Source of the DNA: a virus
Taxonomy: Duplodnaviria; Caudoviricetes
Strand: one strand, 5' to 3'
Length of the DNA stretch: 64,000 nucleotides
IMG/VR virus record: IMGVR_UViG_3300032053_000004
Location: 1 to 64,000 of that record
This document shows positions 1 through 64,000 of the stretch, one piece after another; within the stretch, counting starts at the first letter, position 1, and the number at the start of each line of letters is the position of its first letter. The notes beneath the pieces were generated by a model. It was given only the letters and a program-made list of their open reading frames with translations. It was not told the DNA's origin and searched no databases. The translations under genes and the position numbers were made by a program.

Positions 1-875
1 CTTCCCAGACCTCCGCCGCAGGTGGAGCATCCCCCGCCGGAATCCCCCTCCCCCTCTCCTTCATGTTCCCCACCACAGTCACAAGGATCCCCATCCCCAT
101 GTCCGTGACCATCCCCAGGGGCTCCAGGAGCCTTCCCAGGGCCCTTGCCTTTATCGCCCTTCCCCTCCCCGTTGCCGGGGTCCTTTCCAGCCCCTCCCTT
201 GGCTTGGGACTTATCCTTCTTCTTAGGACCTCCAATGGCCCCGCAGGCCGGGCACTTCCGGGGGGAGTTTTTGAGATGCTTCTGGATCTCCTCATAGATG
301 GACTCCGGGGAACGCCCCTTCATCGTCTTGTCTGCGAAGATGAACCCCCCATCCTTCGGGAGGGTGTCCTTGCCGTCGATGTGATCGAGGAGATCCTTGA
401 GAGAGAGCGGCTTGCCGAGCGCCCCTTCCCAGAGATCTCCCTTGCGCTTCTGTTCGTCATGGTCCGCCTCAATGACGGCATTCACGACGTAATCCACGGC
501 CCAGTTCCAAACCTGGGGATCGCGGCCCTGGCCTCGCGGCACGTGGCTGAAAAGGACGTGGTATCCTTCGTGTTGCATGACCGTGGAGATACTCATGGCA
601 CCGAGCTTCTCCAAGAAGTCGGGGTGCCAATAGAACCTCTTGCCGTCAGTGGCAGCTGTCGTGAACTCACGCCCCCCGCTCATCTTCGTGCAGATCTCAT
701 GCGGCTTCGGAGCCGTGAGCGCGAAGAGGAATGGGTGACCTCCGTTCATGGGCTGCTGTGCGAGCTGGGTCATCGCCTTCGAGACCAACTCCTGGAGCCG
801 GACCATTCGGGCCGGGTCGTCCTTCAAGACCCCGGATGGGTCCTGTAGACGGGATGATAGCTTTGATAGACTCAT
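1..875 (-). CDS. DUF2201/VWA-like partner of MoxR ATPase, N-terminal metallopeptidase-like part (runs off window start)
   Basis: Not in the ORF track. ATG at 875 with GGAGG RBS; reads MSLSKLSSRL...TAATDGKRFYW...HEGYH (HExxH)...WNWAVDYVVN, typical of VWA-like proteins following MoxR AAA genes. Confidence 0.75.
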   Translation of the reverse strand, partial: MSLSKLSSRLQDPSGVLKDDPARMVRLQELVSKAMTQLAQQPMNGGHPFLFALTAPKPHEICTKMSGGREFTTAATDGKRFYWHPDFLEKLGAMSISTVMQHEGYHVLFSHVPRGQGRDPQVWNWAVDYVVNAVIEADHDEQKRKGDLWEGALGKPLSLKDLLDHIDGKDTLPKDGGFIFADKTMKGRSPESIYEEIQKHLKNSPRKCPACGAIGGPKKKDKSQAKGGAGKDPGNGEGKGDKGKGPGKAPGAPGDGHGHGDGDPCDCGGEHEGEGEGDSGGGCSTCGGGLG

Positions 876-921
876 GATGTGCCTCCATGGAGCGCGGGAC
901 AGAGAGCGCTCCTCACCGCCC

Positions 922-953
922 GATACGCGCGGAACCGCCGAACCTGCGACTTT
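922..953 (-). promoter_or_regulatory. Repeated early-type promoter
   Basis: AAAGTCGCAG-N16-CGTATC, GAGGAG 7 nt downstream. Confidence 0.75.
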
Positions 954-1033
954 GCCATATAATACACAGAAGAATTATGCATTTACAAGCCACCATTTAG
1001 CCATATGTAAAGATACTATATAATATCAAAATA

Positions 1034-1075
1034 CGGAACAGCCCCGAGAGAGGGAATCCTCTCGGGGCTGTTCCG
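1034..1075. terminator. Hairpin/terminator downstream of AAA ATPase
   Basis: 17-bp perfect stem CGGAACAGCCCCGAGAG/CTCTCGGGGCTGTTCCG with 8-nt loop, T-rich tail on minus strand. Confidence 0.65.
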
Positions 1076-1092
1076 GAGCGCTCAGAAGAGGC

Positions 1093-2217
1093 TCACTTGC
1101 TCTTCAGGACACCTCGGGTCCTGTTGACACACTCCATGAAACCGGGGACCTTCGTGAGACTCCAGTCTCGGATGAGATCCATGTCGAACGCGTTCTTGAT
1201 TGCGGCGATTTGGAACTCCGTGTCCTGCTTGGAGAGCCACTTCAGAACGTGCCCCGAGATCTTGTAGACCTTATCCGGGTCCTTCTTGGACTTGTTCGTC
1301 TTGTGAGCCTCATCCTGGCGGCGACACTCTTGCGAGATGGCTCCGACAGCAGAGATGCAGCAAACGATGAGGCGGTCGATGGACATGTCCGGAGGCTCAG
1401 TCCCGTCCTTAAGGAGCTTGTCCACGAGGGGCTCGATGTGACGATAGTGGTCGAGCCAGACCCGGAACTTGGCAGCGGACCCCATACCAACCCGTCCTGC
1501 GACGAGCATGGTCTGGAAGGTCGTGTCCTGGTTCCGATCCAGGGAGTCGAGATCCCTGGCTGCGAACGTCCAGCTGCGAGGGGAGGCGTGGCAATACGCC
1601 GTGGGATCTCCGTCAGCCGGGGGCAGCAAAAGCTGGTCCGGGTTTCGAGAGAGGAAACCCACCACGAGGGGATTGATGCCCGCCTTGACGGCCCACCCCT
1701 GCCATGCGTCGAAATTGGGCTGCATCTTGAAGACGGAGCACCGGTTCGTCAAGGCGTGGGAGACGGGCTGCGAGAAGGCACCTTCGTCGGGGAGGTTGCC
1801 CGTGAGCAGACACGTCTTGATGTTGAGAGCCCGCCCGTTGATGCTGTGCTCCAGGAGCACCTCCAGAAGGGGAGCCTGCAGCTCTGGACGGGCCTTATCC
1901 ACCTCGTCGAAGATGATCACGACGGGCTCGGCGTCCTTCTCAAGGGCGTCCTTGCACGGCATCCACCTCGGTGAGGCATAATCTGCCCACTTCTTGTCCT
2001 CCGAAATCACCGGAAGTCCGATGAAATCAGGGGCCTCCAGAACGGAGAGATCCACGTAAACGTACTTGTTCCCCGTCTCGACGGCCGCTTGCTGCGCCAT
2101 CTGGGTCTTGCCGGATCCAGCCGGTGCGAAGACCATGATGTTTGCGCCCGTCCTGCATCCGAACTTGTATACGTCCAAGAGCGTGCTCTGATCAACCTCG
2201 TGAATACCGCTGAGCAT
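1093..2217 (-). CDS. MoxR-like AAA+ ATPase
   Basis: Walker A APAGSGKT, Walker B IIFDEVDK, GNLPDEG, ALTNR, SPRSW motifs. Confidence 0.88.
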   Translation of the reverse strand: MLSGIHEVDQSTLLDVYKFGCRTGANIMVFAPAGSGKTQMAQQAAVETGNKYVYVDLSVLEAPDFIGLPVISEDKKWADYASPRWMPCKDALEKDAEPVVIIFDEVDKARPELQAPLLEVLLEHSINGRALNIKTCLLTGNLPDEGAFSQPVSHALTNRCSVFKMQPNFDAWQGWAVKAGINPLVVGFLSRNPDQLLLPPADGDPTAYCHASPRSWTFAARDLDSLDRNQDTTFQTMLVAGRVGMGSAAKFRVWLDHYRHIEPLVDKLLKDGTEPPDMSIDRLIVCCISAVGAISQECRRQDEAHKTNKSKKDPDKVYKISGHVLKWLSKQDTEFQIAAIKNAFDMDLIRDWSLTKVPGFMECVNRTRGVLKSK

Positions 2218-2263
2218 GATTAGTGTCCCTTTGTGAAAGGAGCGGACTGCCCGCCCAGCGCCC

Positions 2264-2295
2264 GATACGCGCCCAGCGCCCCGGCTTGCGTCTTT
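2264..2295 (-). promoter_or_regulatory. Repeated early-type promoter
   Basis: AAAGACGCAAG...CGTATC upstream of AAA ATPase. Confidence 0.75.
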
Positions 2296-2320
2296 GCCAT
2301 ATGATTGGTCGAATTATACA

Positions 2321-2530
2321 TTAAGAAGAGAGTACTTCATTCGCACGATACTCTTCTGAAACTTTTTCAAGTTCATGCTCCCGAAATTCTATTGGATTAA
2401 TACGACCACCCCACCATATAAATACTGAATAACCATTTGGGGTTTTCACGTTTATACGACCATATTTATCATCCCAGTCCCTTAAGGCAGGCTTTTCGAA
2501 TCGAACAGGGTCACCATTATTAAATTTCAT
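2321..2530 (-). CDS. Small SH3/KOW-like hypothetical protein with C-terminal tag
   Basis: MKFNNGDPVRF...; ends YRANEVLSS. Confidence 0.7.
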   Translation of the reverse strand: MKFNNGDPVRFEKPALRDWDDKYGRINVKTPNGYSVFIWWGGRINPIEFREHELEKVSEEYRANEVLSS

Positions 2531-2565
2531 GCTTCTTTGAATCTGACGACAATCATATAAAAGTT

Positions 2566-3210
2566 CTAACTGTCAACGACTCTTTCGCAGAGATATTCGT
2601 TAACTGCTTCTTGGACAACATCCTCGGAGACCTCCTTATACTTCCTGAGAGACGCCTTGATCTCTTCCATGGCCTGGCGTGACAATGCCATCCGGCCTTT
2701 CTTTGCAAATTCCTCGGATTGTTCAAGACGTGCCATTTCGGCTTCGAGATCATTGGCTTTGTTGACGAAATTCTCATTCAGGCCATCTCCATACCACTGG
2801 TCAAAGAGATACTTCGCCAGATCCACCTTTTCACGCTTACAATTGTAAGTAGGGCAATCCTTCTGACCGAAGTGTGTTCGGACGATGCGCTCGCAGATGG
2901 GCGTGATGCTCTCTTTAAGCTCCGCCTTCAAGGGCTCCTTTACGGATCCATACGAAATGTTTCGTTCCACGAAAACAGGTATGTCCTCGACGATATCCGT
3001 CTCCATTCGCATCTTGAATAGATGAGTTGTGGTGGCATTCCAGGTATTCACATGGAATGTATATCCCACGATTTTGGCAGTTCTGACTCTATGGTTCAGG
3101 ATTTCCGGGATCTCCTTCGACTCCGGGACACTCCCGAGAATCGTGAGTACCTTGTAATATGAAGAATTCGGAAGGATGGGTTTGGGCTCAGAGTTTTTTC
3201 GACGGCTCAT
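2566..3210 (-). CDS. Hypothetical protein with C-terminal tag
   Basis: Start moved to ATG 3210 (GGAGG RBS, promoter); ends LCERVVDS. Confidence 0.75.
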   Translation of the reverse strand: MSRRKNSEPKPILPNSSYYKVLTILGSVPESKEIPEILNHRVRTAKIVGYTFHVNTWNATTTHLFKMRMETDIVEDIPVFVERNISYGSVKEPLKAELKESITPICERIVRTHFGQKDCPTYNCKREKVDLAKYLFDQWYGDGLNENFVNKANDLEAEMARLEQSEEFAKKGRMALSRQAMEEIKASLRKYKEVSEDVVQEAVNEYLCERVVDS

Positions 3211-3230
3211 ATGGAATACCTCCGGCACCC

Positions 3231-3262
3231 GATACGCGCCCAGCGCCCCGGCTTGCGCCTTT
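3231..3262 (-). promoter_or_regulatory. Repeated early-type promoter
   Basis: AAAGGCGCAAG...CGTATC-N7-GGAGG. Confidence 0.8.
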
Positions 3263-3995
3263 CCTGAGTTTCCTTTGGGGTTTCTTTTGTCTTTTGAAGC
3301 ATATGGGCTATTTCGATACCTTCGGAGCGGAAAGGCCAAGGAAAGTCAAAGGAATAACTTAAACTTTCGGAATTCCGATTTCCTGGTTTTCGTTGTACAG
3401 TTCCTTCGCAAGACGAAGAACTGCGGGGTTTAAAGACCCCGACTTGGTAAGGCAATTAGAATCTTCAATCATTCAATTTCTTACCTAGTTCCTGAGGACA
3501 GAGGATAACCAAGAAGATCGAGAAGACAGTTTGAAATTTAAAGAGTGATTGAACCTAACTCTTTAAATTTCACCCTAAAGATACCGGTGAAAAACCCGTT
3601 CTTTCTTAGGGAAAGAAAAAGAAATTTTTCTTTTATTTTCTTCCTTTCAAATTTTTCGTCTCGCTTTTCAAAGAAAAACGGAAACGAAGTCTGATCGTGA
3701 AACGATAAGAGATCCAGAAGTAGTAGTAGAAGTGAACCGGGATGAGAAGGATTTAGTAGAGAGTCGAGTTCTAACTCGTTGTGGAATATTGGATAGGAAT
3801 GAATCAAGCGTTTCTTTGGTCTTAGAGGATTTGAAATATTGGGAAATTGTTGAATCGCTGATTGAAACTTTAGATGTCTTAAAAGTTCGAGGAGTATCTA
3901 TGAATGATCCGACATATGCTCGGGCTTCAAATGTACTTCTGAAAGTATTAAACCGGATTTATTAATAGTTAAATTTTCTTTGAAAGAATGGGAGT

Positions 3996-4394
3996 ATGGC
4001 GAGCACTGCAACCGTTACCGTAAGTATTGTTTATACCCCTCCTTCAGCTCCAACCAACTCTGGAACCGTTAGTTTAACGGTCCCGGTGTCACTAGATGCA
4101 CAGAACGTGGGGCAGATTGATATACCCGCTTCTACGGCCCCAGCAACAGCCTTGGCCATTCCATTCGGTTCAGTAAATTCGGCCCGAATAATTTTAGTTA
4201 AAAATTTAACTTCTCAAGAATTGGTTTTGAAGCTAAATGGCGGCTTAGCCATTTCTAATATAACAGCAAACGGCGAGTTCCTTTACGTTTGTCCGACAGA
4301 TCCTCTCGCCTTACCGATGTCTTCAGCGTCCCTCACGACTACTGCGGCCTTCCTCGGCCCTGAGTCGTTGCAATACTGGATATTCGGGACCTGA
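3996..4394 (+). CDS. Beta-rich hypothetical protein, possibly structural
   Basis: GGGAG RBS; Thr/Ser/Ala/Val-rich 132 aa. Confidence 0.6.
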   Translation: MASTATVTVSIVYTPPSAPTNSGTVSLTVPVSLDAQNVGQIDIPASTAPATALAIPFGSVNSARIILVKNLTSQELVLKLNGGLAISNITANGEFLYVCPTDPLALPMSSASLTTTAAFLGPESLQYWIFGT

Positions 4395-4395
4395 T

Positions 4396-4623
4396 CTAAC
4401 CACAGTTGCAGACGTCGCCGCCAGGAGGTTGTCCCTCCAGCCGACACCACGCCTGCTTGACGCGGTAACAGAGCGAACGGCACTGGACGTCGCCCTGGCA
4501 CTGCGCGACGCACGACGAGCAGGCACGCGATGCCTGTTCCCGCCCGCTCGGTTCCGTCGCCGCGACAGGCGCCAGCAGCAGGACGAACAGCAGACAGGGG
4601 ACGACGGAGCGGTTCGGTTTCAT
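4396..4623 (-). CDS. Secreted cysteine-rich peptide
   Basis: MKPNRSVVPCLLFVLLLAPVAA signal-like N-terminus followed by 8 Cys (CSSCVAQC..C..LC..C..CNC). Confidence 0.55.
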   Translation of the reverse strand: MKPNRSVVPCLLFVLLLAPVAATEPSGREQASRACSSCVAQCQGDVQCRSLCYRVKQAWCRLEGQPPGGDVCNCG

Positions 4624-4653
4624 CTTGTTTTCTACGCAGTGCATGCCGTAGAT

Positions 4654-4950
4654 TTACGCTTTATAGCGTATATCTGATCTATATTTATTGGTATCTTCCG
4701 CCTCGATCATGGCGTACTCGAGGTGGTCGAGTATTTCGTAAATTGATTTCGACTGCTGAATTCCTGACTTGAGCCCTTGGGTTATTTTACCCTGTGTTTC
4801 AAGGTTTATATTTGGGCTACCTGTAATTTGTCCGACTTCTTTCGCCATGTCATCTAAAATAGAGTAACCTTCGATTTCGCCTTTGGCTTCGAAAAGCCTG
4901 CGTCTCGCGTTATTGAAGATGCACTGAATCAGAATCCGATTGACATTCAT
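4654..4950 (-). CDS. Hypothetical protein
   Basis: Translationally coupled to upstream ORF. Confidence 0.55.
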   Translation of the reverse strand: MNVNRILIQCIFNNARRRLFEAKGEIEGYSILDDMAKEVGQITGSPNINLETQGKITQGLKSGIQQSKSIYEILDHLEYAMIEAEDTNKYRSDIRYKA

Positions 4951-5366
4951 GCGTTTACAACTTCCTCAGCTTCACAGATTTCAATGTGATTTTTAATTTG
5001 AAGTTCACGAAATATGATTTGACTGGTCTTCGAAGCTTCAATCTGTTCAGCGAGTCTCTGGATCCAGAATTCCGGAACGTAGGAACTGTGAACGAGAGAT
5101 ATGAGATGATTGGCTGCGCTGAGTGGCGTCAAATCTTGATATTTTTTATATTTACCCATATAAACTTTATCCCACGCAAGACTTGCATGGGCGAGGTGGA
5201 TTGGAACTAATAAATCCGAACGATTAGCCCAATTTCGGCCTACTCTTAAGAGTAGGAGTCCTCGTTGCTTGTCGCGGAACTTTAAGAGTCCGATAATCGG
5301 TCCTTTGTCGATTTTACTCATGATCTGGTTAACCTTCGACAACTTCTCTAGCCATCTCTTGTTCAA
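4947..5366 (-). CDS. Hypothetical protein with C-terminal tag (paralog of 5329..5691)
   Basis: Shares KGPIIG..KFR and FRELQ.K..IE with next ORF; ends EAEEVVNA. Confidence 0.7.
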   Translation of the reverse strand: MNKRWLEKLSKVNQIMSKIDKGPIIGLLKFRDKQRGLLLLRVGRNWANRSDLLVPIHLAHASLAWDKVYMGKYKKYQDLTPLSAANHLISLVHSSYVPEFWIQRLAEQIEASKTSQIIFRELQIKNHIEICEAEEVVNA

Positions 5367-5691
5367 TGAAAGTTTTCAATTGAAGTTCACGAAATGTTAT
5401 CTGCTTAGTTTTTATCGAAACGATATATGCGGCAAATCGTTTGGTTATTTCTTTCCCAGAGTGTTCGTTTTGGACTCCTCCGACTTCATATAGAAGACGA
5501 TAAGCCGCATCGAATGGAGTCAGGTTTTCTCTTAAACTAAAACCTACTCGATAAGACGCGTTTCTTATTTTTAAATCAACACGCCACCCCCACCCCGTGG
5601 GATATAGATTTCGTTCCTTTATTCGGAATTTTACTATTCCGATAATCGGACCCTTAATTTTGTCAGGGTTACCCCAGAACGGATTATTCAT
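5329..5691 (-). CDS. Hypothetical protein with C-terminal tag (paralog of 4947..5366)
   Basis: KGPIIGIVKFR...FRELQLKTFIE; ends MAREVVEG. Confidence 0.7.
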   Translation of the reverse strand: MNNPFWGNPDKIKGPIIGIVKFRIKERNLYPTGWGWRVDLKIRNASYRVGFSLRENLTPFDAAYRLLYEVGGVQNEHSGKEITKRFAAYIVSIKTKQITFRELQLKTFIEQEMAREVVEG

Positions 5692-6754
5692 AATCCCGCT
5701 TTATGATGAACGTCGGGTTCCTGGGAACCTGGTCCTTGGTCAGCTCGAAGAACCGGTATGTGATCTTGGAGCCGATGGCTGGTGGATTATTCCAGGTCTT
5801 CGCGTCGAGACCCGATCCGACCTTGAACACCACTCCGGCAGGGACGTTGACGGTCTTTCCTCCAACTTTCAGGAGCATGGCGTGGGTGATGCATTCGAGA
5901 GCGCCTGTCGTTCCGACGCGGTTCCCGGTCTTTCCGGCCTTCCCCGCCGTATGTCCCGTGACGGTGGCCTCAGAATCGAAAAAGGATTTCACCTTCAGGA
6001 TGTTATGAGACCTCCCCATCTCGTGGAGCGACCTGGGCTTGCGAATCATCAGGCCTTCTCCGCCGAGAGACTCGATCCTTTCGAGCTCCTGCCTGAGATG
6101 GACGACTCCCGCGCAGGGGACCTGCTCCACGACCTTCACGTGAGCCGGGAGACTTTCCTTCGCGAGGAGAGCGAACCTGTCCTCGATCGGGAGATTCGGC
6201 ACCGGCCGGTCGAAGACCATGTAGGTGATGGCTTTCCAGCGATCCGACTTATCTTGAGTCTTGACGATAGAGACAGTCTCCTGGAGCTTCCCTCTTCCGA
6301 GGAAGAGTTCCCCGTCGAGAGCGTAGTCCGGCATCCCGGCCTTGAACCAGTCGGGGGCGTAGAAGATATTGCTCTTCTTCGTCGTAGCGTTCTCGCGCGA
6401 CCAGAACTCCTTTCCGTCCCAAATGGCTCGAAGCCCATCGTACTTTTCCGACATATGCCAGCCCTTCGGATCCATTTCGCCGTCCCAAGAGTGGGCAAGC
6501 AGACAGTTGCCTCGACTGGTACCTCCAGATACCTTGGACGTCGCCGTGGAGATCGCCTGGGTTGGAGCGGGGGCGGGAGTCCCCGAACGATAGGGCTTCG
6601 TGTGTTTGCACGCCTTTTGATCGACCGTCCCTGGACAATTCCTCCATCCAGGGCAGGTACACGAGAAAATAACCCCGTCAACGTTCTTCACTTTATAGGG
6701 ATCCCGGGCGGAACCCTGGACCAAAACAGTCTCACCGATAGATAGATTGGGCAT
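5684..6754 (-). CDS. lig: ATP-dependent DNA ligase with N-terminal SWIM-type zinc finger
   Basis: Motif I SEKYDGLRAIW, LDGELF, MVFD, GEGLM, LKVK; N-terminal CTC..W....ACKH. Confidence 0.92.
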   Translation of the reverse strand: MPNLSIGETVLVQGSARDPYKVKNVDGVIFSCTCPGWRNCPGTVDQKACKHTKPYRSGTPAPAPTQAISTATSKVSGGTSRGNCLLAHSWDGEMDPKGWHMSEKYDGLRAIWDGKEFWSRENATTKKSNIFYAPDWFKAGMPDYALDGELFLGRGKLQETVSIVKTQDKSDRWKAITYMVFDRPVPNLPIEDRFALLAKESLPAHVKVVEQVPCAGVVHLRQELERIESLGGEGLMIRKPRSLHEMGRSHNILKVKSFFDSEATVTGHTAGKAGKTGNRVGTTGALECITHAMLLKVGGKTVNVPAGVVFKVGSGLDAKTWNNPPAIGSKITYRFFELTKDQVPRNPTFIIKRDYE

Positions 6755-6773
6755 GCGTGGCACCTCGTTCCCC

Positions 6774-6805
6774 GATACGCGACAACCCGACGCGCTTCCG
6801 CCTCG
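6774..6805 (-). promoter_or_regulatory. Repeated early-type promoter
   Basis: GAGGCGGAAG...CGTATC-N7-GAGG. Confidence 0.75.
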
Positions 6806-6817
6806 GCGAGAAAATTA

Positions 6818-7081
6818 CTAGCTTTCTAGAAGTTCTTGGGTGTGGTCTTCGTCGTAATTGTCGTAGACGAGCTTATACTCGAAATTTGGAGGAAAGTCGA
6901 AGACGGGCTGGCCGTTATCAGCGTCCATCATTTCATATTCAGGCGAATCTCCATCCTTAATATGAATTGTCCCATATCTCCTAATTTCAACTGATAGATT
7001 GAGCTCGTGGAGAAGTGCAAACACCTTTTCGAGTTTCTGGCTCGTCGGATGTTTGTCCGTTAGACGCGTTCTTTTTGGCAT
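6818..7081 (-). CDS. Hypothetical protein with C-terminal tag
   Basis: ATG abuts tRNA-Arg 3' end; ends HTQELLES. Confidence 0.65.
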   Translation of the reverse strand: MPKRTRLTDKHPTSQKLEKVFALLHELNLSVEIRRYGTIHIKDGDSPEYEMMDADNGQPVFDFPPNFEYKLVYDNYDEDHTQELLES

Positions 7082-7083
7082 AG

Positions 7084-7158
7084 TACCCCTGGCAGGGCTC
7101 GAACCTGCGACCGTGGCCTTAGAAAGACCCTGCTCTGATCCAACTGAGCTACAGGGGC
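7084..7158 (-). tRNA. tRNA-Arg(TCT)
   Basis: Cloverleaf GCCCCTG...GGTTCGAGCC...CAGGGGT-A, loop TTTCTAA; followed by CTA, not CCA. Confidence 0.9.
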
Positions 7159-7225
7159 GAAAACACAGACACCCACTAAGAGTTTTACACTCCCAGTGGG
7201 TGAATCTGCAAGTTTTGCACAGTCT

Positions 7226-7474
7226 TCAGTCGCGTGGCGAGGGCTTCCGGATCTTGAACTTCACGTAGACCGGGGCCTCGGTGTCGCCGTCTGCCGGAAC
7301 GTTCACGATGCAGGCAAGCGAGAAAAACGGGCCGAGTGGAATCGTGAACGTGATGAGTTCCCCTCCGACGTTGTTTGCCTTGATGGTTCCGGTCACCGTC
7401 AGCTGAGGGTCGTTGGTCTTGGTACGGGGATGTTCGTTGTTTTCGGGAATATTGATATTGGTCGGGTCGATCAT
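7226..7474 (-). CDS. Hypothetical protein
   Basis: Promoter plus GGAGG RBS. Confidence 0.7.
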   Translation of the reverse strand: MIDPTNINIPENNEHPRTKTNDPQLTVTGTIKANNVGGELITFTIPLGPFFSLACIVNVPADGDTEAPVYVKFKIRKPSPRD

Positions 7475-7496
7475 AGCTGGTTAGCCTCCACTCCCC

Positions 7497-7528
7497 GATA
7501 CGCAGCGGCCGGTCCGATTTCCGCCCGT
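7497..7528 (-). promoter_or_regulatory. Repeated early-type promoter
   Basis: GGGCGGAAAT...CGTATC-N7-GGAGG. Confidence 0.8.
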
Positions 7529-7549
7529 CTTATGCCGTATATTTTTGGA

Positions 7550-7858
7550 TTATATATCCAATCCCGTTAAATTCCGGGCCATAGCAGCATTTTCCACCCG
7601 GAGTCTCAATTTACTCCATCCGATAGACCCGAGACTCTCCATCAGTGACTGAGGAGAAATTCTGGTTCCAGTATTGAGGTCAATGACTGACCCTACATGG
7701 AAAGAATCTGGATCTATATAAGCTTCAATACGATAATTGCAATTTTGAAAAGACTCGTATACCGTAACGGTGCTGCCGATTTTTGCGATTCGATTCGCGA
7801 TTTTTCGTATGTTAGGGGCCACCGGATAGCAACTTCGCAAAATGAAACGCAATTTCAC
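7550..7858 (-). CDS. Hypothetical protein with N-terminal KIAxRIA motif (true start may be GTG ~7821)
   Basis: PNIRKIANRIAKI. Confidence 0.55.
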   Translation of the reverse strand: MKLRFILRSCYPVAPNIRKIANRIAKIGSTVTVYESFQNCNYRIEAYIDPDSFHVGSVIDLNTGTRISPQSLMESLGSIGWSKLRLRVENAAMARNLTGLDI

Positions 7859-8099
7859 TCATCGGAGGATTTGGGACTTGTACCCAGACCATCTGTCCGT
7901 GTTGGTTTCGCTTCGTGAAAACCGAAAGCCGTTCGTGTTCCAACACGACGCGAAGCGTGCCCCACACCATGCCGAGTCGAATATCCCAGTGCGCGTCTCC
8001 CGTGGGGTCGTCGTCGGGCTCAAGCGGCTCGGACGAGCCGTAGTCCCGACGCTCCGTGAGCGGCTGGGAGAGCGAACTGGCGATTCTCTTCAGGTTCAT
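7812..8099 (-). CDS. Hypothetical protein with N-terminal motif
   Basis: AGGAG RBS; MNLKRIASSLS. Confidence 0.6.
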   Translation of the reverse strand: MNLKRIASSLSQPLTERRDYGSSEPLEPDDDPTGDAHWDIRLGMVWGTLRVVLEHERLSVFTKRNQHGQMVWVQVPNPPMSEIAFHFAKLLSGGP

Positions 8100-8150
8100 C
8101 TTAGCTCCTTTATTAAAACTCAGACACCAATTGGTGTCAATTTCCGTATT

Positions 8151-8393
8151 TCATGAATCAAGAAGAAGAGCAGTTTGATACTCATCTTCGGAAATTTCTT
8201 CAAGAGCTACAAACTTGTAACTAGCGAATATTCCTCTGTTAAATCGAACAGTGACGTCTTCGTGAGGGTTAATGGTACAGCAGATCCCTACAGAACCCGG
8301 AGGGAACGAGAATTTTTCGTTATTCTTTCCCGTGTCCAATCTCCAAGTCACCACTTGGTGCACGAGAGTACGGACTTTTGAACCGTTATCCAT
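8151..8393 (-). CDS. SH3-like hypothetical protein with C-terminal tag
   Basis: MDNGSKVRT...; ends EYQTALLLDS. Confidence 0.65.
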   Translation of the reverse strand: MDNGSKVRTLVHQVVTWRLDTGKNNEKFSFPPGSVGICCTINPHEDVTVRFNRGIFASYKFVALEEISEDEYQTALLLDS

Positions 8394-8470
8394 CTGAACC
8401 GCATTTCATGTAAATTAGTGGGCGGCGAGTGGATATTCCGTGGAATATACGGCACCCGCCGCCAGTATAT

Positions 8471-8502
8471 GATACGTCAGACTGTCGTCAGTTTGCGGCT
8501 TA
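8471..8502 (-). promoter_or_regulatory. Repeated early-type promoter with 5' leader hairpin
   Basis: AAGCCGCAAA-N-CGTATC; predicted transcript starts in GGCGGCGGGTG...CACTCGCCGCC stem (8420-8463). Confidence 0.7.
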
Positions 8503-8744
8503 ACTAAATTATTAATTGAAGCTGTAAAGTCGACCCCGATGCTTGTACCCGGTCACAGCTACATGAACCACATAAATAATATCATTCTTCTTTCTCGAAA
8601 ACTCGTAGACCAGATGGAAGCTGATAAACACATGGACCAACCGGAACTTCTCGAGGTCCAGCTTTTAAAAGCCATTCTCGATTATGACCAACATATGAAT
8701 TGGGATAACCCTGCTATCGTTGATGACGATGGGGAAGTTTAGCT

Positions 8745-8776
8745 AAAGCCGCAAACCGGAGCCCGCCCGACGTATC
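8745..8776 (+). promoter_or_regulatory. Repeated early-type promoter
   Basis: AAAGCCGCAAA...CGTATC-N7-AGGAGG. Confidence 0.8.
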
Positions 8777-8796
8777 AGGACGCAGGAGGCCGCTCT

Positions 8797-9117
8797 ATGA
8801 TTCAAATTCGTGTTAAGGATATCCTGACGGAAGAGGCTCGCTTGGGGGATCGTTATTCAGCGATCGTGCTCAGGAACGAGATCGAGAAGAACTGGAACCC
8901 CATCCAGCAGGATGAGGAGATCGAAATCGACTTCGAGGGAGCCGAGTTCAACAACTACGACTTCGTCGATGAGTGTTTCTACGTTCTGATGGTCCAGAAC
9001 GGGAAGGAAGAGTTCGATAGGCTCATCCGTCCAATCAACCTCTGTGAGCAGGACCAGAAGTGCTACAACGCCTTCCTCACAGGGAAGTACAAACACCGGT
9101 ACAAAGGCGGATTTTAG
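8797..9117 (+). CDS. STAS-like (DUF4325-type) protein
   Basis: R..A..LR..IE......IEIDFEG......FVDECF..L pattern. Confidence 0.65.
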   Translation: MIQIRVKDILTEEARLGDRYSAIVLRNEIEKNWNPIQQDEEIEIDFEGAEFNNYDFVDECFYVLMVQNGKEEFDRLIRPINLCEQDQKCYNAFLTGKYKHRYKGGF

Positions 9118-9120
9118 GAA

Positions 9121-9393
9121 ATGCCACGGGTTTCAGTCAAAGGACCCCCAGGGTCCGGAAAAATCGATCTCATACTGAAAGGTTTGGAATCTGCGGGAAT
9201 GCCGACGCAAGTGGTTTCTTGCGATCAATTGGGTCCCGTGGACATCCATAACTTCAAATCTAGATTTAAAGGAGCAGTTTTCATTCTTGACAACTTCGAT
9301 CGGCTGTCAGAATCTAATCAAGACTGTCTTCTTCGAAAGATAAAGGAGCGGAACTCTTCCAATCTCGTGTTTACTGTCGAAACTGAAGCGTGA
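9121..9393 (+). CDS. Small P-loop-like protein (AAA fragment)
   Basis: KGPPGSGK and FILDNFD Walker-like motifs in only 90 aa. Confidence 0.45.
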   Translation: MPRVSVKGPPGSGKIDLILKGLESAGMPTQVVSCDQLGPVDIHNFKSRFKGAVFILDNFDRLSESNQDCLLRKIKERNSSNLVFTVETEA

Positions 9394-9424
9394 AAGCCGC
9401 AAGCCGGGCGCGCTCCCGCGTATC
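9393..9424 (+). promoter_or_regulatory. Repeated early-type promoter
   Basis: AAAGCCGCAAG...CGTATC-N7-GGAGG. Confidence 0.8.
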
Positions 9425-9443
9425 GGGGAGTGGAGGTTCGTCT

Positions 9444-9983
9444 ATGAATTGTATTATCACCGTTAAGGGAAATGGTTCGGGGCGATACGGCAATCCTAAA
9501 ACGCCCCGTACTGGCCCTCTAAAAGAGTTCCTGGTCGATAACAGTGTTTTCTACATTGCTGTTACGAACCATCTCAAGACATGCAACACTTGTTCTATCG
9601 AGGAAATTCTTCGATATTATCTTGAGCGAAGGAAGACCAACTCTAAATTTAACGGGTTTACGGCAACCGGGATTGTAAACCGGGCTCTGATTTTGGAAAA
9701 ACTGGCTGCTAAGAAAGGCTGTCCAGTTCCAAAAGAGCTTGTGAATGAATTTCTTTGGAGATCTGGACCGTATTTTAACGTGAATTTCGGAGACCGCCTT
9801 TCTCCTCGAGAGAAGATTCTCGGTTTCAAGGTACTCTTCTCCGTTCCAGAATTCACTCAAGTGGGCTTGCTAACCAGTGTTGATATGACTCTGGCGAAGA
9901 TTGCCCAGGATTCGTCTGGGAAAGATTTCACTGACGAAGAGATAGAATCTCTTGTGAGGGTCGCTGAAGTGATTTACGCCTGA
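9444..9983 (+). CDS. Hypothetical protein with C-terminal tag
   Basis: Start at ATG 9444 by RBS; ends RVAEVIYA. Confidence 0.7.
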   Translation: MNCIITVKGNGSGRYGNPKTPRTGPLKEFLVDNSVFYIAVTNHLKTCNTCSIEEILRYYLERRKTNSKFNGFTATGIVNRALILEKLAAKKGCPVPKELVNEFLWRSGPYFNVNFGDRLSPREKILGFKVLFSVPEFTQVGLLTSVDMTLAKIAQDSSGKDFTDEEIESLVRVAEVIYA

Positions 9984-10013
9984 AAACGGAAACCGGGCCG
10001 CCCCGCTCGTATC
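9982..10013 (+). promoter_or_regulatory. Repeated early-type promoter
   Basis: AAAACGGAAA...CGTATC-N7-GGAGG. Confidence 0.8.
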
Positions 10014-10033
10014 GGGAATCGGAGGACACAACT

Positions 10034-10429
10034 ATGCGGATTTTTATTCTGGATGACAACCAAGACCGGCACGATGGATTCCGTAAGGCTTTTTCGGATC
10101 CAGATCACGTTCTCATCCACGTTTATACTCATAACCAGGCCGTAAAGGCTCTCCAGGACAATCCGGCGTTCGATGTGGTCTATTTGGACCACGATCTCGG
10201 GGACCTCCAGGATGGGGATAAGGATGACTACGGAAGAGAGCTGACGGGTCAAGATGTGGCTCGTTTCATCGCCAGGGAGCTCGATAGTAGCAAGCTCCCT
10301 GGAGAGGTCATTATCCATTCTTGGAACCCGGTCGGAGCACGTGCCATGCTTCAGATGCTCCAGGATGTTGTTCAGGTGTCGTGTCGTCCATACACGGTTC
10401 CCGGCCAAACTCAGATTCACTTCAAGTAG
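10034..10429 (+). CDS. Stand-alone cyclic-phosphate-processing receiver (cREC)-like domain
   Basis: IFILDD...VYLDHDLG...TGQDVARFI...IIHSWNPVGARAM. Confidence 0.75.
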   Translation: MRIFILDDNQDRHDGFRKAFSDPDHVLIHVYTHNQAVKALQDNPAFDVVYLDHDLGDLQDGDKDDYGRELTGQDVARFIARELDSSKLPGEVIIHSWNPVGARAMLQMLQDVVQVSCRPYTVPGQTQIHFK

Positions 10430-10529
10430 GGAACCATGCCATTTCACATCTGCGGAGACGAGATCGCGGCTTTCTTCGCTTCTCTTCCTTGGCTCGTCTT
10501 TGGATGGCGCTGGGTGAAGGCGAGGTTCA

Positions 10530-10937
10530 GTGGGATCAATGGGAAGTAATTGGGAAGACGTTTGGCCGACACAGCGGGCCAAGCGTCCGCCGGATGATGG
10601 AAAGGTCGATCCCTGGGCGCGGGAAGTGACCGAAACTATCCGTTCCGTCATCAACCGACCGAAGTCCGGTCTCCATGCTGAGGAACGCCATAAGGTCCCT
10701 AATGTCAAAGGGATTTGCACTCCTATCGAAGTTCTTGCAACTGGGGAGAAGTTCAATCTCTTCATTCATTGGTATCGAACTAATGTTAGTATCCGGGTCG
10801 GTCCCAGTAACTTTGAAGAACGGTTCAATTTCTCAGTTGTAATATCTAGAGATAAGCCAATCAAGATCCGTAAACTTGCGTTGGTGTTGTGTAAGAAGCT
10901 CGTGAACAAGGCCGTATACGACATATTAAAGTCTTGA
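10530..10937 (+). CDS. Hypothetical protein with C-terminal tag
   Basis: Ends AVYDILKS. Confidence 0.6.
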   Translation: MGSMGSNWEDVWPTQRAKRPPDDGKVDPWAREVTETIRSVINRPKSGLHAEERHKVPNVKGICTPIEVLATGEKFNLFIHWYRTNVSIRVGPSNFEERFNFSVVISRDKPIKIRKLALVLCKKLVNKAVYDILKS

Positions 10938-11148
10938 TAAGGAGTAAAGTAATGACAAGTAGTTGACACTGTTGCGATTGGCAATGAGCCCGGATCTCCA
11001 GTAAATTACAACCGAAGCTGCGATGGGTTGTAGGGGCTGGTTTTTCGAATAAATATGTAATAGTGAAACTGCAGGACACTGACACGACGCGCGTTGGTAG
11101 TGTGGCCAGGTTTCTTTTAGGAGAGCCTGGCCACACATGTATTATATA

Positions 11149-11180
11149 AAAGATGCAAATCGCGCCGTCGCCCACGTATC
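11149..11180 (+). promoter_or_regulatory. Repeated early-type promoter
   Basis: AAGATGCAAA...CGTATC-N7-GGAGG. Confidence 0.75.
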
Positions 11181-11200
11181 GGGACATGGAGGACAAGACT

Positions 11201-11356
11201 ATGAATCTCTATAAATTTTTCTTCGGAGACTTCAAGACCCCGATCTTCGTAAACGTCTACGGAGTCGGAGTTCCGGCCGGGCTTTACGAAAGGCTGCCTG
11301 AGAAATTCAGAGCTCATCTGGAGAAGCGAACCCTTCGCTCGCGGAGACGTTCGTGA
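11201..11356 (+). CDS. Small hypothetical protein
   Basis: Promoter plus GGAGG RBS. Confidence 0.6.
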   Translation: MNLYKFFFGDFKTPIFVNVYGVGVPAGLYERLPEKFRAHLEKRTLRSRRRS

Positions 11357-11550
11357 TCGAGCGGGGCACGCGCGTCCGTCTCATTCGGTGCAATGACCGA
11401 TACACGCGGCTGCAGCCAGGAGAAGAGGGAACCGTGTCGTGCGTCGACGCGCTCGGCACGGTTCACATCCGCTGGGATTCAGGTTCGCATCTCGGTTTGA
11501 TACCGGACGACGATGAGTTCGATGTAGCGCTCATTCAAAAGTCAAACTAG
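11353..11550 (+). CDS. DUF4314-like SH3-fold protein
   Basis: GTRVRL...D.YT.L.PG.EGTV..VD..GTVHIRWD.GS.LGLIP..D.F. Confidence 0.8.
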   Translation: MIERGTRVRLIRCNDRYTRLQPGEEGTVSCVDALGTVHIRWDSGSHLGLIPDDDEFDVALIQKSN

Positions 11551-11616
11551 CACACGCAAAAGCGGAGGCCGAGCCCCTGCCGTCGTACCGGACGGACAGG
11601 AGGCCCGCGCATTTAC

Positions 11617-12216
11617 ATGCAAATTTGTAAAGACAAAGATGTTGAAGAAGCCGTCGCCAATAGGCTCGAAGAAGGATGCCGAGAGCATTTGAAGAAAATC
11701 GCTTATCGGTATATCAAGACTGGTCGTGAAGAGGTCTATGCTAGCGGTATGATGATGGCTGCTGAAATTGGACAGGCGAAAGACGGTCTCAATCTTTCAA
11801 TCGTTGTCGTTGTCGGAGGCATTTTTGTTTTTGACGGGAAGCAGGAAGAAATTCTGGACAAGATCTACGGAATTGTCCGGACGAACATCGATACGCCAGT
11901 AAAAGTCCTTGGCAAAATGGCTTATATCCGCATGAAGCGGTTTGAAGAGATGCTCAGAGGGAGAAACTATACGTTTATCCAACACGGACAGAGAAGAGCT
12001 CATAATTTCAACGAACATGAAGAACTCCCAGATCTTAGTAAGAAAGAGCTTTGGGGTCCGGCAATAGCCATACTCAAGCAGAGTCCTTGGGGCACGACTC
12101 AACACGTACATCATGAAGCGGACATCAAGAAATTCCTCGCTCGGGACGAAGTCACGGACGAAGTTCTTCAAGTCGGTTGGGATATGATGATGACGAAAGA
12201 ATTGATTACTGCATGA
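11617..12216 (+). CDS. Hypothetical protein with C-terminal tag
   Basis: AGGAGG RBS behind CGTACC promoter variant; ends MTKELITA. Confidence 0.72.
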   Translation: MQICKDKDVEEAVANRLEEGCREHLKKIAYRYIKTGREEVYASGMMMAAEIGQAKDGLNLSIVVVVGGIFVFDGKQEEILDKIYGIVRTNIDTPVKVLGKMAYIRMKRFEEMLRGRNYTFIQHGQRRAHNFNEHEELPDLSKKELWGPAIAILKQSPWGTTQHVHHEADIKKFLARDEVTDEVLQVGWDMMMTKELITA

Positions 12217-12431
12217 GGGGTTTTTGGGCTTGGTGGGAGTCCCAAGAGGAACGCCGGAAATCATTATATGGGGAGGGACCTGCGGGAGGCCATTGGGTTT
12301 GGTCCGGGTCTATAGAAGACCCAGGGAAGGAGCGTCAAATTTTCCTAGGGAAGGATTTTAAAGAAGCTCAAGAAAATATGTCGGCCTTACTTGAAAATGA
12401 TAGAATAACGAACGAGATTATAACTTCGTAG
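12213..12431 (+). CDS. Hypothetical protein with C-terminal tag
   Basis: ATGA overlap; ends ITNEIITS. Confidence 0.6.
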   Translation: MRGFWAWWESQEERRKSLYGEGPAGGHWVWSGSIEDPGKERQIFLGKDFKEAQENMSALLENDRITNEIITS

Positions 12432-12479
12432 TGAGCTGAGCTCGGGGCGCAAGTTGTCGCTCGTCCGACGTACCGTGGA

Positions 12480-12911
12480 GTGGAGATGGCACGTCCAGAT
12501 CTCATAAATAGATTCCGTAATCTCGTCCCATATGGCATACAATGGATCACGAGGGAGTATATCTGCGAAAAGACTGGAGCATCTTTGCCAGACGTCGATG
12601 ATTGTTTTCAGCATTTCATCCGGACGAAAACCCTCCGGGAGATGCAGCAGTCTATACCTCGAAGAGAAGAACGCTGGCATAAGCGAGAAATAGCTCTTGA
12701 TTCGGACCGGAGCCATGTTCGATTTTATATTGTGCTCCGTCCTTGTGATTGGATGTTCGACTGGTATGGCCAGTCTCTCGGGAAGAAAACCAAGCCTCAG
12801 CGCCTCTGCAAACTCTGCCAAAAGCCGATCTTGCGTCGTCACCAAAAAGCTGGTTTTCACGACAAGGATAAATGCGACGAGGATCAAACCGAGTGGGTGC
12901 TGAAGTCATGA
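12480..12911 (+). CDS. Hypothetical protein (CxxC...H...C) with C-terminal tag
   Basis: Ends QTEWVLKS. Confidence 0.65.
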   Translation: MEMARPDLINRFRNLVPYGIQWITREYICEKTGASLPDVDDCFQHFIRTKTLREMQQSIPRREERWHKREIALDSDRSHVRFYIVLRPCDWMFDWYGQSLGKKTKPQRLCKLCQKPILRRHQKAGFHDKDKCDEDQTEWVLKS

Positions 12912-13159
12912 CAGAGATGACCGACAAACAAATTCGTCGAGCCATCCTTCGGGTGAACACCGGGCTCACAGAACAAATGCTTCAGTTGAATGAATCCGAT
13001 TTTCGTCTTATGAAAACTCAAGCCGGTTGGCATGTTTCGATTTCCAAATACGAAAATTTTCAGCGGGAATATGTGGCTAATTGGAGTCAAATTCCGACTG
13101 TTGAAGCTGTTCGACAAGCGATCGACATAATTTTAGCTGAAGAAGTAATGGACAGCTGA
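12908..13159 (+). CDS. Hypothetical protein with C-terminal tag
   Basis: ATGA overlap; ends LAEEVMDS. Confidence 0.7.
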   Translation: MTEMTDKQIRRAILRVNTGLTEQMLQLNESDFRLMKTQAGWHVSISKYENFQREYVANWSQIPTVEAVRQAIDIILAEEVMDS

Positions 13160-13189
13160 AGACGTGAATGACCCGGTGCGTCGCGTATC
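13158..13189 (+). promoter_or_regulatory. Repeated early-type promoter
   Basis: AAGACGTGAA...CGTATC-N7-GGAGG. Confidence 0.75.
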
Positions 13190-13213
13190 GGACAGTGGAG
13201 GCTGCGCATACAC

Positions 13214-14128
13214 ATGACCGACAATTTGCTCGAAACCGAAACGACTGCAATGATTCACCAGGCGACCCAGTTGGGTCAGGACGCCATGGCCCTGTGGAGT
13301 GACGATCGTCGCAAGGAGTTCTGCAACACCTTCGACGCTCGCGCCCGTGCTGCCAGATACATCCTGGCCATGACGGGGTACTACATCGTCGAGAAGGCCA
13401 AGAAGAGCCACATCGCGGGGGCTCATGCCAGCGGTGAGCTGATCACCGACAACAGGCAAGACGGGGTTTCAGGCATCCGGCACGACGCCTACACCGTTCA
13501 CTATGGTACGGAGTACGGCAACAAGATCATCGGTGGAAGATCCACCGAGGACCTCAATGCCATCGCTTCTGAGCGGGCGGACGCCATTCTTTCGGATCTT
13601 CCGGGCGTGCGGAAGGCAATGTCGATTCTTCAGCCCGAGATGGTGAAGATGATCGACCGTCGGGACGCGCTGAAGAAGAAGGGGCAGGAGTACCTGAATT
13701 CCCTGAACGAGATCTCGCAGCCCGTGGCGCTCTCGGAAGTGGACCAGAACATGACGATCGCGTCCTTCCGGAAGTTCGCCAAGGAGCGCGAGAAGAACCG
13801 CAAGGATCTCGTCTCCAAGCTCAACGAGGTGGGCGAAGAGGGCACGGAGCTGGATAACCTGATCAACAAGAAGCTCTACAAGGGCGTTCCGGGCCTGCAC
13901 GAGGCAGTCGTGAAGACCGCCAACACGCACTTGGAGAAGTCCAAGATGTTCGAGGAGATGACGCGCCGAGTGACCGAGAAGGTCATGTTCGGAGACAGCG
14001 AAGCGGCCAAGGACCTCCTTCACCACTTCGAGAAAGACGAGGTTTCTATTTCCGACACCGTGCGTTCGGAACTCCGTGCGGCCGTCCAGAAGCTCCTCGG
14101 CACGACGCCAAAGAAGACCAAGAAGTGA
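13214..14128 (+). CDS. Coiled-coil hypothetical protein (304 aa)
   Basis: Strong GC3 codon bias, promoter and RBS. Confidence 0.8.
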   Translation: MTDNLLETETTAMIHQATQLGQDAMALWSDDRRKEFCNTFDARARAARYILAMTGYYIVEKAKKSHIAGAHASGELITDNRQDGVSGIRHDAYTVHYGTEYGNKIIGGRSTEDLNAIASERADAILSDLPGVRKAMSILQPEMVKMIDRRDALKKKGQEYLNSLNEISQPVALSEVDQNMTIASFRKFAKEREKNRKDLVSKLNEVGEEGTELDNLINKKLYKGVPGLHEAVVKTANTHLEKSKMFEEMTRRVTEKVMFGDSEAAKDLLHHFEKDEVSISDTVRSELRAAVQKLLGTTPKKTKK

Positions 14129-14469
14129 GCCAATTGCATCACACGGATGGGGACCTGGTGCTTCTCACCGGGTCCCCATCCGATTCCGCGTCAGGTGATC
14201 CATACTCGGGGATAGAAGAATCTGGTCGTCAATTCTTCTACAACGACATGTACAAGAAGGATCGCCAAATAGTACTTCTTGCCCACAGGGTGACAATCCG
14301 GGGTGAGGGGCACTTCGCTGTCACCAAGAAGGGCGAGTATCGGCACTTCAGTTCCAAGGAACTCTCGCTTCGGTATACTGAAGATGGAAAACTTTTCTTC
14401 TACATGTTCTCCAAGTCTGATGAATTCCGTAAGAAAATGTGGGACGCGTCCCATTACGAGGTGGACTGA
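14125..14469 (+). CDS. Hypothetical protein
   Basis: GTGA overlap with upstream gene. Confidence 0.55.
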   Translation: MSQLHHTDGDLVLLTGSPSDSASGDPYSGIEESGRQFFYNDMYKKDRQIVLLAHRVTIRGEGHFAVTKKGEYRHFSSKELSLRYTEDGKLFFYMFSKSDEFRKKMWDASHYEVD

Positions 14470-15012
14470 ATGATCAAAGAAGCATGCATGCGGGTTGTGG
14501 ACGACGAGGTTTGGTTCGACCCTTCGTCTCTGAAGGACAAAGACGGATATGACCAAAGCGTTCCCCAATTTCAATACAAACTCAAGGCGTTTCTCGTCGA
14601 TGACCACAATTCTCGGGCGATTATCGAAGCCGCCTTCGGCAGGTCCGTCCCGAAGAATCGTGAATACATCGAAGAATTCAAGAAAGAAATCGATCTGGCA
14701 AAGTTCGATACGGGCGGAAAGAAGCTCCAGTTTACGTCCGGAGACCCACTTATTCGGGAACTGATAAAGGTCTCGGATCTCTCTGAGGGAATTCAGGAAG
14801 AACTGAAAAAGTACACATACATTATTAGTGATTACGAGGGAGAAAAAGTTGTGGACTTGTACTCCATGAGGTCCTTCGTCGAATGTGGGAGTTTTAACGA
14901 CTTCCACGACCGAATTCGGTCAAAGATTATCCACGAGGTTGTTTCTGAGGGAGCGAAGAACGACCACTGGACGAAGAAAATCGCAAATAGCAACGTTTTC
15001 CTCGTAGATTGA
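14470..15012 (+). CDS. Hypothetical protein
   Basis: Abuts neighbours in operon. Confidence 0.65.
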   Translation: MIKEACMRVVDDEVWFDPSSLKDKDGYDQSVPQFQYKLKAFLVDDHNSRAIIEAAFGRSVPKNREYIEEFKKEIDLAKFDTGGKKLQFTSGDPLIRELIKVSDLSEGIQEELKKYTYIISDYEGEKVVDLYSMRSFVECGSFNDFHDRIRSKIIHEVVSEGAKNDHWTKKIANSNVFLVD

Positions 15013-15013
15013 A

Positions 15014-15694
15014 ATGCAAATGACAAGAAAACCAAAGACCCCGACCGTCAAGAAGATTGAAATGCAAATGACAAGAAAACGAAAGACCCCGACCGTTCAG
15101 GAACTCCAGGCAACGATTGACGCATACAGAGCAAAGAACGAAGCTCTCGTGAAACAGTCGTGTTCTGCGAAACAGTCGCAGATATCTGCGAAAGATGCAG
15201 AGGAAAATTATATGGAACTCACTGATCTGAAGCACCAGGTCTTCACTCTGAAGGAGGGCTTGAGAGAGCTTGATCCTATTTTGAAGCAAGAGCTTCATCC
15301 TCTTTCGAATCTTGCTGAGAAGAGTAATCAAGCTCTCTCAAGTAAAGAGATTGAATCGATCAAAAAGTCTATGAAGAAGGCTCTGCATGATGCCCAAGAT
15401 AGGCTTGCCACGGAGTCCATCAAGCCCGCTCTGGAGTCGCTGCTTCTTCAGCGAGGTGAGGCCTTGACTGAGGTTTCTTTCGTCAAGATCGACGGGAAAT
15501 GGAGATCAACTCTTTCGTACGTCGAATTCGAAGAACTTCCGGATTATACTTCGTATATGCCGAAGTTCTTCTCTTCCGTCAAGAATCGAGTGAAGGTGCA
15601 CTCGGTTGATGCCGAGACTCTGGTGGGCTCAATCTCAGGGCTCAAGGAGCCGCCACCCAAGAAGTCTCTAACCTCAAGATATTCCCGACACTAA
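15014..15694 (+). CDS. Coiled-coil hypothetical protein with 48-nt N-terminal tandem duplication
   Basis: MQMTRKPKTPTVKKIE-MQMTRKRKTPTVQELQ. Confidence 0.7.
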   Translation: MQMTRKPKTPTVKKIEMQMTRKRKTPTVQELQATIDAYRAKNEALVKQSCSAKQSQISAKDAEENYMELTDLKHQVFTLKEGLRELDPILKQELHPLSNLAEKSNQALSSKEIESIKKSMKKALHDAQDRLATESIKPALESLLLQRGEALTEVSFVKIDGKWRSTLSYVEFEELPDYTSYMPKFFSSVKNRVKVHSVDAETLVGSISGLKEPPPKKSLTSRYSRH

Positions 15695-15710
15695 CCAAAA
15701 AGAAACCAAA

Positions 15711-15995
15711 ATGACCAAGAATCCAACTTCCGCCCCGAAGCATCGCGTCGTGACGCATCACCTCCGGTCCCTGAACCTCGATCGGTTCGCCATGAGCGGA
15801 ACTGACGAGTCGTTCCAGCTGTCGCGCCTGACGCCCGAGCAGGTCGAGACGTACAAGGAGCGCGTCATGGACGAGATCGAGCGGACGAAGCAAGAGGACG
15901 GGCCGCTGCTGGGCGAACTGTCGTACGTCGAGGGCTATCTCCACGCCCTGGAGAAGTTGGGCGCCTCTGGGTTTCACAGAACCCACATTGGTTGA
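15711..15995 (+). CDS. Hypothetical protein
   Basis: GC3-biased ORF in operon. Confidence 0.6.
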   Translation: MTKNPTSAPKHRVVTHHLRSLNLDRFAMSGTDESFQLSRLTPEQVETYKERVMDEIERTKQEDGPLLGELSYVEGYLHALEKLGASGFHRTHIG

Positions 15996-16224
15996 GATGA
16001 TGGACCTAGAAAAACCAGGCGACGTGTTGGTCATGATCAGCTCCGCTCTGGAGCATCACGCTGATGGCTCGGTGTACGACGGACTGTGTATCGGTTGTCT
16101 GAGTTGGGATGGCGACGACCTGATCGTGCCCGTCCTGAGCGAGGAGGAGGCACAGGCTGAGAACATCAAGTTTGGTTCTGCGAAGATTGTGTATCGAGTA
16201 AAGATCGAAAGGGTTGTTCTGTAG
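15988..16224 (+). CDS. Hypothetical protein
   Basis: In operon, converges on palindrome. Confidence 0.55.
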   Translation: MVEMMDLEKPGDVLVMISSALEHHADGSVYDGLCIGCLSWDGDDLIVPVLSEEEAQAENIKFGSAKIVYRVKIERVVL

Positions 16225-16248
16225 GGTTCACAGAATCCAGACTGGTTG

Positions 16249-16310
16249 AATCCAGATACGGGTTGGCCCCATTATCCAATTGGATAATGGGGCCAACCCG
16301 TATCTGGATT
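16249..16310. repeat. Perfect 62-bp palindrome with no loop
   Basis: AATCCAGATACGGGTTGGCCCCATTATCCAA|TTGGATAATGGGGCCAACCCGTATCTGGATT. Confidence 0.97.
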
Positions 16311-16337
16311 ATTGCTCAGATATCTGGCATACCTGAA

Positions 16338-16604
16338 TTAGGCATGTATTAATTGAGACGCGTGGAATTCGTCGATTTCTTCAGGCGAGGCCGCCCAAAG
16401 ACTTGAAAACGGACAATGAACCGTGTGCCCGTCGGCAAGACGGAGTACAGCCACATGAATGTTGATCCCATTCCGGTTGGGCTCCATTCCAGAGCGAATA
16501 TGTTCTCCAACCATTCCTTCGAACTTATATAAAGCTTCGGGCCAAGGTCGGCGGCTCGTTTCTTGGGAGCTGCCAAGGCAAATTCTATAATAACTAGTAC
16601 TCAT
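16338..16604 (-). CDS. Hypothetical protein with C-terminal tag
   Basis: Ends FHASQLIHA. Confidence 0.6.
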   Translation of the reverse strand: MSTSYYRICLGSSQETSRRPWPEALYKFEGMVGEHIRSGMEPNRNGINIHVAVLRLADGHTVHCPFSSLWAASPEEIDEFHASQLIHA

Positions 16605-17017
16605 GAAGTCATGACTTCAAGGGTAGCGATCTCGTCGTCTGTGTAAAAACCACAGGAAATCCCGGATCGCATAAGTTCCGATGCGCAACCCTCTATTGTT
16701 GGATTCGAGTTGTATGGGTTCAGACTGACCCGAAAGACCTTCGGAACACCAGAACAAGGCCCGAGCTCAATAAAGTCCTTGGCATCTTTCAACGTTATCC
16801 CGCTGTAATTCCGAAGAATCTTGATGGCTGCAATTTTTAGGCTAGATGGAACCCGAGTTATGACCAAATGACGCTCTTGTGCCAATTCTTTGATAATTGG
16901 GTGAGCGTTCTCCCAAACGATTTTTGCCACCTCAAGATATTTTTCTTTACTTAGAGAGGCGAACTCGCGCGAAACCTCAACGCGTGTTTCGTCTTCGATG
17001 ATGATTGTGATTTTCAT
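16601..17017 (-). CDS. Protein with ribosomal bL12 C-terminal-domain-like motif and C-terminal tag
   Basis: SLKIAAIKILRNYSGITLKDAKDFIE; start ATG 17017 (ATGA overlap); ends IATLEVMTS. Confidence 0.65.
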   Translation of the reverse strand: MKITIIIEDETRVEVSREFASLSKEKYLEVAKIVWENAHPIIKELAQERHLVITRVPSSLKIAAIKILRNYSGITLKDAKDFIELGPCSGVPKVFRVSLNPYNSNPTIEGCASELMRSGISCGFYTDDEIATLEVMTS

Positions 17018-17391
17018 GCTGATAGAACTTCGTACGTGTGTACTCGTTCCCGAAGATACTCGAGATCGGAGTAAGAATTGATCCAATCCCGGATCTTTTC
17101 AAAGATTTTAACATCTCCTTCAGAGTTTCTTCTCTGTTGAGTATTTAGATAACCAGCTACCTCTACAAGACGGAGAGATTCTCCGCTCAGAAGAGAGTCA
17201 AACGTGTGGCGGAATGAGTCTGCCACATGATGCGATGTTCCCACGAGGGCGCAAACTGCATCCTCATAGACTGTATCCAGATCGACGGGTTTGGCCGCAG
17301 AGAGCCAAACAACGGTATCCTGCCGTTTGACGAGGTATCGCTTACATACTTCGCAGATACAATATACATCCACAGTAGACTCTCTATACAC
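17014..17391 (-). CDS. Hypothetical protein with C-terminal tag
   Basis: Ends HTYEVLSA. Confidence 0.65.
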   Translation of the reverse strand: MYRESTVDVYCICEVCKRYLVKRQDTVVWLSAAKPVDLDTVYEDAVCALVGTSHHVADSFRHTFDSLLSGESLRLVEVAGYLNTQQRRNSEGDVKIFEKIRDWINSYSDLEYLRERVHTYEVLSA

Positions 17392-17613
17392 GAAGTATGG
17401 AGTACCTGGTTCGCAACGGCTCGGATTCGGAGAAGTGCGTCAGATCTGTTCACTTCTTATATCCCGTGGAAAAAGACGCAGGCATCTCGCGGTCCTTCAG
17501 AAGGGACAGGCGAGTAGCCTGTCGGATAGCACGATGCGCCCGCTTCTTATGTTCTCCTCGGGTTTTCGAATCGGCAGTCTTGCACATTCGGCAGTTACAC
17601 GACGTGTAGACCC

Positions 17614-17811
17614 TCATGTGGCGTTATCCCACTCGGAGGGCGGGAGCTTCGGTTCCTTTTCGGACTCGTACTCCTCGAGAAGATTCCGCTCCTCGTTGGT
17701 CTGGCCGCCTCGTCCTTGGCGACGATCATGGAAAACCGTAGTGGTCTTCCCGTGGCGAGCCTGCATCGCCATTGCCATCGCGCGGTAAGCAGATCGGATA
17801 TTGCGGGACAT
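17614..17811 (-). CDS. Small hypothetical protein
   Basis: CGTATT promoter variant, N7, GGAGG RBS. Confidence 0.65.
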   Translation of the reverse strand: MSRNIRSAYRAMAMAMQARHGKTTTVFHDRRQGRGGQTNEERNLLEEYESEKEPKLPPSEWDNAT

Positions 17812-17832
17812 AAACGCGTGCCTCCAATGTTC

Positions 17833-17864
17833 AATACGCGGCGGAAAGTACAACTTCCGCCCCG
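17833..17864 (-). promoter_or_regulatory. Repeated early-type promoter (CGTATT variant)
   Basis: GGGCGGAAG...CGTATT-N7-GGAGG. Confidence 0.7.
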
Positions 17865-17899
17865 AGCTCGAGCTCATTACCAAGTTATCATTTTGGCCT

Positions 17900-17931
17900 G
17901 AAGGCGCAAGCCGTGCCATCCGCGGCGTATC
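17900..17931 (+). promoter_or_regulatory. Repeated early-type promoter with no convincing ORF downstream
   Basis: AAGGCGCAAG...CGTATC. Confidence 0.65.
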
Positions 17932-18279
17932 GGTGAGTGCGGCAATAAACGCCGACTAAACAGCAAATAGACGCCGATCGATAACCATAACGGGAAAGAA
18001 AAGGTGTGTCATGACCTGGGGTATAACCGAGCGGGAGTGAGTCCCGCTTCCCTGAACCGGCGTACGACTTCTTTGGTGAGGACCGAGTTCAGTTAAAACT
18101 GAATAAATGGGAGATACCCTCCGCCAGCTTAAATGCTCGGAGGGTATCTGCATATTTTGAATGATATTTATTGCAAAGTTATACAACCAAGCCACGGCCG
18201 CCGGAAGTCTGCTGAGTTGTCGCGTATCCGAGAGCACGCCGGGCAATTTCGCTCGGCCTTTCTCCCAGGAGTTTTTCTC

Positions 18280-18630
18280 ATGACGAACCTTTACCCCTTC
18301 CTCTCCAAGGCCCAGATCTCCACCCGCATCGAGGAGGATCCCGCCTTCGCGCTGGAGTGTCTCCAGATCATGTGCTCGCGACAGACTGCTTTCGAGCAGG
18401 AGTCCAAGACCACGGTCGTGAAGAACCGGAGGGGCTTCATGAGCAGCCATGCCGTGAACGGCACCCTCCTGGCCGTCAAGGCTCGGACGGAGGGTCTCGA
18501 CGAGGTGGAGACCGCGAAGGCACAGGAGATGGTGTCTCACTACACCAAGCAGCTTGCGAGCCATTTCCGCCAGGAGGCTCTGGAGCGGGATCCTTCTCTT
18601 GCCGCAACGGCCCGGGTCTTCGGGGTCTAG
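18280..18630 (+). CDS. Four-copy paralog family protein, copy 1
   Basis: MTNLYPFLSK...RQTAFEQE...KNRRGFMSSHAVNGT...HYTKQLASHFR; AGGAG RBS. Confidence 0.85.
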   Translation: MTNLYPFLSKAQISTRIEEDPAFALECLQIMCSRQTAFEQESKTTVVKNRRGFMSSHAVNGTLLAVKARTEGLDEVETAKAQEMVSHYTKQLASHFRQEALERDPSLAATARVFGV

Positions 18631-18634
18631 CCCC

Positions 18635-18666
18635 AAGGGTGGAGGCCCGCGCCCTCCCCGCGTATC
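18635..18666 (+). promoter_or_regulatory. Repeated early-type promoter (drives candidate sRNA A)
   Basis: CGTATCGTGG variant shared with 19457. Confidence 0.6.
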
Positions 18667-18673
18667 GTGGGTT

Positions 18674-18796
18674 GGGCGCGGGCAGCCGCGCAGAGACGTG
18701 GGTTGGATGAGATCCCCAAATGGCGGCCGAAGCCCGGCGCGGTTTGGGGCGGGGAAAGCCACCTGAAGCTCGGCTTGACAGACCGGAGAGACGGTC
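18674..18796 (+). ncRNA. Candidate small structured RNA, copy A
   Basis: Paralogous to 19470..19567 with covarying stems and conserved GGGGAAMGCCACCTGARGCT core. Confidence 0.5.
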
Positions 18797-18840
18797 AAGA
18801 AGACTTTGAGGAACGATTCGTTGACCTGGAGGGAAATAAT

Positions 18841-19047
18841 TTGAAGAAGAGGTCAAAAGAAAGAGGGGACCTTCCTGGAGATATTGCTTGCGTCGGGGAC
18901 ACCATCCGGTTCCCGCATGGGAAAAGATCCTTTCGAGGCAAGGTCGTCTCTGTAACAGAGATGGCGGTAACAGCGAAAACAAAATCTGGCCGTCTTTATG
19001 GGGTATTTCGATCGGATGTGCAGGAGATTGAAAAGCTGGAGTTATAG
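18841..19047 (+). CDS. SH3/KOW-like hypothetical protein
   Basis: TTG start after GGAGG; VGDTIRF...GKVVSV. Confidence 0.55.
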   Translation: MKKRSKERGDLPGDIACVGDTIRFPHGKRSFRGKVVSVTEMAVTAKTKSGRLYGVFRSDVQEIEKLEL

Positions 19048-19050
19048 GTC

Positions 19051-19082
19051 AAAGCCGCAGGCGCGGGGTCTGTTGTCGTATC
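19051..19082 (+). promoter_or_regulatory. Repeated early-type promoter, leaderless
   Basis: AAAGCCGCAGG...CGTATC-N7-ATG. Confidence 0.8.
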
Positions 19083-19089
19083 AGGCGGC

Positions 19090-19410
19090 ATGACCAACCC
19101 CGCGCCCGAGTGTGCTTCCGTCGAGTCCTTCGTCGAATTCTGTCTCGACGATGAGCGCGATACCTTCTCTCACGAAGATCTGGTGGTTCTCAACTTCTCT
19201 CTTCGCAAGACCGTCGCCGTCTTGCGCGGGGAGCTTGAGGCATACGGTCTCAGGCTCGCGCCCCGGATTCCTCCGAAGAAGGTGAGGGGTTTTACGACCT
19301 CTTCCAACGATCGGTGGTTTGGACCGGGATCATGCCCTACGAGCGGGGGAGCCGCTTACGGAGCCATGATGACTTCCAAATACGGCTCCAAGGACACACC
19401 CTTCGGTTGA
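19090..19410 (+). CDS. Hypothetical protein
   Basis: Leaderless start at promoter +1. Confidence 0.75.
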   Translation: MTNPAPECASVESFVEFCLDDERDTFSHEDLVVLNFSLRKTVAVLRGELEAYGLRLAPRIPPKKVRGFTTSSNDRWFGPGSCPTSGGAAYGAMMTSKYGSKDTPFG

Positions 19411-19430
19411 AGGACGATGGGGGGGGGGGC

Positions 19431-19462
19431 AAAGGCGGAAGCCCGAGCCCCTCGTTCGTATC
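19431..19462 (+). promoter_or_regulatory. Repeated early-type promoter (drives candidate sRNA B)
   Basis: AAAGGCGGAAG...CGTATC. Confidence 0.75.
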
Positions 19463-19469
19463 GTGGACT

Positions 19470-19567
19470 GGACCCCGAGGGTGGCAGTCCTGCGCTTCGC
19501 AGGCCATACCTTGGGCGGGGAACGCCACCTGAGGCTGGGCGTGGCAGCTGGAGAGACAGCTATTTTT
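19470..19567 (+). ncRNA. Candidate small structured RNA, copy B
   Basis: Starts at promoter +1, ends in hairpin AGCTG-GAGAGA-CAGCT plus TTTTTT. Confidence 0.55.
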
Positions 19568-19580
19568 TCTGGAGGTTACC

Positions 19581-19727
19581 ATGACCGAAAACACCAAGAT
19601 TCCAACCGAAATCGTTCCCCTTCCTTCGTGGGAGGAGGCACTCATAGAACTCGATCGGAAGAATACCGAGCTCGCTCTCAAGAGGCTTGAGAATCCTCGT
19701 CCTTCTCGTCTTGGACGAAAGTTCTGA
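19581..19727 (+). CDS. Small hypothetical protein
   Basis: GGAGG RBS; stop overlaps next ATG. Confidence 0.55.
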   Translation: MTENTKIPTEIVPLPSWEEALIELDRKNTELALKRLENPRPSRLGRKF

Positions 19728-20068
19728 TGACCGACCTACAAATCGTCTCAGCCTACATTAGTGCGTTCTTTGAAGACTCGCACACGGTTGCTGTCCAGGA
19801 TGAGGACGGCATCCACGTGCTGGGCTACACCATTTGGAAAGACGGCGACGTGTATCGTCTCCAGAAGACGGTGTACAATGCGGGAAACCGCGAGGAGCCG
19901 CCGTCTGAGGACGTGCAGGATCTCGAGGATTCCTACGCTCGCCTGGACAGCATGGTGCAAGCCATCATCCAATATGAGATTCAGGATATCTTCGCAGACG
20001 TGAGCGAGGGCATCTACTACCAGCAAGAGCAGGAACTCAAAAACGTTCAGGAAGTTGTGGAGGGATGA
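19727..20068 (+). CDS. Hypothetical protein with C-terminal tag
   Basis: Ends NVQEVVEG. Confidence 0.7.
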   Translation: MTDLQIVSAYISAFFEDSHTVAVQDEDGIHVLGYTIWKDGDVYRLQKTVYNAGNREEPPSEDVQDLEDSYARLDSMVQAIIQYEIQDIFADVSEGIYYQQEQELKNVQEVVEG

Positions 20069-20307
20069 TCCCAATCGGTTCAAAAGTCCGGGTGAAGGAT
20101 AGCCATTTCCATTCTCAGTGGCTCTATGGTGTTGTCACAGCGCATCACGACTTCCGAATGAAGGATTTTCATTCGGTGAATCTTCCCAACTCCTGTACTT
20201 ACCTTCAAGGTAAAAGAATTGGGGGAGTCACTCGCATGGTTTCTGAATCAGATCTTGAGGTGATCTCAGAAGAAGAGTTCGCAGCTGCGATAGTGGTGGA
20301 AGGCTGA
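20065..20307 (+). CDS. SH3-like hypothetical protein with C-terminal tag
   Basis: MIPIGSKVRVKD...; ends EFAAAIVVEG. Confidence 0.7.
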   Translation: MIPIGSKVRVKDSHFHSQWLYGVVTAHHDFRMKDFHSVNLPNSCTYLQGKRIGGVTRMVSESDLEVISEEEFAAAIVVEG

Positions 20308-20341
20308 AAATTCGGACGTGTCCGAAGTAAAGGGAAACACA

Positions 20342-20536
20342 ATGGCACAAAATGGCGGCAAGGGACGGACGGCGCAGCAACATAGGTCGGAGAGCGCCAA
20401 GAAGCTGGCGGAGGAGCGGGCGAAGCGCTCACCCAAGGAGCAGGTCGCACTGCTCGACCAGAAGCTCGGGAAGGGCGAGGGAGCGAAGAAGGAGCGGGCT
20501 CGCCTGACCGCGGAAATGAAGGGTGCGAGCGAGTAA
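20342..20536 (+). CDS. Small basic phage protein
   Basis: ...ERAKRSPKEQVALLDQKLGKGEGAKKERARL. Confidence 0.7.
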   Translation: MAQNGGKGRTAQQHRSESAKKLAEERAKRSPKEQVALLDQKLGKGEGAKKERARLTAEMKGASE

Positions 20537-20847
20537 ACAAATCCAAGGGTCCGAGTAGTCCTGCCTGAGATAACGCCATCCGAGACGAAGTAGTTCCTGC
20601 GTTGGGACAAAAAGTTTTAGATGCTCAGGCAGTGCAGATGCAACTTCTGCAGGACCTTCCAAATCTTGTCCTTTTGATTGTAGTGTGATAAAATGCCTTT
20701 CGTGGACTTTCAGCTTCCTGTTAAAACAGAGACGAGCTGGATATCCATATTAAAACAAGAACGCTTATCCTAGTTTGTACGCCTAAGGCGTAGACCGACT
20801 GAGTTCGGGCGTACAAACGGGGACGGAAGCAGAACTCGGTTCCTCAT

Positions 20848-20918
20848 TGAGGCATCGTTCAACGGTAGGACAAGGGACTTTGAATCCCTGAATCTAGGTT
20901 CGATTCCTAGTGCCTCAA
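20848..20918 (+). tRNA. tRNA-Gln(TTG)
   Basis: TGAGGCA/TGCCTCA acceptor; AGGGA-CTTTGAA-TCCCT; GGTTCGATTCC. Confidence 0.92.
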
Positions 20919-20923
20919 CTCAT

Positions 20924-20998
20924 GACCCCATAGTTTAGCGGCTAAAACTCTGGACTTTCAATCCGGCAATTGGGGTTCGATTCCCCATGGGGTCACCA
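20924..20998 (+). tRNA. tRNA-Glu(TTC)
   Basis: GACCCCA/TGGGGTC acceptor; CTGGA-CTTTCAA-TCCGG; encoded CCA. Confidence 0.92.
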
Positions 20999-21004
20999 AG
21001 AATC

Positions 21005-21625
21005 ATGATTCATCTCGCTTGCGACGTACCAAAGGACCACTTCTTCCTGGCTTGTTCAGGTGGGGTGGATTCTATGGTAGCTCTCGACTTCCTCTTGCGA
21101 GGAAAGCGAAGGCCGCACCTGCTCTATATCGACCATGGAACAGAACATGGGCGAGAAGCGAAGGCGTTCGTCCAAAAGCGCGCGGTAGAACTGTCACTCG
21201 CTTACCAAATTTGGTATACAGGTCCCCGTCCCGCCCACCTTTCGGTAGAAGAACACTGGAGAAACGAGCGGTACGCTCTCTTTCACGCGATGAAAGCGCC
21301 AGTCATCACTGCGCACCATCTCGACGACGCGGTTGAGTGGTGGATCATGTCAGCCTTGCACGGAAACCCGAGGCTCACTCCCGTAACGAACAAGAACGTG
21401 GTCCGTCCCTTCCTGTTCACGCCGAAGCAGGAGCTTCGCGACTGGGCGGAACGTCATCAGGTTTCTTGGATTGAAGACCCAACGAATGCAACAGGAGAAC
21501 ACGCAAGAAACGTTGTGCGCCACGAAATCATGAAACATGCGCTCCACGTAAATCCGGGTCTTCATAAGACCGTAAGAAAATTGTATGGGCCTTTAGTTCA
21601 ATTGGTCAGAACCTCCGGCTCATAA
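21005..21625 (+). CDS. tilS: tRNA(Ile)-lysidine synthase, N-terminal catalytic domain only
   Basis: PP-loop SGGVDS, RNERY, TAHHLDD.VE, RPFL, WIEDPTN, RN.VRH; start moved to 21005 because 20987 lies inside tRNA-Glu. Confidence 0.9.
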   Translation: MIHLACDVPKDHFFLACSGGVDSMVALDFLLRGKRRPHLLYIDHGTEHGREAKAFVQKRAVELSLAYQIWYTGPRPAHLSVEEHWRNERYALFHAMKAPVITAHHLDDAVEWWIMSALHGNPRLTPVTNKNVVRPFLFTPKQELRDWAERHQVSWIEDPTNATGEHARNVVRHEIMKHALHVNPGLHKTVRKLYGPLVQLVRTSGS

Positions 21626-21660
21626 CCGGATAGTTGGCGGTTCAAGTCCGCCAGGGCCCA
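21587..21660 (+). tRNA. tRNA-Ile2(CAT), lysidine-type (Met alternative less likely)
   Basis: GGGCCTT/AGGGCCC acceptor, TCCGG-CTCATAA-CCGGA; overlaps the 3' end of tilS. Confidence 0.85.
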
Positions 21661-21668
21661 CTAAAAGA

Positions 21669-22208
21669 ATGACGAACGTAGCGCGAATAGAAGACTTCTT
21701 TCATCGAAACGTGATCGATGAATACAAGAGCTTGTCCAATGAAGAAATTGGTCAAGCAATTGCGGAGAAGTCTCTTCCGTTCGCCGTGCTCATGGAGCAT
21801 TGGGAGCAGGATTTCAACATTGGAACGCTTCTCCGCAACGCAAATGCTCTGGGCGCTCGTGAAGTCTTCTATGTCGGCACCAAGCAGTGGGACCGTCGAG
21901 GCGCAGTGGGCGTACAGAACTACACAAAGCTTCGCCATCTGACCTCAGTTCATGAACTTCAAGATCGCTACAATTTTGTAGCACTAGAACAAACGGAAGG
22001 GAGCGTGTCACTCACCAAGTTCGTCTGGCCTGAAAACCCACTGATTGTTATCGGTTCAGAAAGCCTTGGCATCAGTGCGGAAACTCTCGCACTCTGCCCG
22101 TACCGGGTAGTGATCGAGCAGCGCGGAAGCGTCCGTTCGATGAACGCCGCGTCTGCTTCAACCGTTGCGATGTACGACTTCATAACGAAACGAGAGAGTC
22201 TTCTATGA
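21669..22208 (+). CDS. SpoU/TrmH-family (SPOUT) RNA 2'-O-methyltransferase
   Basis: FNIGTLLRNANALG, IVIGSESLGIS, RSMNAASA. Confidence 0.88.
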   Translation: MTNVARIEDFFHRNVIDEYKSLSNEEIGQAIAEKSLPFAVLMEHWEQDFNIGTLLRNANALGAREVFYVGTKQWDRRGAVGVQNYTKLRHLTSVHELQDRYNFVALEQTEGSVSLTKFVWPENPLIVIGSESLGISAETLALCPYRVVIEQRGSVRSMNAASASTVAMYDFITKRESLL

Positions 22209-22447
22209 AGAAGTGTTGGTTTTGTAATAAGAAGGCAATACAAGTAATAAAGCTTTCTGTTTCAAAGCCTGCTATCGAAAAAACTCATGTTGACTTTTTC
22301 TCTCAGACCAAAGGAATTCTCACCGTTTGTGAAACGCATTTAGAGAATTTAGAAAGAATGTCTGAACTTTCGAAAGAAAAAGGGAAAGGAGAAGTTGTAA
22401 GGTTCACGCCTGATGAAGTAAAGACTCTTGAACTCTTAGAAGCTTGA
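22205..22447 (+). CDS. CxxC hypothetical protein with C-terminal tag
   Basis: Ends EVKTLELLEA. Confidence 0.7.
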   Translation: MKKCWFCNKKAIQVIKLSVSKPAIEKTHVDFFSQTKGILTVCETHLENLERMSELSKEKGKGEVVRFTPDEVKTLELLEA

Positions 22448-22463
22448 ACTTAAGATAGTGTCT

Positions 22464-22537
22464 GGGCCCGTAGCTCAGTTGGTAGTAGCTACTCCCTTTT
22501 AAGGAGATGGTCGTCAGTTCGATCCTGACCGGGCCCA
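22464..22537 (+). tRNA. tRNA-Lys(TTT)
   Basis: GGGCCCG/CGGGCCC acceptor; CTCC-CTTTTAA-GGAG. Confidence 0.9.
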
Positions 22538-22601
22538 CTGTTTAGAACAACAGAAGGAAGATTTTCTGAATAAACTTAGACAAGCTTCGTAAAGAGATCA
22601 C

Positions 22602-22686
22602 GCCCCGGTGGTGGAAATGGCGATACACTCTGGACTTAAAATCCAGCGCCCGCAAGGGATTGAGGGTTCGACTCCCTCCCGGGGTA
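22602..22686 (+). tRNA. tRNA-Leu(TAA)
   Basis: GCCCCGG/CCGGGGT acceptor; CTGGA-CTTAAAA-TCCAG; long variable arm. Confidence 0.92.
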
Positions 22687-22697
22687 CTAGTTAAACT

Positions 22698-22729
22698 CAA
22701 GCCGTCAGTCTTTTGTTATTTTCCGTATC
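22698..22729 (+). promoter_or_regulatory. Repeated early-type promoter, leaderless
   Basis: AAGCCGTCAG...CGTATC-N7-ATG. Confidence 0.7.
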
Positions 22730-22736
22730 GGACAAT

Positions 22737-22886
22737 ATGGACGATTTTATTGTTTCCTATTTGAGGTTGCTGAAGGGCACATTACGTGAGTTGGACATGA
22801 TGGATGACGACACGTACATGAAGAATCGAAACTTCTCGTACGGGATCGACGTACTCGTCCACAAACTCTTGACGGAGGGCACATGA
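22737..22886 (+). CDS. Small hypothetical protein
   Basis: Leaderless start; ATGA overlap with next gene. Confidence 0.6.
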   Translation: MDDFIVSYLRLLKGTLRELDMMDDDTYMKNRNFSYGIDVLVHKLLTEGT

Positions 22887-23131
22887 AACTCAAAAAGGGT
22901 GATCTCGTCCGGGTGACAGCTCTATGTCACAGCAGACACCGTGAGTTTTTAAACTGTATCGGCGTCGTCGAAGGCCTGGTGAACTATGGAGTCTATGAAG
23001 GTGAGGTGATTCTGGGTCCGGAGATTGACGTTCGTTGGAGACCCTCAAACTTGAGATATGCTTATAAAGCAAACGAACTCGTCAAACTCTCTGACGACGA
23101 AGTCGCCACTCTGGAAGTTGTAGAATGTTAG
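22883..23131 (+). CDS. SH3/KOW-like protein with C-terminal tag
   Basis: MKLKKGDLVRV...; ends EVATLEVVEC. Confidence 0.75.
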   Translation: MKLKKGDLVRVTALCHSRHREFLNCIGVVEGLVNYGVYEGEVILGPEIDVRWRPSNLRYAYKANELVKLSDDEVATLEVVEC

Positions 23132-23133
23132 AC

Positions 23134-23165
23134 AAAGCCGTGAGTTCTGCCTCGGTCCGCGTATC
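23134..23165 (+). promoter_or_regulatory. Repeated early-type promoter
   Basis: AAAGCCGTGAG...CGTATC-N7-GGAGG. Confidence 0.8.
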
Positions 23166-23183
23166 GGGCGGTGGAGGACACGA

Positions 23184-23468
23184 ATGAAGATCTATGATCC
23201 AAGTTTCACCACCATGGTGAAGACCAACACGCCGTTGAAGAGCAACCGCAAAAGCGGACACCGGGTGGCGTTGCTCCGACGTGGAGATAATGTGGTGGTT
23301 TTCAAGACTGGGAAGAGGAAGGCGCTCGTTCAGGTCAATCGGCTGAAAGAGCCTCCAGGACTAACTCATGAAGTGCGCCGTCTTCGATACAAAGAAGGAA
23401 AAAGCGGTGAAGGTACCAAGAATCTCATCTTCACCGGCTGGATCCCGAAGACAGCCCTCGCGTCGTAA
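23184..23468 (+). CDS. Basic hypothetical protein
   Basis: Promoter plus RBS. Confidence 0.7.
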   Translation: MKIYDPSFTTMVKTNTPLKSNRKSGHRVALLRRGDNVVVFKTGKRKALVQVNRLKEPPGLTHEVRRLRYKEGKSGEGTKNLIFTGWIPKTALAS

Positions 23469-23648
23469 GGATTTGGAGGGAGAGAGGTGGTTGAACCGAA
23501 AGCCGAAGCCCACCTCTCTTCCTCCGGGGTCCAGGACTCTCGATTAGCACAGTCCACTCAGGGGCTATCAGGATGTGACTGAGCCACCAATAAACATCCT
23601 TTGACTAACTAATCGAGAGTCCTGGACCTCATAACCGGAGAAATTCAA

Positions 23649-24011
23649 ATGTCCTACGTAGGATACGATCAGATCATTTGTAAAGCTGGGCATCTTTATG
23701 TCGTAGACGTACAACACTCATTCAACTGTGAGTGTGGCGCGATGCCATACTGGGTAAATTCAGTGGACGACACGAATGGCGAATCGTACGGCAAAATTTT
23801 GGACTTCTCCTCTCTTTTGATCGAGGGAGAAAAGACCGAAACCTGCCCTTGTTGCCAAAACACGAAAGTGACGGCCCTCGCCCAGTATCGCGTTCCGAAT
23901 GAGGAAGAAATGAAGCGTCTCCGTTTCCGTCGCGAGACTCTCGATAACGGTGAACACCGCTGGGTGAACATCCAGGAGGACCGAGAGGTTTCGGATGTTG
24001 TTGAAGGATAA
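23649..24011 (+). CDS. Cys/His-containing hypothetical protein with C-terminal tag
   Basis: GGAG RBS; ends EVSDVVEG. Confidence 0.7.
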   Translation: MSYVGYDQIICKAGHLYVVDVQHSFNCECGAMPYWVNSVDDTNGESYGKILDFSSLLIEGEKTETCPCCQNTKVTALAQYRVPNEEEMKRLRFRRETLDNGEHRWVNIQEDREVSDVVEG

Positions 24012-24219
24012 ACCCGTGAAGGGTAAACCCGTGAAAAAGACAAAATTCCAGAAAGTCGAGGCATCTGTCTATCTCGACATCCTCATCAAGGAGTTGTCCG
24101 AGGGCGAAGTCTCGGACGAAATGTACTGCCAAATAGGCAAGCTCCTACTCGGCCATCCTGTTGTCATGATCGAAGACGAAGAGAACCTGAAGTTCGAAAT
24201 CCAATGGGGTAAACGCTGA
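23995..24219 (+). CDS. Hypothetical protein
   Basis: Overlaps upstream stop. Confidence 0.5.
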   Translation: MLLKDKPVKGKPVKKTKFQKVEASVYLDILIKELSEGEVSDEMYCQIGKLLLGHPVVMIEDEENLKFEIQWGKR

Positions 24220-24271
24220 TATCCCATACAGGAGCAACGTATCCTATATGGGAAAAATATAGGGCATAGCC

Positions 24272-24303
24272 GAAACCGCAAACTTGCGCCCTGCGCGCGT
24301 ATC
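24272..24303 (+). promoter_or_regulatory. Repeated early-type promoter, leaderless
   Basis: AAACCGCAAA...CGTATC-N7-ATG. Confidence 0.8.
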
Positions 24304-24310
24304 GGGCGAT

Positions 24311-24640
24311 ATGAGCAAAATTACCGCCAACATTCCTGCAGACTACCGGCTCTCAGATGGGGAGATCGACAACATCGTGTACCTCGTGTGCAAGTACACG
24401 GTTGAATGGAATATGAGGCAAGTCGACAAGATGGTTTGCCAGAGGATGATGTCCGAGGAGAAGACCGGCGTCTCCCAGATCCAAGATCTCATTTGCATCA
24501 CATGTGAATACGTCTGGGACCACATCTGTGGAGAACCGGACACCTTCACACCAGAGTCGCTCTACGAGCATATGGCTCCCATGATCTCTTCCTGGTTCGA
24601 GAACACGAGCTCTCAAGAGGAACGCTCGAAGATCAGCTGA
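24311..24640 (+). CDS. Hypothetical protein
   Basis: Leaderless ATG at promoter +1. Confidence 0.7.
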   Translation: MSKITANIPADYRLSDGEIDNIVYLVCKYTVEWNMRQVDKMVCQRMMSEEKTGVSQIQDLICITCEYVWDHICGEPDTFTPESLYEHMAPMISSWFENTSSQEERSKIS

Positions 24641-24649
24641 TCTCCGCCT

Positions 24650-24681
24650 GAAACCGCAAACCACGCCCCGGTCGCCGTATC
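24650..24681 (+). promoter_or_regulatory. Repeated early-type promoter
   Basis: AAACCGCAAA...CGTATC-N7-GGAGG. Confidence 0.8.
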
Positions 24682-24701
24682 GGGGCGTGGAGGTCTACAC
24701 C

Positions 24702-25190
24702 ATGGGTTTCGGCAATACGCTATCTGAAGGTTATTCGTCTCTTCTCCTCGATCGTCTCGTGAAGTGGTATGTTGAGACTGGGGATTTTTACGAGATCTCC
24801 AGCAAAATGCTTGAAGGCAAGACATCGGCGGATTTCACGCTAATGTCTGCCGCACCCACGTCTGTGGGAGAGTGGTTTCTCGATCTCAGTCCCCTTCAGG
24901 CGGGAAATAGGAAGTTTTCCGATACAACCCGGTACTGGATTGTCAACTCGGGAACTCCGCCGGAAAACGTTCAGGTGTGGTTTCTGACGGAGCTTTACAA
25001 GCTCTTCTGGAAGACCAATCTGGCGAGTCATCTTCTCGAGAAAGAGGAGGAAGAAAAAATCCTCAAGAAGAAACACCTGACTCTCATTGGCAAAGCCATC
25101 ATGTCAGGAGCCTGGTGGGAAACACATGGACTTGCCGTCAAACGCCAGATCATCAATCTGAGAGCAACCAAGAAGGTTTTGGAAGCCTAG
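24702..25190 (+). CDS. Hypothetical protein with C-terminal tag
   Basis: Ends ATKKVLEA. Confidence 0.7.
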   Translation: MGFGNTLSEGYSSLLLDRLVKWYVETGDFYEISSKMLEGKTSADFTLMSAAPTSVGEWFLDLSPLQAGNRKFSDTTRYWIVNSGTPPENVQVWFLTELYKLFWKTNLASHLLEKEEEEKILKKKHLTLIGKAIMSGAWWETHGLAVKRQIINLRATKKVLEA

Positions 25191-25245
25191 ACATTACAAA
25201 CCCGATGGGCCCGGGGGGCATCTGGTTTGTAATCAGTGATGCGCC

Positions 25246-25277
25246 CAAGGTGTGAGTCGGGTCCCCGCCTGCGTATC
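25246..25277 (+). promoter_or_regulatory. Repeated early-type promoter
   Basis: AAGGTGTGAG...CGTATC-N7-GGAGG. Confidence 0.75.
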
Positions 25278-25298
25278 GGGGAGCGGAGGACACGACCT

Positions 25299-25493
25299 AT
25301 GCACACCAACTATCGCCGCACCGCATCCCGCTCCAAGACGTATTGGAAGCGCAAGGCTTCCAGTTTCAAGGGACTCAACACCGGGAAGGCGCGGGCGCAG
25401 CAGACCCAGGTCCTCGTGAAGGAGGACTTCGACGCCCTCGATTCCTTCGAGCCCAAGTACGCTCGGGGCGAAGACCTCTGGAGCTACACGTGA
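25299..25493 (+). CDS. Small basic hypothetical protein
   Basis: Promoter plus RBS. Confidence 0.7.
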   Translation: MHTNYRRTASRSKTYWKRKASSFKGLNTGKARAQQTQVLVKEDFDALDSFEPKYARGEDLWSYT

Positions 25494-25663
25494 AAAAGAT
25501 CGACGGCACGGCCGTTGCTTATGCAGACCGTACGGAGGTTCTCCCTTGAAGCGACAGCGGCTCGTTCGATGGTTGCGGGTGTTTCTCACGGGCGTGATCA
25601 TCGTGGGAATTCTGGTGATCTTCTTCGGCCCAGGTCTCTTGGACTTGGCAAAAGGGAAATCTG

Positions 25664-25966
25664 ATGTGGGAGATTCAAACTCCGATGTTCATCGCACAGT
25701 CCGCCATTGAGAAGATCCTGCCTCAACTCCCGTCCATCTGCGACGCCCTCGAGATCGAGAAAGGAGGACATCGCAACGGCCTGTTCAGGTCCAACCCGGA
25801 TGGAACGACCGAGGTCCACGTGGGAGAAATCCACTGGGATGGGAGCTTCATCCTGATCTTCGATCACGGCGTCTTCAAGGGTTTCTATCAGTACAGGTGG
25901 ATTTCGGATGGAAGGGACATCGACCGCCACTGGTCGGACGCCGACACCCTCAAGCTGGTGGCCTGA
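25664..25966 (+). CDS. Hypothetical protein
   Basis: GC3-biased ORF. Confidence 0.6.
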   Translation: MWEIQTPMFIAQSAIEKILPQLPSICDALEIEKGGHRNGLFRSNPDGTTEVHVGEIHWDGSFILIFDHGVFKGFYQYRWISDGRDIDRHWSDADTLKLVA

Positions 25967-26046
25967 CGGCAATCCGGTTCAGGGCGAGGATTGTAAATAT
26001 CAATATCTCGACTGTACTGTTCATATGAAAGGTTTGAGGTACATAA

Positions 26047-26256
26047 ATGGGCAAGAATGATCTGAATTTTTCCGATAGAATGAAGCGAATCATGGAGCTG
26101 AAGAAGGGCTCCTATCGGGTGACGGTGGTGGTTGGCGGTCCGCTCGTGGACGTGAAGGTCGCCAAGATCCGAGGGAAGAAGGTATGGGTCACGACCCCCA
26201 GTGGGGATACCGTGAAGCTCGACGCACCGGCCGCTCTCAAGATCCTGAACGGCTGA
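26047..26256 (+). CDS. Small hypothetical protein
   Basis: GAGG RBS. Confidence 0.6.
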   Translation: MGKNDLNFSDRMKRIMELKKGSYRVTVVVGGPLVDVKVAKIRGKKVWVTTPSGDTVKLDAPAALKILNG

Positions 26257-26286
26257 AGCCGGAACCCGCCGCCCGGTCTGCGTATC
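26255..26286 (+). promoter_or_regulatory. Repeated early-type promoter
   Basis: GAAGCCGGAA...CGTATC-N7-GGAGG. Confidence 0.8.
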
Positions 26287-26305
26287 GGGCGGCGGAGGTT
26301 CGTCT

Positions 26306-26623
26306 ATGTCCGATAAGAAGCTCGCACTGTTCATGCACGGAGAGTTTGGCGAGGCTCACAGCAGCGCCAAAATGGTGACTCTCGAAGAGTTCATCGAATA
26401 CAGAATCTCTCCCCATCCGAAGTTCGTGGCGATGATCCCCAAGGACGCCCGTACGGTGCGCTTCGAGCACCACGTTCAGGATGGGGGAAGCTACGGAGGG
26501 AGTTGGGGCTACGAAATGCCCGTCTTCAGCGAGGGAGACCTCTTCGAGGGTGTCGGTTTCGTCCTGGAAGTGGACGGAAAGATCATGCACGACGACGTTG
26601 TGTATGAAGATGAGGACGGTTGA
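26306..26623 (+). CDS. Hypothetical protein
   Basis: Promoter plus RBS. Confidence 0.7.
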   Translation: MSDKKLALFMHGEFGEAHSSAKMVTLEEFIEYRISPHPKFVAMIPKDARTVRFEHHVQDGGSYGGSWGYEMPVFSEGDLFEGVGFVLEVDGKIMHDDVVYEDEDG

Positions 26624-26678
26624 GATTCATGGGATGCCTTGCTGATATATGGCATGTCTCAGCAAGGCATCCCATAAC

Positions 26679-26710
26679 CAAGCCGGAAGGCGCGGGCTCG
26701 GTGGCGTATC
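26679..26710 (+). promoter_or_regulatory. Repeated early-type promoter preceded by 17-bp-arm hairpin (26629-26675)
   Basis: AAGCCGGAAG...CGTATC-N7-GGAGG. Confidence 0.8.
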
Positions 26711-26730
26711 GGGGGCTGGAGGTTACGCCC

Positions 26731-26904
26731 ATGCCCAATGACCGAGAAGACTACGAGGCCATGCGTTTCGAGGATCTGACTGAGGACGCGCTGCAGCAGG
26801 ACGCCTGCGAGCAGTACCGCGAAGACTTCGAACAGGAGGACGATTTCGAGGAGGAGGACCGCGAGCCCTCCGACTACGACGAGTTCTTGGAGGCCCAGCT
26901 CTGA
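26731..26904 (+). CDS. Small acidic hypothetical protein
   Basis: Promoter plus RBS; very D/E-rich. Confidence 0.7.
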   Translation: MPNDREDYEAMRFEDLTEDALQQDACEQYREDFEQEDDFEEEDREPSDYDEFLEAQL

Positions 26905-26953
26905 GATAGGCTGGCCCGGGGAGGACTGCCAACTCCCCGGGCGCAAAGAGTGT

Positions 26954-27082
26954 TTCGGTTTTGAAGGCTGTCGGCACGCCAGTGGGACGTACGTCCACGC
27001 CCTGAAAGGGGAGAGTGCTTACGCGAGGTGAAGCTAGCTTCGCGCACTCCCGAAAGGGAGGCCGACAGCCTTCAAAACCGAA
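26954..27082. other. Multi-hairpin element closed by 22-bp perfect inverted repeat
   Basis: TTCGGTTTTGAAGGCTGTCGGC...GCCGACAGCCTTCAAAACCGAA enclosing hairpins, two with GAAA loops. Confidence 0.8.
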
Positions 27083-27435
27083 GGTACATATAGATTTAAC
27101 GAATATATGCCCTATACTCGTGTCACAAAGAATCTCGGGACGGGCCCGTCCTGTGACAAAAATTGTATATACCAAATCTTTAAAAGATATAGGGTATAAC
27201 TCAGCAATGTTGACTTAGTCATCAACGAAATTATGTCACCACACAATACAATTTGTGCCAGGTCTGACGTCCGGCGCGAATTGTCTCAAAAACAATTTAC
27301 CTGTCACTCGAGGACATAAATAAAGTTGTTCGTTGATATATGGCATATATCAACTTTAGAAATTTGACCGACGGGTCAACTAAATTATAAGAGCTGTCAG
27401 GTGATAACTTGTTCGCACGTCCCCGCGTACGAGAG

Positions 27436-27696
27436 TTATATCCAGGAAGACAACTCACGAGAGACCTGGACGTGGGTCTCCTCGTTCTCAGGACGAACCG
27501 AGACGTTTTTGAAGCCATGCTTTTTGAAGGTCCTGGCGTATCTCCACGCATCAAGTTCGCACCGAGCAGTTGCCATAACCCCTCCCCCAGAACCGTCTGG
27601 GTAGAAAGCCACGATAACGTGGGATGCCTCTTCGTAAGGCACCCAAGACTCGTAGATCGCTGCAAGTTCTCGATGAATTTTAGTCGTAACTTTCAA
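27436..27696 (-). CDS. Hypothetical protein
   Basis: GTG start after AGG; plausible but unsupported by homology. Confidence 0.4.
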   Translation of the reverse strand: MKVTTKIHRELAAIYESWVPYEEASHVIVAFYPDGSGGGVMATARCELDAWRYARTFKKHGFKNVSVRPENEETHVQVSRELSSWI

Positions 27697-27809
27697 GGGG
27701 ATCCTCCTTTGAAGGATATACTTCTTTCCGTTTAGGCGAAAGACGCCGCGAACAGGCCGAGGGGAGGGCCGCGATGGGGCCCCCCCCCCCCCCCCCCCCC
27801 CCGCTCAGG

Positions 27810-28166
27810 TCAGCCTGCCGAGAAGACCTCAGCCACGGCCTTCAGCTCGGGGTTGTTCTGGATGGCCTCCTGGCGGAAGTGGCTCGCCAGCTGCTTGCTG
27901 TAGTGCGAGACCATCTCCTGCAGGCGGGCCACCTCGTTCGGCTCCAGCTCCTCGCCCTGAGAGAGCTTGTCCGTGAGCTTCGTGCCGTTCACGGCGTGCG
28001 AAGACATCCAGCCCGCCCGGTTCTTCACGACCGTCTGCTTCGTCTCGTGCTCGAAGGCCGTCTGCCTCGACGACATGATCTGCGCGCACTCCATCGCGAA
28101 GCCCACGTCTTCGAGGATGAGGGTCTTGATGGCGGCCTTGGACTGAAAGGGATAGAGAATGCCCAT
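27810..28166 (-). CDS. Four-copy paralog family protein, copy 2
   Basis: MGILYPFQSK...RQTAFEHE...SHYSKQLASHFR; AGGAG RBS. Confidence 0.85.
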   Translation of the reverse strand: MGILYPFQSKAAIKTLILEDVGFAMECAQIMSSRQTAFEHETKQTVVKNRAGWMSSHAVNGTKLTDKLSQGEELEPNEVARLQEMVSHYSKQLASHFRQEAIQNNPELKAVAEVFSAG

Positions 28167-28269
28167 TTGAGTAACTCCTGCGTAAACGGCCTTGGGGGCC
28201 GGGGTGTCGGAGAGAGAGCCGCGCCGGGCACCACGCCCGTCGCAAGCCCGCCCGCCGCGCCCATCACCC

Positions 28270-28301
28270 GATACGCGCCCAGGGGCCCGATTTCCGGCGG
28301 C
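28270..28301 (-). promoter_or_regulatory. Repeated early-type promoter
   Basis: CCGGAAATCG...CGTATC. Confidence 0.7.
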
Positions 28302-28338
28302 TCGTCCCGGCCCGTGTCTTTTGAAGCATGGTTCCCAT

Positions 28339-28370
28339 AAAGCCGCAGGTTTTGGGTTCCGCCTCGTATC
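28339..28370 (+). promoter_or_regulatory. Repeated early-type promoter, leaderless
   Basis: AAAGCCGCAGG...CGTATC-N7-ATG. Confidence 0.8.
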
Positions 28371-28377
28371 CGCCCGC

Positions 28378-28641
28378 ATGGAGAAAACGAAGGTCGAGTG
28401 GAGCTTGGTGTCCGAAGACTACGAAGGCCGTTCCGACTACTCGGTGCTCCGGCTCTCTGAGGACCGTAAACGGGTCCTTGCCGAGTGTAACGGTGCGGGA
28501 GAGTGGTGGGACCTTGAAGGCGAGCCGGTTCTGAACGACTCGTTCGAGGAACCAGAGTACCCGGTTTGTCCCGACGACCACTTCTCTGTTGACGAAGTCT
28601 GTCGTTCCGCGTTTGGTGTTGGAGTGAAAAAGAAGGTCTGA
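28378..28641 (+). CDS. Acidic hypothetical protein
   Basis: Leaderless start. Confidence 0.7.
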   Translation: MEKTKVEWSLVSEDYEGRSDYSVLRLSEDRKRVLAECNGAGEWWDLEGEPVLNDSFEEPEYPVCPDDHFSVDEVCRSAFGVGVKKKV

Positions 28642-28662
28642 CGCGAAGGGGACTGACTCTAA

Positions 28663-28710
28663 AAGAGACAGAAGCCGGGGCTAAAAAAACCGCCCCGGCT
28701 TCTGTCTCTT
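28663..28710. terminator. Hairpin between cassettes
   Basis: AAGAGACAGAAGCCGGGGC/GCCCCGGCTTCTGTCTCTT. Confidence 0.65.
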
Positions 28711-28726
28711 GAAGCAGGGTTCCCAT

Positions 28727-28758
28727 AAAGCCGCAAACTCACGGTCTGCCCGCGTATC
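28727..28758 (+). promoter_or_regulatory. Repeated early-type promoter
   Basis: AAAGCCGCAAA...CGTATC. Confidence 0.8.
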
Positions 28759-28772
28759 GGGTGTTGGGCGCA

Positions 28773-28979
28773 ATGAACGTTAGGAGTCCGTCTATGAAAT
28801 TCGGCTACATGATTATCGACAATTGCCTCTCGGTTTACGTAGGACGGTTCGGATTCACCACCGGACCAGTGTTCTTGACGCTGGATCATGATGGCGATAT
28901 TGCTTTCCAAATTGGAAAGCAAATCAACCCGATGAGTGACTATTCGAAGGAATGGCATTCCCGTCCAACGGCCATCTGA
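28773..28979 (+). CDS. Small hypothetical protein
   Basis: Promoter-driven; start may be ATG ~28795 after AGGAG. Confidence 0.55.
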   Translation: MNVRSPSMKFGYMIIDNCLSVYVGRFGFTTGPVFLTLDHDGDIAFQIGKQINPMSDYSKEWHSRPTAI

Positions 28980-28982
28980 AAA

Positions 28983-29012
28983 ATGGGGACGGGGTTCGAA
29001 CCCCGTCCCCAT
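28983..29012. repeat. 30-bp perfect palindrome abutting promoter
   Basis: ATGGGGACGGGGTTCGAACCCCGTCCCCAT. Confidence 0.9.
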
Positions 29013-29044
29013 AAAGCCGCAGACTCACGGTCTGCTCGCGTATC
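29013..29044 (+). promoter_or_regulatory. Repeated early-type promoter
   Basis: AAAGCCGCAGA...CGTATC-N7-GGAG. Confidence 0.8.
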
Positions 29045-29065
29045 GGACAGTGGAGATTACGAACA

Positions 29066-29239
29066 ATGAAACTCATCCTCGCTCTCGTTCTTTCGGTGGC
29101 CGTCTACGTCGCTCTCGGCGCCGTGGTGCCTTTCACGGGCAAGACCGCGCTGGTCATCACCCTGCTCGGAAGCCTCGGGGCTTTCACGTACAAGGGCGTC
29201 GTGGCTTTCGTCGCGTTCGCCGGGCTTTCTCGGGGATAA
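29066..29239 (+). CDS. Small hydrophobic membrane protein (57 aa; not in ORF track)
   Basis: MKLILALVLSVAVYVALGAVVPFTGKTALVITLLGSLGAFTYKGVVAFVAFAGLSRG. Confidence 0.7.
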   Translation: MKLILALVLSVAVYVALGAVVPFTGKTALVITLLGSLGAFTYKGVVAFVAFAGLSRG

Positions 29240-29283
29240 CCCATAAAGCCGCAGGTGCCCGGTCCGGTCGCGTAGAGTGAGGC

Positions 29284-29377
29284 GTTCGATCTGTGGTCGA
29301 CGCCGAAGAGGGCTGAGGTATAGGGTATATTTGTGCTAACTACCCTATACCTGCGCTAGCCCAAGGCGTGAACGCTT
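29284..29377 (+). repeat. ~95-bp direct repeat, copy 1 (12-bp inverted arms, spacer orientation A)
   Basis: AGGTATAGGGTA-TATTTGTGCTAAC-TACCCTATACCT. Confidence 0.95.
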
Positions 29378-29433
29378 ACGCCCAGGGTGGCGTTCGCATA
29401 TGTCATATTTCTTTAACGACGGAGGGACGCTGA

Positions 29434-29823
29434 ATGGCAAAAGATCCTGAATTGTTTAAGCCCAAGCCGGACGACTGGCTCGAACACGGACACAGAGGGA
29501 GGTTGCACGTAGACGATGCGGACGTGGCCATGGTCATAATAGAAGAAATCGCCCATCCGTACCCGTGGCAGGTCGGCGGCCGGCACAGCGATACCGGGCT
29601 CTATAATCATCAGAGTGTCGAGGAGGCTGGAGAGAGACTGCGGAGGCAACAGATCGATCGTGCCGCTGTGTGGATCGCAGAGCGAAACGCTTGCAGGATG
29701 GAGCACAGAGCCAAATGGCGAGCCACTGGGCTCTATTTATACGGACACTGTGCATGCTCGGAAGGTGGGCGCGTGCGGCATCCGCGCGGAGTCCATTGCG
29801 GCAAGTATTGGTATAAGTGGTAA
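29434..29823 (+). CDS. Hypothetical protein (C-terminal Cys/His cluster)
   Basis: GGAGG RBS; lies between the two repeat copies. Confidence 0.65.
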   Translation: MAKDPELFKPKPDDWLEHGHRGRLHVDDADVAMVIIEEIAHPYPWQVGGRHSDTGLYNHQSVEEAGERLRRQQIDRAAVWIAERNACRMEHRAKWRATGLYLYGHCACSEGGRVRHPRGVHCGKYWYKW

Positions 29824-29870
29824 ATCGCCAAGCCCATCGAAGCGTTCGGCTGGAGAGTGAGGAGGCGGAC

Positions 29871-29973
29871 GTTCGATCTGTGGTCGACGCCGAAGAGGTT
29901 GTCGAGGGCTGAGGTATAGGGTAGTTAGCACAAATATACCCTATACCTGCGCTAGCCCAAGGCGTGAACGCTT
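29871..29973 (+). repeat. ~100-bp direct repeat, copy 2 (spacer inverted)
   Basis: AGGTATAGGGTA-GTTAGCACAAATA-TACCCTATACCT. Confidence 0.95.
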
Positions 29974-29989
29974 CAAAGCGTCGCGTATC
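29958..29989 (+). promoter_or_regulatory. Repeated early-type promoter, leaderless
   Basis: CGTATC-N7-ATG. Confidence 0.65.
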
Positions 29990-29996
29990 CCCGAGC

Positions 29997-30071
29997 ATGA
30001 ACAGAACCCGAGAGTTTTTGAGTCTTCTTGGCTGGTTGGGTTTGCTTTTCGCAGTGATCACTCATCATTGA
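29997..30071 (+). CDS. 24-aa hydrophobic micropeptide
   Basis: MNRTREFLSLLGWLGLLFAVITHH; paralog at 31613. Confidence 0.6.
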   Translation: MNRTREFLSLLGWLGLLFAVITHH

Positions 30072-30398
30072 AGAGCCGGGCAGCGTGCCCGGCTCTAACG
30101 CATATACCATATAGATCTAAAGCAAATATATGGTATATTTCAAAGCCCATGGAAGCCCCGAAGAGGGCTCTATCAAGGGGGAGGGCTACTTAGATAGCCC
30201 TCAGGTCCTTCAAAGGCCAGGGAAGTACCAAGGAAGGGAAGGACGGGGTTCAGAAGAGGATAACGCCTATCAAAGGCTGGATATGAATTATCTTTGAAAA
30301 ATATATACCATATATTTAAAATCCAGCTCTTGAAAACGATTATGTGAATACAGTCTTTGGGAGCCCAGGGTGGCCCAAGCTCCCAAAGACACTTCTTC

Positions 30399-30563
30399 TC
30401 AAGTCCTCAGCTGGTCGCGGATTTCCTTTCGAGCGCCGTGACGAACCCGCGTTTCCCATGCCTTCTCCTCAGCGTTGTACTTGCGCTTGGAGCGCGAACT
30501 GTGGCGTTGAACGCAGATCTTGCCGAGATGTTCCTGACCTTGAGCTTTACGACCCACTTGCAT
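30399..30563 (-). CDS. 54-aa basic protein, copy 1
   Basis: MQVGRKAQGQE...ARKEIRDQLRT; GGAGG RBS; paralog at 31886. Confidence 0.75.
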   Translation of the reverse strand: MQVGRKAQGQEHLGKICVQRHSSRSKRKYNAEEKAWETRVRHGARKEIRDQLRT

Positions 30564-30736
30564 TTGCACCTCCAAAAGCCCGATATGCAGATCGAGCAAC
30601 AATTCACGGTTTTGATTTAGACCACGTTTCACGTGAAACGTTCAGGGTACAGATCCGCCCCTCCGGACGTTAGACGTCGGATAAGCCGAGAGGGCCCCCG
30701 GACAAGCCGGGGGCCCTCGATCTCAGGGCCGGGGTC

Positions 30737-31114
30737 TCAGCCCGCCGAGAAGACGACCCGTGTGGACCACGCCCTCTCCGCGATCGCCTTCAGGTCCGGG
30801 TTGGCCTTGATGGCCTCGACCCGGAAGTGCGACGCCAGCTGCTTGCTGTAGTGCGACGTCATGTCCTGCAGGCGCGCGATCTCGTGAGGCTCGAGCTCCT
30901 CACCGGCTCGGAGCTTGTTCGTGGCGGTCGTGCCGAAGACCGCGTGGCTGCACGACCAGCCCCGGCGGTTCTTGTTCACGGTCGTCTTCGCCTCCTGCTC
31001 ATACTCGGTCTGGCGCGACGTCATGATCTGCGCGCACTCCATCGCGAAGGACACGTCGTTGACGATGCGGGTCTTGATGTCGGACTTGGAGAGGAAGGGG
31101 TAGAGGTTGGCCAT
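30737..31114 (-). CDS. Four-copy paralog family protein, copy 3
   Basis: MANLYPFLSK...; C-terminus carries a small insertion relative to copies 2 and 4. Confidence 0.85.
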   Translation of the reverse strand: MANLYPFLSKSDIKTRIVNDVSFAMECAQIMTSRQTEYEQEAKTTVNKNRRGWSCSHAVFGTTATNKLRAGEELEPHEIARLQDMTSHYSKQLASHFRVEAIKANPDLKAIAERAWSTRVVFSAG

Positions 31115-31573
31115 GTTGTAAGTGCTCCTTGTAACGCCCGGTACGAACCGGGGGGCTCGATCTCCGCGCTGCGTCGTCGGCCCATCCGCCGTCGCAGCGC
31201 TCGGTGTCGCGCCCAATCCCCGATACGCGGGCAGGGGGCCGATCTACGAAACGACGCGGCGCGTCACGAGCAGGCCGGAAGTCCGAGTGCCGACCGCGTA
31301 TCGGGCCCTGATGATCAAGCCACCTGATTGAAAGTGAGTATACCATAATCTGAAGAGATATATGGTATACTCAAGCCGCAGATCTGCCCACCCTCGCTGT
31401 ATCGGTGAGTGCGCTAATGAAGCAAACCACGCGGGTGATGCCCGCTCCCCTCATAACCCAAGTAACCCAAGCCACCCAGGCGGATGACGGCCCCTAAGGC
31501 CCGACGCAATAGGGATCGCTTGGGTTTCGGCATATATGCCTAATCTTTAAAAAATATACCCTATACCTGAACA

Positions 31574-31605
31574 AAAGTCGTCAGCGCTTCAAAACGTCGC
31601 GTATC
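31574..31605 (+). promoter_or_regulatory. Repeated early-type promoter, leaderless
   Basis: CGTATC-N7-ATG; paralogous to 29958. Confidence 0.65.
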
Positions 31606-31612
31606 CCCGGGT

Positions 31613-31705
31613 ATGAACGACGAAACCCAGGAATTCGTGGCACTTCTCGGGTGGGTATGCCTTCTTTTCGTATTGGTCATGCGTGCGAACAACATTATGC
31701 CATAA
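31613..31705 (+). CDS. 30-aa hydrophobic micropeptide
   Basis: MNDETQEFVALLGWVCLLFVLVMRANNIMP. Confidence 0.6.
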   Translation: MNDETQEFVALLGWVCLLFVLVMRANNIMP

Positions 31706-31885
31706 TCTTTAAACAGGTATATGGCATACCCGAAAGCCTGAGTAAAATTTCAGGCTGAAAAGACATACGGTACCTTAAAATTGTATGCCATATATTTGGT
31801 AGACAATCTTTAAAACTGGATAAGCATTCTGGGAGTTCCAGGTTTTATCCCAGAACTCCCAGATTTTCGATTTTGAGAGGGATCT

Positions 31886-32050
31886 TTATGCCCTCAACTG
31901 GTCGCGAATTTCCTTCCGAGCGGACCTGCGCACCTTGGTCTCGAAGACCTTCTCCTGGGCGTTGAGCCCTCGCTTGGCGGACCGCCCGTGGCGAATCACG
32001 CACATCTTGCCGTATTGCTCTTGACCCTGCGCTCTTGACCCAACTTGCAT
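31886..32050 (-). CDS. 54-aa basic protein, copy 2 (not in ORF track)
   Basis: MQVGSRAQGQE...ARKEIRDQLRA; promoter-N7-GGAGG. Confidence 0.75.
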   Translation of the reverse strand: MQVGSRAQGQEQYGKMCVIRHGRSAKRGLNAQEKVFETKVRRSARKEIRDQLRA

Positions 32051-32068
32051 CAATCACCTCCAACACCC

Positions 32069-32100
32069 GATACGCGATCGGGCAAACGGGTTACGTGTTC
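32069..32100 (-). promoter_or_regulatory. Repeated early-type promoter
   Basis: CGTATC-N7-GGAGG. Confidence 0.7.
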
Positions 32101-32222
32101 ACGGGGAGATGGGGATACCGGGCTGTTTCAAGTGAAACATAGATCTCCCCTTTGAAGTTCAGACTCCGGATACGCCGATGGGGCACCCCGGCTGTCCGGG
32201 GTGCCCCATCCTCAGCGCGGGG

Positions 32223-32585
32223 TCAGCCCGCCGAGAAGACGTCCGCGATCGCCTTCAGCTCGGGGTTGGCCTCGATGGCCTCGGCCCGGAAGTGGCTCGC
32301 CAGCTGCTTCGAGTAGTGGCTCACCATATCCTGGAGCTTCGCGATCTCGTTCGGCTCCAGGGCGTCGCGGCCTTCGGCCTGGAGCTTGTCAGTGAGCTTC
32401 GTGCCGTTCACGGCGTGCGAGGACATCCAGCCCCGGCGGTTCTTGTTGACGGTGGTCTTCGTCTCGTGCTCGTAGTCGGTCTGGCGCGACGTCATGATGA
32501 CGGCGCAGGCGAGCGCGAACTCGGCGTTTTCAAAGATGCGGGTCTTGATCTGGGACTTGGAGAGGAAGGGGTAGAGGTTGGCCAT
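32223..32585 (-). CDS. Four-copy paralog family protein, copy 4
   Basis: MANLYPFLSK...ADVFSAG; AGGAG RBS. Confidence 0.85.
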   Translation of the reverse strand: MANLYPFLSKSQIKTRIFENAEFALACAVIMTSRQTDYEHETKTTVNKNRRGWMSSHAVNGTKLTDKLQAEGRDALEPNEIAKLQDMVSHYSKQLASHFRAEAIEANPELKAIADVFSAG

Positions 32586-32792
32586 GTTGTAAATGCTCCT
32601 GATATTCAGACAGTCGGTGCCAGTGTGGTCGCAGCGGCCCATCCGCCGCGATCCCACCGCCCAGCCCCCGATACGCCATCGGGGGCCCGATCTCCGCGCG
32701 GGGGGCGTCGCGGCATCACCGCATCCGACCACCGCGCGCATCACCTGATACGCGCCCAGGGGCCCGATCTCCGAAATGACGCGACGCGTCAC

Positions 32793-32824
32793 GACCCCGG
32801 AAGTCTGGGTGCTGCTCGCGTATT
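32793..32824 (+). promoter_or_regulatory. Repeated early-type promoter (CGTATT), leaderless
   Basis: CCGGAAGT...CGTATT-N7-ATG. Confidence 0.7.
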
Positions 32825-32831
32825 CGGTGGC

Positions 32832-33122
32832 ATGATCAAGCCCATTCTGACTCTCGCGTTCTTCGTCTCGGGCGCTGCTCTCCTTGCAGTCGCGCTGCAA
32901 CGGCCGACTTCCGCTCCTCCGGTCGCGAGCGGTGACGTCGTGCTCGGTCCCGTCGCGGTCTCGCCTGTGGTTCTGCCCGAGACGGTCGTCGTGGCGTCTC
33001 CTCGCCTCGCCGTGGCGTCTCCTCGCCGCGAGCGGCCTGCGACCCGTCGCGAGTTCACGCGGCCTCTCGAGCCCTGCTGGACGCCGGCCGGAAGTGTCCG
33101 CGTCTGGGACACCCAGCTGTAA
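32832..33122 (+). CDS. Signal-peptide/TM-anchored Pro/Val-rich protein
   Basis: MIKPILTLAFFVSGAALLAVAL...; truncated paralog start (MIKP) at ~31311. Confidence 0.65.
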   Translation: MIKPILTLAFFVSGAALLAVALQRPTSAPPVASGDVVLGPVAVSPVVLPETVVVASPRLAVASPRRERPATRREFTRPLEPCWTPAGSVRVWDTQL

Positions 33123-33352
33123 ATCCACGTCTTCCGCCCGTACCGGGACCTGCCCATCGGGTCCCGGTACGGGAACCCCGTAAATCGGGGGTGGGGTGGA
33201 GTATAGGGGGTATGGTATACCATATAGGGTATAGGGTATGATAGGGATGGGGGCGTAAATCGGGTGAATTTCTTCGTATGGGGAACCGCATGCATACGGA
33301 AAAAAATATATTTCGACCCGTTTGTATACCGATTCAATTTTTGCGGTCTCGT

Positions 33353-33468
33353 TTCCGTTTTTAGATATATATGCCATTTTGAAAAATTTTGAAAAGTTCC
33401 GTTTTTAGATATATCTATCTATATGCCATTTGTTGAAGAAAGGTTTTTTGAAAGTTCCGTTTTTAGAT
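33353..33468 (+). repeat. Three iteron-like direct repeats TTCCGTTTTTAGAT
   Basis: Copies at 33353, 33397, 33455, at the GC-to-AT compositional junction. Confidence 0.85.
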
Positions 33469-33522
33469 GTATACATATAAAATAAACCTTTTTGTGAGAG
33501 AAAACTTCATTTCCAAAATTTT

Positions 33523-33906
33523 TTGGGTCCCTTCCACATAAATTTATTATTTCTTGTTAGAATCGTGAAATACTGGAAGGTTCTCGATGGGAAATGGACC
33601 ACTGACGATTTAAATATTAAAACAAGTTCAGAATCTAAATTCCATAGAATTTCTATCCGTGTTCTTAACAAATTGAGATGGGACTATCCCACACTCAAAA
33701 AAACCTATGATGAGTTAAATAAAAAATTATCTGACGAAATAATTAATTTAGGTGATGAAGAATATGAAATTCATAAAAAATGGCATGATGGAGAACTCAA
33801 AAAGGGCGACGCTGGGGATTGGTTGGAGCCTGAAATTAAGGAATTGATGACAAAAGCTGGTTGGGATTTTGAAGAGTTTTGTGAGGAATCTGAACGAGAG
33901 TCATAA
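33523..33906 (+). CDS. Hypothetical protein (start uncertain)
   Basis: First AT-rich ORF after junction. Confidence 0.5.
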   Translation: MGPFHINLLFLVRIVKYWKVLDGKWTTDDLNIKTSSESKFHRISIRVLNKLRWDYPTLKKTYDELNKKLSDEIINLGDEEYEIHKKWHDGELKKGDAGDWLEPEIKELMTKAGWDFEEFCEESERES

Positions 33907-34176
33907 ATGTTGAATCTTTCTAAAATTGCCTCTCGCGTTGCTATACTCACTGAACCTAAAACTTGTGACGGTTGCGGTTTCCCCGCCCGTTCTTCTTTAA
34001 TTTTGAATTCTCAGGGCGACGCCTCAATTTGCCCTATGTGTTCCGATATTGAAAATTTCCATAAAACTGGAGAACGTGAACCTACCCAATGTCCTCTTTC
34101 CTTGGTGCCCGGTTCCAAGAGTACTTCGGCCTCACCCACGATGACACCAGCTACGCCGGCAATGTCCTGGCCCTGA
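33907..34176 (+). CDS. N-terminal-motif protein with CxxC pairs, probably truncated by a GC-rich insert
   Basis: MLNLSKIASRVA...CDGC...CPMC. Confidence 0.55.
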   Translation: MLNLSKIASRVAILTEPKTCDGCGFPARSSLILNSQGDASICPMCSDIENFHKTGEREPTQCPLSLVPGSKSTSASPTMTPATPAMSWP

Positions 34177-44091: not shown

Positions 44092-44352
44092 ATGGTCAAA
44101 AATAAGAAGAAAAAAGAAGAGAAGAAGAAGTCGAAGGAAATTTCTTTCGTTGTTTCTAAAATGGTTGAATTTTCAAATAAAGACGAATTTGAACAACAAA
44201 AGGATAAATTAGTCGAGGAGCTCGAGGAGCTCGATTATGAAGTTTCAGACCACGTTGATGACGAAACCGTAGATGACGACGGTCCTAATTTTGACGAGGA
44301 AGAGGAAGAAGAGGAAGAAGAATTAGAAGAAGATGATGATGATATAGATTAA
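44092..44352 (+). CDS. Small protein with basic N-terminus and highly acidic tail
   Basis: GAGG RBS; poly-E/D C-terminus. Confidence 0.7.
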   Translation: MVKNKKKKEEKKKSKEISFVVSKMVEFSNKDEFEQQKDKLVEELEELDYEVSDHVDDETVDDDGPNFDEEEEEEEEELEEDDDDID

Positions 44353-44387
44353 TATATTATTCAGTCGTTTATTGAGTTACCGAATAA

Positions 44388-45098
44388 ATGGCAAAACGAT
44401 TACCTGACGTCATTACGACTTGCACTCCAGAACAGATGTTCCATGCTTTGGCATTAGCATGGGTCAATATGTTCGATGAAGTTCCCAAAATCAATTCAAT
44501 TTTGGTTCTTCTTTGCCAGTGGGTGCTTGAAACGGGTTGGGGTAAGAGTTGTCATTGTTGGAATGTCGGTAATTTTAAATCTTCTGATGGTGATGGATAT
44601 GATTATGTATATTATAAATGTGATGAGCGATACGATCCGGTACAGGCCCAGCATTACATAAATAATGCTGGGAAACGTAGTGATGGTTCTGGCCTTTCTA
44701 ACGTAGCTTTAGAATCGAAGAACAAAGATGGAACGTGGACCGTTTATTTTTGGCCTGATCATCCGGTGAGTCGTTTTAGAGCATCAAATACGATTGAAGA
44801 TGGGGTTAAGATTTATTTGTCCTCAATGTTCAATCGGTTCAGTAAAGCTTGGCCCGCTGTTTTAGCGGGTAATCCTGATGCCTTTGTTCATTTGTTAAAA
44901 ATTCAAGGGTATTTTACTGCGGACGAAGAGCAATATCGTAAGACTGAGCATTCTGTGTTCAATACATTATCCGTCAAACATTTTGATATGTCAGACCTTC
45001 CAATTTTGAGTGATGATCATAGGGCTCAAATCGAAGGTCTAATTGCTTTAACGTCCTCTCAATTTTCAGATACCACTCCTCCCGAAAAATTAACATGA
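44388..45098 (+). CDS. Glucosaminidase (GH73-like) peptidoglycan hydrolase / endolysin candidate
   Basis: QWVLETGWGKS...WNVGNFK...FRA...Y...RF..A...F...LK..GYFTA...Y. Confidence 0.72.
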   Translation: MAKRLPDVITTCTPEQMFHALALAWVNMFDEVPKINSILVLLCQWVLETGWGKSCHCWNVGNFKSSDGDGYDYVYYKCDERYDPVQAQHYINNAGKRSDGSGLSNVALESKNKDGTWTVYFWPDHPVSRFRASNTIEDGVKIYLSSMFNRFSKAWPAVLAGNPDAFVHLLKIQGYFTADEEQYRKTEHSVFNTLSVKHFDMSDLPILSDDHRAQIEGLIALTSSQFSDTTPPEKLT

Positions 45099-45103
45099 TT
45101 TGA

Positions 45104-45445
45104 GTGTATTTATTTTTCATGACTGAAGCAACGATTAAGAATTTTACAGTGTCATATTCTTTGGAATTATATAGAGGGGGCGAAAAGTCTTCTTCTTTCG
45201 TATCTGCCGGAGTTGAATTTTTGAACCCAGTTTCTGTAGAAGATTTTCCTTTATCCCACATAGAAGCTTCTTACAAAGTTGCCGTTGCAACTATCCATGA
45301 CGCTTTAGTTCGTGGATATTTGACTTTGGAACAAGCAAACGGAAGAATTTCTGATCTTCGTCAAAATTGTGATAATCTTCGTGAAGCTCTTTCTAAACCA
45401 ATTCCTGTCGCTGATGGGTCAACCGAAGATCTGGAAAACAACTGA
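45104..45445 (+). CDS. Hypothetical protein
   Basis: In operon with recombination genes. Confidence 0.6.
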   Translation: MYLFFMTEATIKNFTVSYSLELYRGGEKSSSFVSAGVEFLNPVSVEDFPLSHIEASYKVAVATIHDALVRGYLTLEQANGRISDLRQNCDNLREALSKPIPVADGSTEDLENN

Positions 45446-46194
45446 TGAATCAAGATTTAACTCTTGAAAAAATAGATCAAATCCTTGAGGAAATTTCAGG
45501 ATATGAAGTAAAGCTTGAAGAAGATCCAACTCTTCCTGAATTGGGAAATAAATACTTACAACGTATTTTATCTCAATGTCGCCAATATTTAAATAGAGTC
45601 CAATATTATTTACAACTAGCTAAACGAACTGAAAAATCTCTTCGTTCTCAGGTTCGGGAATATGAACTTGATCTTGATTTAAAAACAAATAATCTCTTAG
45701 CCGATGACCAAATAGTAAGAAAACAGCCTAGCATTGAAGATAGGAAAGCCTTAGCGGCTTCTCAACTTAAAGATGAACATGAAAATTTAGCTAAATTAAG
45801 AGTCTTTCTTCTAAATGTTGAAGAAGGATCAAAAATCATTAAACATAAGTATGATCATCTTCGAGCCACCAATCAGGATATAAGACTTCAGAGAAATATG
45901 GTCCGGGACGATATAGGCCCTGGAGATGATGGGTATCAACCACCAACTAAAGATCGGGATGGTTCTGTTTTAGGTGGTTTGCCTCCAGTTGTTCGATCGA
46001 GAATCATAGACCCTAAAGATATTTTAGATCCGGATAAGCGTCCTGCGGATCTCCCAGAACCAGTTGATGCTGTTCATGCTCAGCAGATAGCAGAATTCTA
46101 TTCTCGTTCTCAACCAGAACCGATCGTTCAAAAATCTCAGTCTAGTGATTTTGAGAAACCTGTATCTGTTGACTATTCTGATCTTCTTAAATAA
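45445..46194 (+). CDS. Coiled-coil protein (possible recombination mediator)
   Basis: Long heptad region upstream of SSB/ruvC/recA. Confidence 0.55.
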   Translation: MNQDLTLEKIDQILEEISGYEVKLEEDPTLPELGNKYLQRILSQCRQYLNRVQYYLQLAKRTEKSLRSQVREYELDLDLKTNNLLADDQIVRKQPSIEDRKALAASQLKDEHENLAKLRVFLLNVEEGSKIIKHKYDHLRATNQDIRLQRNMVRDDIGPGDDGYQPPTKDRDGSVLGGLPPVVRSRIIDPKDILDPDKRPADLPEPVDAVHAQQIAEFYSRSQPEPIVQKSQSSDFEKPVSVDYSDLLK

Positions 46195-46276
46195 TGTGGT
46201 CTTCAGTGTAATTTTTCTCTTACCCATTCAAGGGTAGTTCACCGTAACAGTTCGAAAGTAGAAGGAACATAGAAAA

Positions 46277-47143
46277 ATGTCAGATGTTGTTGATTTCAGT
46301 TTTGACGAAGCGAAGGTCATTAAGGCGCAGGGTATTGAACTTTTCAAGCAGACCAGGAGTGGTGAAAAGCATCGGGTATCTTTGATAGCATTCAAAAAGA
46401 TTCACGATATTATCCTCGCTGATAAGACCAGCCAGAAGGGTTCTCCTTTAACCGACGCGGAGAAGGCTGAATATCTGGCTAAGATTGAGAAGAATCTTGC
46501 CGGTCAGCTCAATAAGTCCGAAAAGGATTTGACTGAGGTTGACCGCCTTGACATTCGGCATCCGAAGTTTTCATACTCTTTCACCCATTATGGTGATGGG
46601 GTTGGGACTATCCGATGCTTAAGCAAGTATGAAGGTAGCAATGTTCTCAAGCAAGAAATTTGCTGTGATAAGTTCGGGGACGCGGATCAAACCGTAGCTA
46701 CGGTTTGCATGACCTACCCGGTTGACTCCAATTTCGGAGTTGATGAAGATCTCCTCAAGGCACGTAAATATACAAATGTTTATGTGTGGAGACTCGGATC
46801 GAAGAAATTCCAGAAGCTTGTTGCAACATACAACACGGCCAAAGAGGACAATAAGTCTGTTCTTGATCTGAAGGTTACGCTCGACGGTGATCCGAAGTAT
46901 CAGAAGCAGACTATTGAGACCGCAGCTTCTGCTTTTTGGGCTCGTGAGGGTGTGGATCCGGCCATCCGTACTTGGGTACTCGAGCAAGGTCTTCGTGCCT
47001 ATAAGCACGTGGCTGATAATCTTGGATACGCCATGCCTAAGGAGAAGTTGCTTGAGCGTCTCAGCGGGTCAAGCCCGTCCTTCTCCGGGGGAGAAGAAGA
47101 GAAGCCAAAGCTAACATCTGGATACAACTCACTTTTGGAGTGA
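46277..47143 (+). CDS. Single-stranded DNA-binding protein, gp32-like (putative)
   Basis: C..CC cluster, aromatic strands, DLKVT..DPKYQK, acidic tail; context next to ruvC/recA. Confidence 0.6.
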   Translation: MSDVVDFSFDEAKVIKAQGIELFKQTRSGEKHRVSLIAFKKIHDIILADKTSQKGSPLTDAEKAEYLAKIEKNLAGQLNKSEKDLTEVDRLDIRHPKFSYSFTHYGDGVGTIRCLSKYEGSNVLKQEICCDKFGDADQTVATVCMTYPVDSNFGVDEDLLKARKYTNVYVWRLGSKKFQKLVATYNTAKEDNKSVLDLKVTLDGDPKYQKQTIETAASAFWAREGVDPAIRTWVLEQGLRAYKHVADNLGYAMPKEKLLERLSGSSPSFSGGEEEKPKLTSGYNSLLE

Positions 47144-47235
47144 TAAAAATTTAGTGCTACGGAGCGGAAGTATCTTCCGCTCCGTAGCATCGTGCTCTAG
47201 GTTATATCAGCTCTTAAATATTTGTTGAAAAATAC

Positions 47236-47958
47236 ATGATAGCACTTGGTTTAGACCCGAGTTTGAGATCATACGGGTGGTGTGTCTATGATAGTAAAGC
47301 GGGTCCCAGAACTCGTTTAGTGGCTAGTGGTCACGATGGAACGCTGAATTCTATTGTTCCTGTTGCTAGATTTATGCATTTTCGTGCTCTTGTTCGTGAT
47401 ATAATTAAAAAGTATTCAATCGAGGCTGTCGGGATTGAGAGTCCGGCATACGGAGGAGGGCCTTTTAGCGAAGCTCATTTTGGTCTCATGATGTTTTCTT
47501 TAGAGGCCACTTTTGAGAGTCGTTTAGATTGTGTTCTTTTCGATCCCGCTACATTAAAATATTTAGCCAAATCTGATCCGAATAAAAAAGGTATATTCGG
47601 TAAATCAGATATGCAAAAATTCGTTATGATGGATACGAATTCAACGAAAACTGTAAACAATAATGAAGCTGACGCTTATTGTGTTGCTCGTTTTTGTTCT
47701 CGTATGATAGATACTGTTAATGGTAGTCTTGACCCAAATTCCTTATCTGAAACGGAAAAATCGGTTTTTATAGGAAGAACGAAAACTATTAAACGTCCTT
47801 CAGGTATTAAAATAGTTAAACGTACTGCTTATGCATTTCGGGAAAATAGTAGATTTTTTCGTTTTAGTCATGTTCCTCATGGAGACTTAAATCTTCCTCT
47901 TAAAACTCAAATAGACGAAAATCTCTTGAAGTTTCTTGAGAAAAGTGAATCTGTTTGA
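47236..47958 (+). CDS. ruvC: RuvC-like Holliday junction resolvase
   Basis: LGLDPSL..YGW, GIESP, P.TLK, K..M, NNEADAY. Confidence 0.82.
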   Translation: MIALGLDPSLRSYGWCVYDSKAGPRTRLVASGHDGTLNSIVPVARFMHFRALVRDIIKKYSIEAVGIESPAYGGGPFSEAHFGLMMFSLEATFESRLDCVLFDPATLKYLAKSDPNKKGIFGKSDMQKFVMMDTNSTKTVNNNEADAYCVARFCSRMIDTVNGSLDPNSLSETEKSVFIGRTKTIKRPSGIKIVKRTAYAFRENSRFFRFSHVPHGDLNLPLKTQIDENLLKFLEKSESV

Positions 47959-47985
47959 AATGTACGTTCGTTCACCGGAGGATTT

Positions 47986-49278
47986 ATGGCATCAAAGATA
48001 GCTCTTCACCCGAAACTTGCTCGTGTCATCAAAATGGTGGACGGCCAAGCAAACTTAAAAGACGTTATGGTCAATCCGAGTTTTCGGATTGATTGTATAA
48101 ATACTGGTAGCACAGTGATGAATATGCTCATCGGTGGGAGTCGTCTTTCTGACGGTTCGTTTGTTTGTCCTGGATGGCCTAGAGGGCATATTGTCGAGAT
48201 TTATGGTAGAGAAAGCTCTGGGAAAACGACTATTGCTTTGACTGCCATGGCGCAAGCTATTTCTGCGAACGGATGCGGTCTTTATGTTGATTTAGAATGT
48301 GCAGTTAAAGATCATTATGCCATGAAACTCGGTGTTGACTTTCGTTCTCCTGAACTTGGTGGAGGCGGTCGTGCTTTACGCGCTTCTCCTCACACGTTTG
48401 AAGAGACTGAGGCTATTGTCATGAGTGCCGCGTTAAACGGAGTCGATATAATAGTTATCGATTCTGTTGCTGGTTTAGTTTCACGTCGTGAAATATCAAG
48501 AAATCCAATCAATGAAACTGAAAAATTGGGTGTTGCTGAAATTCCTCGTTTAATGTCCGGTTGGATGCCGAAATTACAGCAAGTTATTTCACGAACTAAG
48601 ACTTTAGTTATATTTCTGAACCAGACCAGAGATAAAATCGGAGCCATGGGTTACACTGAAGAAGCTAAGAAGAGTACCACTGGAGGGAATGCTCTTAAGT
48701 TTTGGGCCGCTATACGTATGATGCTTAAGCCTAAACAATCAACAAAAGCAAAACTTTTCAACCCTCTTTTAAAGCAAGATGAAGATGTTCAAATATCGAA
48801 TGATATTGAAGCTAAAATGATTAAAAATAAGATCGATTCTCGTCAAGGACACTCAGGTTTAATCACTATTCGTTACGGGGTCGGTGTTGATGAGATGCGG
48901 ACCATGCTAAACGTTGCTCTTGCTTATGGTGTTGTGAAATCTGGGAAAAACAGCAGAAAACAAGATATTTTTTCTTTTACTTCCCCTTCAACTGGGAAGG
49001 TTATAGAAACCATCGGAATCGAAAAATTTCGTATGCAAGTTAATGCTGATAAAGATGTTTTAAATGACATGCTTTCTATAAGTACTGAGCATATTCTTCA
49101 AGGGTTTAAAGAAATTGATGATGCTCAACTTGCGGAACTTTCAGAAAATGCGGTAATCACTTCTGCTGAAGAAGAAGGAGGGGACGAGTATGAAGACTCA
49201 GGAGAGCCAAGTTTTGTTGAAGCAGCTCCTGAACAAGAAAGCGATATCAAGGCTCTCCAAGTTGAGATAGATTCATGA
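47986..49278 (+). CDS. recA: RecA recombinase
   Basis: GWPRGHIVEIYGRESSGKTT, IVIDSVAGL, IFLNQTRDKIG, TTGGNALKFWA. Confidence 0.95.
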   Translation: MASKIALHPKLARVIKMVDGQANLKDVMVNPSFRIDCINTGSTVMNMLIGGSRLSDGSFVCPGWPRGHIVEIYGRESSGKTTIALTAMAQAISANGCGLYVDLECAVKDHYAMKLGVDFRSPELGGGGRALRASPHTFEETEAIVMSAALNGVDIIVIDSVAGLVSRREISRNPINETEKLGVAEIPRLMSGWMPKLQQVISRTKTLVIFLNQTRDKIGAMGYTEEAKKSTTGGNALKFWAAIRMMLKPKQSTKAKLFNPLLKQDEDVQISNDIEAKMIKNKIDSRQGHSGLITIRYGVGVDEMRTMLNVALAYGVVKSGKNSRKQDIFSFTSPSTGKVIETIGIEKFRMQVNADKDVLNDMLSISTEHILQGFKEIDDAQLAELSENAVITSAEEEGGDEYEDSGEPSFVEAAPEQESDIKALQVEIDS

Positions 49279-50567
49279 ATCAAGACTTACATCCTATTGA
49301 AGTTAGCATACAAAATTACCAATCTATAGATAACCTTAATTTTGAAATATACGGATTCACGTGTATTACCGGAAAATCTAATATTGGTAAAAGTGCCATT
49401 GTTAGAGCTATTTCTTCAGCTTTAGTAAACAACCCTGTTGTCGGTGCAGTCAGAAAGGGTGCTTCTTTTTGTTCTGTTTTAGTTCGTTCTAATGATTGGG
49501 AACTTATTTGGGAGAAAAGTGAAAAAGGATCTGGAAAGTATCTCGTTAACGGAAAATCATATGATAAAGTTGGTCAAGGTCAGATAGAACCAGTTCAAAG
49601 TTTAGGGTTTAAATCTGTTAAAGTAGGGAGCAAAAACACTTATCCTTGGTTGGCTTCTCAATTTTCTCCTATATTCTTGTTGGATGAATCCGGCCCGGCC
49701 ATAACTGACTTCATTTCTGAAGTATCTCGTTTAAATGTTCTTCAAAATTCGATCTCAATCAGTTTAAAAGGGAAAAAGAGTGCACTCGATGAAGCTAGGA
49801 TTAAGACACTTGATGTTCAAATCGCAAAAGATAAAATATCATCTTTAAATAAACTCGATGATTTAATAAATTTAGGTTTGGACCTTGAGGCTCAAGCCAA
49901 TTCTATTAGAGAGTATGAGAGCAAAATCCTTTCAGGTCAATCGTTTATTGAAAAAATCAGTTCTCATTCTAACAAAGTTAACTCGTTATCCAGTATTGAC
50001 GGTGTTAATGTTCCTGACGATAAAATAACTCCTCTTTTTGATTATTATTTTAAAGTCCATTCCCTTTGGAAGTTGATAGATAGCGCAGCGAATAAAGTTA
50101 TTTCTATTAGGAACGGATCTAAATTAATTATTCCTGATTTGCTGGAAAAAGAGTATGACACTTTCAAGTCTGTTCAAAGATTTGAAGGATATACTGATTT
50201 AAAACAATCGGTTTCTGATTTAGACAAGTCTATGGTCATTCCTGATTTAAATTTAAATCAGGAATTTGATGAATTTAAATCTATGTCAAATCTAAATGAC
50301 AAAATCAGAGTTGTTGCTGAATCTATCATTTTCTTAAATAAGAAACTCGACGTACCTGAATCGGATGCTGATTTTGATAATTTTTCTAAGATGTCAGTCT
50401 TAAATGGAAAAATTAAAGATATCACCGATGAAATGGACGATTTGTGTTCCTCGTTTAACACTTTTGATTTTGAGTTGAAAAATTTGGAAGAAGAAATTTC
50501 TAAAATACCCTCCTGTCCATCTTGTGGTAGACCTGTATCAGATAGTCATTCAACCCACGCTTCGTAA
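49275..50567 (+). CDS. Rad50/SbcC (gp46-like) ATPase, N-terminal half ending at zinc hook
   Basis: NYQSI, Walker A GKSNIGKS, Q-loop SQFSPIFLL, coiled coil, terminal CPSCGRP; no signature or Walker B. Confidence 0.8.
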   Translation: MNQDLHPIEVSIQNYQSIDNLNFEIYGFTCITGKSNIGKSAIVRAISSALVNNPVVGAVRKGASFCSVLVRSNDWELIWEKSEKGSGKYLVNGKSYDKVGQGQIEPVQSLGFKSVKVGSKNTYPWLASQFSPIFLLDESGPAITDFISEVSRLNVLQNSISISLKGKKSALDEARIKTLDVQIAKDKISSLNKLDDLINLGLDLEAQANSIREYESKILSGQSFIEKISSHSNKVNSLSSIDGVNVPDDKITPLFDYYFKVHSLWKLIDSAANKVISIRNGSKLIIPDLLEKEYDTFKSVQRFEGYTDLKQSVSDLDKSMVIPDLNLNQEFDEFKSMSNLNDKIRVVAESIIFLNKKLDVPESDADFDNFSKMSVLNGKIKDITDEMDDLCSSFNTFDFELKNLEEEISKIPSCPSCGRPVSDSHSTHAS

Positions 50568-50596
50568 ATTTAAATATTTTCTAAATATCATGTTTA

Positions 50597-51004
50597 ATGG
50601 GTTTCTTAATTAAAGAAAATTTATTATCAATATTTATTGATAATAAGATGGAAGGTGTTTTAAAGGTCAATTTGACTTTTAAAAATAACTCTCGTGTTTG
50701 TATTGCCGTTTATGACGGAATATCCATAGAACAAGCTGTTAATGTTACCGGTGATGTATCTTATAACCGGATGGAATTCATCAACAGTATTGCTAATGAA
50801 GTTAGCGACATCTGTGTAACCATTCTTGGGAGTGCAAATATAGCACTTCTTTCTGACCATGCAGAAAAAGAGTTTTTGTCTAAATGGGAGAAAGTCATAT
50901 TCTTTAATATAGTAAAAAGTTATTCTTTACATGAAAAAGTTTCTTATGAAGATGCAATTCAGGTTGTTAACGAGCTATACTCTATTCCAGTAATAGATGG
51001 ATAA
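50597..51004 (+). CDS. Hypothetical protein with C-terminal tag
   Basis: Ends LYSIPVIDG. Confidence 0.65.
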   Translation: MGFLIKENLLSIFIDNKMEGVLKVNLTFKNNSRVCIAVYDGISIEQAVNVTGDVSYNRMEFINSIANEVSDICVTILGSANIALLSDHAEKEFLSKWEKVIFFNIVKSYSLHEKVSYEDAIQVVNELYSIPVIDG

Positions 51005-51218
51005 TGTAAAGTGTTTTATGTTAACAAAACCTGTTATTGAATATACTGAAACTGAGTTATTTTCTATTTTAAATTCTGTTTCTAATGAAATTAAACGAAG
51101 AAATATTTTACTTGGATCTCCTAAAACTGCAAATAGTCCTAGTATTAATCTTCAAGAGAGTTTAAAAGTTCTCGTTGAAGTATTAGGTCCAGCTCTTCAA
51201 AATCTACAAAAGAAATGA
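50997..51218 (+). CDS. Small hypothetical protein
   Basis: Overlapping operon gene. Confidence 0.55.
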   Translation: MDNVKCFMLTKPVIEYTETELFSILNSVSNEIKRRNILLGSPKTANSPSINLQESLKVLVEVLGPALQNLQKK

Positions 51219-51225
51219 GGCATAC

Positions 51226-51606
51226 TTGTCCGATCTTTCTCAGAATGGCAGTTGTGTTAAGATCATAGGTCCGGGGCCTGATCCTCAAGAGTTTACTCTA
51301 ACTTTCGATGGAGAGTTTTTATTTAAATATGGGCCGGAACGAGATATTGAAATAATTAATATTTTCTGGCATATTCTTGCGATCCAACCAGATGTTTTTT
51401 ATGTGAAAGATAATCCTTTAATCACTATCAGTTCCGGTAATCATTCTGATGGAACCGGAGGATCTTCTGTAGAAATTACAGATGGAAAATTTAAAACTAT
51501 AGGCTGTGTTGATACTGAACGCAGCAATGCGTTTTGGTCTGCTATAGCAGACAATTATTCTCAGTTTATTGATACTTTATTGACTAAAGACGTGGTTGAT
51601 GCTTAG
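51226..51606 (+). CDS. Hypothetical protein with C-terminal tag
   Basis: GAGG RBS; ends LTKDVVDA. Confidence 0.65.
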   Translation: MSDLSQNGSCVKIIGPGPDPQEFTLTFDGEFLFKYGPERDIEIINIFWHILAIQPDVFYVKDNPLITISSGNHSDGTGGSSVEITDGKFKTIGCVDTERSNAFWSAIADNYSQFIDTLLTKDVVDA

Positions 51607-51659
51607 AAGTTTTATGGATTGGGTTTCATTTTTTTTTAGTATCAAGGCAATATGCGCAT

Positions 51660-52139
51660 TCAATCGACGCTCAGTTCAACAGATTTAATCGGAGCGTTCA
51701 TTTCTTTTTCATGATTTACTATGTTATTTAACGAAATTCCTAATTGAGCTCTGGCTTCTTCTAGAAGTTTAACTGTTCTGATTAATGTTTCTTTATCGTA
51801 GTTAAAATCCCAATCTTCATAATGTCTCTTCATTGCATTTTGAGCATCTTTAATTGCTCGCATTGTTTCAACAGGGCCGATACGGTCTATTTCTATGTCT
51901 CTTAATGTTGAATAACATGTCCAGCCCTTTCTATGATAATACTGTGAGTGTTCCTTTTTCGGGTTTTCATCTATTCGGGCCATGGCTTTAATTCTGACCC
52001 AATCCATATACTTTAGACGTTTTTCAGTCATAACGCTTTTTGGTATTATGACTGCTACTTCGTCCTCTTCACATTCTATTGTCCCATCGAACATAATTTG
52101 TCCATATGGAATCGATATCGGATAATCTATTAATGACAT
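51660..52139 (-). CDS. Hypothetical protein
   Basis: TGTAAA-N7-ATG. Confidence 0.65.
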   Translation of the reverse strand: MSLIDYPISIPYGQIMFDGTIECEEDEVAVIIPKSVMTEKRLKYMDWVRIKAMARIDENPKKEHSQYYHRKGWTCYSTLRDIEIDRIGPVETMRAIKDAQNAMKRHYEDWDFNYDKETLIRTVKLLEEARAQLGISLNNIVNHEKEMNAPIKSVELSVD

Positions 52140-52436
52140 TTTTGATTTTACACTCGAGAAAGTTCTCGCACCATCAAAAAGCTAATTTCCAATCAACAGT
52201 CCAGTGTTCTTTTTCGGTTAGATTTTCATCGAGTCTTTTAAGTATGAGGCAAATCCTCTGGAGCCCTGAAAAAGGTGAATGTAGTTGTTGCGGGAGTCGC
52301 AATAGTTGCATACGTCGGTTTACTTCTGAGAATATTCACTTCATGTACTGTGTTGTGTGTTGGAATCATGTTCAGGATGATGTAGAGTTCAGTTCTGGAG
52401 ATTGGTCTAGTAGCGAAGCTGTAATTTTTGAAATAG

Positions 52437-53120
52437 ATGGAAATCCACAAGAATCTTGGGTCTGGAACTGAAAAATATCGTCCGAATTTAGACGACGGGC
52501 CATCATCCTACTTTCAAAAAGCTGAAATATTCGCGAAAGAGTTTTATTCTGAAGAGTTGACTCGTATTTCTTCAACGAAATTTGAATCAGTTAGTCCTGA
52601 TTTCTTTTTTCGAGAATATATTTGGGTAGTTCATGCTACTGGCTTTTCTGCAAAAGCTGTCGGAAAATTTTTCGACAAACTTTTAAATGCTTATGGTTCA
52701 TATGCTATTTTAGCAAATGAAGATTTTTCTACTGCTTGGTCTCGAATTCAGCCTGTTTGTAATAATAAACTAAAGGCTTCTTCTATCCATAAGATGGCGA
52801 AGTTGATGACTTCTGAATTTTCCGATTGGGGAACTTTTAAATCAACCAGACTGATCTCTCCACAAACTCTTGCACAACTTCCACATGTAGGACCAGTTAC
52901 TTGTTTTCATTTAGCCAGGAATATTGGAATACTTGATTGTGTAAAGCCTGATCTTCATTTAGTTCGTATGGCTGAACACTGGGGTTTTAAAGATTGTGAT
53001 GAAATGTGTTTGAGTATTCAAAAAGAGTATGATTATCCTCTAGGAATCATAGACTTGATTTTATGGTATTCAGCCAGTACGTTTGGAACTTTAGAGATAA
53101 AGAAAGACGGTCAACGATGA
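52437..53120 (+). CDS. HhH-GPD-superfamily DNA glycosylase-like protein
   Basis: HhH LAQLPHVGPVT followed by VKPDLHLVR. Confidence 0.7.
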   Translation: MEIHKNLGSGTEKYRPNLDDGPSSYFQKAEIFAKEFYSEELTRISSTKFESVSPDFFFREYIWVVHATGFSAKAVGKFFDKLLNAYGSYAILANEDFSTAWSRIQPVCNNKLKASSIHKMAKLMTSEFSDWGTFKSTRLISPQTLAQLPHVGPVTCFHLARNIGILDCVKPDLHLVRMAEHWGFKDCDEMCLSIQKEYDYPLGIIDLILWYSASTFGTLEIKKDGQR

Positions 53121-53815
53121 AACATTATATCATTGCCTTTTCCGGGTATTCTGGTGTTGGTAAAGACGAATGCTCCGGTCAATTAGTTAGATCGTATAAT
53201 GCTATCCATACTGGTCTTGCTGATCCTGGGAAAAGACATATGGCTGACACTTATGGATGGACTGAGGAACAACTTTTCGGTCCTAGTCATTTTAGAAATG
53301 TTGGGGATATGAAATACCCTAAATTTGAAGAAATACTCCCTGGTGTTGAAGAAGGGGACCCGAAATATTATTTATCTCCTAGGGAAGCCCTTCAAAAATA
53401 TATGGGTCTCATGAATGATCTTTATCCGAATACCTGGATACAAAAAGGTGTTTATATCCATCATCAATTGGGTATAGGTGACTGTTTATATACTAGAATG
53501 GGTGGTCTTAAAATTTCATACTCAGTAATAAAAAGAAATGAGCCCGGAAAAATTTTTACGACTTTTTCAGATTTTAGGCACAAAAATGAAATATCCTATT
53601 TGAGAAAACATGGGCCTGATTCTCCGGCTAAAGTAGAGACTATCCCTATAATTGTTAGGGTCAAACGTCCATCTATACCAAATCCCCCATATGATCATCG
53701 ATCTGAAGTTGAACAATCAACTATTCCAGACTCTGAATTTGATTTTGTTATAAATAATGATTCGACTTTGGAAGAATTATATCGAAAGGTTGACGGAATA
53801 GTATCATCCCTATAA
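53117..53815 (+). CDS. Deoxynucleoside monophosphate kinase (T4 gp1-like)
   Basis: FSGYSGVGKD, LADPGK, SPREALQ, NTWI, SDFRHKNE, H.SE, VINNDSTLEEL. Confidence 0.85.
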   Translation: MKHYIIAFSGYSGVGKDECSGQLVRSYNAIHTGLADPGKRHMADTYGWTEEQLFGPSHFRNVGDMKYPKFEEILPGVEEGDPKYYLSPREALQKYMGLMNDLYPNTWIQKGVYIHHQLGIGDCLYTRMGGLKISYSVIKRNEPGKIFTTFSDFRHKNEISYLRKHGPDSPAKVETIPIIVRVKRPSIPNPPYDHRSEVEQSTIPDSEFDFVINNDSTLEELYRKVDGIVSSL

Positions 53816-53838
53816 TAACCGTTTTTTCTTTCATTTAA

Positions 53839-54693
53839 TTGATGTTCACTCGTATATCAACGATCATTGAATTTGAAAAAATCTTTAAGTGGCTTAAAGA
53901 TAATCGTTGGAATCCTCAGAAAGAAAATGATGCCATAACTGGCACATACGGGAATCTTATTGAATTAGAAATTAAGTATTCTTATGAAGTTGAAATTCAT
54001 AGTATAGATGACCCATCAGACTCAGAATCTGGAGAAAATATTGAAGATCCTGTTGAATTTATCACTGAATTTGTTGGAGGAGGAGCATTGGGTGAAGAGT
54101 TATTAAAGAAGCTCCATTCTTCAAGTCCTGAAAACATTTCATATGTCCTTAATAGATTAGCTTCAAGAATAAATGAATTTTCAAAGAAAGAATTTTCGAG
54201 AGTATTAAAATTTGTTTTAGCTTCTTTAAATAAATTTCCGCCTGTTAGAATATCTACTTCTGATTTTAAAAAGCATCTTGAATCTATGAAAAATAAGCTC
54301 GAAGGAAAAGGGTGGGACGTTAAAGAAGTTTATGGGTCATTAGTTATAAACGTCGGAGATGTTTTTGAGGCTACTATTAAACCTGATGGATATATGTATT
54401 ATGTTGGTTTAACAAAGGACGAGGATGTTCATGAGATGGGGTTTTCAACCAATCCTCTTGAAAAGATAGAAAACTTCATGGGGTCCGACGAAGTTAACGA
54501 TACACGAGGAGCTCCTACTATTCCACCTCGTGGTTCTAAGCCCAAGGAAACCCCGTCCAAGGGCGAGGAAGCCCCATCTAAGAAAAAGGCGGAGCCTCCG
54601 CCTCTAAGACGTGCTCCGGATTTGGAAAGTGCTCGTTTGAAACGTTCCGAACTCCCTGAAATCAAAACCCCGAAATTTAAAGATAGAGAATAA
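53839..54693 (+). CDS. Hypothetical repeat-domain protein
   Basis: Two related GWxxxE..G.L...EP.EFI modules around an NRLASRI helix. Confidence 0.7.
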   Translation: MMFTRISTIIEFEKIFKWLKDNRWNPQKENDAITGTYGNLIELEIKYSYEVEIHSIDDPSDSESGENIEDPVEFITEFVGGGALGEELLKKLHSSSPENISYVLNRLASRINEFSKKEFSRVLKFVLASLNKFPPVRISTSDFKKHLESMKNKLEGKGWDVKEVYGSLVINVGDVFEATIKPDGYMYYVGLTKDEDVHEMGFSTNPLEKIENFMGSDEVNDTRGAPTIPPRGSKPKETPSKGEEAPSKKKAEPPPLRRAPDLESARLKRSELPEIKTPKFKDRE

Positions 54694-54728
54694 TTGTAAA
54701 TTTAACTTTCTAGGTAGTAACAATAGAT

Positions 54729-55127
54729 ATGAATAGATATGAAGCAAACGTAGAAAATGGTTTTCTAAATTTATCTTTTGATAAATTTTTGTCTACAGAA
54801 ATCGTTTCTTTGCTCAAAAAGAGTATTAAATATCACTCTGATTACGATCCTATCATTTTTGGATATATCCCGCAACCGGATCATAGTGTAGAATATATGG
54901 ACCAGATTTTTAGATTAAGTCGCATGGCTTACGAGTTGATGATAACAAATAAAATTTCTAATATGTCTGAAAAAGATGTGGAAATTCTCATGAATTTAAA
55001 AATTCATTCTGATTGGACTAAGAATCTATCTTACTTTCTAAAAGGTCGGAGTTTGTCTAAAGATTGCAAGCACTATCCGATATTCGCGGATCAAGCCGGA
55101 AAATCTGTACTAGACGTTGTCATTTAG
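54729..55127 (+). CDS. Hypothetical protein
   Basis: Ends SVLDVVI (tag-like but truncated). Confidence 0.6.
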   Translation: MNRYEANVENGFLNLSFDKFLSTEIVSLLKKSIKYHSDYDPIIFGYIPQPDHSVEYMDQIFRLSRMAYELMITNKISNMSEKDVEILMNLKIHSDWTKNLSYFLKGRSLSKDCKHYPIFADQAGKSVLDVVI

Positions 55128-55518
55128 GCCGTTTTACTATAAATGGTTTTTTGTCCGGTTCAACTTGGATAGTTATTATCTTGTCAGTTTTTTGAATTTC
55201 CTCAATTTTTTCAATTTTTTCACCAGTTTCATTTACTTTTTTCTGAGTTTCTTTCGCTACCGTATTTGATTCATAAGAAGTAGATATTATTCCTCCAATT
55301 TTTGCTTCTAAATTTTCGAGTCTGTTTAATAATCCTAATTGAAAATACGCGGCTCCAATCACTCCTAACAAAACCAATATTGACTGAATAGTAATTATGC
55401 GTTGAGCGATCAACGTTTTTTTCATCATTACGAGAATTTGATTTAGTGGTTCAATTAGTCGATCGAACGATTCGATAAGTTGAGATTTCGTTTCCATTTT
55501 CTTCTCTTCTTGTCCCAT
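55120..55518 (-). CDS. Membrane-anchored coiled-coil protein
   Basis: TM segment IITIQSILVLLGVIGAAYF. Confidence 0.65.
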   Translation of the reverse strand: MGQEEKKMETKSQLIESFDRLIEPLNQILVMMKKTLIAQRIITIQSILVLLGVIGAAYFQLGLLNRLENLEAKIGGIISTSYESNTVAKETQKKVNETGEKIEKIEEIQKTDKIITIQVEPDKKPFIVKRPK

Positions 55519-55735
55519 TCTCTTCTTGTCCCATTCCCTCGTTTCTTATTGGAGGGTCTGAAGGTATACTACTCGCTCTTTCGTATACTTCTTGTGAAAT
55601 TGTCTGAAGTTCTTGTCTTAAAGAATCTATATCTAAGATCGTTGATTTAAATCCATTTAATGCTTCATCGAAATTTTTTTCTGAGCTCTTTACTTCTTCA
55701 AGTCCTTTTTTCGTCAAGAATTTCAGGAATTTCAT
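55451..55735 (-). CDS. Small coiled-coil protein, separated from 55120..55518 by a 16-nt duplication
   Basis: ATGGGACAAGAAGAGA x2 at 55503-55534. Confidence 0.6.
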   Translation of the reverse strand: MKFLKFLTKKGLEEVKSSEKNFDEALNGFKSTILDIDSLRQELQTISQEVYERASSIPSDPPIRNEGMGQEENGTRREENGNEISTYRIVRSTN

Positions 55736-55745
55736 TTCGACACCT

Positions 55746-56081
55746 TTATTTTTTTACAGCATCCCTAACTACACTGTCTATAGTAGATTCAAGTTTATCT
55801 AAAGTTCTTCTTTCATCATCGGTAGCCGTTTTTAAGTTATTTATGGACATTGTCATGTCTTTTATACCATTTTTCCATTCTGTAGCTACTTCTAATAGCG
55901 TTAAAGTCATTTTTTGCTGGTCCTCTACTCTTTTTTCATTTACTTGGTTCCATTTATAAATAGCCCATATGGCAAAAGAACCGACAAGGACTAATAAAGT
56001 CCCCATTACCCCGGTTTTAATTAGTTCTACGGCGGCGTTTTCAACAGAGCTCATTGGGTCGATTGACGGTCCGATAGTCAT
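55746..56081 (-). CDS. Single-TM coiled-coil protein, holin-like (BhlA-type) candidate
   Basis: TGVMGTLLVLVGSFAIWAIY followed by coiled coil. Confidence 0.5.
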   Translation of the reverse strand: MTIGPSIDPMSSVENAAVELIKTGVMGTLLVLVGSFAIWAIYKWNQVNEKRVEDQQKMTLTLLEVATEWKNGIKDMTMSINNLKTATDDERRTLDKLESTIDSVVRDAVKK

Positions 56082-56115
56082 CTAAAATGATTTCCAATTA
56101 GGTTTCTAAAACGTA

Positions 56116-56466
56116 TTGTATTCTATGGCAGCAATACTTGCTATGAGATGTGATAAATGTCTTGTGAAGGAAACTTGTCCTCGGTTTGGATCAAGTCCTC
56201 TCATGATCTTAAATCATCCGCATTTATGTCAAGTAATAGGTGGATATGGGAGAATCCCAATAGATCAAAGCATTCTTTCTGAAGAGTCTAAACAATCATC
56301 CGCCCAGAACGGTCCTTGTTTGACTATTGCAGAAGTCCCGACTTATGATGAAGATTCAGGAAAAGTTCGTTTTGTAATAACTAAAATATTTCATAAACCA
56401 TTTTTAAATGAAAGGGAAAGATCAGATTATCCTGTTCATTTAATATATCCGAAAAGTCCTTCATAA
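56116..56466 (+). CDS. Cys-rich hypothetical protein
   Basis: CDKC...CPRFG...C...C. Confidence 0.6.
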   Translation: MYSMAAILAMRCDKCLVKETCPRFGSSPLMILNHPHLCQVIGGYGRIPIDQSILSEESKQSSAQNGPCLTIAEVPTYDEDSGKVRFVITKIFHKPFLNERERSDYPVHLIYPKSPS

Positions 56467-57672
56467 AATACTTTGTATTTTACACCATTTCATTTGTTCT
56501 GGAAATAGAACTTTTGATAATTCGTACATTTCGTATACTATTTTTCTATATGAACTATGTCCTTCTGGTTTAATTCGAGTTTCTATTATATGATAGAGTT
56601 CTTTCATATCCATTTGAAATATAGATCTATGTAAATAACCGAGTGGTATCATATACTGAAAATATGTTTGATTATTACAAATCTCTTCGTCTTCATAATT
56701 TGCAACAGACTCTAATGTTTTCTTATATTCAAATTCAAATTCAGACCCTTTAATTTCGTCTGGGACTACATAACCATAATCGATCGTTAGAAGTTCTGAA
56801 AATTTTTCACATCTCCTATGTCTTTGAAGATCTCTAAAAGCCCCATAATCCATCATGCAGTCAAAGCTTATTTTGATTGTTTTAAAAACATCCGGGACTT
56901 GGCCTTCTCTTTTTTCCATCATTTTCGAAAATGATTCCCAACTCATCCCGTACATATCTATCACTTGAGATTCGAATGATTTTGAAATTAACTCCGGGTT
57001 TATTAAGAATGATTTAAAGATATCAACATACCAGTTTGGTTCAGATATGTTAAACTTCGAGCTTAAATTTCCTAAATTTCTTGTCTGAAACAACATGTTA
57101 TTCGGTTTAATCTCAAAAAGATTTTCTAGTATTTTTTTCAATTCACCTCCTATATCGATGAACTCACTGTTTGAATGGCCGAGTAAATTTTCGGCCATTT
57201 CTTTAGCATCTTTTAAATTTAAAGAACATATGACATTAGTTCCTGTTCCGGCAGGTAGTAGATGTCGTACGCTGTCAAACGATTTTAGCTTAACTGCAGG
57301 ATCATCTATGTCTGTTTTCAGTTCCAGTGCGTATTTTTCTGAAATAGAATCATATAACTTTCCATATGAATCATATAATCTTAGTGCAAAATTCTTCATT
57401 GTATCAGGACAACCTGGAGGGACAATGAAATCGTATGAAAATTTTTCTTTTCTAGTGCTTTTTTCTAAATAACTCGGTCTTTGCCAGGATTCTATATACT
57501 TACTTGCTATTATAGATATTCCTTCAATATTCAGAACTATATTTACTAGTTCGTTTATATTATCCAACACCCATTCTTTATTTGACTCAGGTTTTACATA
57601 CCCCATCAATATCTCCATTTGGTTCTTAATGGAGATTATGTTGCCATCATTTGTCAGGCACGATACTTTCAT
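56461..57672 (-). CDS. thyX: FAD-dependent thymidylate synthase (double-domain ThyX type)
   Basis: EKSTR, RHLLPAG, RDLQRHRR, QYMIPLG, H.IETR...GH.SYR. Confidence 0.85.
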   Translation of the reverse strand: MKVSCLTNDGNIISIKNQMEILMGYVKPESNKEWVLDNINELVNIVLNIEGISIIASKYIESWQRPSYLEKSTRKEKFSYDFIVPPGCPDTMKNFALRLYDSYGKLYDSISEKYALELKTDIDDPAVKLKSFDSVRHLLPAGTGTNVICSLNLKDAKEMAENLLGHSNSEFIDIGGELKKILENLFEIKPNNMLFQTRNLGNLSSKFNISEPNWYVDIFKSFLINPELISKSFESQVIDMYGMSWESFSKMMEKREGQVPDVFKTIKISFDCMMDYGAFRDLQRHRRCEKFSELLTIDYGYVVPDEIKGSEFEFEYKKTLESVANYEDEEICNNQTYFQYMIPLGYLHRSIFQMDMKELYHIIETRIKPEGHSSYRKIVYEMYELSKVLFPEQMKWCKIQSIL

Positions 57673-58277
57673 TTTTCTCCGGTAGTGTTAACTACATGGA
57701 CCAAGAGTTTCCTTCACTCCAAGATGAAGTTTCTAACATTAAGATTTTACACATGAAGAAACTTCATGTGTTTAAAAATGTCCCTGAATCTTTCCATCCT
57801 TGGGAGTCTAATTTATCCCCTTCAGCGTTATATAACTGTTCGTTGTCTTGTCGAAAACATATGAAAATTAAAACTCCTGAAGTAAAATGGATGAGTATTA
57901 AAAGATGGGTTACGTCAACTCCAAATGGAATAAATCTGCCGGATGGTGTATGTCTTTCTATAAAACGACGCGAATTTTTTATTGCTACTCCAGTCCCGAA
58001 AATTGAAAAACAGGAATTTATTCTTTTGATGTTCCCATACGGGAACGTTTGGAGTCAACGTTCTCTCGATGTTCCAATAGATGAAGATTGGATCTTTTCA
58101 AAGTCCAGTGATGGAAAATTGATTTTAGAATCTTTAATGTTAAAAGACGCTTCTAGACCAATACAAGGTTATTTTGAATCAGTATATAAATATATGACTG
58201 GAAATCCCGATCAAATCGGGATACACATGAAAAGGAAAAAAAGAGCGCAGACTCGGAAAAATCAAATAGGTTTGTGA
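57651..58277 (+). CDS. Hypothetical protein
   Basis: Intact ORF between thyX and purZ. Confidence 0.6.
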   Translation: MSGTILSFFSGSVNYMDQEFPSLQDEVSNIKILHMKKLHVFKNVPESFHPWESNLSPSALYNCSLSCRKHMKIKTPEVKWMSIKRWVTSTPNGINLPDGVCLSIKRREFFIATPVPKIEKQEFILLMFPYGNVWSQRSLDVPIDEDWIFSKSSDGKLILESLMLKDASRPIQGYFESVYKYMTGNPDQIGIHMKRKKRAQTRKNQIGL

Positions 58278-59480
58278 TTATTCATCTAGAAGGTTTATCA
58301 CTTCTTTATGCAACGCTCCTGTTCCAATTAAGACAACCGGAACGTTGGCTATTTCTTCTACTTTTTCAATGAATTCTCGTGACTCTTTTGAGAGATCATT
58401 GAAAACTTTTCTCCCACCTTTAAGACCTGCATCTTTCCAATTCAAATATTGTACAAAATTTATGCAGATTTTTGTCGCTCCGTTAGTTCTAACGGCATCT
58501 TTCAATCCTATCCATGAAAACGTAGAAACACGTCTAACTCGTTTTGTGACTGTTGTTCGCTCGCGTTCTTCTAAAATTTTTGCTTCAGACTCTGGCATTC
58601 CAGATTGTTTTGCTATTTGACTCCAAGTCAGTTCTTCACAATCCGGGTAAAAGTCTCCTGAGTATCCTTTTTGAACACCGTCCTCATATACGTTCCCAAC
58701 GCGTATAGGGAAAGTTCGCAAATTTAAATAAACGTCCCCCACCATTGAAGGTGGAATCGCCATATAATCCATCGCGGCTTGAAGTGTGCAGTTACGTGAT
58801 GTACATGAAGGATAATGCGACCCGTGATCTATGGATAGAGCGTATCCTTGTGATCCTTCATGGAGCAATGTTGCTCCTTCTTCAATCATTGAATGAACGA
58901 TGTTCCTGAATTCCATCGGTTGAATAATTTTTATTTTTTCAATATCTTCTGGATTTTTTTCAAGAATTTTGTTGATATCTGGATCCGTAGCATTTAAAAA
59001 ATTCACATGATTCGGGAAAGAATCCATTAAACCAACGTCCGGTTTACGAAGAATTTTGTCAGAAATGGCTGTTCCTGACCCCTGCATAGTAGAAGCCACG
59101 TGCTTCGTGGAGTCTTTTCCTTCTCTTTCTCGAGCAGCGTGTTCATTGGTTACAATGCTTGCTCTAGAATGAACATATATGTTTGGTCTTCCTGTTTCAT
59201 CCCATTCTTTTATTAATTGTTTTGGAAACAACCCTGATCCTGGAGATAAGAAACACTCCATACCGAGTCCCATCACTTTTTTAAGAATTGCTGATGTTGG
59301 TATAGCTTTCGATATGAACTTCGTCCCATTTTCGAAAACTGCTGAGTGCCCTGCATTTGGAAAATTAGCTGAAGAAACTTTTGTTACGTTATAATGGTCA
59401 GCTAACCAAGTGGATATTTTCCCTTTTCCAGAACTTCCCCAAGCTTGATCTAAAACTACGTTAAACTTTCCTGTCTTCAT
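58278..59480 (-). CDS. purZ: PurZ, 2-amino-2'-deoxyadenylosuccinate synthase (Z-base pathway)
   Basis: WGSSGKGK (Ser at PurA Asp13), PNAGHS, EGSQGY.LS..HG.YP.CT.R, RTFPIRVGN (Ile at PurA Thr271), TTVTKRVRRVSTFS, NFVQY in place of TKLD. Confidence 0.9.
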   Translation of the reverse strand: MKTGKFNVVLDQAWGSSGKGKISTWLADHYNVTKVSSANFPNAGHSAVFENGTKFISKAIPTSAILKKVMGLGMECFLSPGSGLFPKQLIKEWDETGRPNIYVHSRASIVTNEHAAREREGKDSTKHVASTMQGSGTAISDKILRKPDVGLMDSFPNHVNFLNATDPDINKILEKNPEDIEKIKIIQPMEFRNIVHSMIEEGATLLHEGSQGYALSIDHGSHYPSCTSRNCTLQAAMDYMAIPPSMVGDVYLNLRTFPIRVGNVYEDGVQKGYSGDFYPDCEELTWSQIAKQSGMPESEAKILEERERTTVTKRVRRVSTFSWIGLKDAVRTNGATKICINFVQYLNWKDAGLKGGRKVFNDLSKESREFIEKVEEIANVPVVLIGTGALHKEVINLLDE

Positions 59481-59494
59481 GCTTAACAGTACAC

Positions 59495-60232
59495 TTACGT
59501 TCTTCTTCTAAGAGATTCTTGTTCGATTTTGGAAACTCTGGTTTGCCCGTGATTTTTTGAGATTCTCGCTAAATCAATTTTTTCCGAATATTTGACTATA
59601 CTATATTTACTGTCTTTATTCCCCAATGCTATTAATTTTGCTCCGGATATCTCTTTAGCGGTAAACTCTCTGCCTATTAGTTGAAGTTTTCTTCTTTTGT
59701 TCAATCTATTAGCCCATTTTATCTTTAAGTATCTTCTTATTGCTTTTTCAGACATGAATGATACTTTAATTGTCATATCCGAAGGAATTGTCCTATACAT
59801 TCTTAAGGACATTCGACACCCGAAATCACATGCCAGAGCAAAAGCTTCTTGATAAGAAACGGCTCTTATCAAGACATGTGATAATTTATACTTTTCAGGA
59901 TAAATAGCTCTCCAAATTTTTGTATCTTCAGTGCTTTCAGAAATTAATTTACTTAATGTGTCTTCTCCATAACTTGGGAAAGCTAAACTCATAGAGGCGT
60001 CATAAAGTTGGTCGAATCTTGTTTTCCCGATTTTTAATGCTTTTTGCGGGACGTTTTTTATCAATTCAATTGGTACAGCGTTATTTATTATTAAATCAAC
60101 GATCATATTTTTGAAGTATTCTGTATCTTTTTCTAGTCCGATGTTCTTTTTTAAATATTGTATTACTTCAGATTCTATTTCATGTCTTTTATGTTTTTTC
60201 ATTGTAATGTGTTTCCATGTCAGCTGTAACAA
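59495..60232 (-). CDS. Hypothetical basic protein
   Basis: Intact 245-aa ORF upstream of purZ; start probably ~60205. Confidence 0.65.
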   Translation of the reverse strand: MLQLTWKHITMKKHKRHEIESEVIQYLKKNIGLEKDTEYFKNMIVDLIINNAVPIELIKNVPQKALKIGKTRFDQLYDASMSLAFPSYGEDTLSKLISESTEDTKIWRAIYPEKYKLSHVLIRAVSYQEAFALACDFGCRMSLRMYRTIPSDMTIKVSFMSEKAIRRYLKIKWANRLNKRRKLQLIGREFTAKEISGAKLIALGNKDSKYSIVKYSEKIDLARISKNHGQTRVSKIEQESLRRRT

Positions 60233-60477
60233 CGTTTTTAATATTTACTGATTTACCGAAGCATATTGAATGGAGAGTTGATGGATTTCCCGTATTGCAA
60301 GAAGGTGAAATAATTGAATTTGATATGAATTTAGTGAATCCTCTTAATATGAAACGTTCTCGTAAGGTTAATGGAAATTATGTCATTTCACGAAAAATTC
60401 TTAAATACTCTACTACAAAACCGATCGGTTTCACCCAATATTTAGAATTGACCCCGAAATTAAATCCGAAAAAGTAA
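60217..60477 (+). CDS. Small hypothetical protein
   Basis: Plausible ORF. Confidence 0.45.
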   Translation: MSAVTTFLIFTDLPKHIEWRVDGFPVLQEGEIIEFDMNLVNPLNMKRSRKVNGNYVISRKILKYSTTKPIGFTQYLELTPKLNPKK

Positions 60478-60549
60478 TATAATAAAAAACAATTCAAGAT
60501 TAAACTAAATTGTGATTTTTTTGAAAATCCGACGGATGGAGCCACAGGA

Positions 60550-61047
60550 ATGACCAGAGCGAAAATCCTTGCTGCACTTTTAAGGTTACCGCAATGGAGT
60601 TTAGATCATGATACTAATGAAGAAAGAATTGAATTACTAACTCCTGTTGCTGAGGCAATTCATTTAGAAGCTCATTCTGCTGAAGAAGCAGCCGCTTTAA
60701 TCTCTCATAGTTGGAAGGAAACGAAAAATGCTCGTTTAGTTTTAACTGGGCATTGTGACCAAATGCCAAAAGGTCAACAATGTGATGGAGGTAAAGCTCG
60801 CGGGCCCTTTCAAGTACACCGTTGGTGTACTGCTGCTTGGGATTTTCCTGACGGTACTTTAGATAGTTATAGAGGTGGGGCACATTGTGTTTTGAGAGCT
60901 CTTCGTTTCGGTTATATTAATTGCCATACATGGGAAGGAGCTTTTGCTGGTTTGAGGGGTAAAGTGGTTTGTGATTGGGATCGAGCCCCGTCTTACGTTG
61001 AAACTCAAACACTAGTTCTTGTGTGGTGGAGAACCGGTGTCATTTAA
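60550..61047 (+). CDS. Lysozyme-fold/transglycosylase-like protein (tentative)
   Basis: AAALISHSWKET...CDGGKARGPFQVH resembles the SLT-like E...G.FQ arrangement. Confidence 0.45.
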   Translation: MTRAKILAALLRLPQWSLDHDTNEERIELLTPVAEAIHLEAHSAEEAAALISHSWKETKNARLVLTGHCDQMPKGQQCDGGKARGPFQVHRWCTAAWDFPDGTLDSYRGGAHCVLRALRFGYINCHTWEGAFAGLRGKVVCDWDRAPSYVETQTLVLVWWRTGVI

Positions 61048-61191
61048 ATTTTGCTTTCATTGTTCGTAGATCTTTTATTTATTTTTGTATTGACTGGAAG
61101 AGTTGCCTTGTGGTAAGGTAATTCTTCCAAATCCAACATCGAGTTGGGTCACCCGGTAAGTCGACGAGTCGATCGTCGCATGGAGGCTCCA

Positions 61192-62547
61192 ATGAAATTT
61201 CCTGTATCTATCCCGACGAATCAGTCGTTTCTGAAACAATGGCATAACTGGACTCATGCCCAGGTCGCCAAACATTTCAAGCGTGATAAAGAGAGGGTCC
61301 CTGACACGGTTCAGGGTGTTCGTGTACGTCTTTTAAGTAAAGACTTCATTGGAAGATGGTTTTTTAAACACCTAACTGGCGAATATGTGGATCGCACTCA
61401 GGCTGAGTATATTTTATATTCTGGTTGTCCTGATGACCATAGATTCAAGAATTTGATACGTGAGCAGCTTATCCGTCCAAGAGACGTTCGTAGTTGGCAA
61501 GCTCGCCTTCAACATGATACGGATGCTAAGAATCGCATTCAGTCATATTTGAATGAATCTCAGTCTGGCGGGATTGTTTTTAATGATGCTTTAAAACCTG
61601 TCGAAGGAGATCGAACCGATCCAAATTCAATTTGGAAAATATCTGATATTCTCGAATTTTCCAATTTCAACTATGAAAGATATTACTATTCAATTCAGAA
61701 TCATACTTTAAATACTGCTACGATTCTATATTTTCTCGGTTATGCTCCGAAGAATATGAATTTGCAAGAGGCGAAGAAATGCCCGGAGTGGTGTTTCGAT
61801 CATTTCGGATCTCTTCAGTCTCTTTATCGTCAAGGAAAACTGCTTCCGTCTGAAATGACGGAGCACGAGTGTTCTAAATCTTCTGATTGTCCTATCTGTA
61901 AATCTGGTCGGCTATCCTTAAAACTTAAGAATTTAAGTTTGGCTCATGATTGGAAAGATCCGTCCGTTGCCCACCAAATTCTTAAATTACGCTGGAATGA
62001 TAGTCAACTCAAACCATTTCTTCGTGATTGGAAGAAATCCAATAAAATAAAAACAACCCCATTGTATATTATGAGAGATTCGGCTGTTCAGGGGGTTGAA
62101 GCTGGTCTTTTGAAATACGCTAAGACAGTTATTGATAACGCTGTCAAAAATGATTTTAAACTTTTGTCTAGGAGTGACGATCTTGGTTCCATGGTCATGA
62201 ACGACGGAATTTCTCCAGAGGCCATGGATAGTGATTCCATAGTTTGGGAGAAAGATGAAAATGACGAGTCTAATATGATTAGGACTTTCGTTGATATGCA
62301 GTCTAATGCGGCGTTTTCCAACTTAGAAATCCGTCGTGATATTTCTAGTATAATTCATCTTGCTAATCTCGATGAACAAGAAGTTGATACTATAATTGGT
62401 ATAGATTTGTCAGAGTCTACTGTTCGAATATATGCCGGAAATAATGGACTGAGCATTCAATCTGTCCGAGAAATACGCTCTTCGGCTTTGAGGAAAATTC
62501 GAAAAGTAGTTGGAAATAGTTCAGAAGAGTATATCTCTCTCGAATAA
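61192..62547 (+). CDS. Large sigma-factor-like protein (tentative)
   Basis: GGAGG RBS; region-2-like PDTVQGVRVRLL..F..RW; region-4-like LDEQEVDTI...TVRIYA...SIQSVREIRSSALRKIR. Confidence 0.5.
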   Translation: MKFPVSIPTNQSFLKQWHNWTHAQVAKHFKRDKERVPDTVQGVRVRLLSKDFIGRWFFKHLTGEYVDRTQAEYILYSGCPDDHRFKNLIREQLIRPRDVRSWQARLQHDTDAKNRIQSYLNESQSGGIVFNDALKPVEGDRTDPNSIWKISDILEFSNFNYERYYYSIQNHTLNTATILYFLGYAPKNMNLQEAKKCPEWCFDHFGSLQSLYRQGKLLPSEMTEHECSKSSDCPICKSGRLSLKLKNLSLAHDWKDPSVAHQILKLRWNDSQLKPFLRDWKKSNKIKTTPLYIMRDSAVQGVEAGLLKYAKTVIDNAVKNDFKLLSRSDDLGSMVMNDGISPEAMDSDSIVWEKDENDESNMIRTFVDMQSNAAFSNLEIRRDISSIIHLANLDEQEVDTIIGIDLSESTVRIYAGNNGLSIQSVREIRSSALRKIRKVVGNSSEEYISLE

Positions 62548-62570
62548 ATTTTTAGTGTCAAATAGAGAGT

Positions 62571-63740
62571 ATGGCCCCTATGATCCGTACTCGAATTGCT
62601 GCATCTGTCCGTTTCATATACGCAATGTTTCAGTTATATGCTGCGGTTGAAGATCAATTTGGGAAATCCTTAATAAGTATTTTGAAGAAAAATTATCCGG
62701 ATCAAGAAATTGATATAGAACCGGCTTCTTTAGGCCATAAACTTATGGCAATCGCCCGTAAGCAACTCCAATATAACGACACTGACGCCATGGATGCCAT
62801 TCAGGATTTATTAACATATTTGAGTGTCGGGTCTATGTATGAAACGGATGCTAAAGGTAGAATCACTTATGATGATGACACTGGAGAACCCCTAAAAAGG
62901 ACAACTCCTAAGCCTTGGGACTTTGCTAAAGATTCTCCTACATGGCAAAAAGCTCTAGATAAAATATACACTAATTTACGTACTACTGCCATAAGTCGGT
63001 CTATGGGGAAGACTGTTAAGCAGAAACGAGAAAAACCCATCGATAAAGCTTTTGGGGTTCGTCCGGAGGGCGGCGGGGCTCCGGAGGGCGGCGAAGCTCG
63101 CGTTCCTGATCTTGGAGATAGTAGTCCTTTTGGTGCAGCCTTGGACGACAAAGCCGCCATCAAAGAATTCATGGACTTGATTGATGAGCATATTGATGAT
63201 CTTCGTAATGGTTTAACTCCTGATTCTCGCGCTCTTTTTGATTTAGTTTTCACTGAAGGTGTCGGGTCTTTTGGTTCTGATATTAAAGAAAATATGGGTC
63301 AGGCTTCTGCTCTTAAAGAGAAGTATCCTGACATGTATGCGAAGAATCAGAAACGTTGGTCAGGGTTTGTTGGAGATCTTCGCAAAAGACTCCTTGATGA
63401 AATTTGGAGATATATAGACCGAGAAATGTCATATAGAGATTACCAAAGAATCAAAGAGGCTTTCTTTGGTGAAACTACTCCTTCTGATATTAAAAAACTT
63501 GAGCAGAAAAAGATTCAAGAAAAAGAAGGATATCAATCTGGTATCGATTCTAGGAAGCTCGCTGATTATAAGTGGATGGAACAACAAGGTGTTCTTCCTA
63601 AATCAGAAGAATCTCCATACGAAAGTTTGAAGAAGAAACTCATAAAGCAAAATGTTGATGTTGACTCTATAGAACCTACAAGGCCGAAAGAAGATAAATT
63701 GAAGCGACTCGGAATCCCCGAATCTATAGGAATGATGTAA
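62571..63740 (+). CDS. ECF-sigma-like protein with N-terminal RIAASV motif (tentative)
   Basis: AMDAIQDLLTYL...IYTNLRTTAISRS (region 2-like); LRNGLTPDSRALFDLVF (region 4-like). Confidence 0.45.
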   Translation: MAPMIRTRIAASVRFIYAMFQLYAAVEDQFGKSLISILKKNYPDQEIDIEPASLGHKLMAIARKQLQYNDTDAMDAIQDLLTYLSVGSMYETDAKGRITYDDDTGEPLKRTTPKPWDFAKDSPTWQKALDKIYTNLRTTAISRSMGKTVKQKREKPIDKAFGVRPEGGGAPEGGEARVPDLGDSSPFGAALDDKAAIKEFMDLIDEHIDDLRNGLTPDSRALFDLVFTEGVGSFGSDIKENMGQASALKEKYPDMYAKNQKRWSGFVGDLRKRLLDEIWRYIDREMSYRDYQRIKEAFFGETTPSDIKKLEQKKIQEKEGYQSGIDSRKLADYKWMEQQGVLPKSEESPYESLKKKLIKQNVDVDSIEPTRPKEDKLKRLGIPESIGMM

Positions 63741-64000
63741 TGGATGGAACGGTAGCTGGCAACAAAGTTAACGGGACACTTGTTAGACTAGCTACTCTTG
63801 ATCGTGCATTAGAACTGTATCCTAGTTTAATTCTTTTGATTGCTAGGATTCAGCTTCAAGCACCGCGTTTACTTCCTATAACAACAACTCTTTCAGCCAG
63901 TGGAAGAGAGATTTTCATAATCAAAGATCCTTTAAAGATAGAAATAAATTATTGTTTACTGAGTGAGGACTGGGAAAAATGCAAAGCAATAGCTTTAAGC
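63740..64000 (+). CDS. Hypothetical protein, partial
   Basis: ATG overlaps upstream stop; open to window end. Confidence 0.45.
   Translation, partial: MDGTVAGNKVNGTLVRLATLDRALELYPSLILLIARIQLQAPRLLPITTTLSASGREIFIIKDPLKIEINYCLLSEDWEKCKAIALS

Follow-up and report, generated by a model that had tools for sequence, protein, structure and literature searches.

Many proteins of an uncultured sediment jumbo phage and its relatives, most of them small and otherwise unrelated, share a C-terminal tail of 11–12 residues, [DEN]-E-x-x-[TA]-x-E-[VLI]-[VLI(M)]-[ED]-[SAGC]-stop, which is probably an address tag or docking helix for a single, co-evolving receptor, with a small stand-alone BRCT protein forming part of the same system. 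No description of such a tail was found in the literature; the system appears to be undescribed, and its genome-specific variants and their covariation with the BRCT protein are new here. The window analyzed, a stretch of 64,000 nucleotides, opens a 47%-complete contig of 202 kb with 240 called genes. The original prediction had proposed a common C-terminal motif on at least 32 ORFs in it. All 32 hexapeptides reported there stand immediately 5' of the stop codon, and the pattern proved to be longer than first stated; with h for a hydrophobic residue, its tighter consensus reads [DN]-E-h-x-[TA]-x-E-[VLI]-[VLI]-[ED]-[SAG]-stop. On leave-one-out (LOO) scoring against internal windows, 29 of the 32 tails reached p<0.001, the other three being the weak members below. 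The contig has two further tagged genes beyond the window, at 109.4–110.5 kb. The tagged ORFs of the window and two candidate partners are as follows.

1–875, minus strand: DUF2201 HExxH metallopeptidase-VWA protein, N-terminal part (the contig start cuts the gene), candidate partner; Pfam on the intact G001 ortholog
1093–2217, minus strand: MoxR-type AAA+ ATPase, untagged, candidate partner; Pfam AAA_5/AAA, orthologs 50–66% identical and syntenic
2321–2530, minus strand: tagged, 69 aa, ending ANEVLSS; LOO 14.4
2566–3339, minus strand: tagged, start uncertain (ortholog 208 aa), ending CERVVDS; LOO 14.9, G001 and G002 orthologs keep the tail
4947–5366, minus strand: tagged, ending AEEVVNA, paralog of 5329–5691 by BLASTP; LOO 11.5
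5329–5691, minus strand: tagged, ending AREVVEG, paralog of 4947–5366; LOO 9.2
6818–7081, minus strand: tagged, 87 aa, ending TQELLES; LOO 17.3, G001 ortholog ends TQEVLES
8151–8393, minus strand: tagged, 80 aa, ending TALLLDS; LOO 15.9
9444–9983, plus strand: tagged, 179 aa, conserved family, ending VAEVIYA; tail kept in 27 metagenome clusters
10530–10937, plus strand: weak member, ending VYDILKS; LOO -1.8, p=0.012
11617–12216, plus strand: tagged, 199 aa, ending TKELITA; LOO 7.6, G002 homolog ends VKVVMTA
12177–12431, plus strand: tagged, likely start 12213, ending TNEIITS; LOO 11.1
12480–12911, plus strand: tagged, 143 aa, ending TEWVLKS; LOO 8.1
12872–13159, plus strand: tagged, ending AEEVMDS; LOO 17.2
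16338–16604, minus strand: tagged, 88 aa, ending ASQLIHA; LOO 10.0
16601–17086, minus strand: tagged, ribosomal L7/L12 C-terminal domain, ending TLEVMTS; Pfam PF00542, 27.4 bits (cut-off 25.9), LOO 19.4
17014–17391, minus strand: tagged, ending TYEVLSA; LOO 13.1
19727–20068, plus strand: tagged, 113 aa, ending VQEVVEG; LOO 11.9, G001 homolog ends TQELVES
20065–20307, plus strand: tagged, 80 aa, ending AAIVVEG; LOO 14.3
22205–22447, plus strand: tagged, 80 aa, Cys-rich, ending TLELLEA; LOO 18.0
22883–23131, plus strand: tagged, 82 aa, ending TLEVVEC, best match; LOO 23.8
23649–24011, plus strand: tagged, 120 aa, Cys-rich, ending VSDVVEG; LOO 11.1
24687–25190, plus strand: tagged, 167 aa, ending TKKVLEA; LOO 15.9
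36906–37124, plus strand: tagged, 72 aa, AT-rich half, ending TQEVLES; LOO 23.2
37121–37384, plus strand: tagged, 87 aa, ending AFEILEA; LOO 14.0
40048–40539, plus strand: tagged, 163 aa, ending TLDVLDC; LOO 19.5
40578–41219, plus strand: tagged, 213 aa, ending TTSIVEG; LOO 6.5
41722–42333, plus strand: tagged, 203 aa, ending TEQIILS; LOO 10.6
42353–42643, plus strand: weak member, ending TMCLIEG; LOO 1.9, p=0.003
42647–42877, plus strand: tagged, 76 aa, CxxC, ending ILSVVGG; LOO 9.3, homologs end VEVMES (G005) and GVMES (G002)
42916–43302, plus strand: tagged, 128 aa, ending TAQVVDS; LOO 15.4
43303–43614, minus strand: tagged, 103 aa, ending IAEVVDG; LOO 11.6
50597–51004, plus strand: weak member, ending SIPVIDG; LOO -3.9, p=0.022
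51226–51606, plus strand: tagged, 126 aa, ending TKDVVDA; LOO 12.8

The tail stands far above its internal-window frequency: the loose pattern [VIL][VILM]x[SAGC]-stop closes 33 of the 240 genes of the contig, against 2.75 expected. Across six genomes, windows scoring at least 9 were recovered at 273 of 1,631 C-termini versus 68 of 375,851 internal positions, making the motif about 900 times commoner exactly at the C-terminus than within proteins. A scan of G000–G003 free of any prior motif showed enrichment at positions -11, -10, -7, -5, -4, -3, -2 and -1. The bodies do differ, as had been claimed: once the tails were removed, BLASTP related only the pair 4947/5329, and Pfam and PHROGs gave almost no matches to the tagged bodies, the sole clear one being the L7/L12 C-terminal domain. 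For the 9444 family AF2 predicts that the tail is alpha-helical up to the end of the chain (helix 164–178); on a helical wheel, the conserved positions -11, -10, -7, -4 and -3 would share one face.

The motif is also present in related phage contigs. Among relatives from IMG/VR and metagenomes it occurs on 17–24% of genes, rising to as many as 32 of 49 in accessory islands, and spans more than 200 BLAST-unrelated families; in six genomes, the 280 tagged genes group into 191 singletons and about 45 families. Family members inherit the tail, with orthologs at 25–50% identity retaining it, and small tandem arrays of paralogs occur in L066 (17991–19742) and L068 (19511–20248). The statement that recognizable enzymes lack the tail holds within the window and fails beyond it: in the nearest relative, G001, the RecD2 helicase has gained the tail, an extension that is missing from three orthologs.

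Each genome, moreover, uses one variant of the tail throughout, and genomes differ in which: T..V-[VLI], V..V-[MHQ] or V..V-L. Position -3 is aliphatic in 28 of 30 tails in G000 and 57 of 62 in G001, versus M, H or Q in 95/99 (G002), 70/71 (G003), 31/32 (L066) and 18/19 (L068). The tagged sets of G002–G005 were defined by a PSSM trained on those same sets, so that their -3 counts are partly circular; the prior-free scan nonetheless agrees.

These variants are mirrored in the small BRCT protein, which is of the RFC1/LigA type and whose N-terminal helix reproduces the tail consensus. Its gene lies amid tagged genes near the MoxR AAA+ and VWA-metallopeptidase genes, in a conserved order in which MoxR and DUF2201 are followed by a handful of tagged genes and then by BRCT; it falls beyond the start of the present contig, so that this best lead was out of reach of the original prediction. 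In 9 of the 9 genomes examined the helix matches the variant of its own genome: T..VLE in G001 and L072; V..VME in G002, G003, L066, L068 and L075; and V/I..VLE in L070 and L071, where -3 is L or I in 9/9 neighboring tails, the tails of L070–L075 having been chosen by eye, just 2–5 per contig. Because the helix copies the tail and tracks each genome's variant, we place the BRCT protein in the same system. On a tree of the BRCT core alone, the -3 state must change 6 times, and at least two of these changes are forced by well-supported branches; few independent switches underlie the covariation, at least two and probably three with known tails. An underpowered comparison of BRCT core columns with the helix variant found no clear covariation, which fits a third-party receptor equally well as the BRCT domain.

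The AF2 model of this protein gives its N-terminal helix (residues 8–17) a pLDDT of 78–87, and in VIA-align model residues 1–108, that helix included, superpose on the BRCT region of RFC p140 (375–480; Z 10.7, 95 residues). Its closest known counterparts are RFC1 p140 and Dbf4 H-BRCT, which combine a BRCT domain with an extra N-terminal helix. Unlike in those proteins, the phage helix has a proteome-wide tail sequence and covaries with the tail; we know of no relation of the RFC1 or Dbf4 helix to such a tail.

The joint switching of tails and BRCT helix strongly implies a common external reader, as the original prediction had held. In the reading we favor, an amphipathic docking helix would be placed on about one-fifth of the proteins of this sediment jumbo-phage clade, mainly small, fast-turnover accessory proteins, and docking on a single receptor co-evolving with it could result in recruitment, sorting or timed turnover. 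The BRCT protein is best read as receptor or core co-client. That the BRCT domain itself is the receptor is a tentative version, in which its own N-terminal helix would be a cis plug displaced by tails, tethering clients at DNA 5'-phosphate ends or nicks. Of the 68 motif matches within proteins, 15 lie near N-termini, a 2.5-fold enrichment (p=0.0007) that suits the BRCT protein being just another client. The neighboring MoxR/VWA-metallopeptidase machine and a conserved host hub are each doubtful candidates, with another phage protein taking the remaining odds.

With a host hub, the tail would dock on a sliding clamp, ClpX/ClpA N-domain, RNA polymerase, DnaK or similar, and its variants would correspond to host lineages instead of following a phage receptor. 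Terminal docking peptides, C- or N-, on clamps and unfoldases are established biology; a ligase/RFC1-type BRCT protein and a RecD2 helicase could plausibly be clients of a clamp; the clade, with a GC range of 35–63%, probably spans several hosts; and since neither a phage-encoded ClpP nor a beta clamp was recognized, such partners would have to be host-derived. Nevertheless, the tail matches no known consensus (QL[SD]LF, LAA-type, acidic run ending in F), and some 100 clients per genome far exceed known clamp or ClpX client sets.

It is also rather improbable that the tail is a turnover or remodelling tag delivering accessory proteins, and the BRCT protein as another client, to the phage MoxR/DUF2201 pair, its -2 acidic residue or terminal carboxylate binding the VWA MIDAS site and clients being remodelled or cleaved, for instance in clearing presumed early proteins. 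The DUF2201_N+DUF2201 protein has HEGYH and an intact MIDAS (DTSGS, a DxSxS motif), and the pair is conserved amid tagged genes in G000–G003, L068, L070 and the P0143 contig, MoxR being the only chaperone-type AAA+ found; the original prediction's suggestion of this pair as reader thereby stays viable. The tail end [VLIM]-[ED]-[small] recalls MIDAS ligands: it resembles the LDV/IDS-type ligands of integrin I domains, and the factor B MIDAS is ligated by a C-terminal carboxylate. The N-proximal motif copies would likewise suit a machine requiring a chain end. However, co-location says little where 30–65% of neighboring genes are tagged, many phages without such tails have DUF2201-MoxR pairs, no feature of MoxR or DUF2201 was found to track the tail variant, and nothing links the pair to the tail.

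That there is no reader, the helix being no more than the most conserved structural element in a single vast, fast-diverging superfamily of paralogs, would accord with the tandem arrays and inheritance within families; it is made very improbable by tails on RecD2, an L7/L12 C-terminal domain, Cys-rich mini-proteins and 200–430-aa proteins with tail-free homologs, by the exact register to the chain end, and by genome-wide concerted switches in which the BRCT N-terminus takes part, which are unexpected of an internal packing helix. A signal in the nucleic acid or for translation termination (an embedded ribosome-binding site, a terminator, or arrest of the nascent chain) is already disfavored and scarcely credible, for although the motif always adjoins the stop codon and ten tails end NNA-TGA overlapping an ATG, it also occurs internally at the BRCT N-terminus, stop-codon usage shows no difference from that of untagged small genes (p=0.08–0.47), Leu, Ile and Val codons interchange, and tail columns hold up to 2.0 bits at codon positions 1 and 2 but 0.1–0.5 bits at position 3, placing the constraint at the protein level, as originally claimed, rather than in a Shine-Dalgarno or other DNA/RNA signal.

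Among known systems, the clamp-binding C-termini of T4 (gp43, gp33 and gp55 on gp45) and the acidic C-terminal tails of T7 (gp2.5, gp4) likewise place a common short peptide on unrelated phage proteins for docking on one phage hub; there, two to four proteins of replication or transcription share a known receptor, whereas here 30–100 mostly orphan proteins per genome bear a different motif, a helix ending [ED]-[small], with candidate receptors only. SspB-type adaptors, with their C-terminal ClpX-binding XB peptide, and poxvirus ANK/PRANC proteins also join variable bodies to a constant C-terminal docking element; however, no Clp protease was recognized in the phage, an adaptor role for the bodies is putative, and PRANC is a folded F-box-like domain rather than a 12-residue helix. 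By analogy, PTS1/Pex5 and encapsulin or microcompartment targeting peptides, those of microcompartments likewise being terminal amphipathic helices, may be compared as short terminal tags on many unrelated cargos with one receptor, but the motif is unrelated and these phages are not known to have a compartment or shell. Finally, the acidic-hydrophobic ends (E-E-V-V-D-S, E-V-L-E-S) are like the EEVD-COOH of Hsp70/Hsp90, bound by TPR carboxylate clamps, and the LDV/IDS ligands of VWA/integrin I domains; a conserved TPR protein was looked for and not found, and the phage tail differs in register, carrying an additional small residue and a longer helix.

All 32 hexapeptides quoted in the original prediction of a shared C-terminal tail stand directly before a stop codon, and the motif is real; however, the true pattern is longer than first given. 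Over 16 residues, the consensus reads [DEN]-E-x-x-[TA]-x-E-[VLI]-[VLI]-[ED]-[SAGC]-stop and is often preceded by S or T. The information per codon-position column reaches up to 2.0 bits at positions 1 and 2 but is near zero (0.1-0.5 bits) at position 3, and Leu, Ile and Val codons interchange in the tails. The constraint therefore acts on the peptide, as had been proposed, and the same codon-position information rules out a Shine-Dalgarno sequence, an embedded ribosome-binding site or another nucleic-acid signal. As stop-codon usage does not differ between tagged (tail-bearing) and untagged genes, there is no hint of a termination mechanism. In our own, crude gene call of the whole contig, 33 of 240 genes end in the loose pattern [VIL][VILM]x[SAGC]-stop, against 2.75 predicted from its internal frequency. 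Leave-one-out scoring places 29 of the 32 members at p<0.001, the weak ones being the genes at 10530, 42353 and 50597.

The bodies that precede the tails are mostly unrelated, in agreement with the initial reading: after removal of the tails, BLASTP among 34 bodies finds 4947/5329 as the sole pair. Searches of 32 bodies with Pfam and PHROGs recognized almost nothing, the exception being a ribosomal L7/L12 C-terminal domain in 16601-17086.

The window covers the initial 64 kb of one 202-kb viral contig (G000) with a CheckV completeness of 47%. Two of its tagged genes lie at 109.4-110.5 kb and all others at 2-52 kb. More than 20 sediment metagenome runs contain near-identical sequence, and no RNA dataset is among the listed holders of the stretch. 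The GC content steps sharply from 50-58% at 1-35500 to 33-40% at 35500-64000. Contig depth in four other sediment runs is about twice as high for the GC-rich part as for the AT-rich part, and none of the contig pieces listed from these runs bridges 34.1-35.5 kb. The step reflects either an island common to several strains or an assembly join. GC-rich islands in the tagged regions of the related contig G001 resemble the GC-rich part of G000, which has a second island at 120-135 kb. At the GC transition lies a gene for a VanW-like protein (35960-36850, minus strand; Pfam, E 2e-37), for which only the related contig G005, itself a fragment, has a homolog. The window also contains six tRNA genes (Gln, Glu, Met, Lys, Leu, Arg) at 20848-22687 and 7083-7158, five of which alternate with small tagged genes.

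A RecA search of IMG/VR recovered five related contigs (G001-G005; 63-377 kb, 35-63% GC), and two of these are complete with terminal repeats. DNA searches of the phage collection yielded tRNA matches only and no relative, the best RecA tblastn matches there reach only 30-36% identity, and an alignment-based locus search in IMG/VR recovered G003 alone. We then scanned for residues over-represented at each of the last 12 positions with no prior model of the motif. This prior-free scan recovered the same end profile in all large related contigs, thereby placing the motif in related phages, one of the checks that the original prediction had named. A systematic difference emerged from the same scan: G002 and G003 show V/I at -7 and M/H/Q at -3 (counted from the C-terminus), whereas G000 and G001 show T and V/L/I. 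Enrichment over a null, another of the named checks, is likewise evident: across the six genomes, 273 of 1,631 C-termini score 9 or more vs 68 of 375,851 internal windows.

Tagged genes among called genes in the six contigs. Tagged sets are from clade-specific matrices at a threshold of one expected false hit per group; for G002-G005 the matrix was trained on those same genomes.
G000 (contig containing the window): 30 tagged of 237
G001: 62 tagged of 261
G002: 99 tagged of 491
G003: 71 tagged of 425
G004: 12 tagged of 127
G005: 6 tagged of 90

In two further related metagenome contigs, the tail is found on 32 of 49 genes (L066) and 19 of 35 (L068) (20-kb stretch; gene calls from the data sources). 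Tagged genes concentrate in accessory regions, and most tagged proteins of G000 are without a homolog even in G001. Tiny tagged paralogs of 50-85 aa also stand in tandem, four to six per array, in L066 (17991-19742) and L068 (19511-20248); some of these paralogs have a Cys at -12, as if a zinc ribbon immediately precedes the tail.

Of 280 tagged proteins, 191 are singletons and the others form about 45 small families, whose members are nearly all tagged, even at 25-35% identity; for instance, the terminal helix is present in each of the 27 clusters that public metagenomes contain for the family of the protein encoded at 9444. The tail is also found on a recognizable enzyme: in G001, the RecD2 helicase (assigned by Pfam) bears a good tail at its end, on roughly 11 extra residues that are absent from the RecD2 orthologs of G000, G002 and G003. 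Hence, the earlier statement that such enzymes lack the tail fails beyond the window. Similarly, a 433-aa protein of G003 is the sole tagged member of a seven-member family. These two comparisons indicate that the tail is gained as well as inherited. A paralog superfamily with a conserved terminal helix is very unlikely, given the single BLASTP pair in 34 bodies, the 191 singletons among 280 proteins and the presence of RecD2 and the L12 C-terminal domain among the bodies. Pfam and PHROGs found almost nothing in ten large tagged proteins of the relatives, and Pfam was mostly empty for 20 conserved untagged neighbors. The tagged RecD2 gene (G001 73083-75335; L009:13086-15335, minus strand) directly adjoins one for a Zn-finger/HhH/BRCT protein (G001 75345-76136), whose G000 ortholog lies at 72052-72849.

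For the 9444 family, AlphaFold2 gives a model (25 sequences, mean pLDDT 89) in which the last 15 residues are a single alpha helix running to the chain end. On a helical wheel of 100 degrees per residue, the most conserved positions, -11, -10, -7, -4 and -3, would fall within 60 degrees and thus form one face of this helix. Fold searches with this model returned no PDB match at E <= 0.001 and none better than E 0.29 among the AFDB clusters. Motif matches number in the hundreds at the chain end, and about three lie one to five residues short of it; because this register is exact, the chain end is probably part of the recognized feature. Of the 68 internal matches in the six genomes, 15 fall within the first 20 residues of their proteins vs 8.8% expected (2.5-fold, p=0.0007), suggesting that the tag may be N-terminal in a minority of proteins.

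One conserved protein has such an N-terminal copy. The relatives encode a stand-alone BRCT protein (105-125 residues) a few genes past a MoxR-type ATPase and a DUF2201 protein, in conserved order; its gene is missing from the G000 fragment, where it would sit just past the contig start. In nine genomes, the N-terminus of this protein is an internal copy of the tail that matches the variant of its own genome.

Variant of the BRCT N-terminal helix and of the tails of the same genome. Small contigs give few tails, and these were chosen by eye.
G001, L072: helix T-L-[QE]-V-L-E; tails with T at -7 and an aliphatic residue at -3
G002, G003, L066, L068, L075: helix [VM]-x-x-V-M-E (M-M-E in L075); tails with V/I at -7 and M/H/Q at -3
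L070, L071: helix [VI]-x-x-V-L-E; neighboring tails with V/I at -7 in 8 of 9 and L or I at -3 in 9 of 9

GC content does not account for this pattern: L070, with 50% GC, is of the L type, and G002, with 51%, of the M type. The BRCT family comprises 236 clusters in the protein collection, with an almost invariant N-terminal helix, a conserved T-G-H-L motif of the T/S-G form, PF00533 on nearly all of the 120 listed cluster representatives, and fold matches of its model at Z 9-10.7. In a maximum-likelihood tree of the BRCT core alone, the L state is scattered, with six changes needed and G001, L070 and L071 at different places. Well-supported branches force at least 2 switches of helix state, and the independent switches are few.

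AlphaFold2 (100 sequences) models the N-terminal motif of the BRCT protein as a helix at residues 8-17 (pLDDT 78-87). The whole model, including this helix, superposes on the BRCT region of RFC p140 (2k7f; Z 10.7 over 95 residues, spanning model residues 1-108), and the extra helix is predicted to pack on the BRCT core. The phage protein thereby fits the RFC1/LigA class of BRCT domains, in which the extra N-terminal helix belongs to a module that binds DNA 5'-phosphates. By analogy with this RFC1 class only, the phage protein may bind 5'-phosphorylated DNA ends. A literature search found no description of a small phage BRCT protein of this kind. The model also matches chain B of the heterodimeric DNA ligase of phage PR1 (9hu3_B, Z 9.3), and the small BRCT domain is homologous to that of the G001 75345-76136 Zn-finger/HhH/BRCT protein.

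The concerted genome-wide variants on hundreds of unrelated proteins, which the BRCT helix shares, point to a single co-evolving receptor; neither a helix with a purely internal structural role nor common descent alone would readily account for them. Thus, we consider it likely that the tail is a docking helix. A considerably more doubtful proposal is that the 110-residue BRCT protein itself would be the receptor and form the hub of a helix exchange. The N-terminal copy of the tag would act in cis as a plug in the groove of this protein, to be displaced by the C-terminal tags on as many as ~100 different accessory proteins in a genome. The displacement would tether a fifth of the proteome, protein by protein, to nicks, 5'-phosphate ends or replication sites on the DNA; the groove, its plug and the whole set of tags would then co-evolve as one specificity code that differs per phage lineage. 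The helix is predicted to be docked in the model, and covariation would follow directly from such an arrangement; however, no core position clearly follows the variant, the best being column 40 (p=0.003 uncorrected, not significant in an underpowered comparison). Alternatively, the BRCT protein would merely be the most conserved client of another receptor, a reading prompted by the general 2.5-fold enrichment of the motif near N-termini.

Another reasonable candidate for the reader of the tail is the MoxR/VWA-metallopeptidase pair. The MoxR-type AAA+ ATPase (window 1093-2217), the DUF2201 protein and the BRCT protein adjoin tagged genes in conserved order, and the AAA_2 profile matches MoxR only. 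The DUF2201 protein combines a HEGYH metallopeptidase motif with a VWA domain, whose MIDAS pattern (DxSxS..T..D) is intact as DTSGS in the G001, G002 and G003 orthologs, with Pfam DUF2201. In the window, the gene is cut by the contig start before the VWA domain, leaving only the first 291 residues at 1-875 (minus strand); this part, downstream of MoxR, has a Gly/Asp/Cys-rich linker. The conserved position and the MIDAS site speak for the pair, but nothing specific ties it to the tail. If the pair is the reader, an acidic tail residue would bind at this MIDAS site. Complex prediction of the G001 DUF2201 VWA-peptidase (with Mg and Zn) with a 67-aa tagged protein scored 0.00 with an uncertain partner fold, which counts neither for nor against. 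A host hub is a further candidate.

Shared terminal docking peptides are known from the T4 clamp-binding tails, the T7 acidic tails, the SspB XB peptides, PTS1 and the targeting peptides of encapsulins and microcompartments. The tail fits the consensus of none of these, and its system is more than tenfold larger in scale than the T4 and T7 phage examples. A degron of the ssrA/ClpX type requires an LAA-like non-polar or a basic MuA-like end, whereas the tails end in [VLIM]-[ED]-[SAGC]; PF00574 (ClpP) has no match in G000-G003, host Clp lying outside these genomes. The bacterial sliding-clamp motif (QL[SD]LF / QLxLxL pentapeptide at a terminus) does not fit, as the tail consensus is without the Q-L..L-F pattern; PF00712 and PF02767 (beta clamp) have no match in the four phage genomes, a search that divergent or host clamps could escape. 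Acidic tails of the T7/SSB type are disordered with an aromatic or bulky hydrophobic end, whereas the present tail closes with S, G, A or C and is modeled as a helix. What is specific to the tail system is a conserved BRCT protein bearing a covarying copy of the tag. A literature search found no description of the motif, and the original prediction knew of none.

Most jumbo-phage genes are small orphans that offer no handle for study. A tag on 17-24% of the proteome sorts such orphans into one functional class, provides a direct biochemical bait for their common partner and gives a sequence rule to pick out genuine genes from short ORFs. Should the BRCT protein or the MoxR/VWA-peptidase pair prove to be the partner, modules widespread in large phages would gain a first function. 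The lineage variants resemble a specificity code by which exchanged genes stay compatible with the resident receptor, and such a code would bear on the movement of accessory genes between phages. Early expression of the tagged genes is an assumption. As a tool, the tag and its receptor could provide orthogonal docking.

Two further sets of proteins were encountered in these genomes. Three paralogs in the window (18133-18630, plus strand; 27810-28379 and 30737-31216, minus strand) end in ..VFGV or ..VFSAG and are conserved in G001-G003 at 30-52% identity, with no Pfam match. A 294-aa protein of G000 (105824-106708; L076:825-1706, plus strand), also with no Pfam match, shares 94% identity with its G001 ortholog and 90% with the G002 and G003 orthologs, whereas 40-65% is usual for core genes here. 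Its segment 12-40 is similar to segment 11-39 of the tagged protein of 76 aa encoded at 42647-42877.

Follow-up and report, generated by a model that had tools for sequence, protein, structure and literature searches.

The described systems closest to the RNA element reported here are the putL and putR sites of phage HK022, the nut sites of phage lambda, the RNase III hairpins of the T7 early mRNA, and the pseudoknots of tmRNA. The put RNA is made up of two stem-loops, with no pseudoknot, and is not known outside the HK022-like phages; the likeness lies in the two paralogous, promoter-proximal structured RNAs per phage, their covarying stems, and a presumed action in cis. Our element is set apart from put by description only, in that it has a pseudoknot and a near-invariant hairpin, is found in phages of several phyla, and abuts tRNA genes. 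The nut site of lambda (boxA plus the boxB hairpin) is likewise found downstream of early promoters, two per genome, and has a 5-bp stem with a purine-rich loop and a conserved block before it. However, the loop of our element is a hexaloop and not a GNRA-like pentaloop, it has no boxA consensus, no N protein is known for it, and its distribution reaches far beyond the lambdoid phages. The T7 hairpins resemble it in that they, too, are conserved, lie between genes where expression units of a polycistronic phage transcript meet, and would leave stable ends, but the stem of our element, at 5 bp, is much too short for RNase III. With tmRNA it shares an H-type pseudoknot followed by a hairpin, whereas the two copies that we studied have no acceptor stem, T-arm, or tag reading frame.

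The window analyzed in this study covers the initial 64 kb of a virus record of 202 kb in IMG/VR (G000), which has a CheckV completeness of about 47% and is therefore part of a huge phage. All 24 sequencing runs that contained the locus were DNA metagenomes of sediment; RNA runs numbered zero. The element occurs in the window as copy A (18714 to 18797) and copy B (19474 to 19562), and the order of parts is the same in both copies: the variable hairpin P1 comes first, followed by an H-type pseudoknot, a UGACA linker, and P3, a hairpin of 5 bp with the loop GAGAGA (Table 1). A preliminary description of this DNA had proposed two paralogous RNAs with a common core and covarying stems, and these structural elements were recovered. 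The core is a 24-nt sequence, GGGGAAMGCCACCTGARGCTSGGC, found at 18751 and 19517 only, in the window and in the whole 202 kb, against an expectation of zero. The two strands of P1 and of P3 pair as proposed in each copy, and the P3 loops are identical. CGGGGAA is conserved in both copies, and P2 is AAGCC/GGCUU in copy A and ACGCC/GGCGU in copy B.

Table 1. Coordinates of the two module copies, their promoter-like boxes, and the first open reading frames behind them.
Feature	Position in window	Strand	Description
Copy A promoter-like box	18641..18670	+	GGAGG (18641-18645), 15-nt spacer, CGTATCGTGG (18661-18670)
P0, extra 5' hairpin, copy A	18676..18691	+	GCGCGG-GCAG-CCGCGC; sequence and predicted fold; absent in copy B
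P1, copy A	18714..18749	+	Long irregular hairpin CCCCAAA/TTTGGGG (18714-18720/18743-18749); predicted fold; three base pairs compensated relative to copy B
H-type pseudoknot, copy A	18750..18775	+	S1 CGGG (18750-18753)/CCTG (18762-18765); S2 AGCC (18757-18760)/GGCT (18772-18775)
Linker, P3, and following A, copy A	18776..18797	+	TGACA; P3 GACCG-GAGAGA-CGGTC (18781-18796); matches the family consensus
First ORF behind copy A	18841..19047	+	TTG start, GGAGGG 7 nt upstream, 68 aa, weak sub-threshold DUF2187 match
Copy B promoter-like box	19437..19466	+	GGAAG (19437-19441), 15-nt spacer, CGTATCGTGG (19457-19466)
P1, copy B	19474..19515	+	Long hairpin CCCGAGG/CCTTGGG (19474-19480/19509-19515); starts 8 nt after the promoter box
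H-type pseudoknot, copy B	19516..19541	+	S1 CGGG (19516-19519)/CCTG (19528-19531); S2 CGCC (19523-19526)/GGCG (19538-19541)
Linker, P3, A, and T6, copy B	19542..19568	+	TGGC; P3 AGCTG-GAGAGA-CAGCT (19546-19561); T6 (19563-19568); terminator-like end
First ORF behind copy B	19581..19727	+	GGAGG (19571-19575), ATG at 19581, 48 aa

The T6 tract at the end of copy B had been recognized previously, and a terminator scan called this end terminator-like; as an intrinsic terminator it has a weak 5-bp stem followed by T6, and copy A is followed by AAGAAGAC, without a U-run. The ORF behind copy B is the first in a series of small ORFs on the same strand, which leads up to a tRNA cluster from 20848. The proteins encoded downstream of A and B gave no family above threshold, and a neighboring protein of 165 aa had no relatives in IMG/VR. 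Open frames starting from a GTG inside the promoter box do cross both copies, but a coding reading was rejected; A and B have no peptide in common because of a 1-nt indel between the core and P3 and because of the compensatory changes. Sequestration of the Shine-Dalgarno (SD) sequence by the pseudoknot loop was also rejected, as only interrupted 2-bp runs can form.

Covariation between the stems, part of the original proposal, holds when three metagenomic variants are set beside A and B: each stem difference among them is compensated. In these five distinct sequences 100% of the P2, P3, and pseudoknot-stem cells pair, and four pairs change on both sides, a number reached by 1 of 500 shuffles. 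Between A and B, three pairs at the base of P1 are compensated, as are three of the five pairs of P3 and the A-U to C-G change in S2. A pseudoknot had been suggested before, formed by an upstream (G)UGGC and GCCA(C), and this particular pairing found no support, because the upstream partner is absent in three variants with a short P1 (contigs L021, L022, and L025), where P1 is a hairpin of 4 to 5 bp. A different knot is found in both window copies, in which CGGG/CCUG pairs across the 5' strand of P2 in the layout S1, GAA, S2, one A, S1', six nucleotides, and S2' directly before the linker (in copy A, loop L1 is GAA and L3 is AAGCTC).

We searched for this architecture upstream of the hairpin in other phages in a strict form: S1, (G)AA, S2, 0 to 2 nt, S1', L3, and S2' abutting the linker. 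(A looser search gave 33% false positives and was discarded, and the pseudoknots of distant members were scored by script, their alignment with MAFFT being unworkable.) The strict pseudoknot was present in 12 of 93 instances among the matches listed, namely, A, B, and 10 others, against 0.17 expected from shuffled upstream sequence. Both of its stems covary, with nine S1 pairings (for example, CUGG/CCAG, GGAC/GUCC, and UGGU/ACCA) and four S2 pairings (AGCC/GGCU, CGCC/GGCG, CCAC/GUGG, and CACA/UGUG), so that the knot of CGGG/CCUG interleaved with AGCC/GGCU has covariation support from eight other phage lineages. The excess over expectation, together with the variety of the pairings, indicates that knot and hairpin together form a well-supported composite that recurs. 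P1 and this knot loop, ACCUGANGCUN, are peculiar to G000 and the L02x contigs.

Both copies are preceded by an exact copy of the 10-mer CGTATCGTGG, in agreement with the preliminary description, which had taken them for promoter-driven small RNAs. With one mismatch allowed, 11 copies of this box were observed against 2.3 expected. All 11 read GSAAR-N15-CGTATCGKGG, with the GSAAR pentamer exactly 15 nt upstream in each, and they are confined to 6.7 to 32.7 kb of the 202-kb record (window 6770 to 32675, both strands). The CGTA in the downstream half resembles the −10 element of ECF-type promoters. A sigma-factor region 2 was looked for in G000 and not found, and the sole sigma-like find there was a Sigma70_r4_2-like ORF at about 84.4 kb. 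Nine of the 11 boxes head straight into GGAGG and then an ATG within about 3 nt, which would give very short leaders. Copies A and B are the exceptions among the box-driven units: they start 8 to 45 nt past the box, and the leaders before their SD-led small ORFs are about 170 nt (A) and about 114 nt (B) long, with no further promoter box between either copy and its downstream ORF. Of the proposal of promoter-driven small RNAs, the box before both copies was retained, and a terminator-like end was found for copy B only.

Two further leaders of about 100 nt stand behind the same promoter box on the minus strand of the window (31113 to 31227 and 32566 to 32675). They precede two paralogues of a gene family encoding proteins of about 118 aa with the motif MxNLYPFLSK, and they have GCGGCGGAUGGGCCG in common, without the pseudoknot-hairpin module.

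The core was not found in IMG/VR by an exact or a gapped core pattern, and blastn of the locus against the INPHARED phages gave no match. A gapped pattern did identify nine contigs in sediment metagenomes, five of which (L019, L020, L023, L024, and L026) are strain variants of the window's phage at 97 to 99% identity, with too few SNPs in the region for a test of selection. The most variable stretch among these strain variants runs from a G-run at 19420 to 19430 up to the copy B promoter box (19419 to 19464), and in L020 the G-run is swapped for an insertion of about 440 nt (L020:2260-2702). The other four contigs (L018, L021, L022, and L025; the copies in L018 and L022 are identical) have no protein or other DNA in common with G000, yet their 53-nt module is 92% identical, which points to the RNA itself as the object of selection or exchange. 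P1 is shorter in these four, either GCCC-UUGC-GGGC or GCCCU-GAG-AGGGC, and the P3 stems are new and compensated. Two further matches from the contig pattern scan (L027 and L028) are about the number expected by chance, with neither in a tmRNA, and two others (L029 and L036) are coding-looking sequence without the stems; all were treated as chance.

In three of the unrelated contigs (L022:621-920; L021:300-910, minus strand; and L025:13170-13661) the surrounding sequence looks like a promoter-driven noncoding RNA of about 290 to more than 400 nt. It begins with a conserved domain of 125 nt, continues with the module and a variable insert, and closes with a tRNA-like domain of the tmRNA kind. 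This last domain comprises GGGCCUU, a D-loop analogue, a long arm, a T-arm, and AAGGCCC, without the G3-U70 pair, and the RNA was not called by ARAGORN or Rfam. A different recurrent promoter-like box, GGTTGATCC-N15-ACGTAC, occurs at many sites in L018, L021, L022, and L025, with an ATG only 6 to 9 nt after it, which implies leaderless mRNAs.

The hairpin at the 3' end of the module belongs to a wider family. Used as a pattern, UAGGCU(U)GACAG plus a hairpin with the loop GARAGA matched 16 IMG/VR loci, most of them adjoining tRNAs, and a shorter pattern, TGACAGNNCGGANAGACGNNC, matched at least 119 phage stretches in IMG/VR. The consensus of the terminal unit is UGACAG-NN-CGGARAGACG-NN-C-A, and 16 of the 22 hairpin positions are near-invariant across the at least 119 stretches of uncultured phages and the cultured phages. 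Among the matches listed, 89 of 93 distinct copies have complementary bases at both free stem pairs, against 14% by chance; the stem has an A after it in 66 of 88, and the sequence further out is barely conserved. Copy A fits the consensus exactly, and copy B fits it with UGGCAG and with the stem shifted by one pair; G000 has these two hairpin copies only. G-U wobbles among the matches listed are found on the module strand only, and a palindrome acting at the DNA level was ruled out by this confinement of the corresponding G-T wobbles to one strand.

The cultured carriers are Vibrio phages of about 60 kb, Gordonia phages of the genus Sourvirus, Ralstonia phage Gamede, and Iodobacter phage PLPE; Vibrio phages PS10B.1 and 1.103.O and Gordonia phage LittleMunchkin are among them. 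In these carriers the element lies in unannotated intergenic DNA, often with a tRNA or a T-arm-like element 70 to 110 nt downstream. The hairpin is present in 2 of 401 Pseudomonadota genomes, from which we conclude that it is phage associated. Copies A and B are thus elaborated members of a module that is spread over phages of several bacterial phyla.

The position of the hairpin relative to other genes is similarly regular. Of 89 copies among the matches listed, 15 have a tRNA that begins 2 to 8 nt past the hairpin and a further six have one within 150 nt, and every nearby tRNA that was called is co-oriented with the hairpin. An SD sequence with a start codon follows at 16 to 60 nt in 21 of 89 of the listed copies, and a U-run directly follows the hairpin in 7 of 89. 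One locus on the minus strand (L042:5812-6388) holds a phage tRNA array interleaved with two hairpins, each ending a few bases before the next tRNA; one gene of this array is tRNA-Ser-like, with a variable arm that resembles a second T-arm. A reading of the linker TTGACA as part of a sigma-70 promoter was rejected, as no −10 hexamer lies 16 to 18 nt downstream, and it is also contradicted by the several copies in which a tRNA starts 2 to 8 nt past the hairpin.

The Rfam search returned no family at the gathering score, and the whole window yielded tRNAs only, in line with the earlier failure to place the motif in a known class. With Rfam 15, positions 18500 to 19700 gave only chance-level matches to snoRNAs and miRNAs at an E value of ≤10, and the other module-bearing loci gave tRNAs only. 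The element was undescribed in the literature searched by sequence and by words. The suggestion of a new phage small-RNA motif has therefore survived in part: the element is structured, covarying, absent from Rfam, and found behind a recurrent promoter-like box, but it is not a pair of small RNAs specific to this genome. For the ribozyme and anti-defense readings of that suggestion, the results speak neither for nor against.

The relation of the module to tmRNA was examined in a complete 436-kb relative (G001), where a model of P2 and P3 (R2) has its best match, a weak one of 23 bits, in the last-pseudoknot region of a bona fide tmRNA (RF00023, 112 bits; tag ANDNGALRIAA). The knot topology at this match differs from that of the module, and the full module (model R1) was not found in G001. 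This tmRNA (L033:1271-1647, at about 141.4 kb of G001) has the G3-U70 pair, and about 2 kb upstream of it are two adjacent tRNAs with UCA anticodons that ARAGORN called tRNA-SeC (L044:3904-4078). Huge phages are known to carry tmRNAs (PMC7162821). Neither ARAGORN nor RF00023 found a tmRNA in the window or G000, ARAGORN found no tag reading frame in G000, and no T-loop is present in copy A or B. In L021 and L025 the module precedes the tmRNA-like tRNA-like domain described above.

A second likeness is to rRNA. The family loop with its closing pairs, CGGAAAGAC, is identical to positions 2055 to 2063 of Escherichia coli 23S rRNA in standard numbering, the A2058 macrolide and Erm site; a 41-mer that contains CGGAAAGAC was confirmed as 23S rRNA. 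The window copies carry the G variant of the loop (CGGAGAGAC in copy A, 18784 to 18792). Since about 40% of the family, among the matches listed, has the loop GGAGAGAC, the identity may be due to chance. About 20 nt beyond CGGAAAGAC, the E. coli 23S rRNA also has UAGCUUGACAC, which resembles the linker and may be there by chance.

The interpretation that we consider most likely, and hold tentatively, is that the module is a boundary element that acts in cis on its transcript and governs its processing, the stability of its ends, or read-through. We infer transcription from the box, action in cis, and a role in processing or stability. Each locus would encode a leader at the 5' end of a small-gene operon in a huge sediment phage, transcribed from the phage-specific promoter GSAAR-N15-CGTATCGKGG and folding into a variable P1, a compact H-type pseudoknot, the UGACA linker, and the nearly invariant 5-bp hairpin with its GARAGA loop. 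The hairpin unit, with or without the pseudoknot, would mark the 5' boundary of expression units, whether tRNAs, tRNA-like RNAs, or ORFs; if the transcript is cut or terminated beside this stable structure, the structure would cap the RNA end on one side. In the window's phage the element would make up most of two promoter-proximal leaders, and P3 and T6 of copy B might double as a weak intrinsic terminator, attenuating read-through toward the small ORFs and the tRNA cluster at 20848. Such attenuation would not be common to both copies, since copy A has no terminator. A boundary role is suggested by the strict co-orientation, the narrow distances to tRNA 5' ends and ribosome binding sites, and the occasional use of the stem in a terminator. 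The hairpin cannot serve to protect the tRNA itself, because RNase P would remove a hairpin 2 to 8 nt upstream. Against a boundary role, it makes no sense for the copy inside a tmRNA, and it is hard to see what nuclease, if any, would recognize an element of 22 nt in hosts as diverse as Vibrio, Gordonia, and Ralstonia. The near-invariance of 16 of 22 positions exceeds the need of a stability hairpin and points to a specific partner. It is also possible, though less probable, that the UGACAG hairpin of 22 nt, whether or not a pseudoknot accompanies it, is a recognition signal for one partner conserved across bacterial phyla; this partner might be RNA polymerase, the ribosome or an rRNA-directed enzyme (the loop corresponding to 23S rRNA 2057 to 2062), or a tRNA-processing enzyme.

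Other explanations account for parts of the same evidence. Copy B, in which a promoter box is neatly followed by about 100 nt of structured RNA and then by a hairpin with T6, looks like an independent trans-acting small RNA, a promoter-to-terminator gene whose conserved loops would pair with or sequester an RNA or protein target, and in L021, L022, and L025 the module does lie within a promoter-driven noncoding RNA, the next gene having its own promoter. We regard this as unlikely: copy A lacks a terminator and continues after 43 nt into an SD-led ORF, most family members among the matches listed abut a tRNA or a ribosome binding site and are not free-standing, no complementary target was found, and the conserved loops are purine rich and identical across unrelated phages and hosts. 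A leader acting in cis is likelier than a discrete small RNA acting in trans because both copies enter an SD-led small ORF without a further box. Also improbable in our judgment is a cis element that modifies RNA polymerase, in the manner of put or nut, by processive antitermination or pausing through tRNA arrays and early operons. The promoter-proximal position of both copies in the window's phage, the recurrence of the element at the head of and inside untranslated tRNA arrays, the short purine-loop hairpin behind a conserved single-stranded block, and a U-run directly 3' of the hairpin in three cases would all agree with such a function, and a universal target, such as RNA polymerase or the Nus factors, would be in keeping with the invariance across phyla. 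The element bears no resemblance to boxA, however, its boxA-like GGCUU being base-paired and covarying, no N-like protein is known in the window's phage, and the distance of 2 to 8 nt to tRNA 5' ends is left unexplained.

Invariant junction and loop nucleotides between freely covarying stems, arranged around a compact pseudoknot, might also be expected of a ligand-sensing riboswitch, for which copy B has a possible terminator platform, or of a new self-cleaving ribozyme, which beside tRNAs could cut polycistronic precursors. Both are very improbable, as most members consist of the 22-nt hairpin alone with unconserved upstream sequence, too small for an aptamer or a catalytic core, and no known class matches in Rfam. 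Among self-cleaving RNAs, the hammerhead, twister, pistol, hatchet, and HDV-like classes gave no Rfam match; the CUGANGC in the pseudoknot loop differs from the hammerhead CUGANGA, and most family members lack it. With respect to a riboswitch, the downstream units are tRNAs, tRNA-like RNAs, and mutually unrelated small ORFs, and the many copies 2 to 8 nt before a tRNA leave no space for an expression platform. We give the least credence, and very little, to a mimic or decoy of host RNA, either the tmRNA pseudoknot or the A2058 loop of 23S rRNA, directed against a host factor or defense. It would draw on the best match of the module model in G001, inside a bona fide tmRNA, and on the identity of CGGAAAGAC to the E. 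coli rRNA at positions 2055 to 2063, but the former is weak and of different topology, RF00023 finds no counterpart in G000, and the latter is a post hoc 9-mer in a family in which the GGAGAGAC loop is so frequent among the matches listed.

Phage tRNA genes and early operons are widely annotated, and the element would be an RNA signal shared by their 5' edges; as an RNA family absent from Rfam, it is of value for annotation. Its conservation across at least 119 stretches and in cultured phages implies a specific molecular partner, and since cultured carriers exist, the question can be taken straight to the bench. Control of processing, stability, or read-through by the element, if real, would account for the expression of untranslated tRNA arrays in phages and would provide a portable RNA part. 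If the hairpin is indeed the signal for a specific partner, it would represent a new class of phage RNA signal controlling the making or protection of tRNAs and early messages.

Follow-up and report, generated by a model that had tools for sequence, protein, structure and literature searches.

The purZ locus lies in a fragment of a very large phage genome

Positions 58278–59480 on the minus strand of a 64,000-nucleotide window, which makes up the first part of an IMG/VR record (here G000), carry an intact open reading frame (ORF) that starts with ATG and encodes a 400-residue protein of the adenylosuccinate-synthetase fold. We predict it to be a succino-amino-deoxyadenylate synthase, PurZ. PurZ is a small-phage enzyme for replacing adenine by 2-aminoadenine (Z) in DNA. 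The record that carries this homologue is a linear contig of 202,143 bp, estimated by CheckV to be 47% complete, and represents a fragment of a phage genome of about 430 kb. Its complete relatives, which have terminal repeats, measure 363–436 kb, and the large-genome setting that had been proposed from the sequence of the window alone is thereby borne out. The stretch is contained in 24 sediment-metagenome runs, in all of them as contigs, and no RNA data set containing it is listed.

purZ and its neighbours are syntenic in 9–10 relatives, the conserved order being two large ORFs, a 245-residue ORF, purZ, a convergent 208-residue ORF, a ThyX-like gene and, farther away, a gene for a P-loop protein resembling deoxynucleoside monophosphate (dNMP) kinases. 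The 245-residue ORF (59495–60232, minus strand) precedes purZ directly and in the same orientation, with a gap of 14 nt between the two. It adjoins purZ at 10 of 12 loci, displays 42–51% identity among nine sequences and has no match in Pfam, NCBIfam or PHROG; its AF2 model is poor (pLDDT 56.8). The 208-residue ORF (57651–58277, plus strand) abuts the stop codon of purZ in convergent orientation, adjoins purZ at 9 of 12 loci and retains 54 invariant columns among nine sequences. A Foldseek comparison of its AF2 model (pLDDT 82.4) with the PDB returned nothing at E ≤ 0.001, and the top wide VIA-align score was Z 3.3.

The ThyX-like gene (56461–57672, minus strand), a conserved neighbour of purZ at nine loci, encodes a 403-residue homologue of flavin-dependent thymidylate synthase with a long N-terminal extension. 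The match to PF02511 (E 3.5e-20) spans residues 260–392, in agreement with the thyX gene named in the sequence-only reading. The dNMP kinase named there is retained in a weaker form. The P-loop kinase in question (53063–53815, plus strand), which is found within the purZ block at five loci, bears a weak likeness to the T4-type enzyme, scoring 23.3 bits against PF21448, below the cut-off of 27.1, and its profile matches the T4 dNMP kinase structure 1DEK at E 4e-4 over the N-terminal P-loop only. It can be considered a candidate kinase for a modified dNMP. Farther away, a RuvC-like, RecA and SbcC-like ATPase block (47236–50567, plus strand) was delineated by family matches and synteny. Here, the claimed recA is secure (PF00154, E 6.7e-45), and the claimed ruvC is a weak match (E 0.028). 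Beyond PurZ itself, no base-modifying enzyme was identified beside purZ.

Active-site residues place the protein with PurZ

The protein matches Pfam family PF00709 (E 4.9e-35) and PHROG 1211 ('2-aminooxy adenylosuccinate synthetase', E 3.3e-57). Its top NCBIfam model is PurZ (NF038379, 189 bits), with the archaeal-type PurA model at 175 bits. The purA model TIGR00184 gives 133 bits, its cut-off being 396, and this score, together with the Ser16 and NFVQY residues described below, puts the protein outside canonical PurA. The PurZ score is likewise lower than the 300-bit cut-off of that model, which we count against a Z reading. The solved structures closest to it in sequence are those of phiVC8 PurZ (6FM1, 6FKO and 6TNH) and S-2L PurZ (7ODX), followed by Pyrococcus PurA. 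Every homologue from a cultured phage is less than 33% identical to the protein, and the majority of these phages are known Z phages.

We aligned the protein with phiVC8 PurZ, S-2L PurZ, two PurZ0 proteins and E. coli PurA. The P-loop reads GSSGKG, in which Ser16 occupies the position of the catalytic aspartate of PurA (D14 of E. coli in translated numbering; S14 of phiVC8), the aspartate loop reads TTVTKRVRR, and an FPIRVG motif is readable in the translation and in the alignment. NFVQY, which contains F342 and Y345, is aligned to the guanine-specifying TKLD motif of E. coli PurA and gives the protein an ATP-type pocket. The PurZ0 proteins carry (S/T)MxDQ at this site. The two NTP-pocket positions are thus F and Y in both the query and phiVC8, M and Q in PurZ0, and K and V in E. 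coli, which sets the query apart from PurZ0. All four motifs put forward in the sequence-only reading (GSSGKG, PIRV, TTVTKRxRR and NFxQY) were recovered in this way, and its proposal of an ATP-type rather than a PurZ0-type pocket is supported by both the residues and the phylogeny described below. S-2L PurZ uses either ATP or dATP as its NTP (PMC8342488), whereas a second paper gives the preference of PurZ0 and PurZ as 'ATP and GTP, respectively' (PMC12884076); we settled this conflict in favour of PMC8342488 and the pocket residues.

The positions mapped onto the protein were those to which structures and the dZ-enrichment study draw attention (restriction-cocktail enrichment for dZ is the metaGPA method; bioRxiv 10.1101/2025.10.22.683976). 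From phiVC8 PurZ to the query, the correspondence is F12 to W14, S14 to S16, P144 to P147, P233 to P258, Y244 to Y278, W252 to W286, T262 to T309, S273 to T320, F295 to F342, and Y298 to Y345. At phiVC8 positions S14, P144, P233, Y244, W252, T262, F295 and Y298, the two proteins have the same residue. Position 273 is occupied by Thr, as it is in S-2L PurZ, and position 12 by Trp. The only departures from the phage state are at I34, which becomes Ser, and at G256, which becomes Ala. Contact residues for the 2-amino group and for the base of ATP are kept, and every invariant residue is present.

The query thus shares with the phiVC8 and S-2L enzymes (i) the fold, (ii) the serine in place of the catalytic aspartate, (iii) the TTVTK(R/K)xRR loop and (iv) the N-F-x-x-Y ATP pocket. 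Unlike these enzymes, which are 343–359 residues long and about 30% identical to it, the query is 400 residues long. The surplus of about 50 residues over characterised PurZ proteins also counts against a Z reading. Its insertions are located past residue 150 and in the vicinity of the PIRVG loop, which shapes the sugar pocket in PurZ (PMC8342488).

The replacement of the catalytic aspartate by serine is the change that delimits the PurZ group, where it is found in 100% of 147 phage sequences compared to 99% Asp in the PurA group (PMC12884076). Among 269 homologues of the query that we retrieved, the P-loop was readable in 243, and all 243 carry Ser at this position and none carries Asp. The assignment of the ORF to PurZ, with a pocket predicted to be of the ATP type, is thus well supported.

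Phylogeny and distribution of the family

We built a maximum-likelihood tree of 87 rows (IQ-TREE, LG+C20 PMSF), in which archaeal PurA was not included and the root was placed on the PurA proteins of E. coli and Staphylococcus. The Ser-type group is set apart from these two proteins and from the Asp-type PurA-like proteins of large phages with a support of 100/97. The first branch inside the Ser-type group is PurZ0, and the other 80 Ser-type rows, which include S-2L, phiVC8 and the query, are held together at 99/95. Within them, S-2L, phiVC8 and Bm1 form the classical PurZ clade (100/99), and the query belongs to a separate clade of 33 rows (98/98) without any characterised or assayed member. 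A tree of PurA, PurZ0 and PurZ had been proposed as a check in the sequence-only reading; the one obtained here, without archaeal PurA, places the query on the PurZ side, in a monophyletic group with the characterised PurZ proteins that excludes PurA and PurZ0. A contig profile scan for an archaeal PurA outgroup returned two contigs from metagenome-assembled genomes (MAGs) and two myxobacterial loci, and no archaeal PurA. Judged by its tree position, the query is a PurZ if the term is taken broadly, and its branch within the PurZ clade is deep and as yet uncharacterised.

The large-phage proteins outside the Ser-type group are those of mycobacteriophage Alice (a Bixzunavirus, 153 kb), Rhizobium phage RHph_TM30 (208 kb) and Vibrio phage phiTY18 (191 kb). 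Like the query, the genes of the Bixzunavirus and of RHph_TM30 encode an adenylosuccinate-synthetase fold in a phage genome of at least 150 kb; unlike the query, their products keep the catalytic Asp.

A 90%-clustered collection contains 1020 homologues of the query at E < 1e-10, many of which are 62–70% identical to it and many of which are carried by contigs of 300–445 kb; at E < 1e-30, the homologues fall into 239 clusters at 50% identity. Several contain one or two LAGLIDADG inteins, elements that are usual in important replication and nucleotide-metabolism genes. purZ is a core gene of a phage lineage with genomes of 360–445 kb, and Z-DNA is therefore probably made by these giants too. 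In two more distant members of the query clade, one in the chromosome of Sorangium in a prophage-like setting and the other in the 100-kb phage G022, the gene after purZ encodes a dUTPase fusion and a DUF6378 protein, respectively. These contexts resemble Z clusters and point to nucleotide-pool editing. A PurZ-like gene, the product of which is a homologue of the Ser type, is also present in the cultured Flavobacterium phage MaF61 (168 kb); the paper describing that phage is silent on the gene and on DNA modification.

Complete relatives carry an adjacent pair of HD and MazG-like genes

The sequence-only reading had noted that the window holds no HD or MazG-like gene, and this is true of the entire 202-kb record. 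HD, MazG, DUF550, dUTPase and DUF6378 genes were searched for with PF01966, PF03819, PF12917, PF04447, PF00692 and PF19905, and none was found on it. In control searches, PF12917 detected DatZ in phiVC8, S-2L and Bm1. The MazG-like profile of the relatives described below also has no match on the record.

The accompanying proposal, that this PurZ occurs without datZ and mazZ, holds for the contig but not in full for the lineage, as all complete close relatives encode an adjacent pair of related genes. A YfbR-like HD protein (PF12917, E 1e-14 to 1e-25) is encoded by all five complete close relatives and by seven further fragments, and in each of the 12 relatives that have either gene, the HD gene is adjacent to a gene for a MazG-like protein of about 170 residues. 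The metal-binding motifs of both proteins are intact. Some 200 kb separate the pair from purZ, and its distance from the gene for a family-A DNA polymerase (PolA) is about 10 kb.

When compared with solved structures, the HD profile finds the E. coli 5'-deoxynucleotidase YfbR best (1e-11), and the MazG-like profile finds MazG-like proteins and dCTP pyrophosphatase 1 (DCTPP1). Because S-2L DatZ (6ZPA) is matched only at 2e-4 and S-2L MazZ (7ODY) only at E 0.53, the two proteins are analogues drawn from the DatZ and MazZ superfamilies and not orthologues, which we count against a Z reading, as we do the absence of the pair from this contig. The HD protein and DatZ are both members of the YfbR-like/HD_3 superfamily, and the partner of the HD protein, like MazZ, is an all-alpha pyrophosphohydrolase of the MazG type, but unlike the S-2L genes, those for the pair are far removed from purZ and absent from this contig. 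More broadly, the genome of the query is about ten times larger than those of phiVC8 and S-2L, and its purZ is not located beside datZ, mazZ or dpoZ.

The pair also bears a resemblance to PurZ0 systems, which share the Ser-type active site with the query and in which dATP is cleared in two steps via dAMP by DutZ and then DmtZ (PMC12884076). The MazG-like and YfbR-like proteins would carry out a comparable sequence of reactions. Unlike the enzymes of these systems, however, the query lies outside the PurZ0 branch, and neither dUTPase nor DUF6378, the two families of such systems that were searched for, was found on the record.

Among records that are at least 90% complete, the Ser-type PurZ occurs together with the pair in five, and both are lacking in four, of which one, G014, has an Asp-type PurA-like protein; in no such record does the pair occur without PurZ. 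This co-distribution is suggestive, and it comes from one clade only, so that its observations are phylogenetically non-independent. Two more distant complete phages that carry PurZ, G021 and G022, are without the pair, which we count against a Z reading. Furthermore, two complete relatives encode PurB above the NCBIfam cut-off. This enzyme fits the second step of a Z pathway, but it would fit ordinary AMP synthesis as well.

The segment that carries the pair most likely lies beyond the contig

We mapped the record onto a complete relative of 427 kb, G001. Record positions 51.6–202 kb are collinear with 243–411 kb of G001, and positions 45–50.5 kb correspond to 52–59 kb of G001 in inverted orientation. 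The G001 segment of 1–52 kb, which holds PolA and the pair, has almost no counterpart on the record, with one ORF matched. In the relatives, the RuvC-like, RecA and SbcC-like block precedes the pair by 2–7 kb. In G000 and in a 183-kb fragment, G013, by contrast, this block runs directly into the purZ block, with the breakpoint at about 50.6–51.6 kb.

PolA is present in all seven pair-bearing records tested and absent from each of three PurZ-bearing fragments that lack the pair (G000, G013 and G020). The incompleteness of the contig best accounts for the absence of the pair from the record, PolA and the whole segment that carries the pair being missing along with it. Synteny with G001 would put the pair about 64 kb past the right end of the contig. 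Thus, the pair segment most likely lies off the contig, in the half of the genome that was not sampled.

The polymerase of the relatives is an ordinary PolA

The search for datZ, mazZ and a Z-selective polymerase that the sequence-only reading had suggested as a further check gave a divided result: none of the three was found on the record, and the relatives supply the analogous pair but not the selective polymerase. Their family-A PolA scores 51 bits against the DpoZ_1 model, the cut-off of which is 500, compared to 909 bits for the phiVC8 control, and by this measure it is not a DpoZ, a further point against a Z reading. The alpha subunit of Pol III (PF07733) was not found in the record or in four complete relatives. 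DpoZ is present in many Z phages but not in all of them. S-2L is reported to achieve full substitution with a non-selective PrimPol combined with dATP removal (PMC8065100), and a selective polymerase is therefore not required.

A proposed route to Z-DNA and its alternatives

Combining these findings, we propose the following route. The PurZ-type enzyme would, most likely, join dGMP to aspartate at the expense of ATP or dATP, giving N6-succino-2-amino-2'-deoxyadenylate. An adenylosuccinate lyase, either that of the host or a phage PurB such as the one found in two complete relatives, would convert this product to dZMP, and kinases, possibly including the neighbouring dNMP-kinase-like protein, would raise dZMP to dZTP for incorporation by the ordinary phage family-A polymerase. 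The MazG-like and YfbR-like HD module encoded beside the polymerase may fulfil the roles of MazZ and DatZ in a different way, with dGTP being converted to dGMP to feed PurZ and the competitor dATP being removed via dAMP to dA. This genome probably encodes the same module in its missing half. The net effect would be the replacement of adenine by 2-aminoadenine, whole or partial, in a lineage with genomes of 360–445 kb. We infer which substrate PurZ uses, what the two helper proteins do and that Z is present in the virion DNA.

That this lineage has Z genomes, with complete or partial substitution, is the reading that best fits the data, and we consider it somewhat more probable than not. It is built on computed family membership, on the diagnostic residues and the placement in the tree, and on conservation, synteny and co-distribution. 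The narrower proposal, in which the substitution of A by Z is complete and is achieved by a deeply branching PurZ, an ordinary PolA and a convergently recruited MazG-like and YfbR-like module that clears dATP, is put forward tentatively, as a real possibility that we would not yet bet on.

The strongest alternative is that dZMP or a related 6-aminated purine is made but that the genome is partly substituted, or that the product has a different role, be it as a further-modified purine, as a pool decoy or as an inhibitor. The generic PolA found in place of DpoZ would suit such an outcome, as would helpers of the YfbR-like and MazG-like types, whose specificity is unassigned, in place of DatZ and MazZ. 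The same can be said of the two conserved ORFs of no assigned function that flank purZ and of the clade-specific insertions beside the PIRVG loop, the element that shapes the sugar pocket (PMC8342488). Against this alternative stands the precedent of S-2L, in which full substitution is reached without a selective polymerase. Furthermore, the contact residues for the 2-amino group and the base of ATP are retained, and an enzyme for further modification of the base is not among the genes identified beside purZ. On balance, we regard this alternative as unlikely, but as one to be taken seriously.

The protein could also be a PurA-like auxiliary metabolic enzyme that converts IMP to adenylosuccinate and supplies a very large genome with more AMP and dATP, the DNA being canonical. 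Large phages do carry PurA-like genes, as exemplified by Alice, RHph_TM30, phiTY18 and the 345-kb record G014; two relatives of the query additionally encode PurB, and the archaeal-type PurA model follows closely behind the PurZ model in score. Nevertheless, the PurA-like proteins of these large phages retain a GD(E/A)(G/C)KG P-loop and branch outside the Ser-type group, whereas the query has neither the catalytic Asp nor the TKLD guanine motif. The Asp-type protein of G014 scores 122 bits with PurA and 36 bits with PurZ, the opposite of what is observed for the query. We therefore consider this explanation improbable.

The weakest explanation, that this phage and G013 have lost the pair and that PurZ is a remnant or acts alone with low Z incorporation, draws on the rearrangement that joins the RecA and purZ blocks exactly at the site of the pair in the relatives and on the absence of the pair from both contigs, and it is very improbable, given that these contigs are only 43–47% complete and also lack PolA, which is about 10 kb from the pair in every pair-bearing relative tested, that the 1–52 kb segment of G001 is almost entirely unrepresented in G000, and that PurZ is intact.

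If the preferred reading, a Z genome in this lineage, is true, genomes of 360–445 kb would be by far the largest for which Z replacement has been proposed. In the open literature that we searched, we did not find PurZ together with jumbo or huge phages, and Z genomes are described there only for small siphoviruses and podoviruses. Whole-genome base replacement would then scale to about 0.4 Mb, in phages with replication, recombination and nucleotide-metabolism machinery of their own, and the enzymes described here would constitute a third, independently assembled nucleotide-pool set in the 'functional convergence' picture of PMC12884076. In practical terms, the lineage would provide a large new PurZ family and candidate dATP and dGTP hydrolases for Z-DNA production. 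For metagenomics, the consequence would be that many restriction enzymes fail to cut the DNA of such phages and that native-DNA sequencing could miscall it.

Genomic context of purZ

Relative to the complete relatives, the window carries a rearrangement whose breakpoint falls at positions 50600-51650, where the block comprising purZ and its conserved neighbours directly abuts the block of RuvC-like, RecA and SbcC-like genes (47236..50567, + strand). The same architecture is present in a 183-kb PurZ-bearing fragment (G013), in which purZ and RecA are separated by about 18 kb. The neighbour of purZ at 57651-58277 (+) encodes a highly conserved protein of 208 amino acids, the AF2 model of which is confident and gave no detectable match when compared with solved structures.

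The first part of the window (1-36000) differs from most of the remaining record in its G+C content, which is 45-60% in 2-kb windows versus 31-42%, and its ORFs are short, overlapping and located on both strands. Further high-GC islands that resemble this region are found elsewhere in the record, around 104-108, 122-136 and 156-160 kb. On the complete 427-kb relative (G001), the region maps only loosely, to 171-224 kb, with four of its ORFs matching one single spot at 223.5-223.8 kb.

PurB and PurA-like genes in relatives

A bona fide adenylosuccinate lyase, PurB, is encoded by two of the four complete relatives, G001 (L134, 1546-2967; 474 bits to TIGR00928, the cut-off of which is 326 bits) and G008 (L136, 1120-2571; 418 bits), and was found neither in the other two nor in the window's record. 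A distant huge phage with a 345-kb record (G014), which was retrieved by way of its RecA, carries an Asp-type PurA-like gene (GDECKG; L135, 2594-3694) in place of PurZ and is devoid of the HD and MazG-like gene pair.

Ser-type PurZ homologues in other phages and in bacteria

The large, cultured Flavobacterium phage MaF61 (167.8 kb) encodes a 447-amino-acid Ser-type homologue (L003, 7983-9326) that carries the motifs GSSGKG and NFVNY and belongs to the PurZ clade. Its gene, which is placed between the terminase and scaffold genes, receives no mention in the paper describing the phage. MaF61 is a ready experimental handle. In a 100-kb DTR phage (G022), the gene directly after purZ (L013, 10001-11415) encodes a protein that matches DUF6378 (E = 5e-22), and the portal gene comes next. 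DUF6378 may be a further partner in the Z-cluster.

Ser-type homologues with 42% identity to the window's PurZ are also present on the chromosomes of the myxobacteria Sorangium sp. So ce131 (L026, 3001-4871) and Chondromyces apiculatus (L025). As the Sorangium gene overlaps the next gene downstream, whose C-terminal half is a dUTPase, and an HNH-like ORF comes after the latter, this locus looks like a prophage Z-cluster.

Several of the huge-phage homologues (P0121, P0123, P0129, P0139) owe their length of 750-1200 amino acids to one or two inserted inteins that contain LAGLIDADG homing endonucleases; the insertions lie at no fewer than two different sites.
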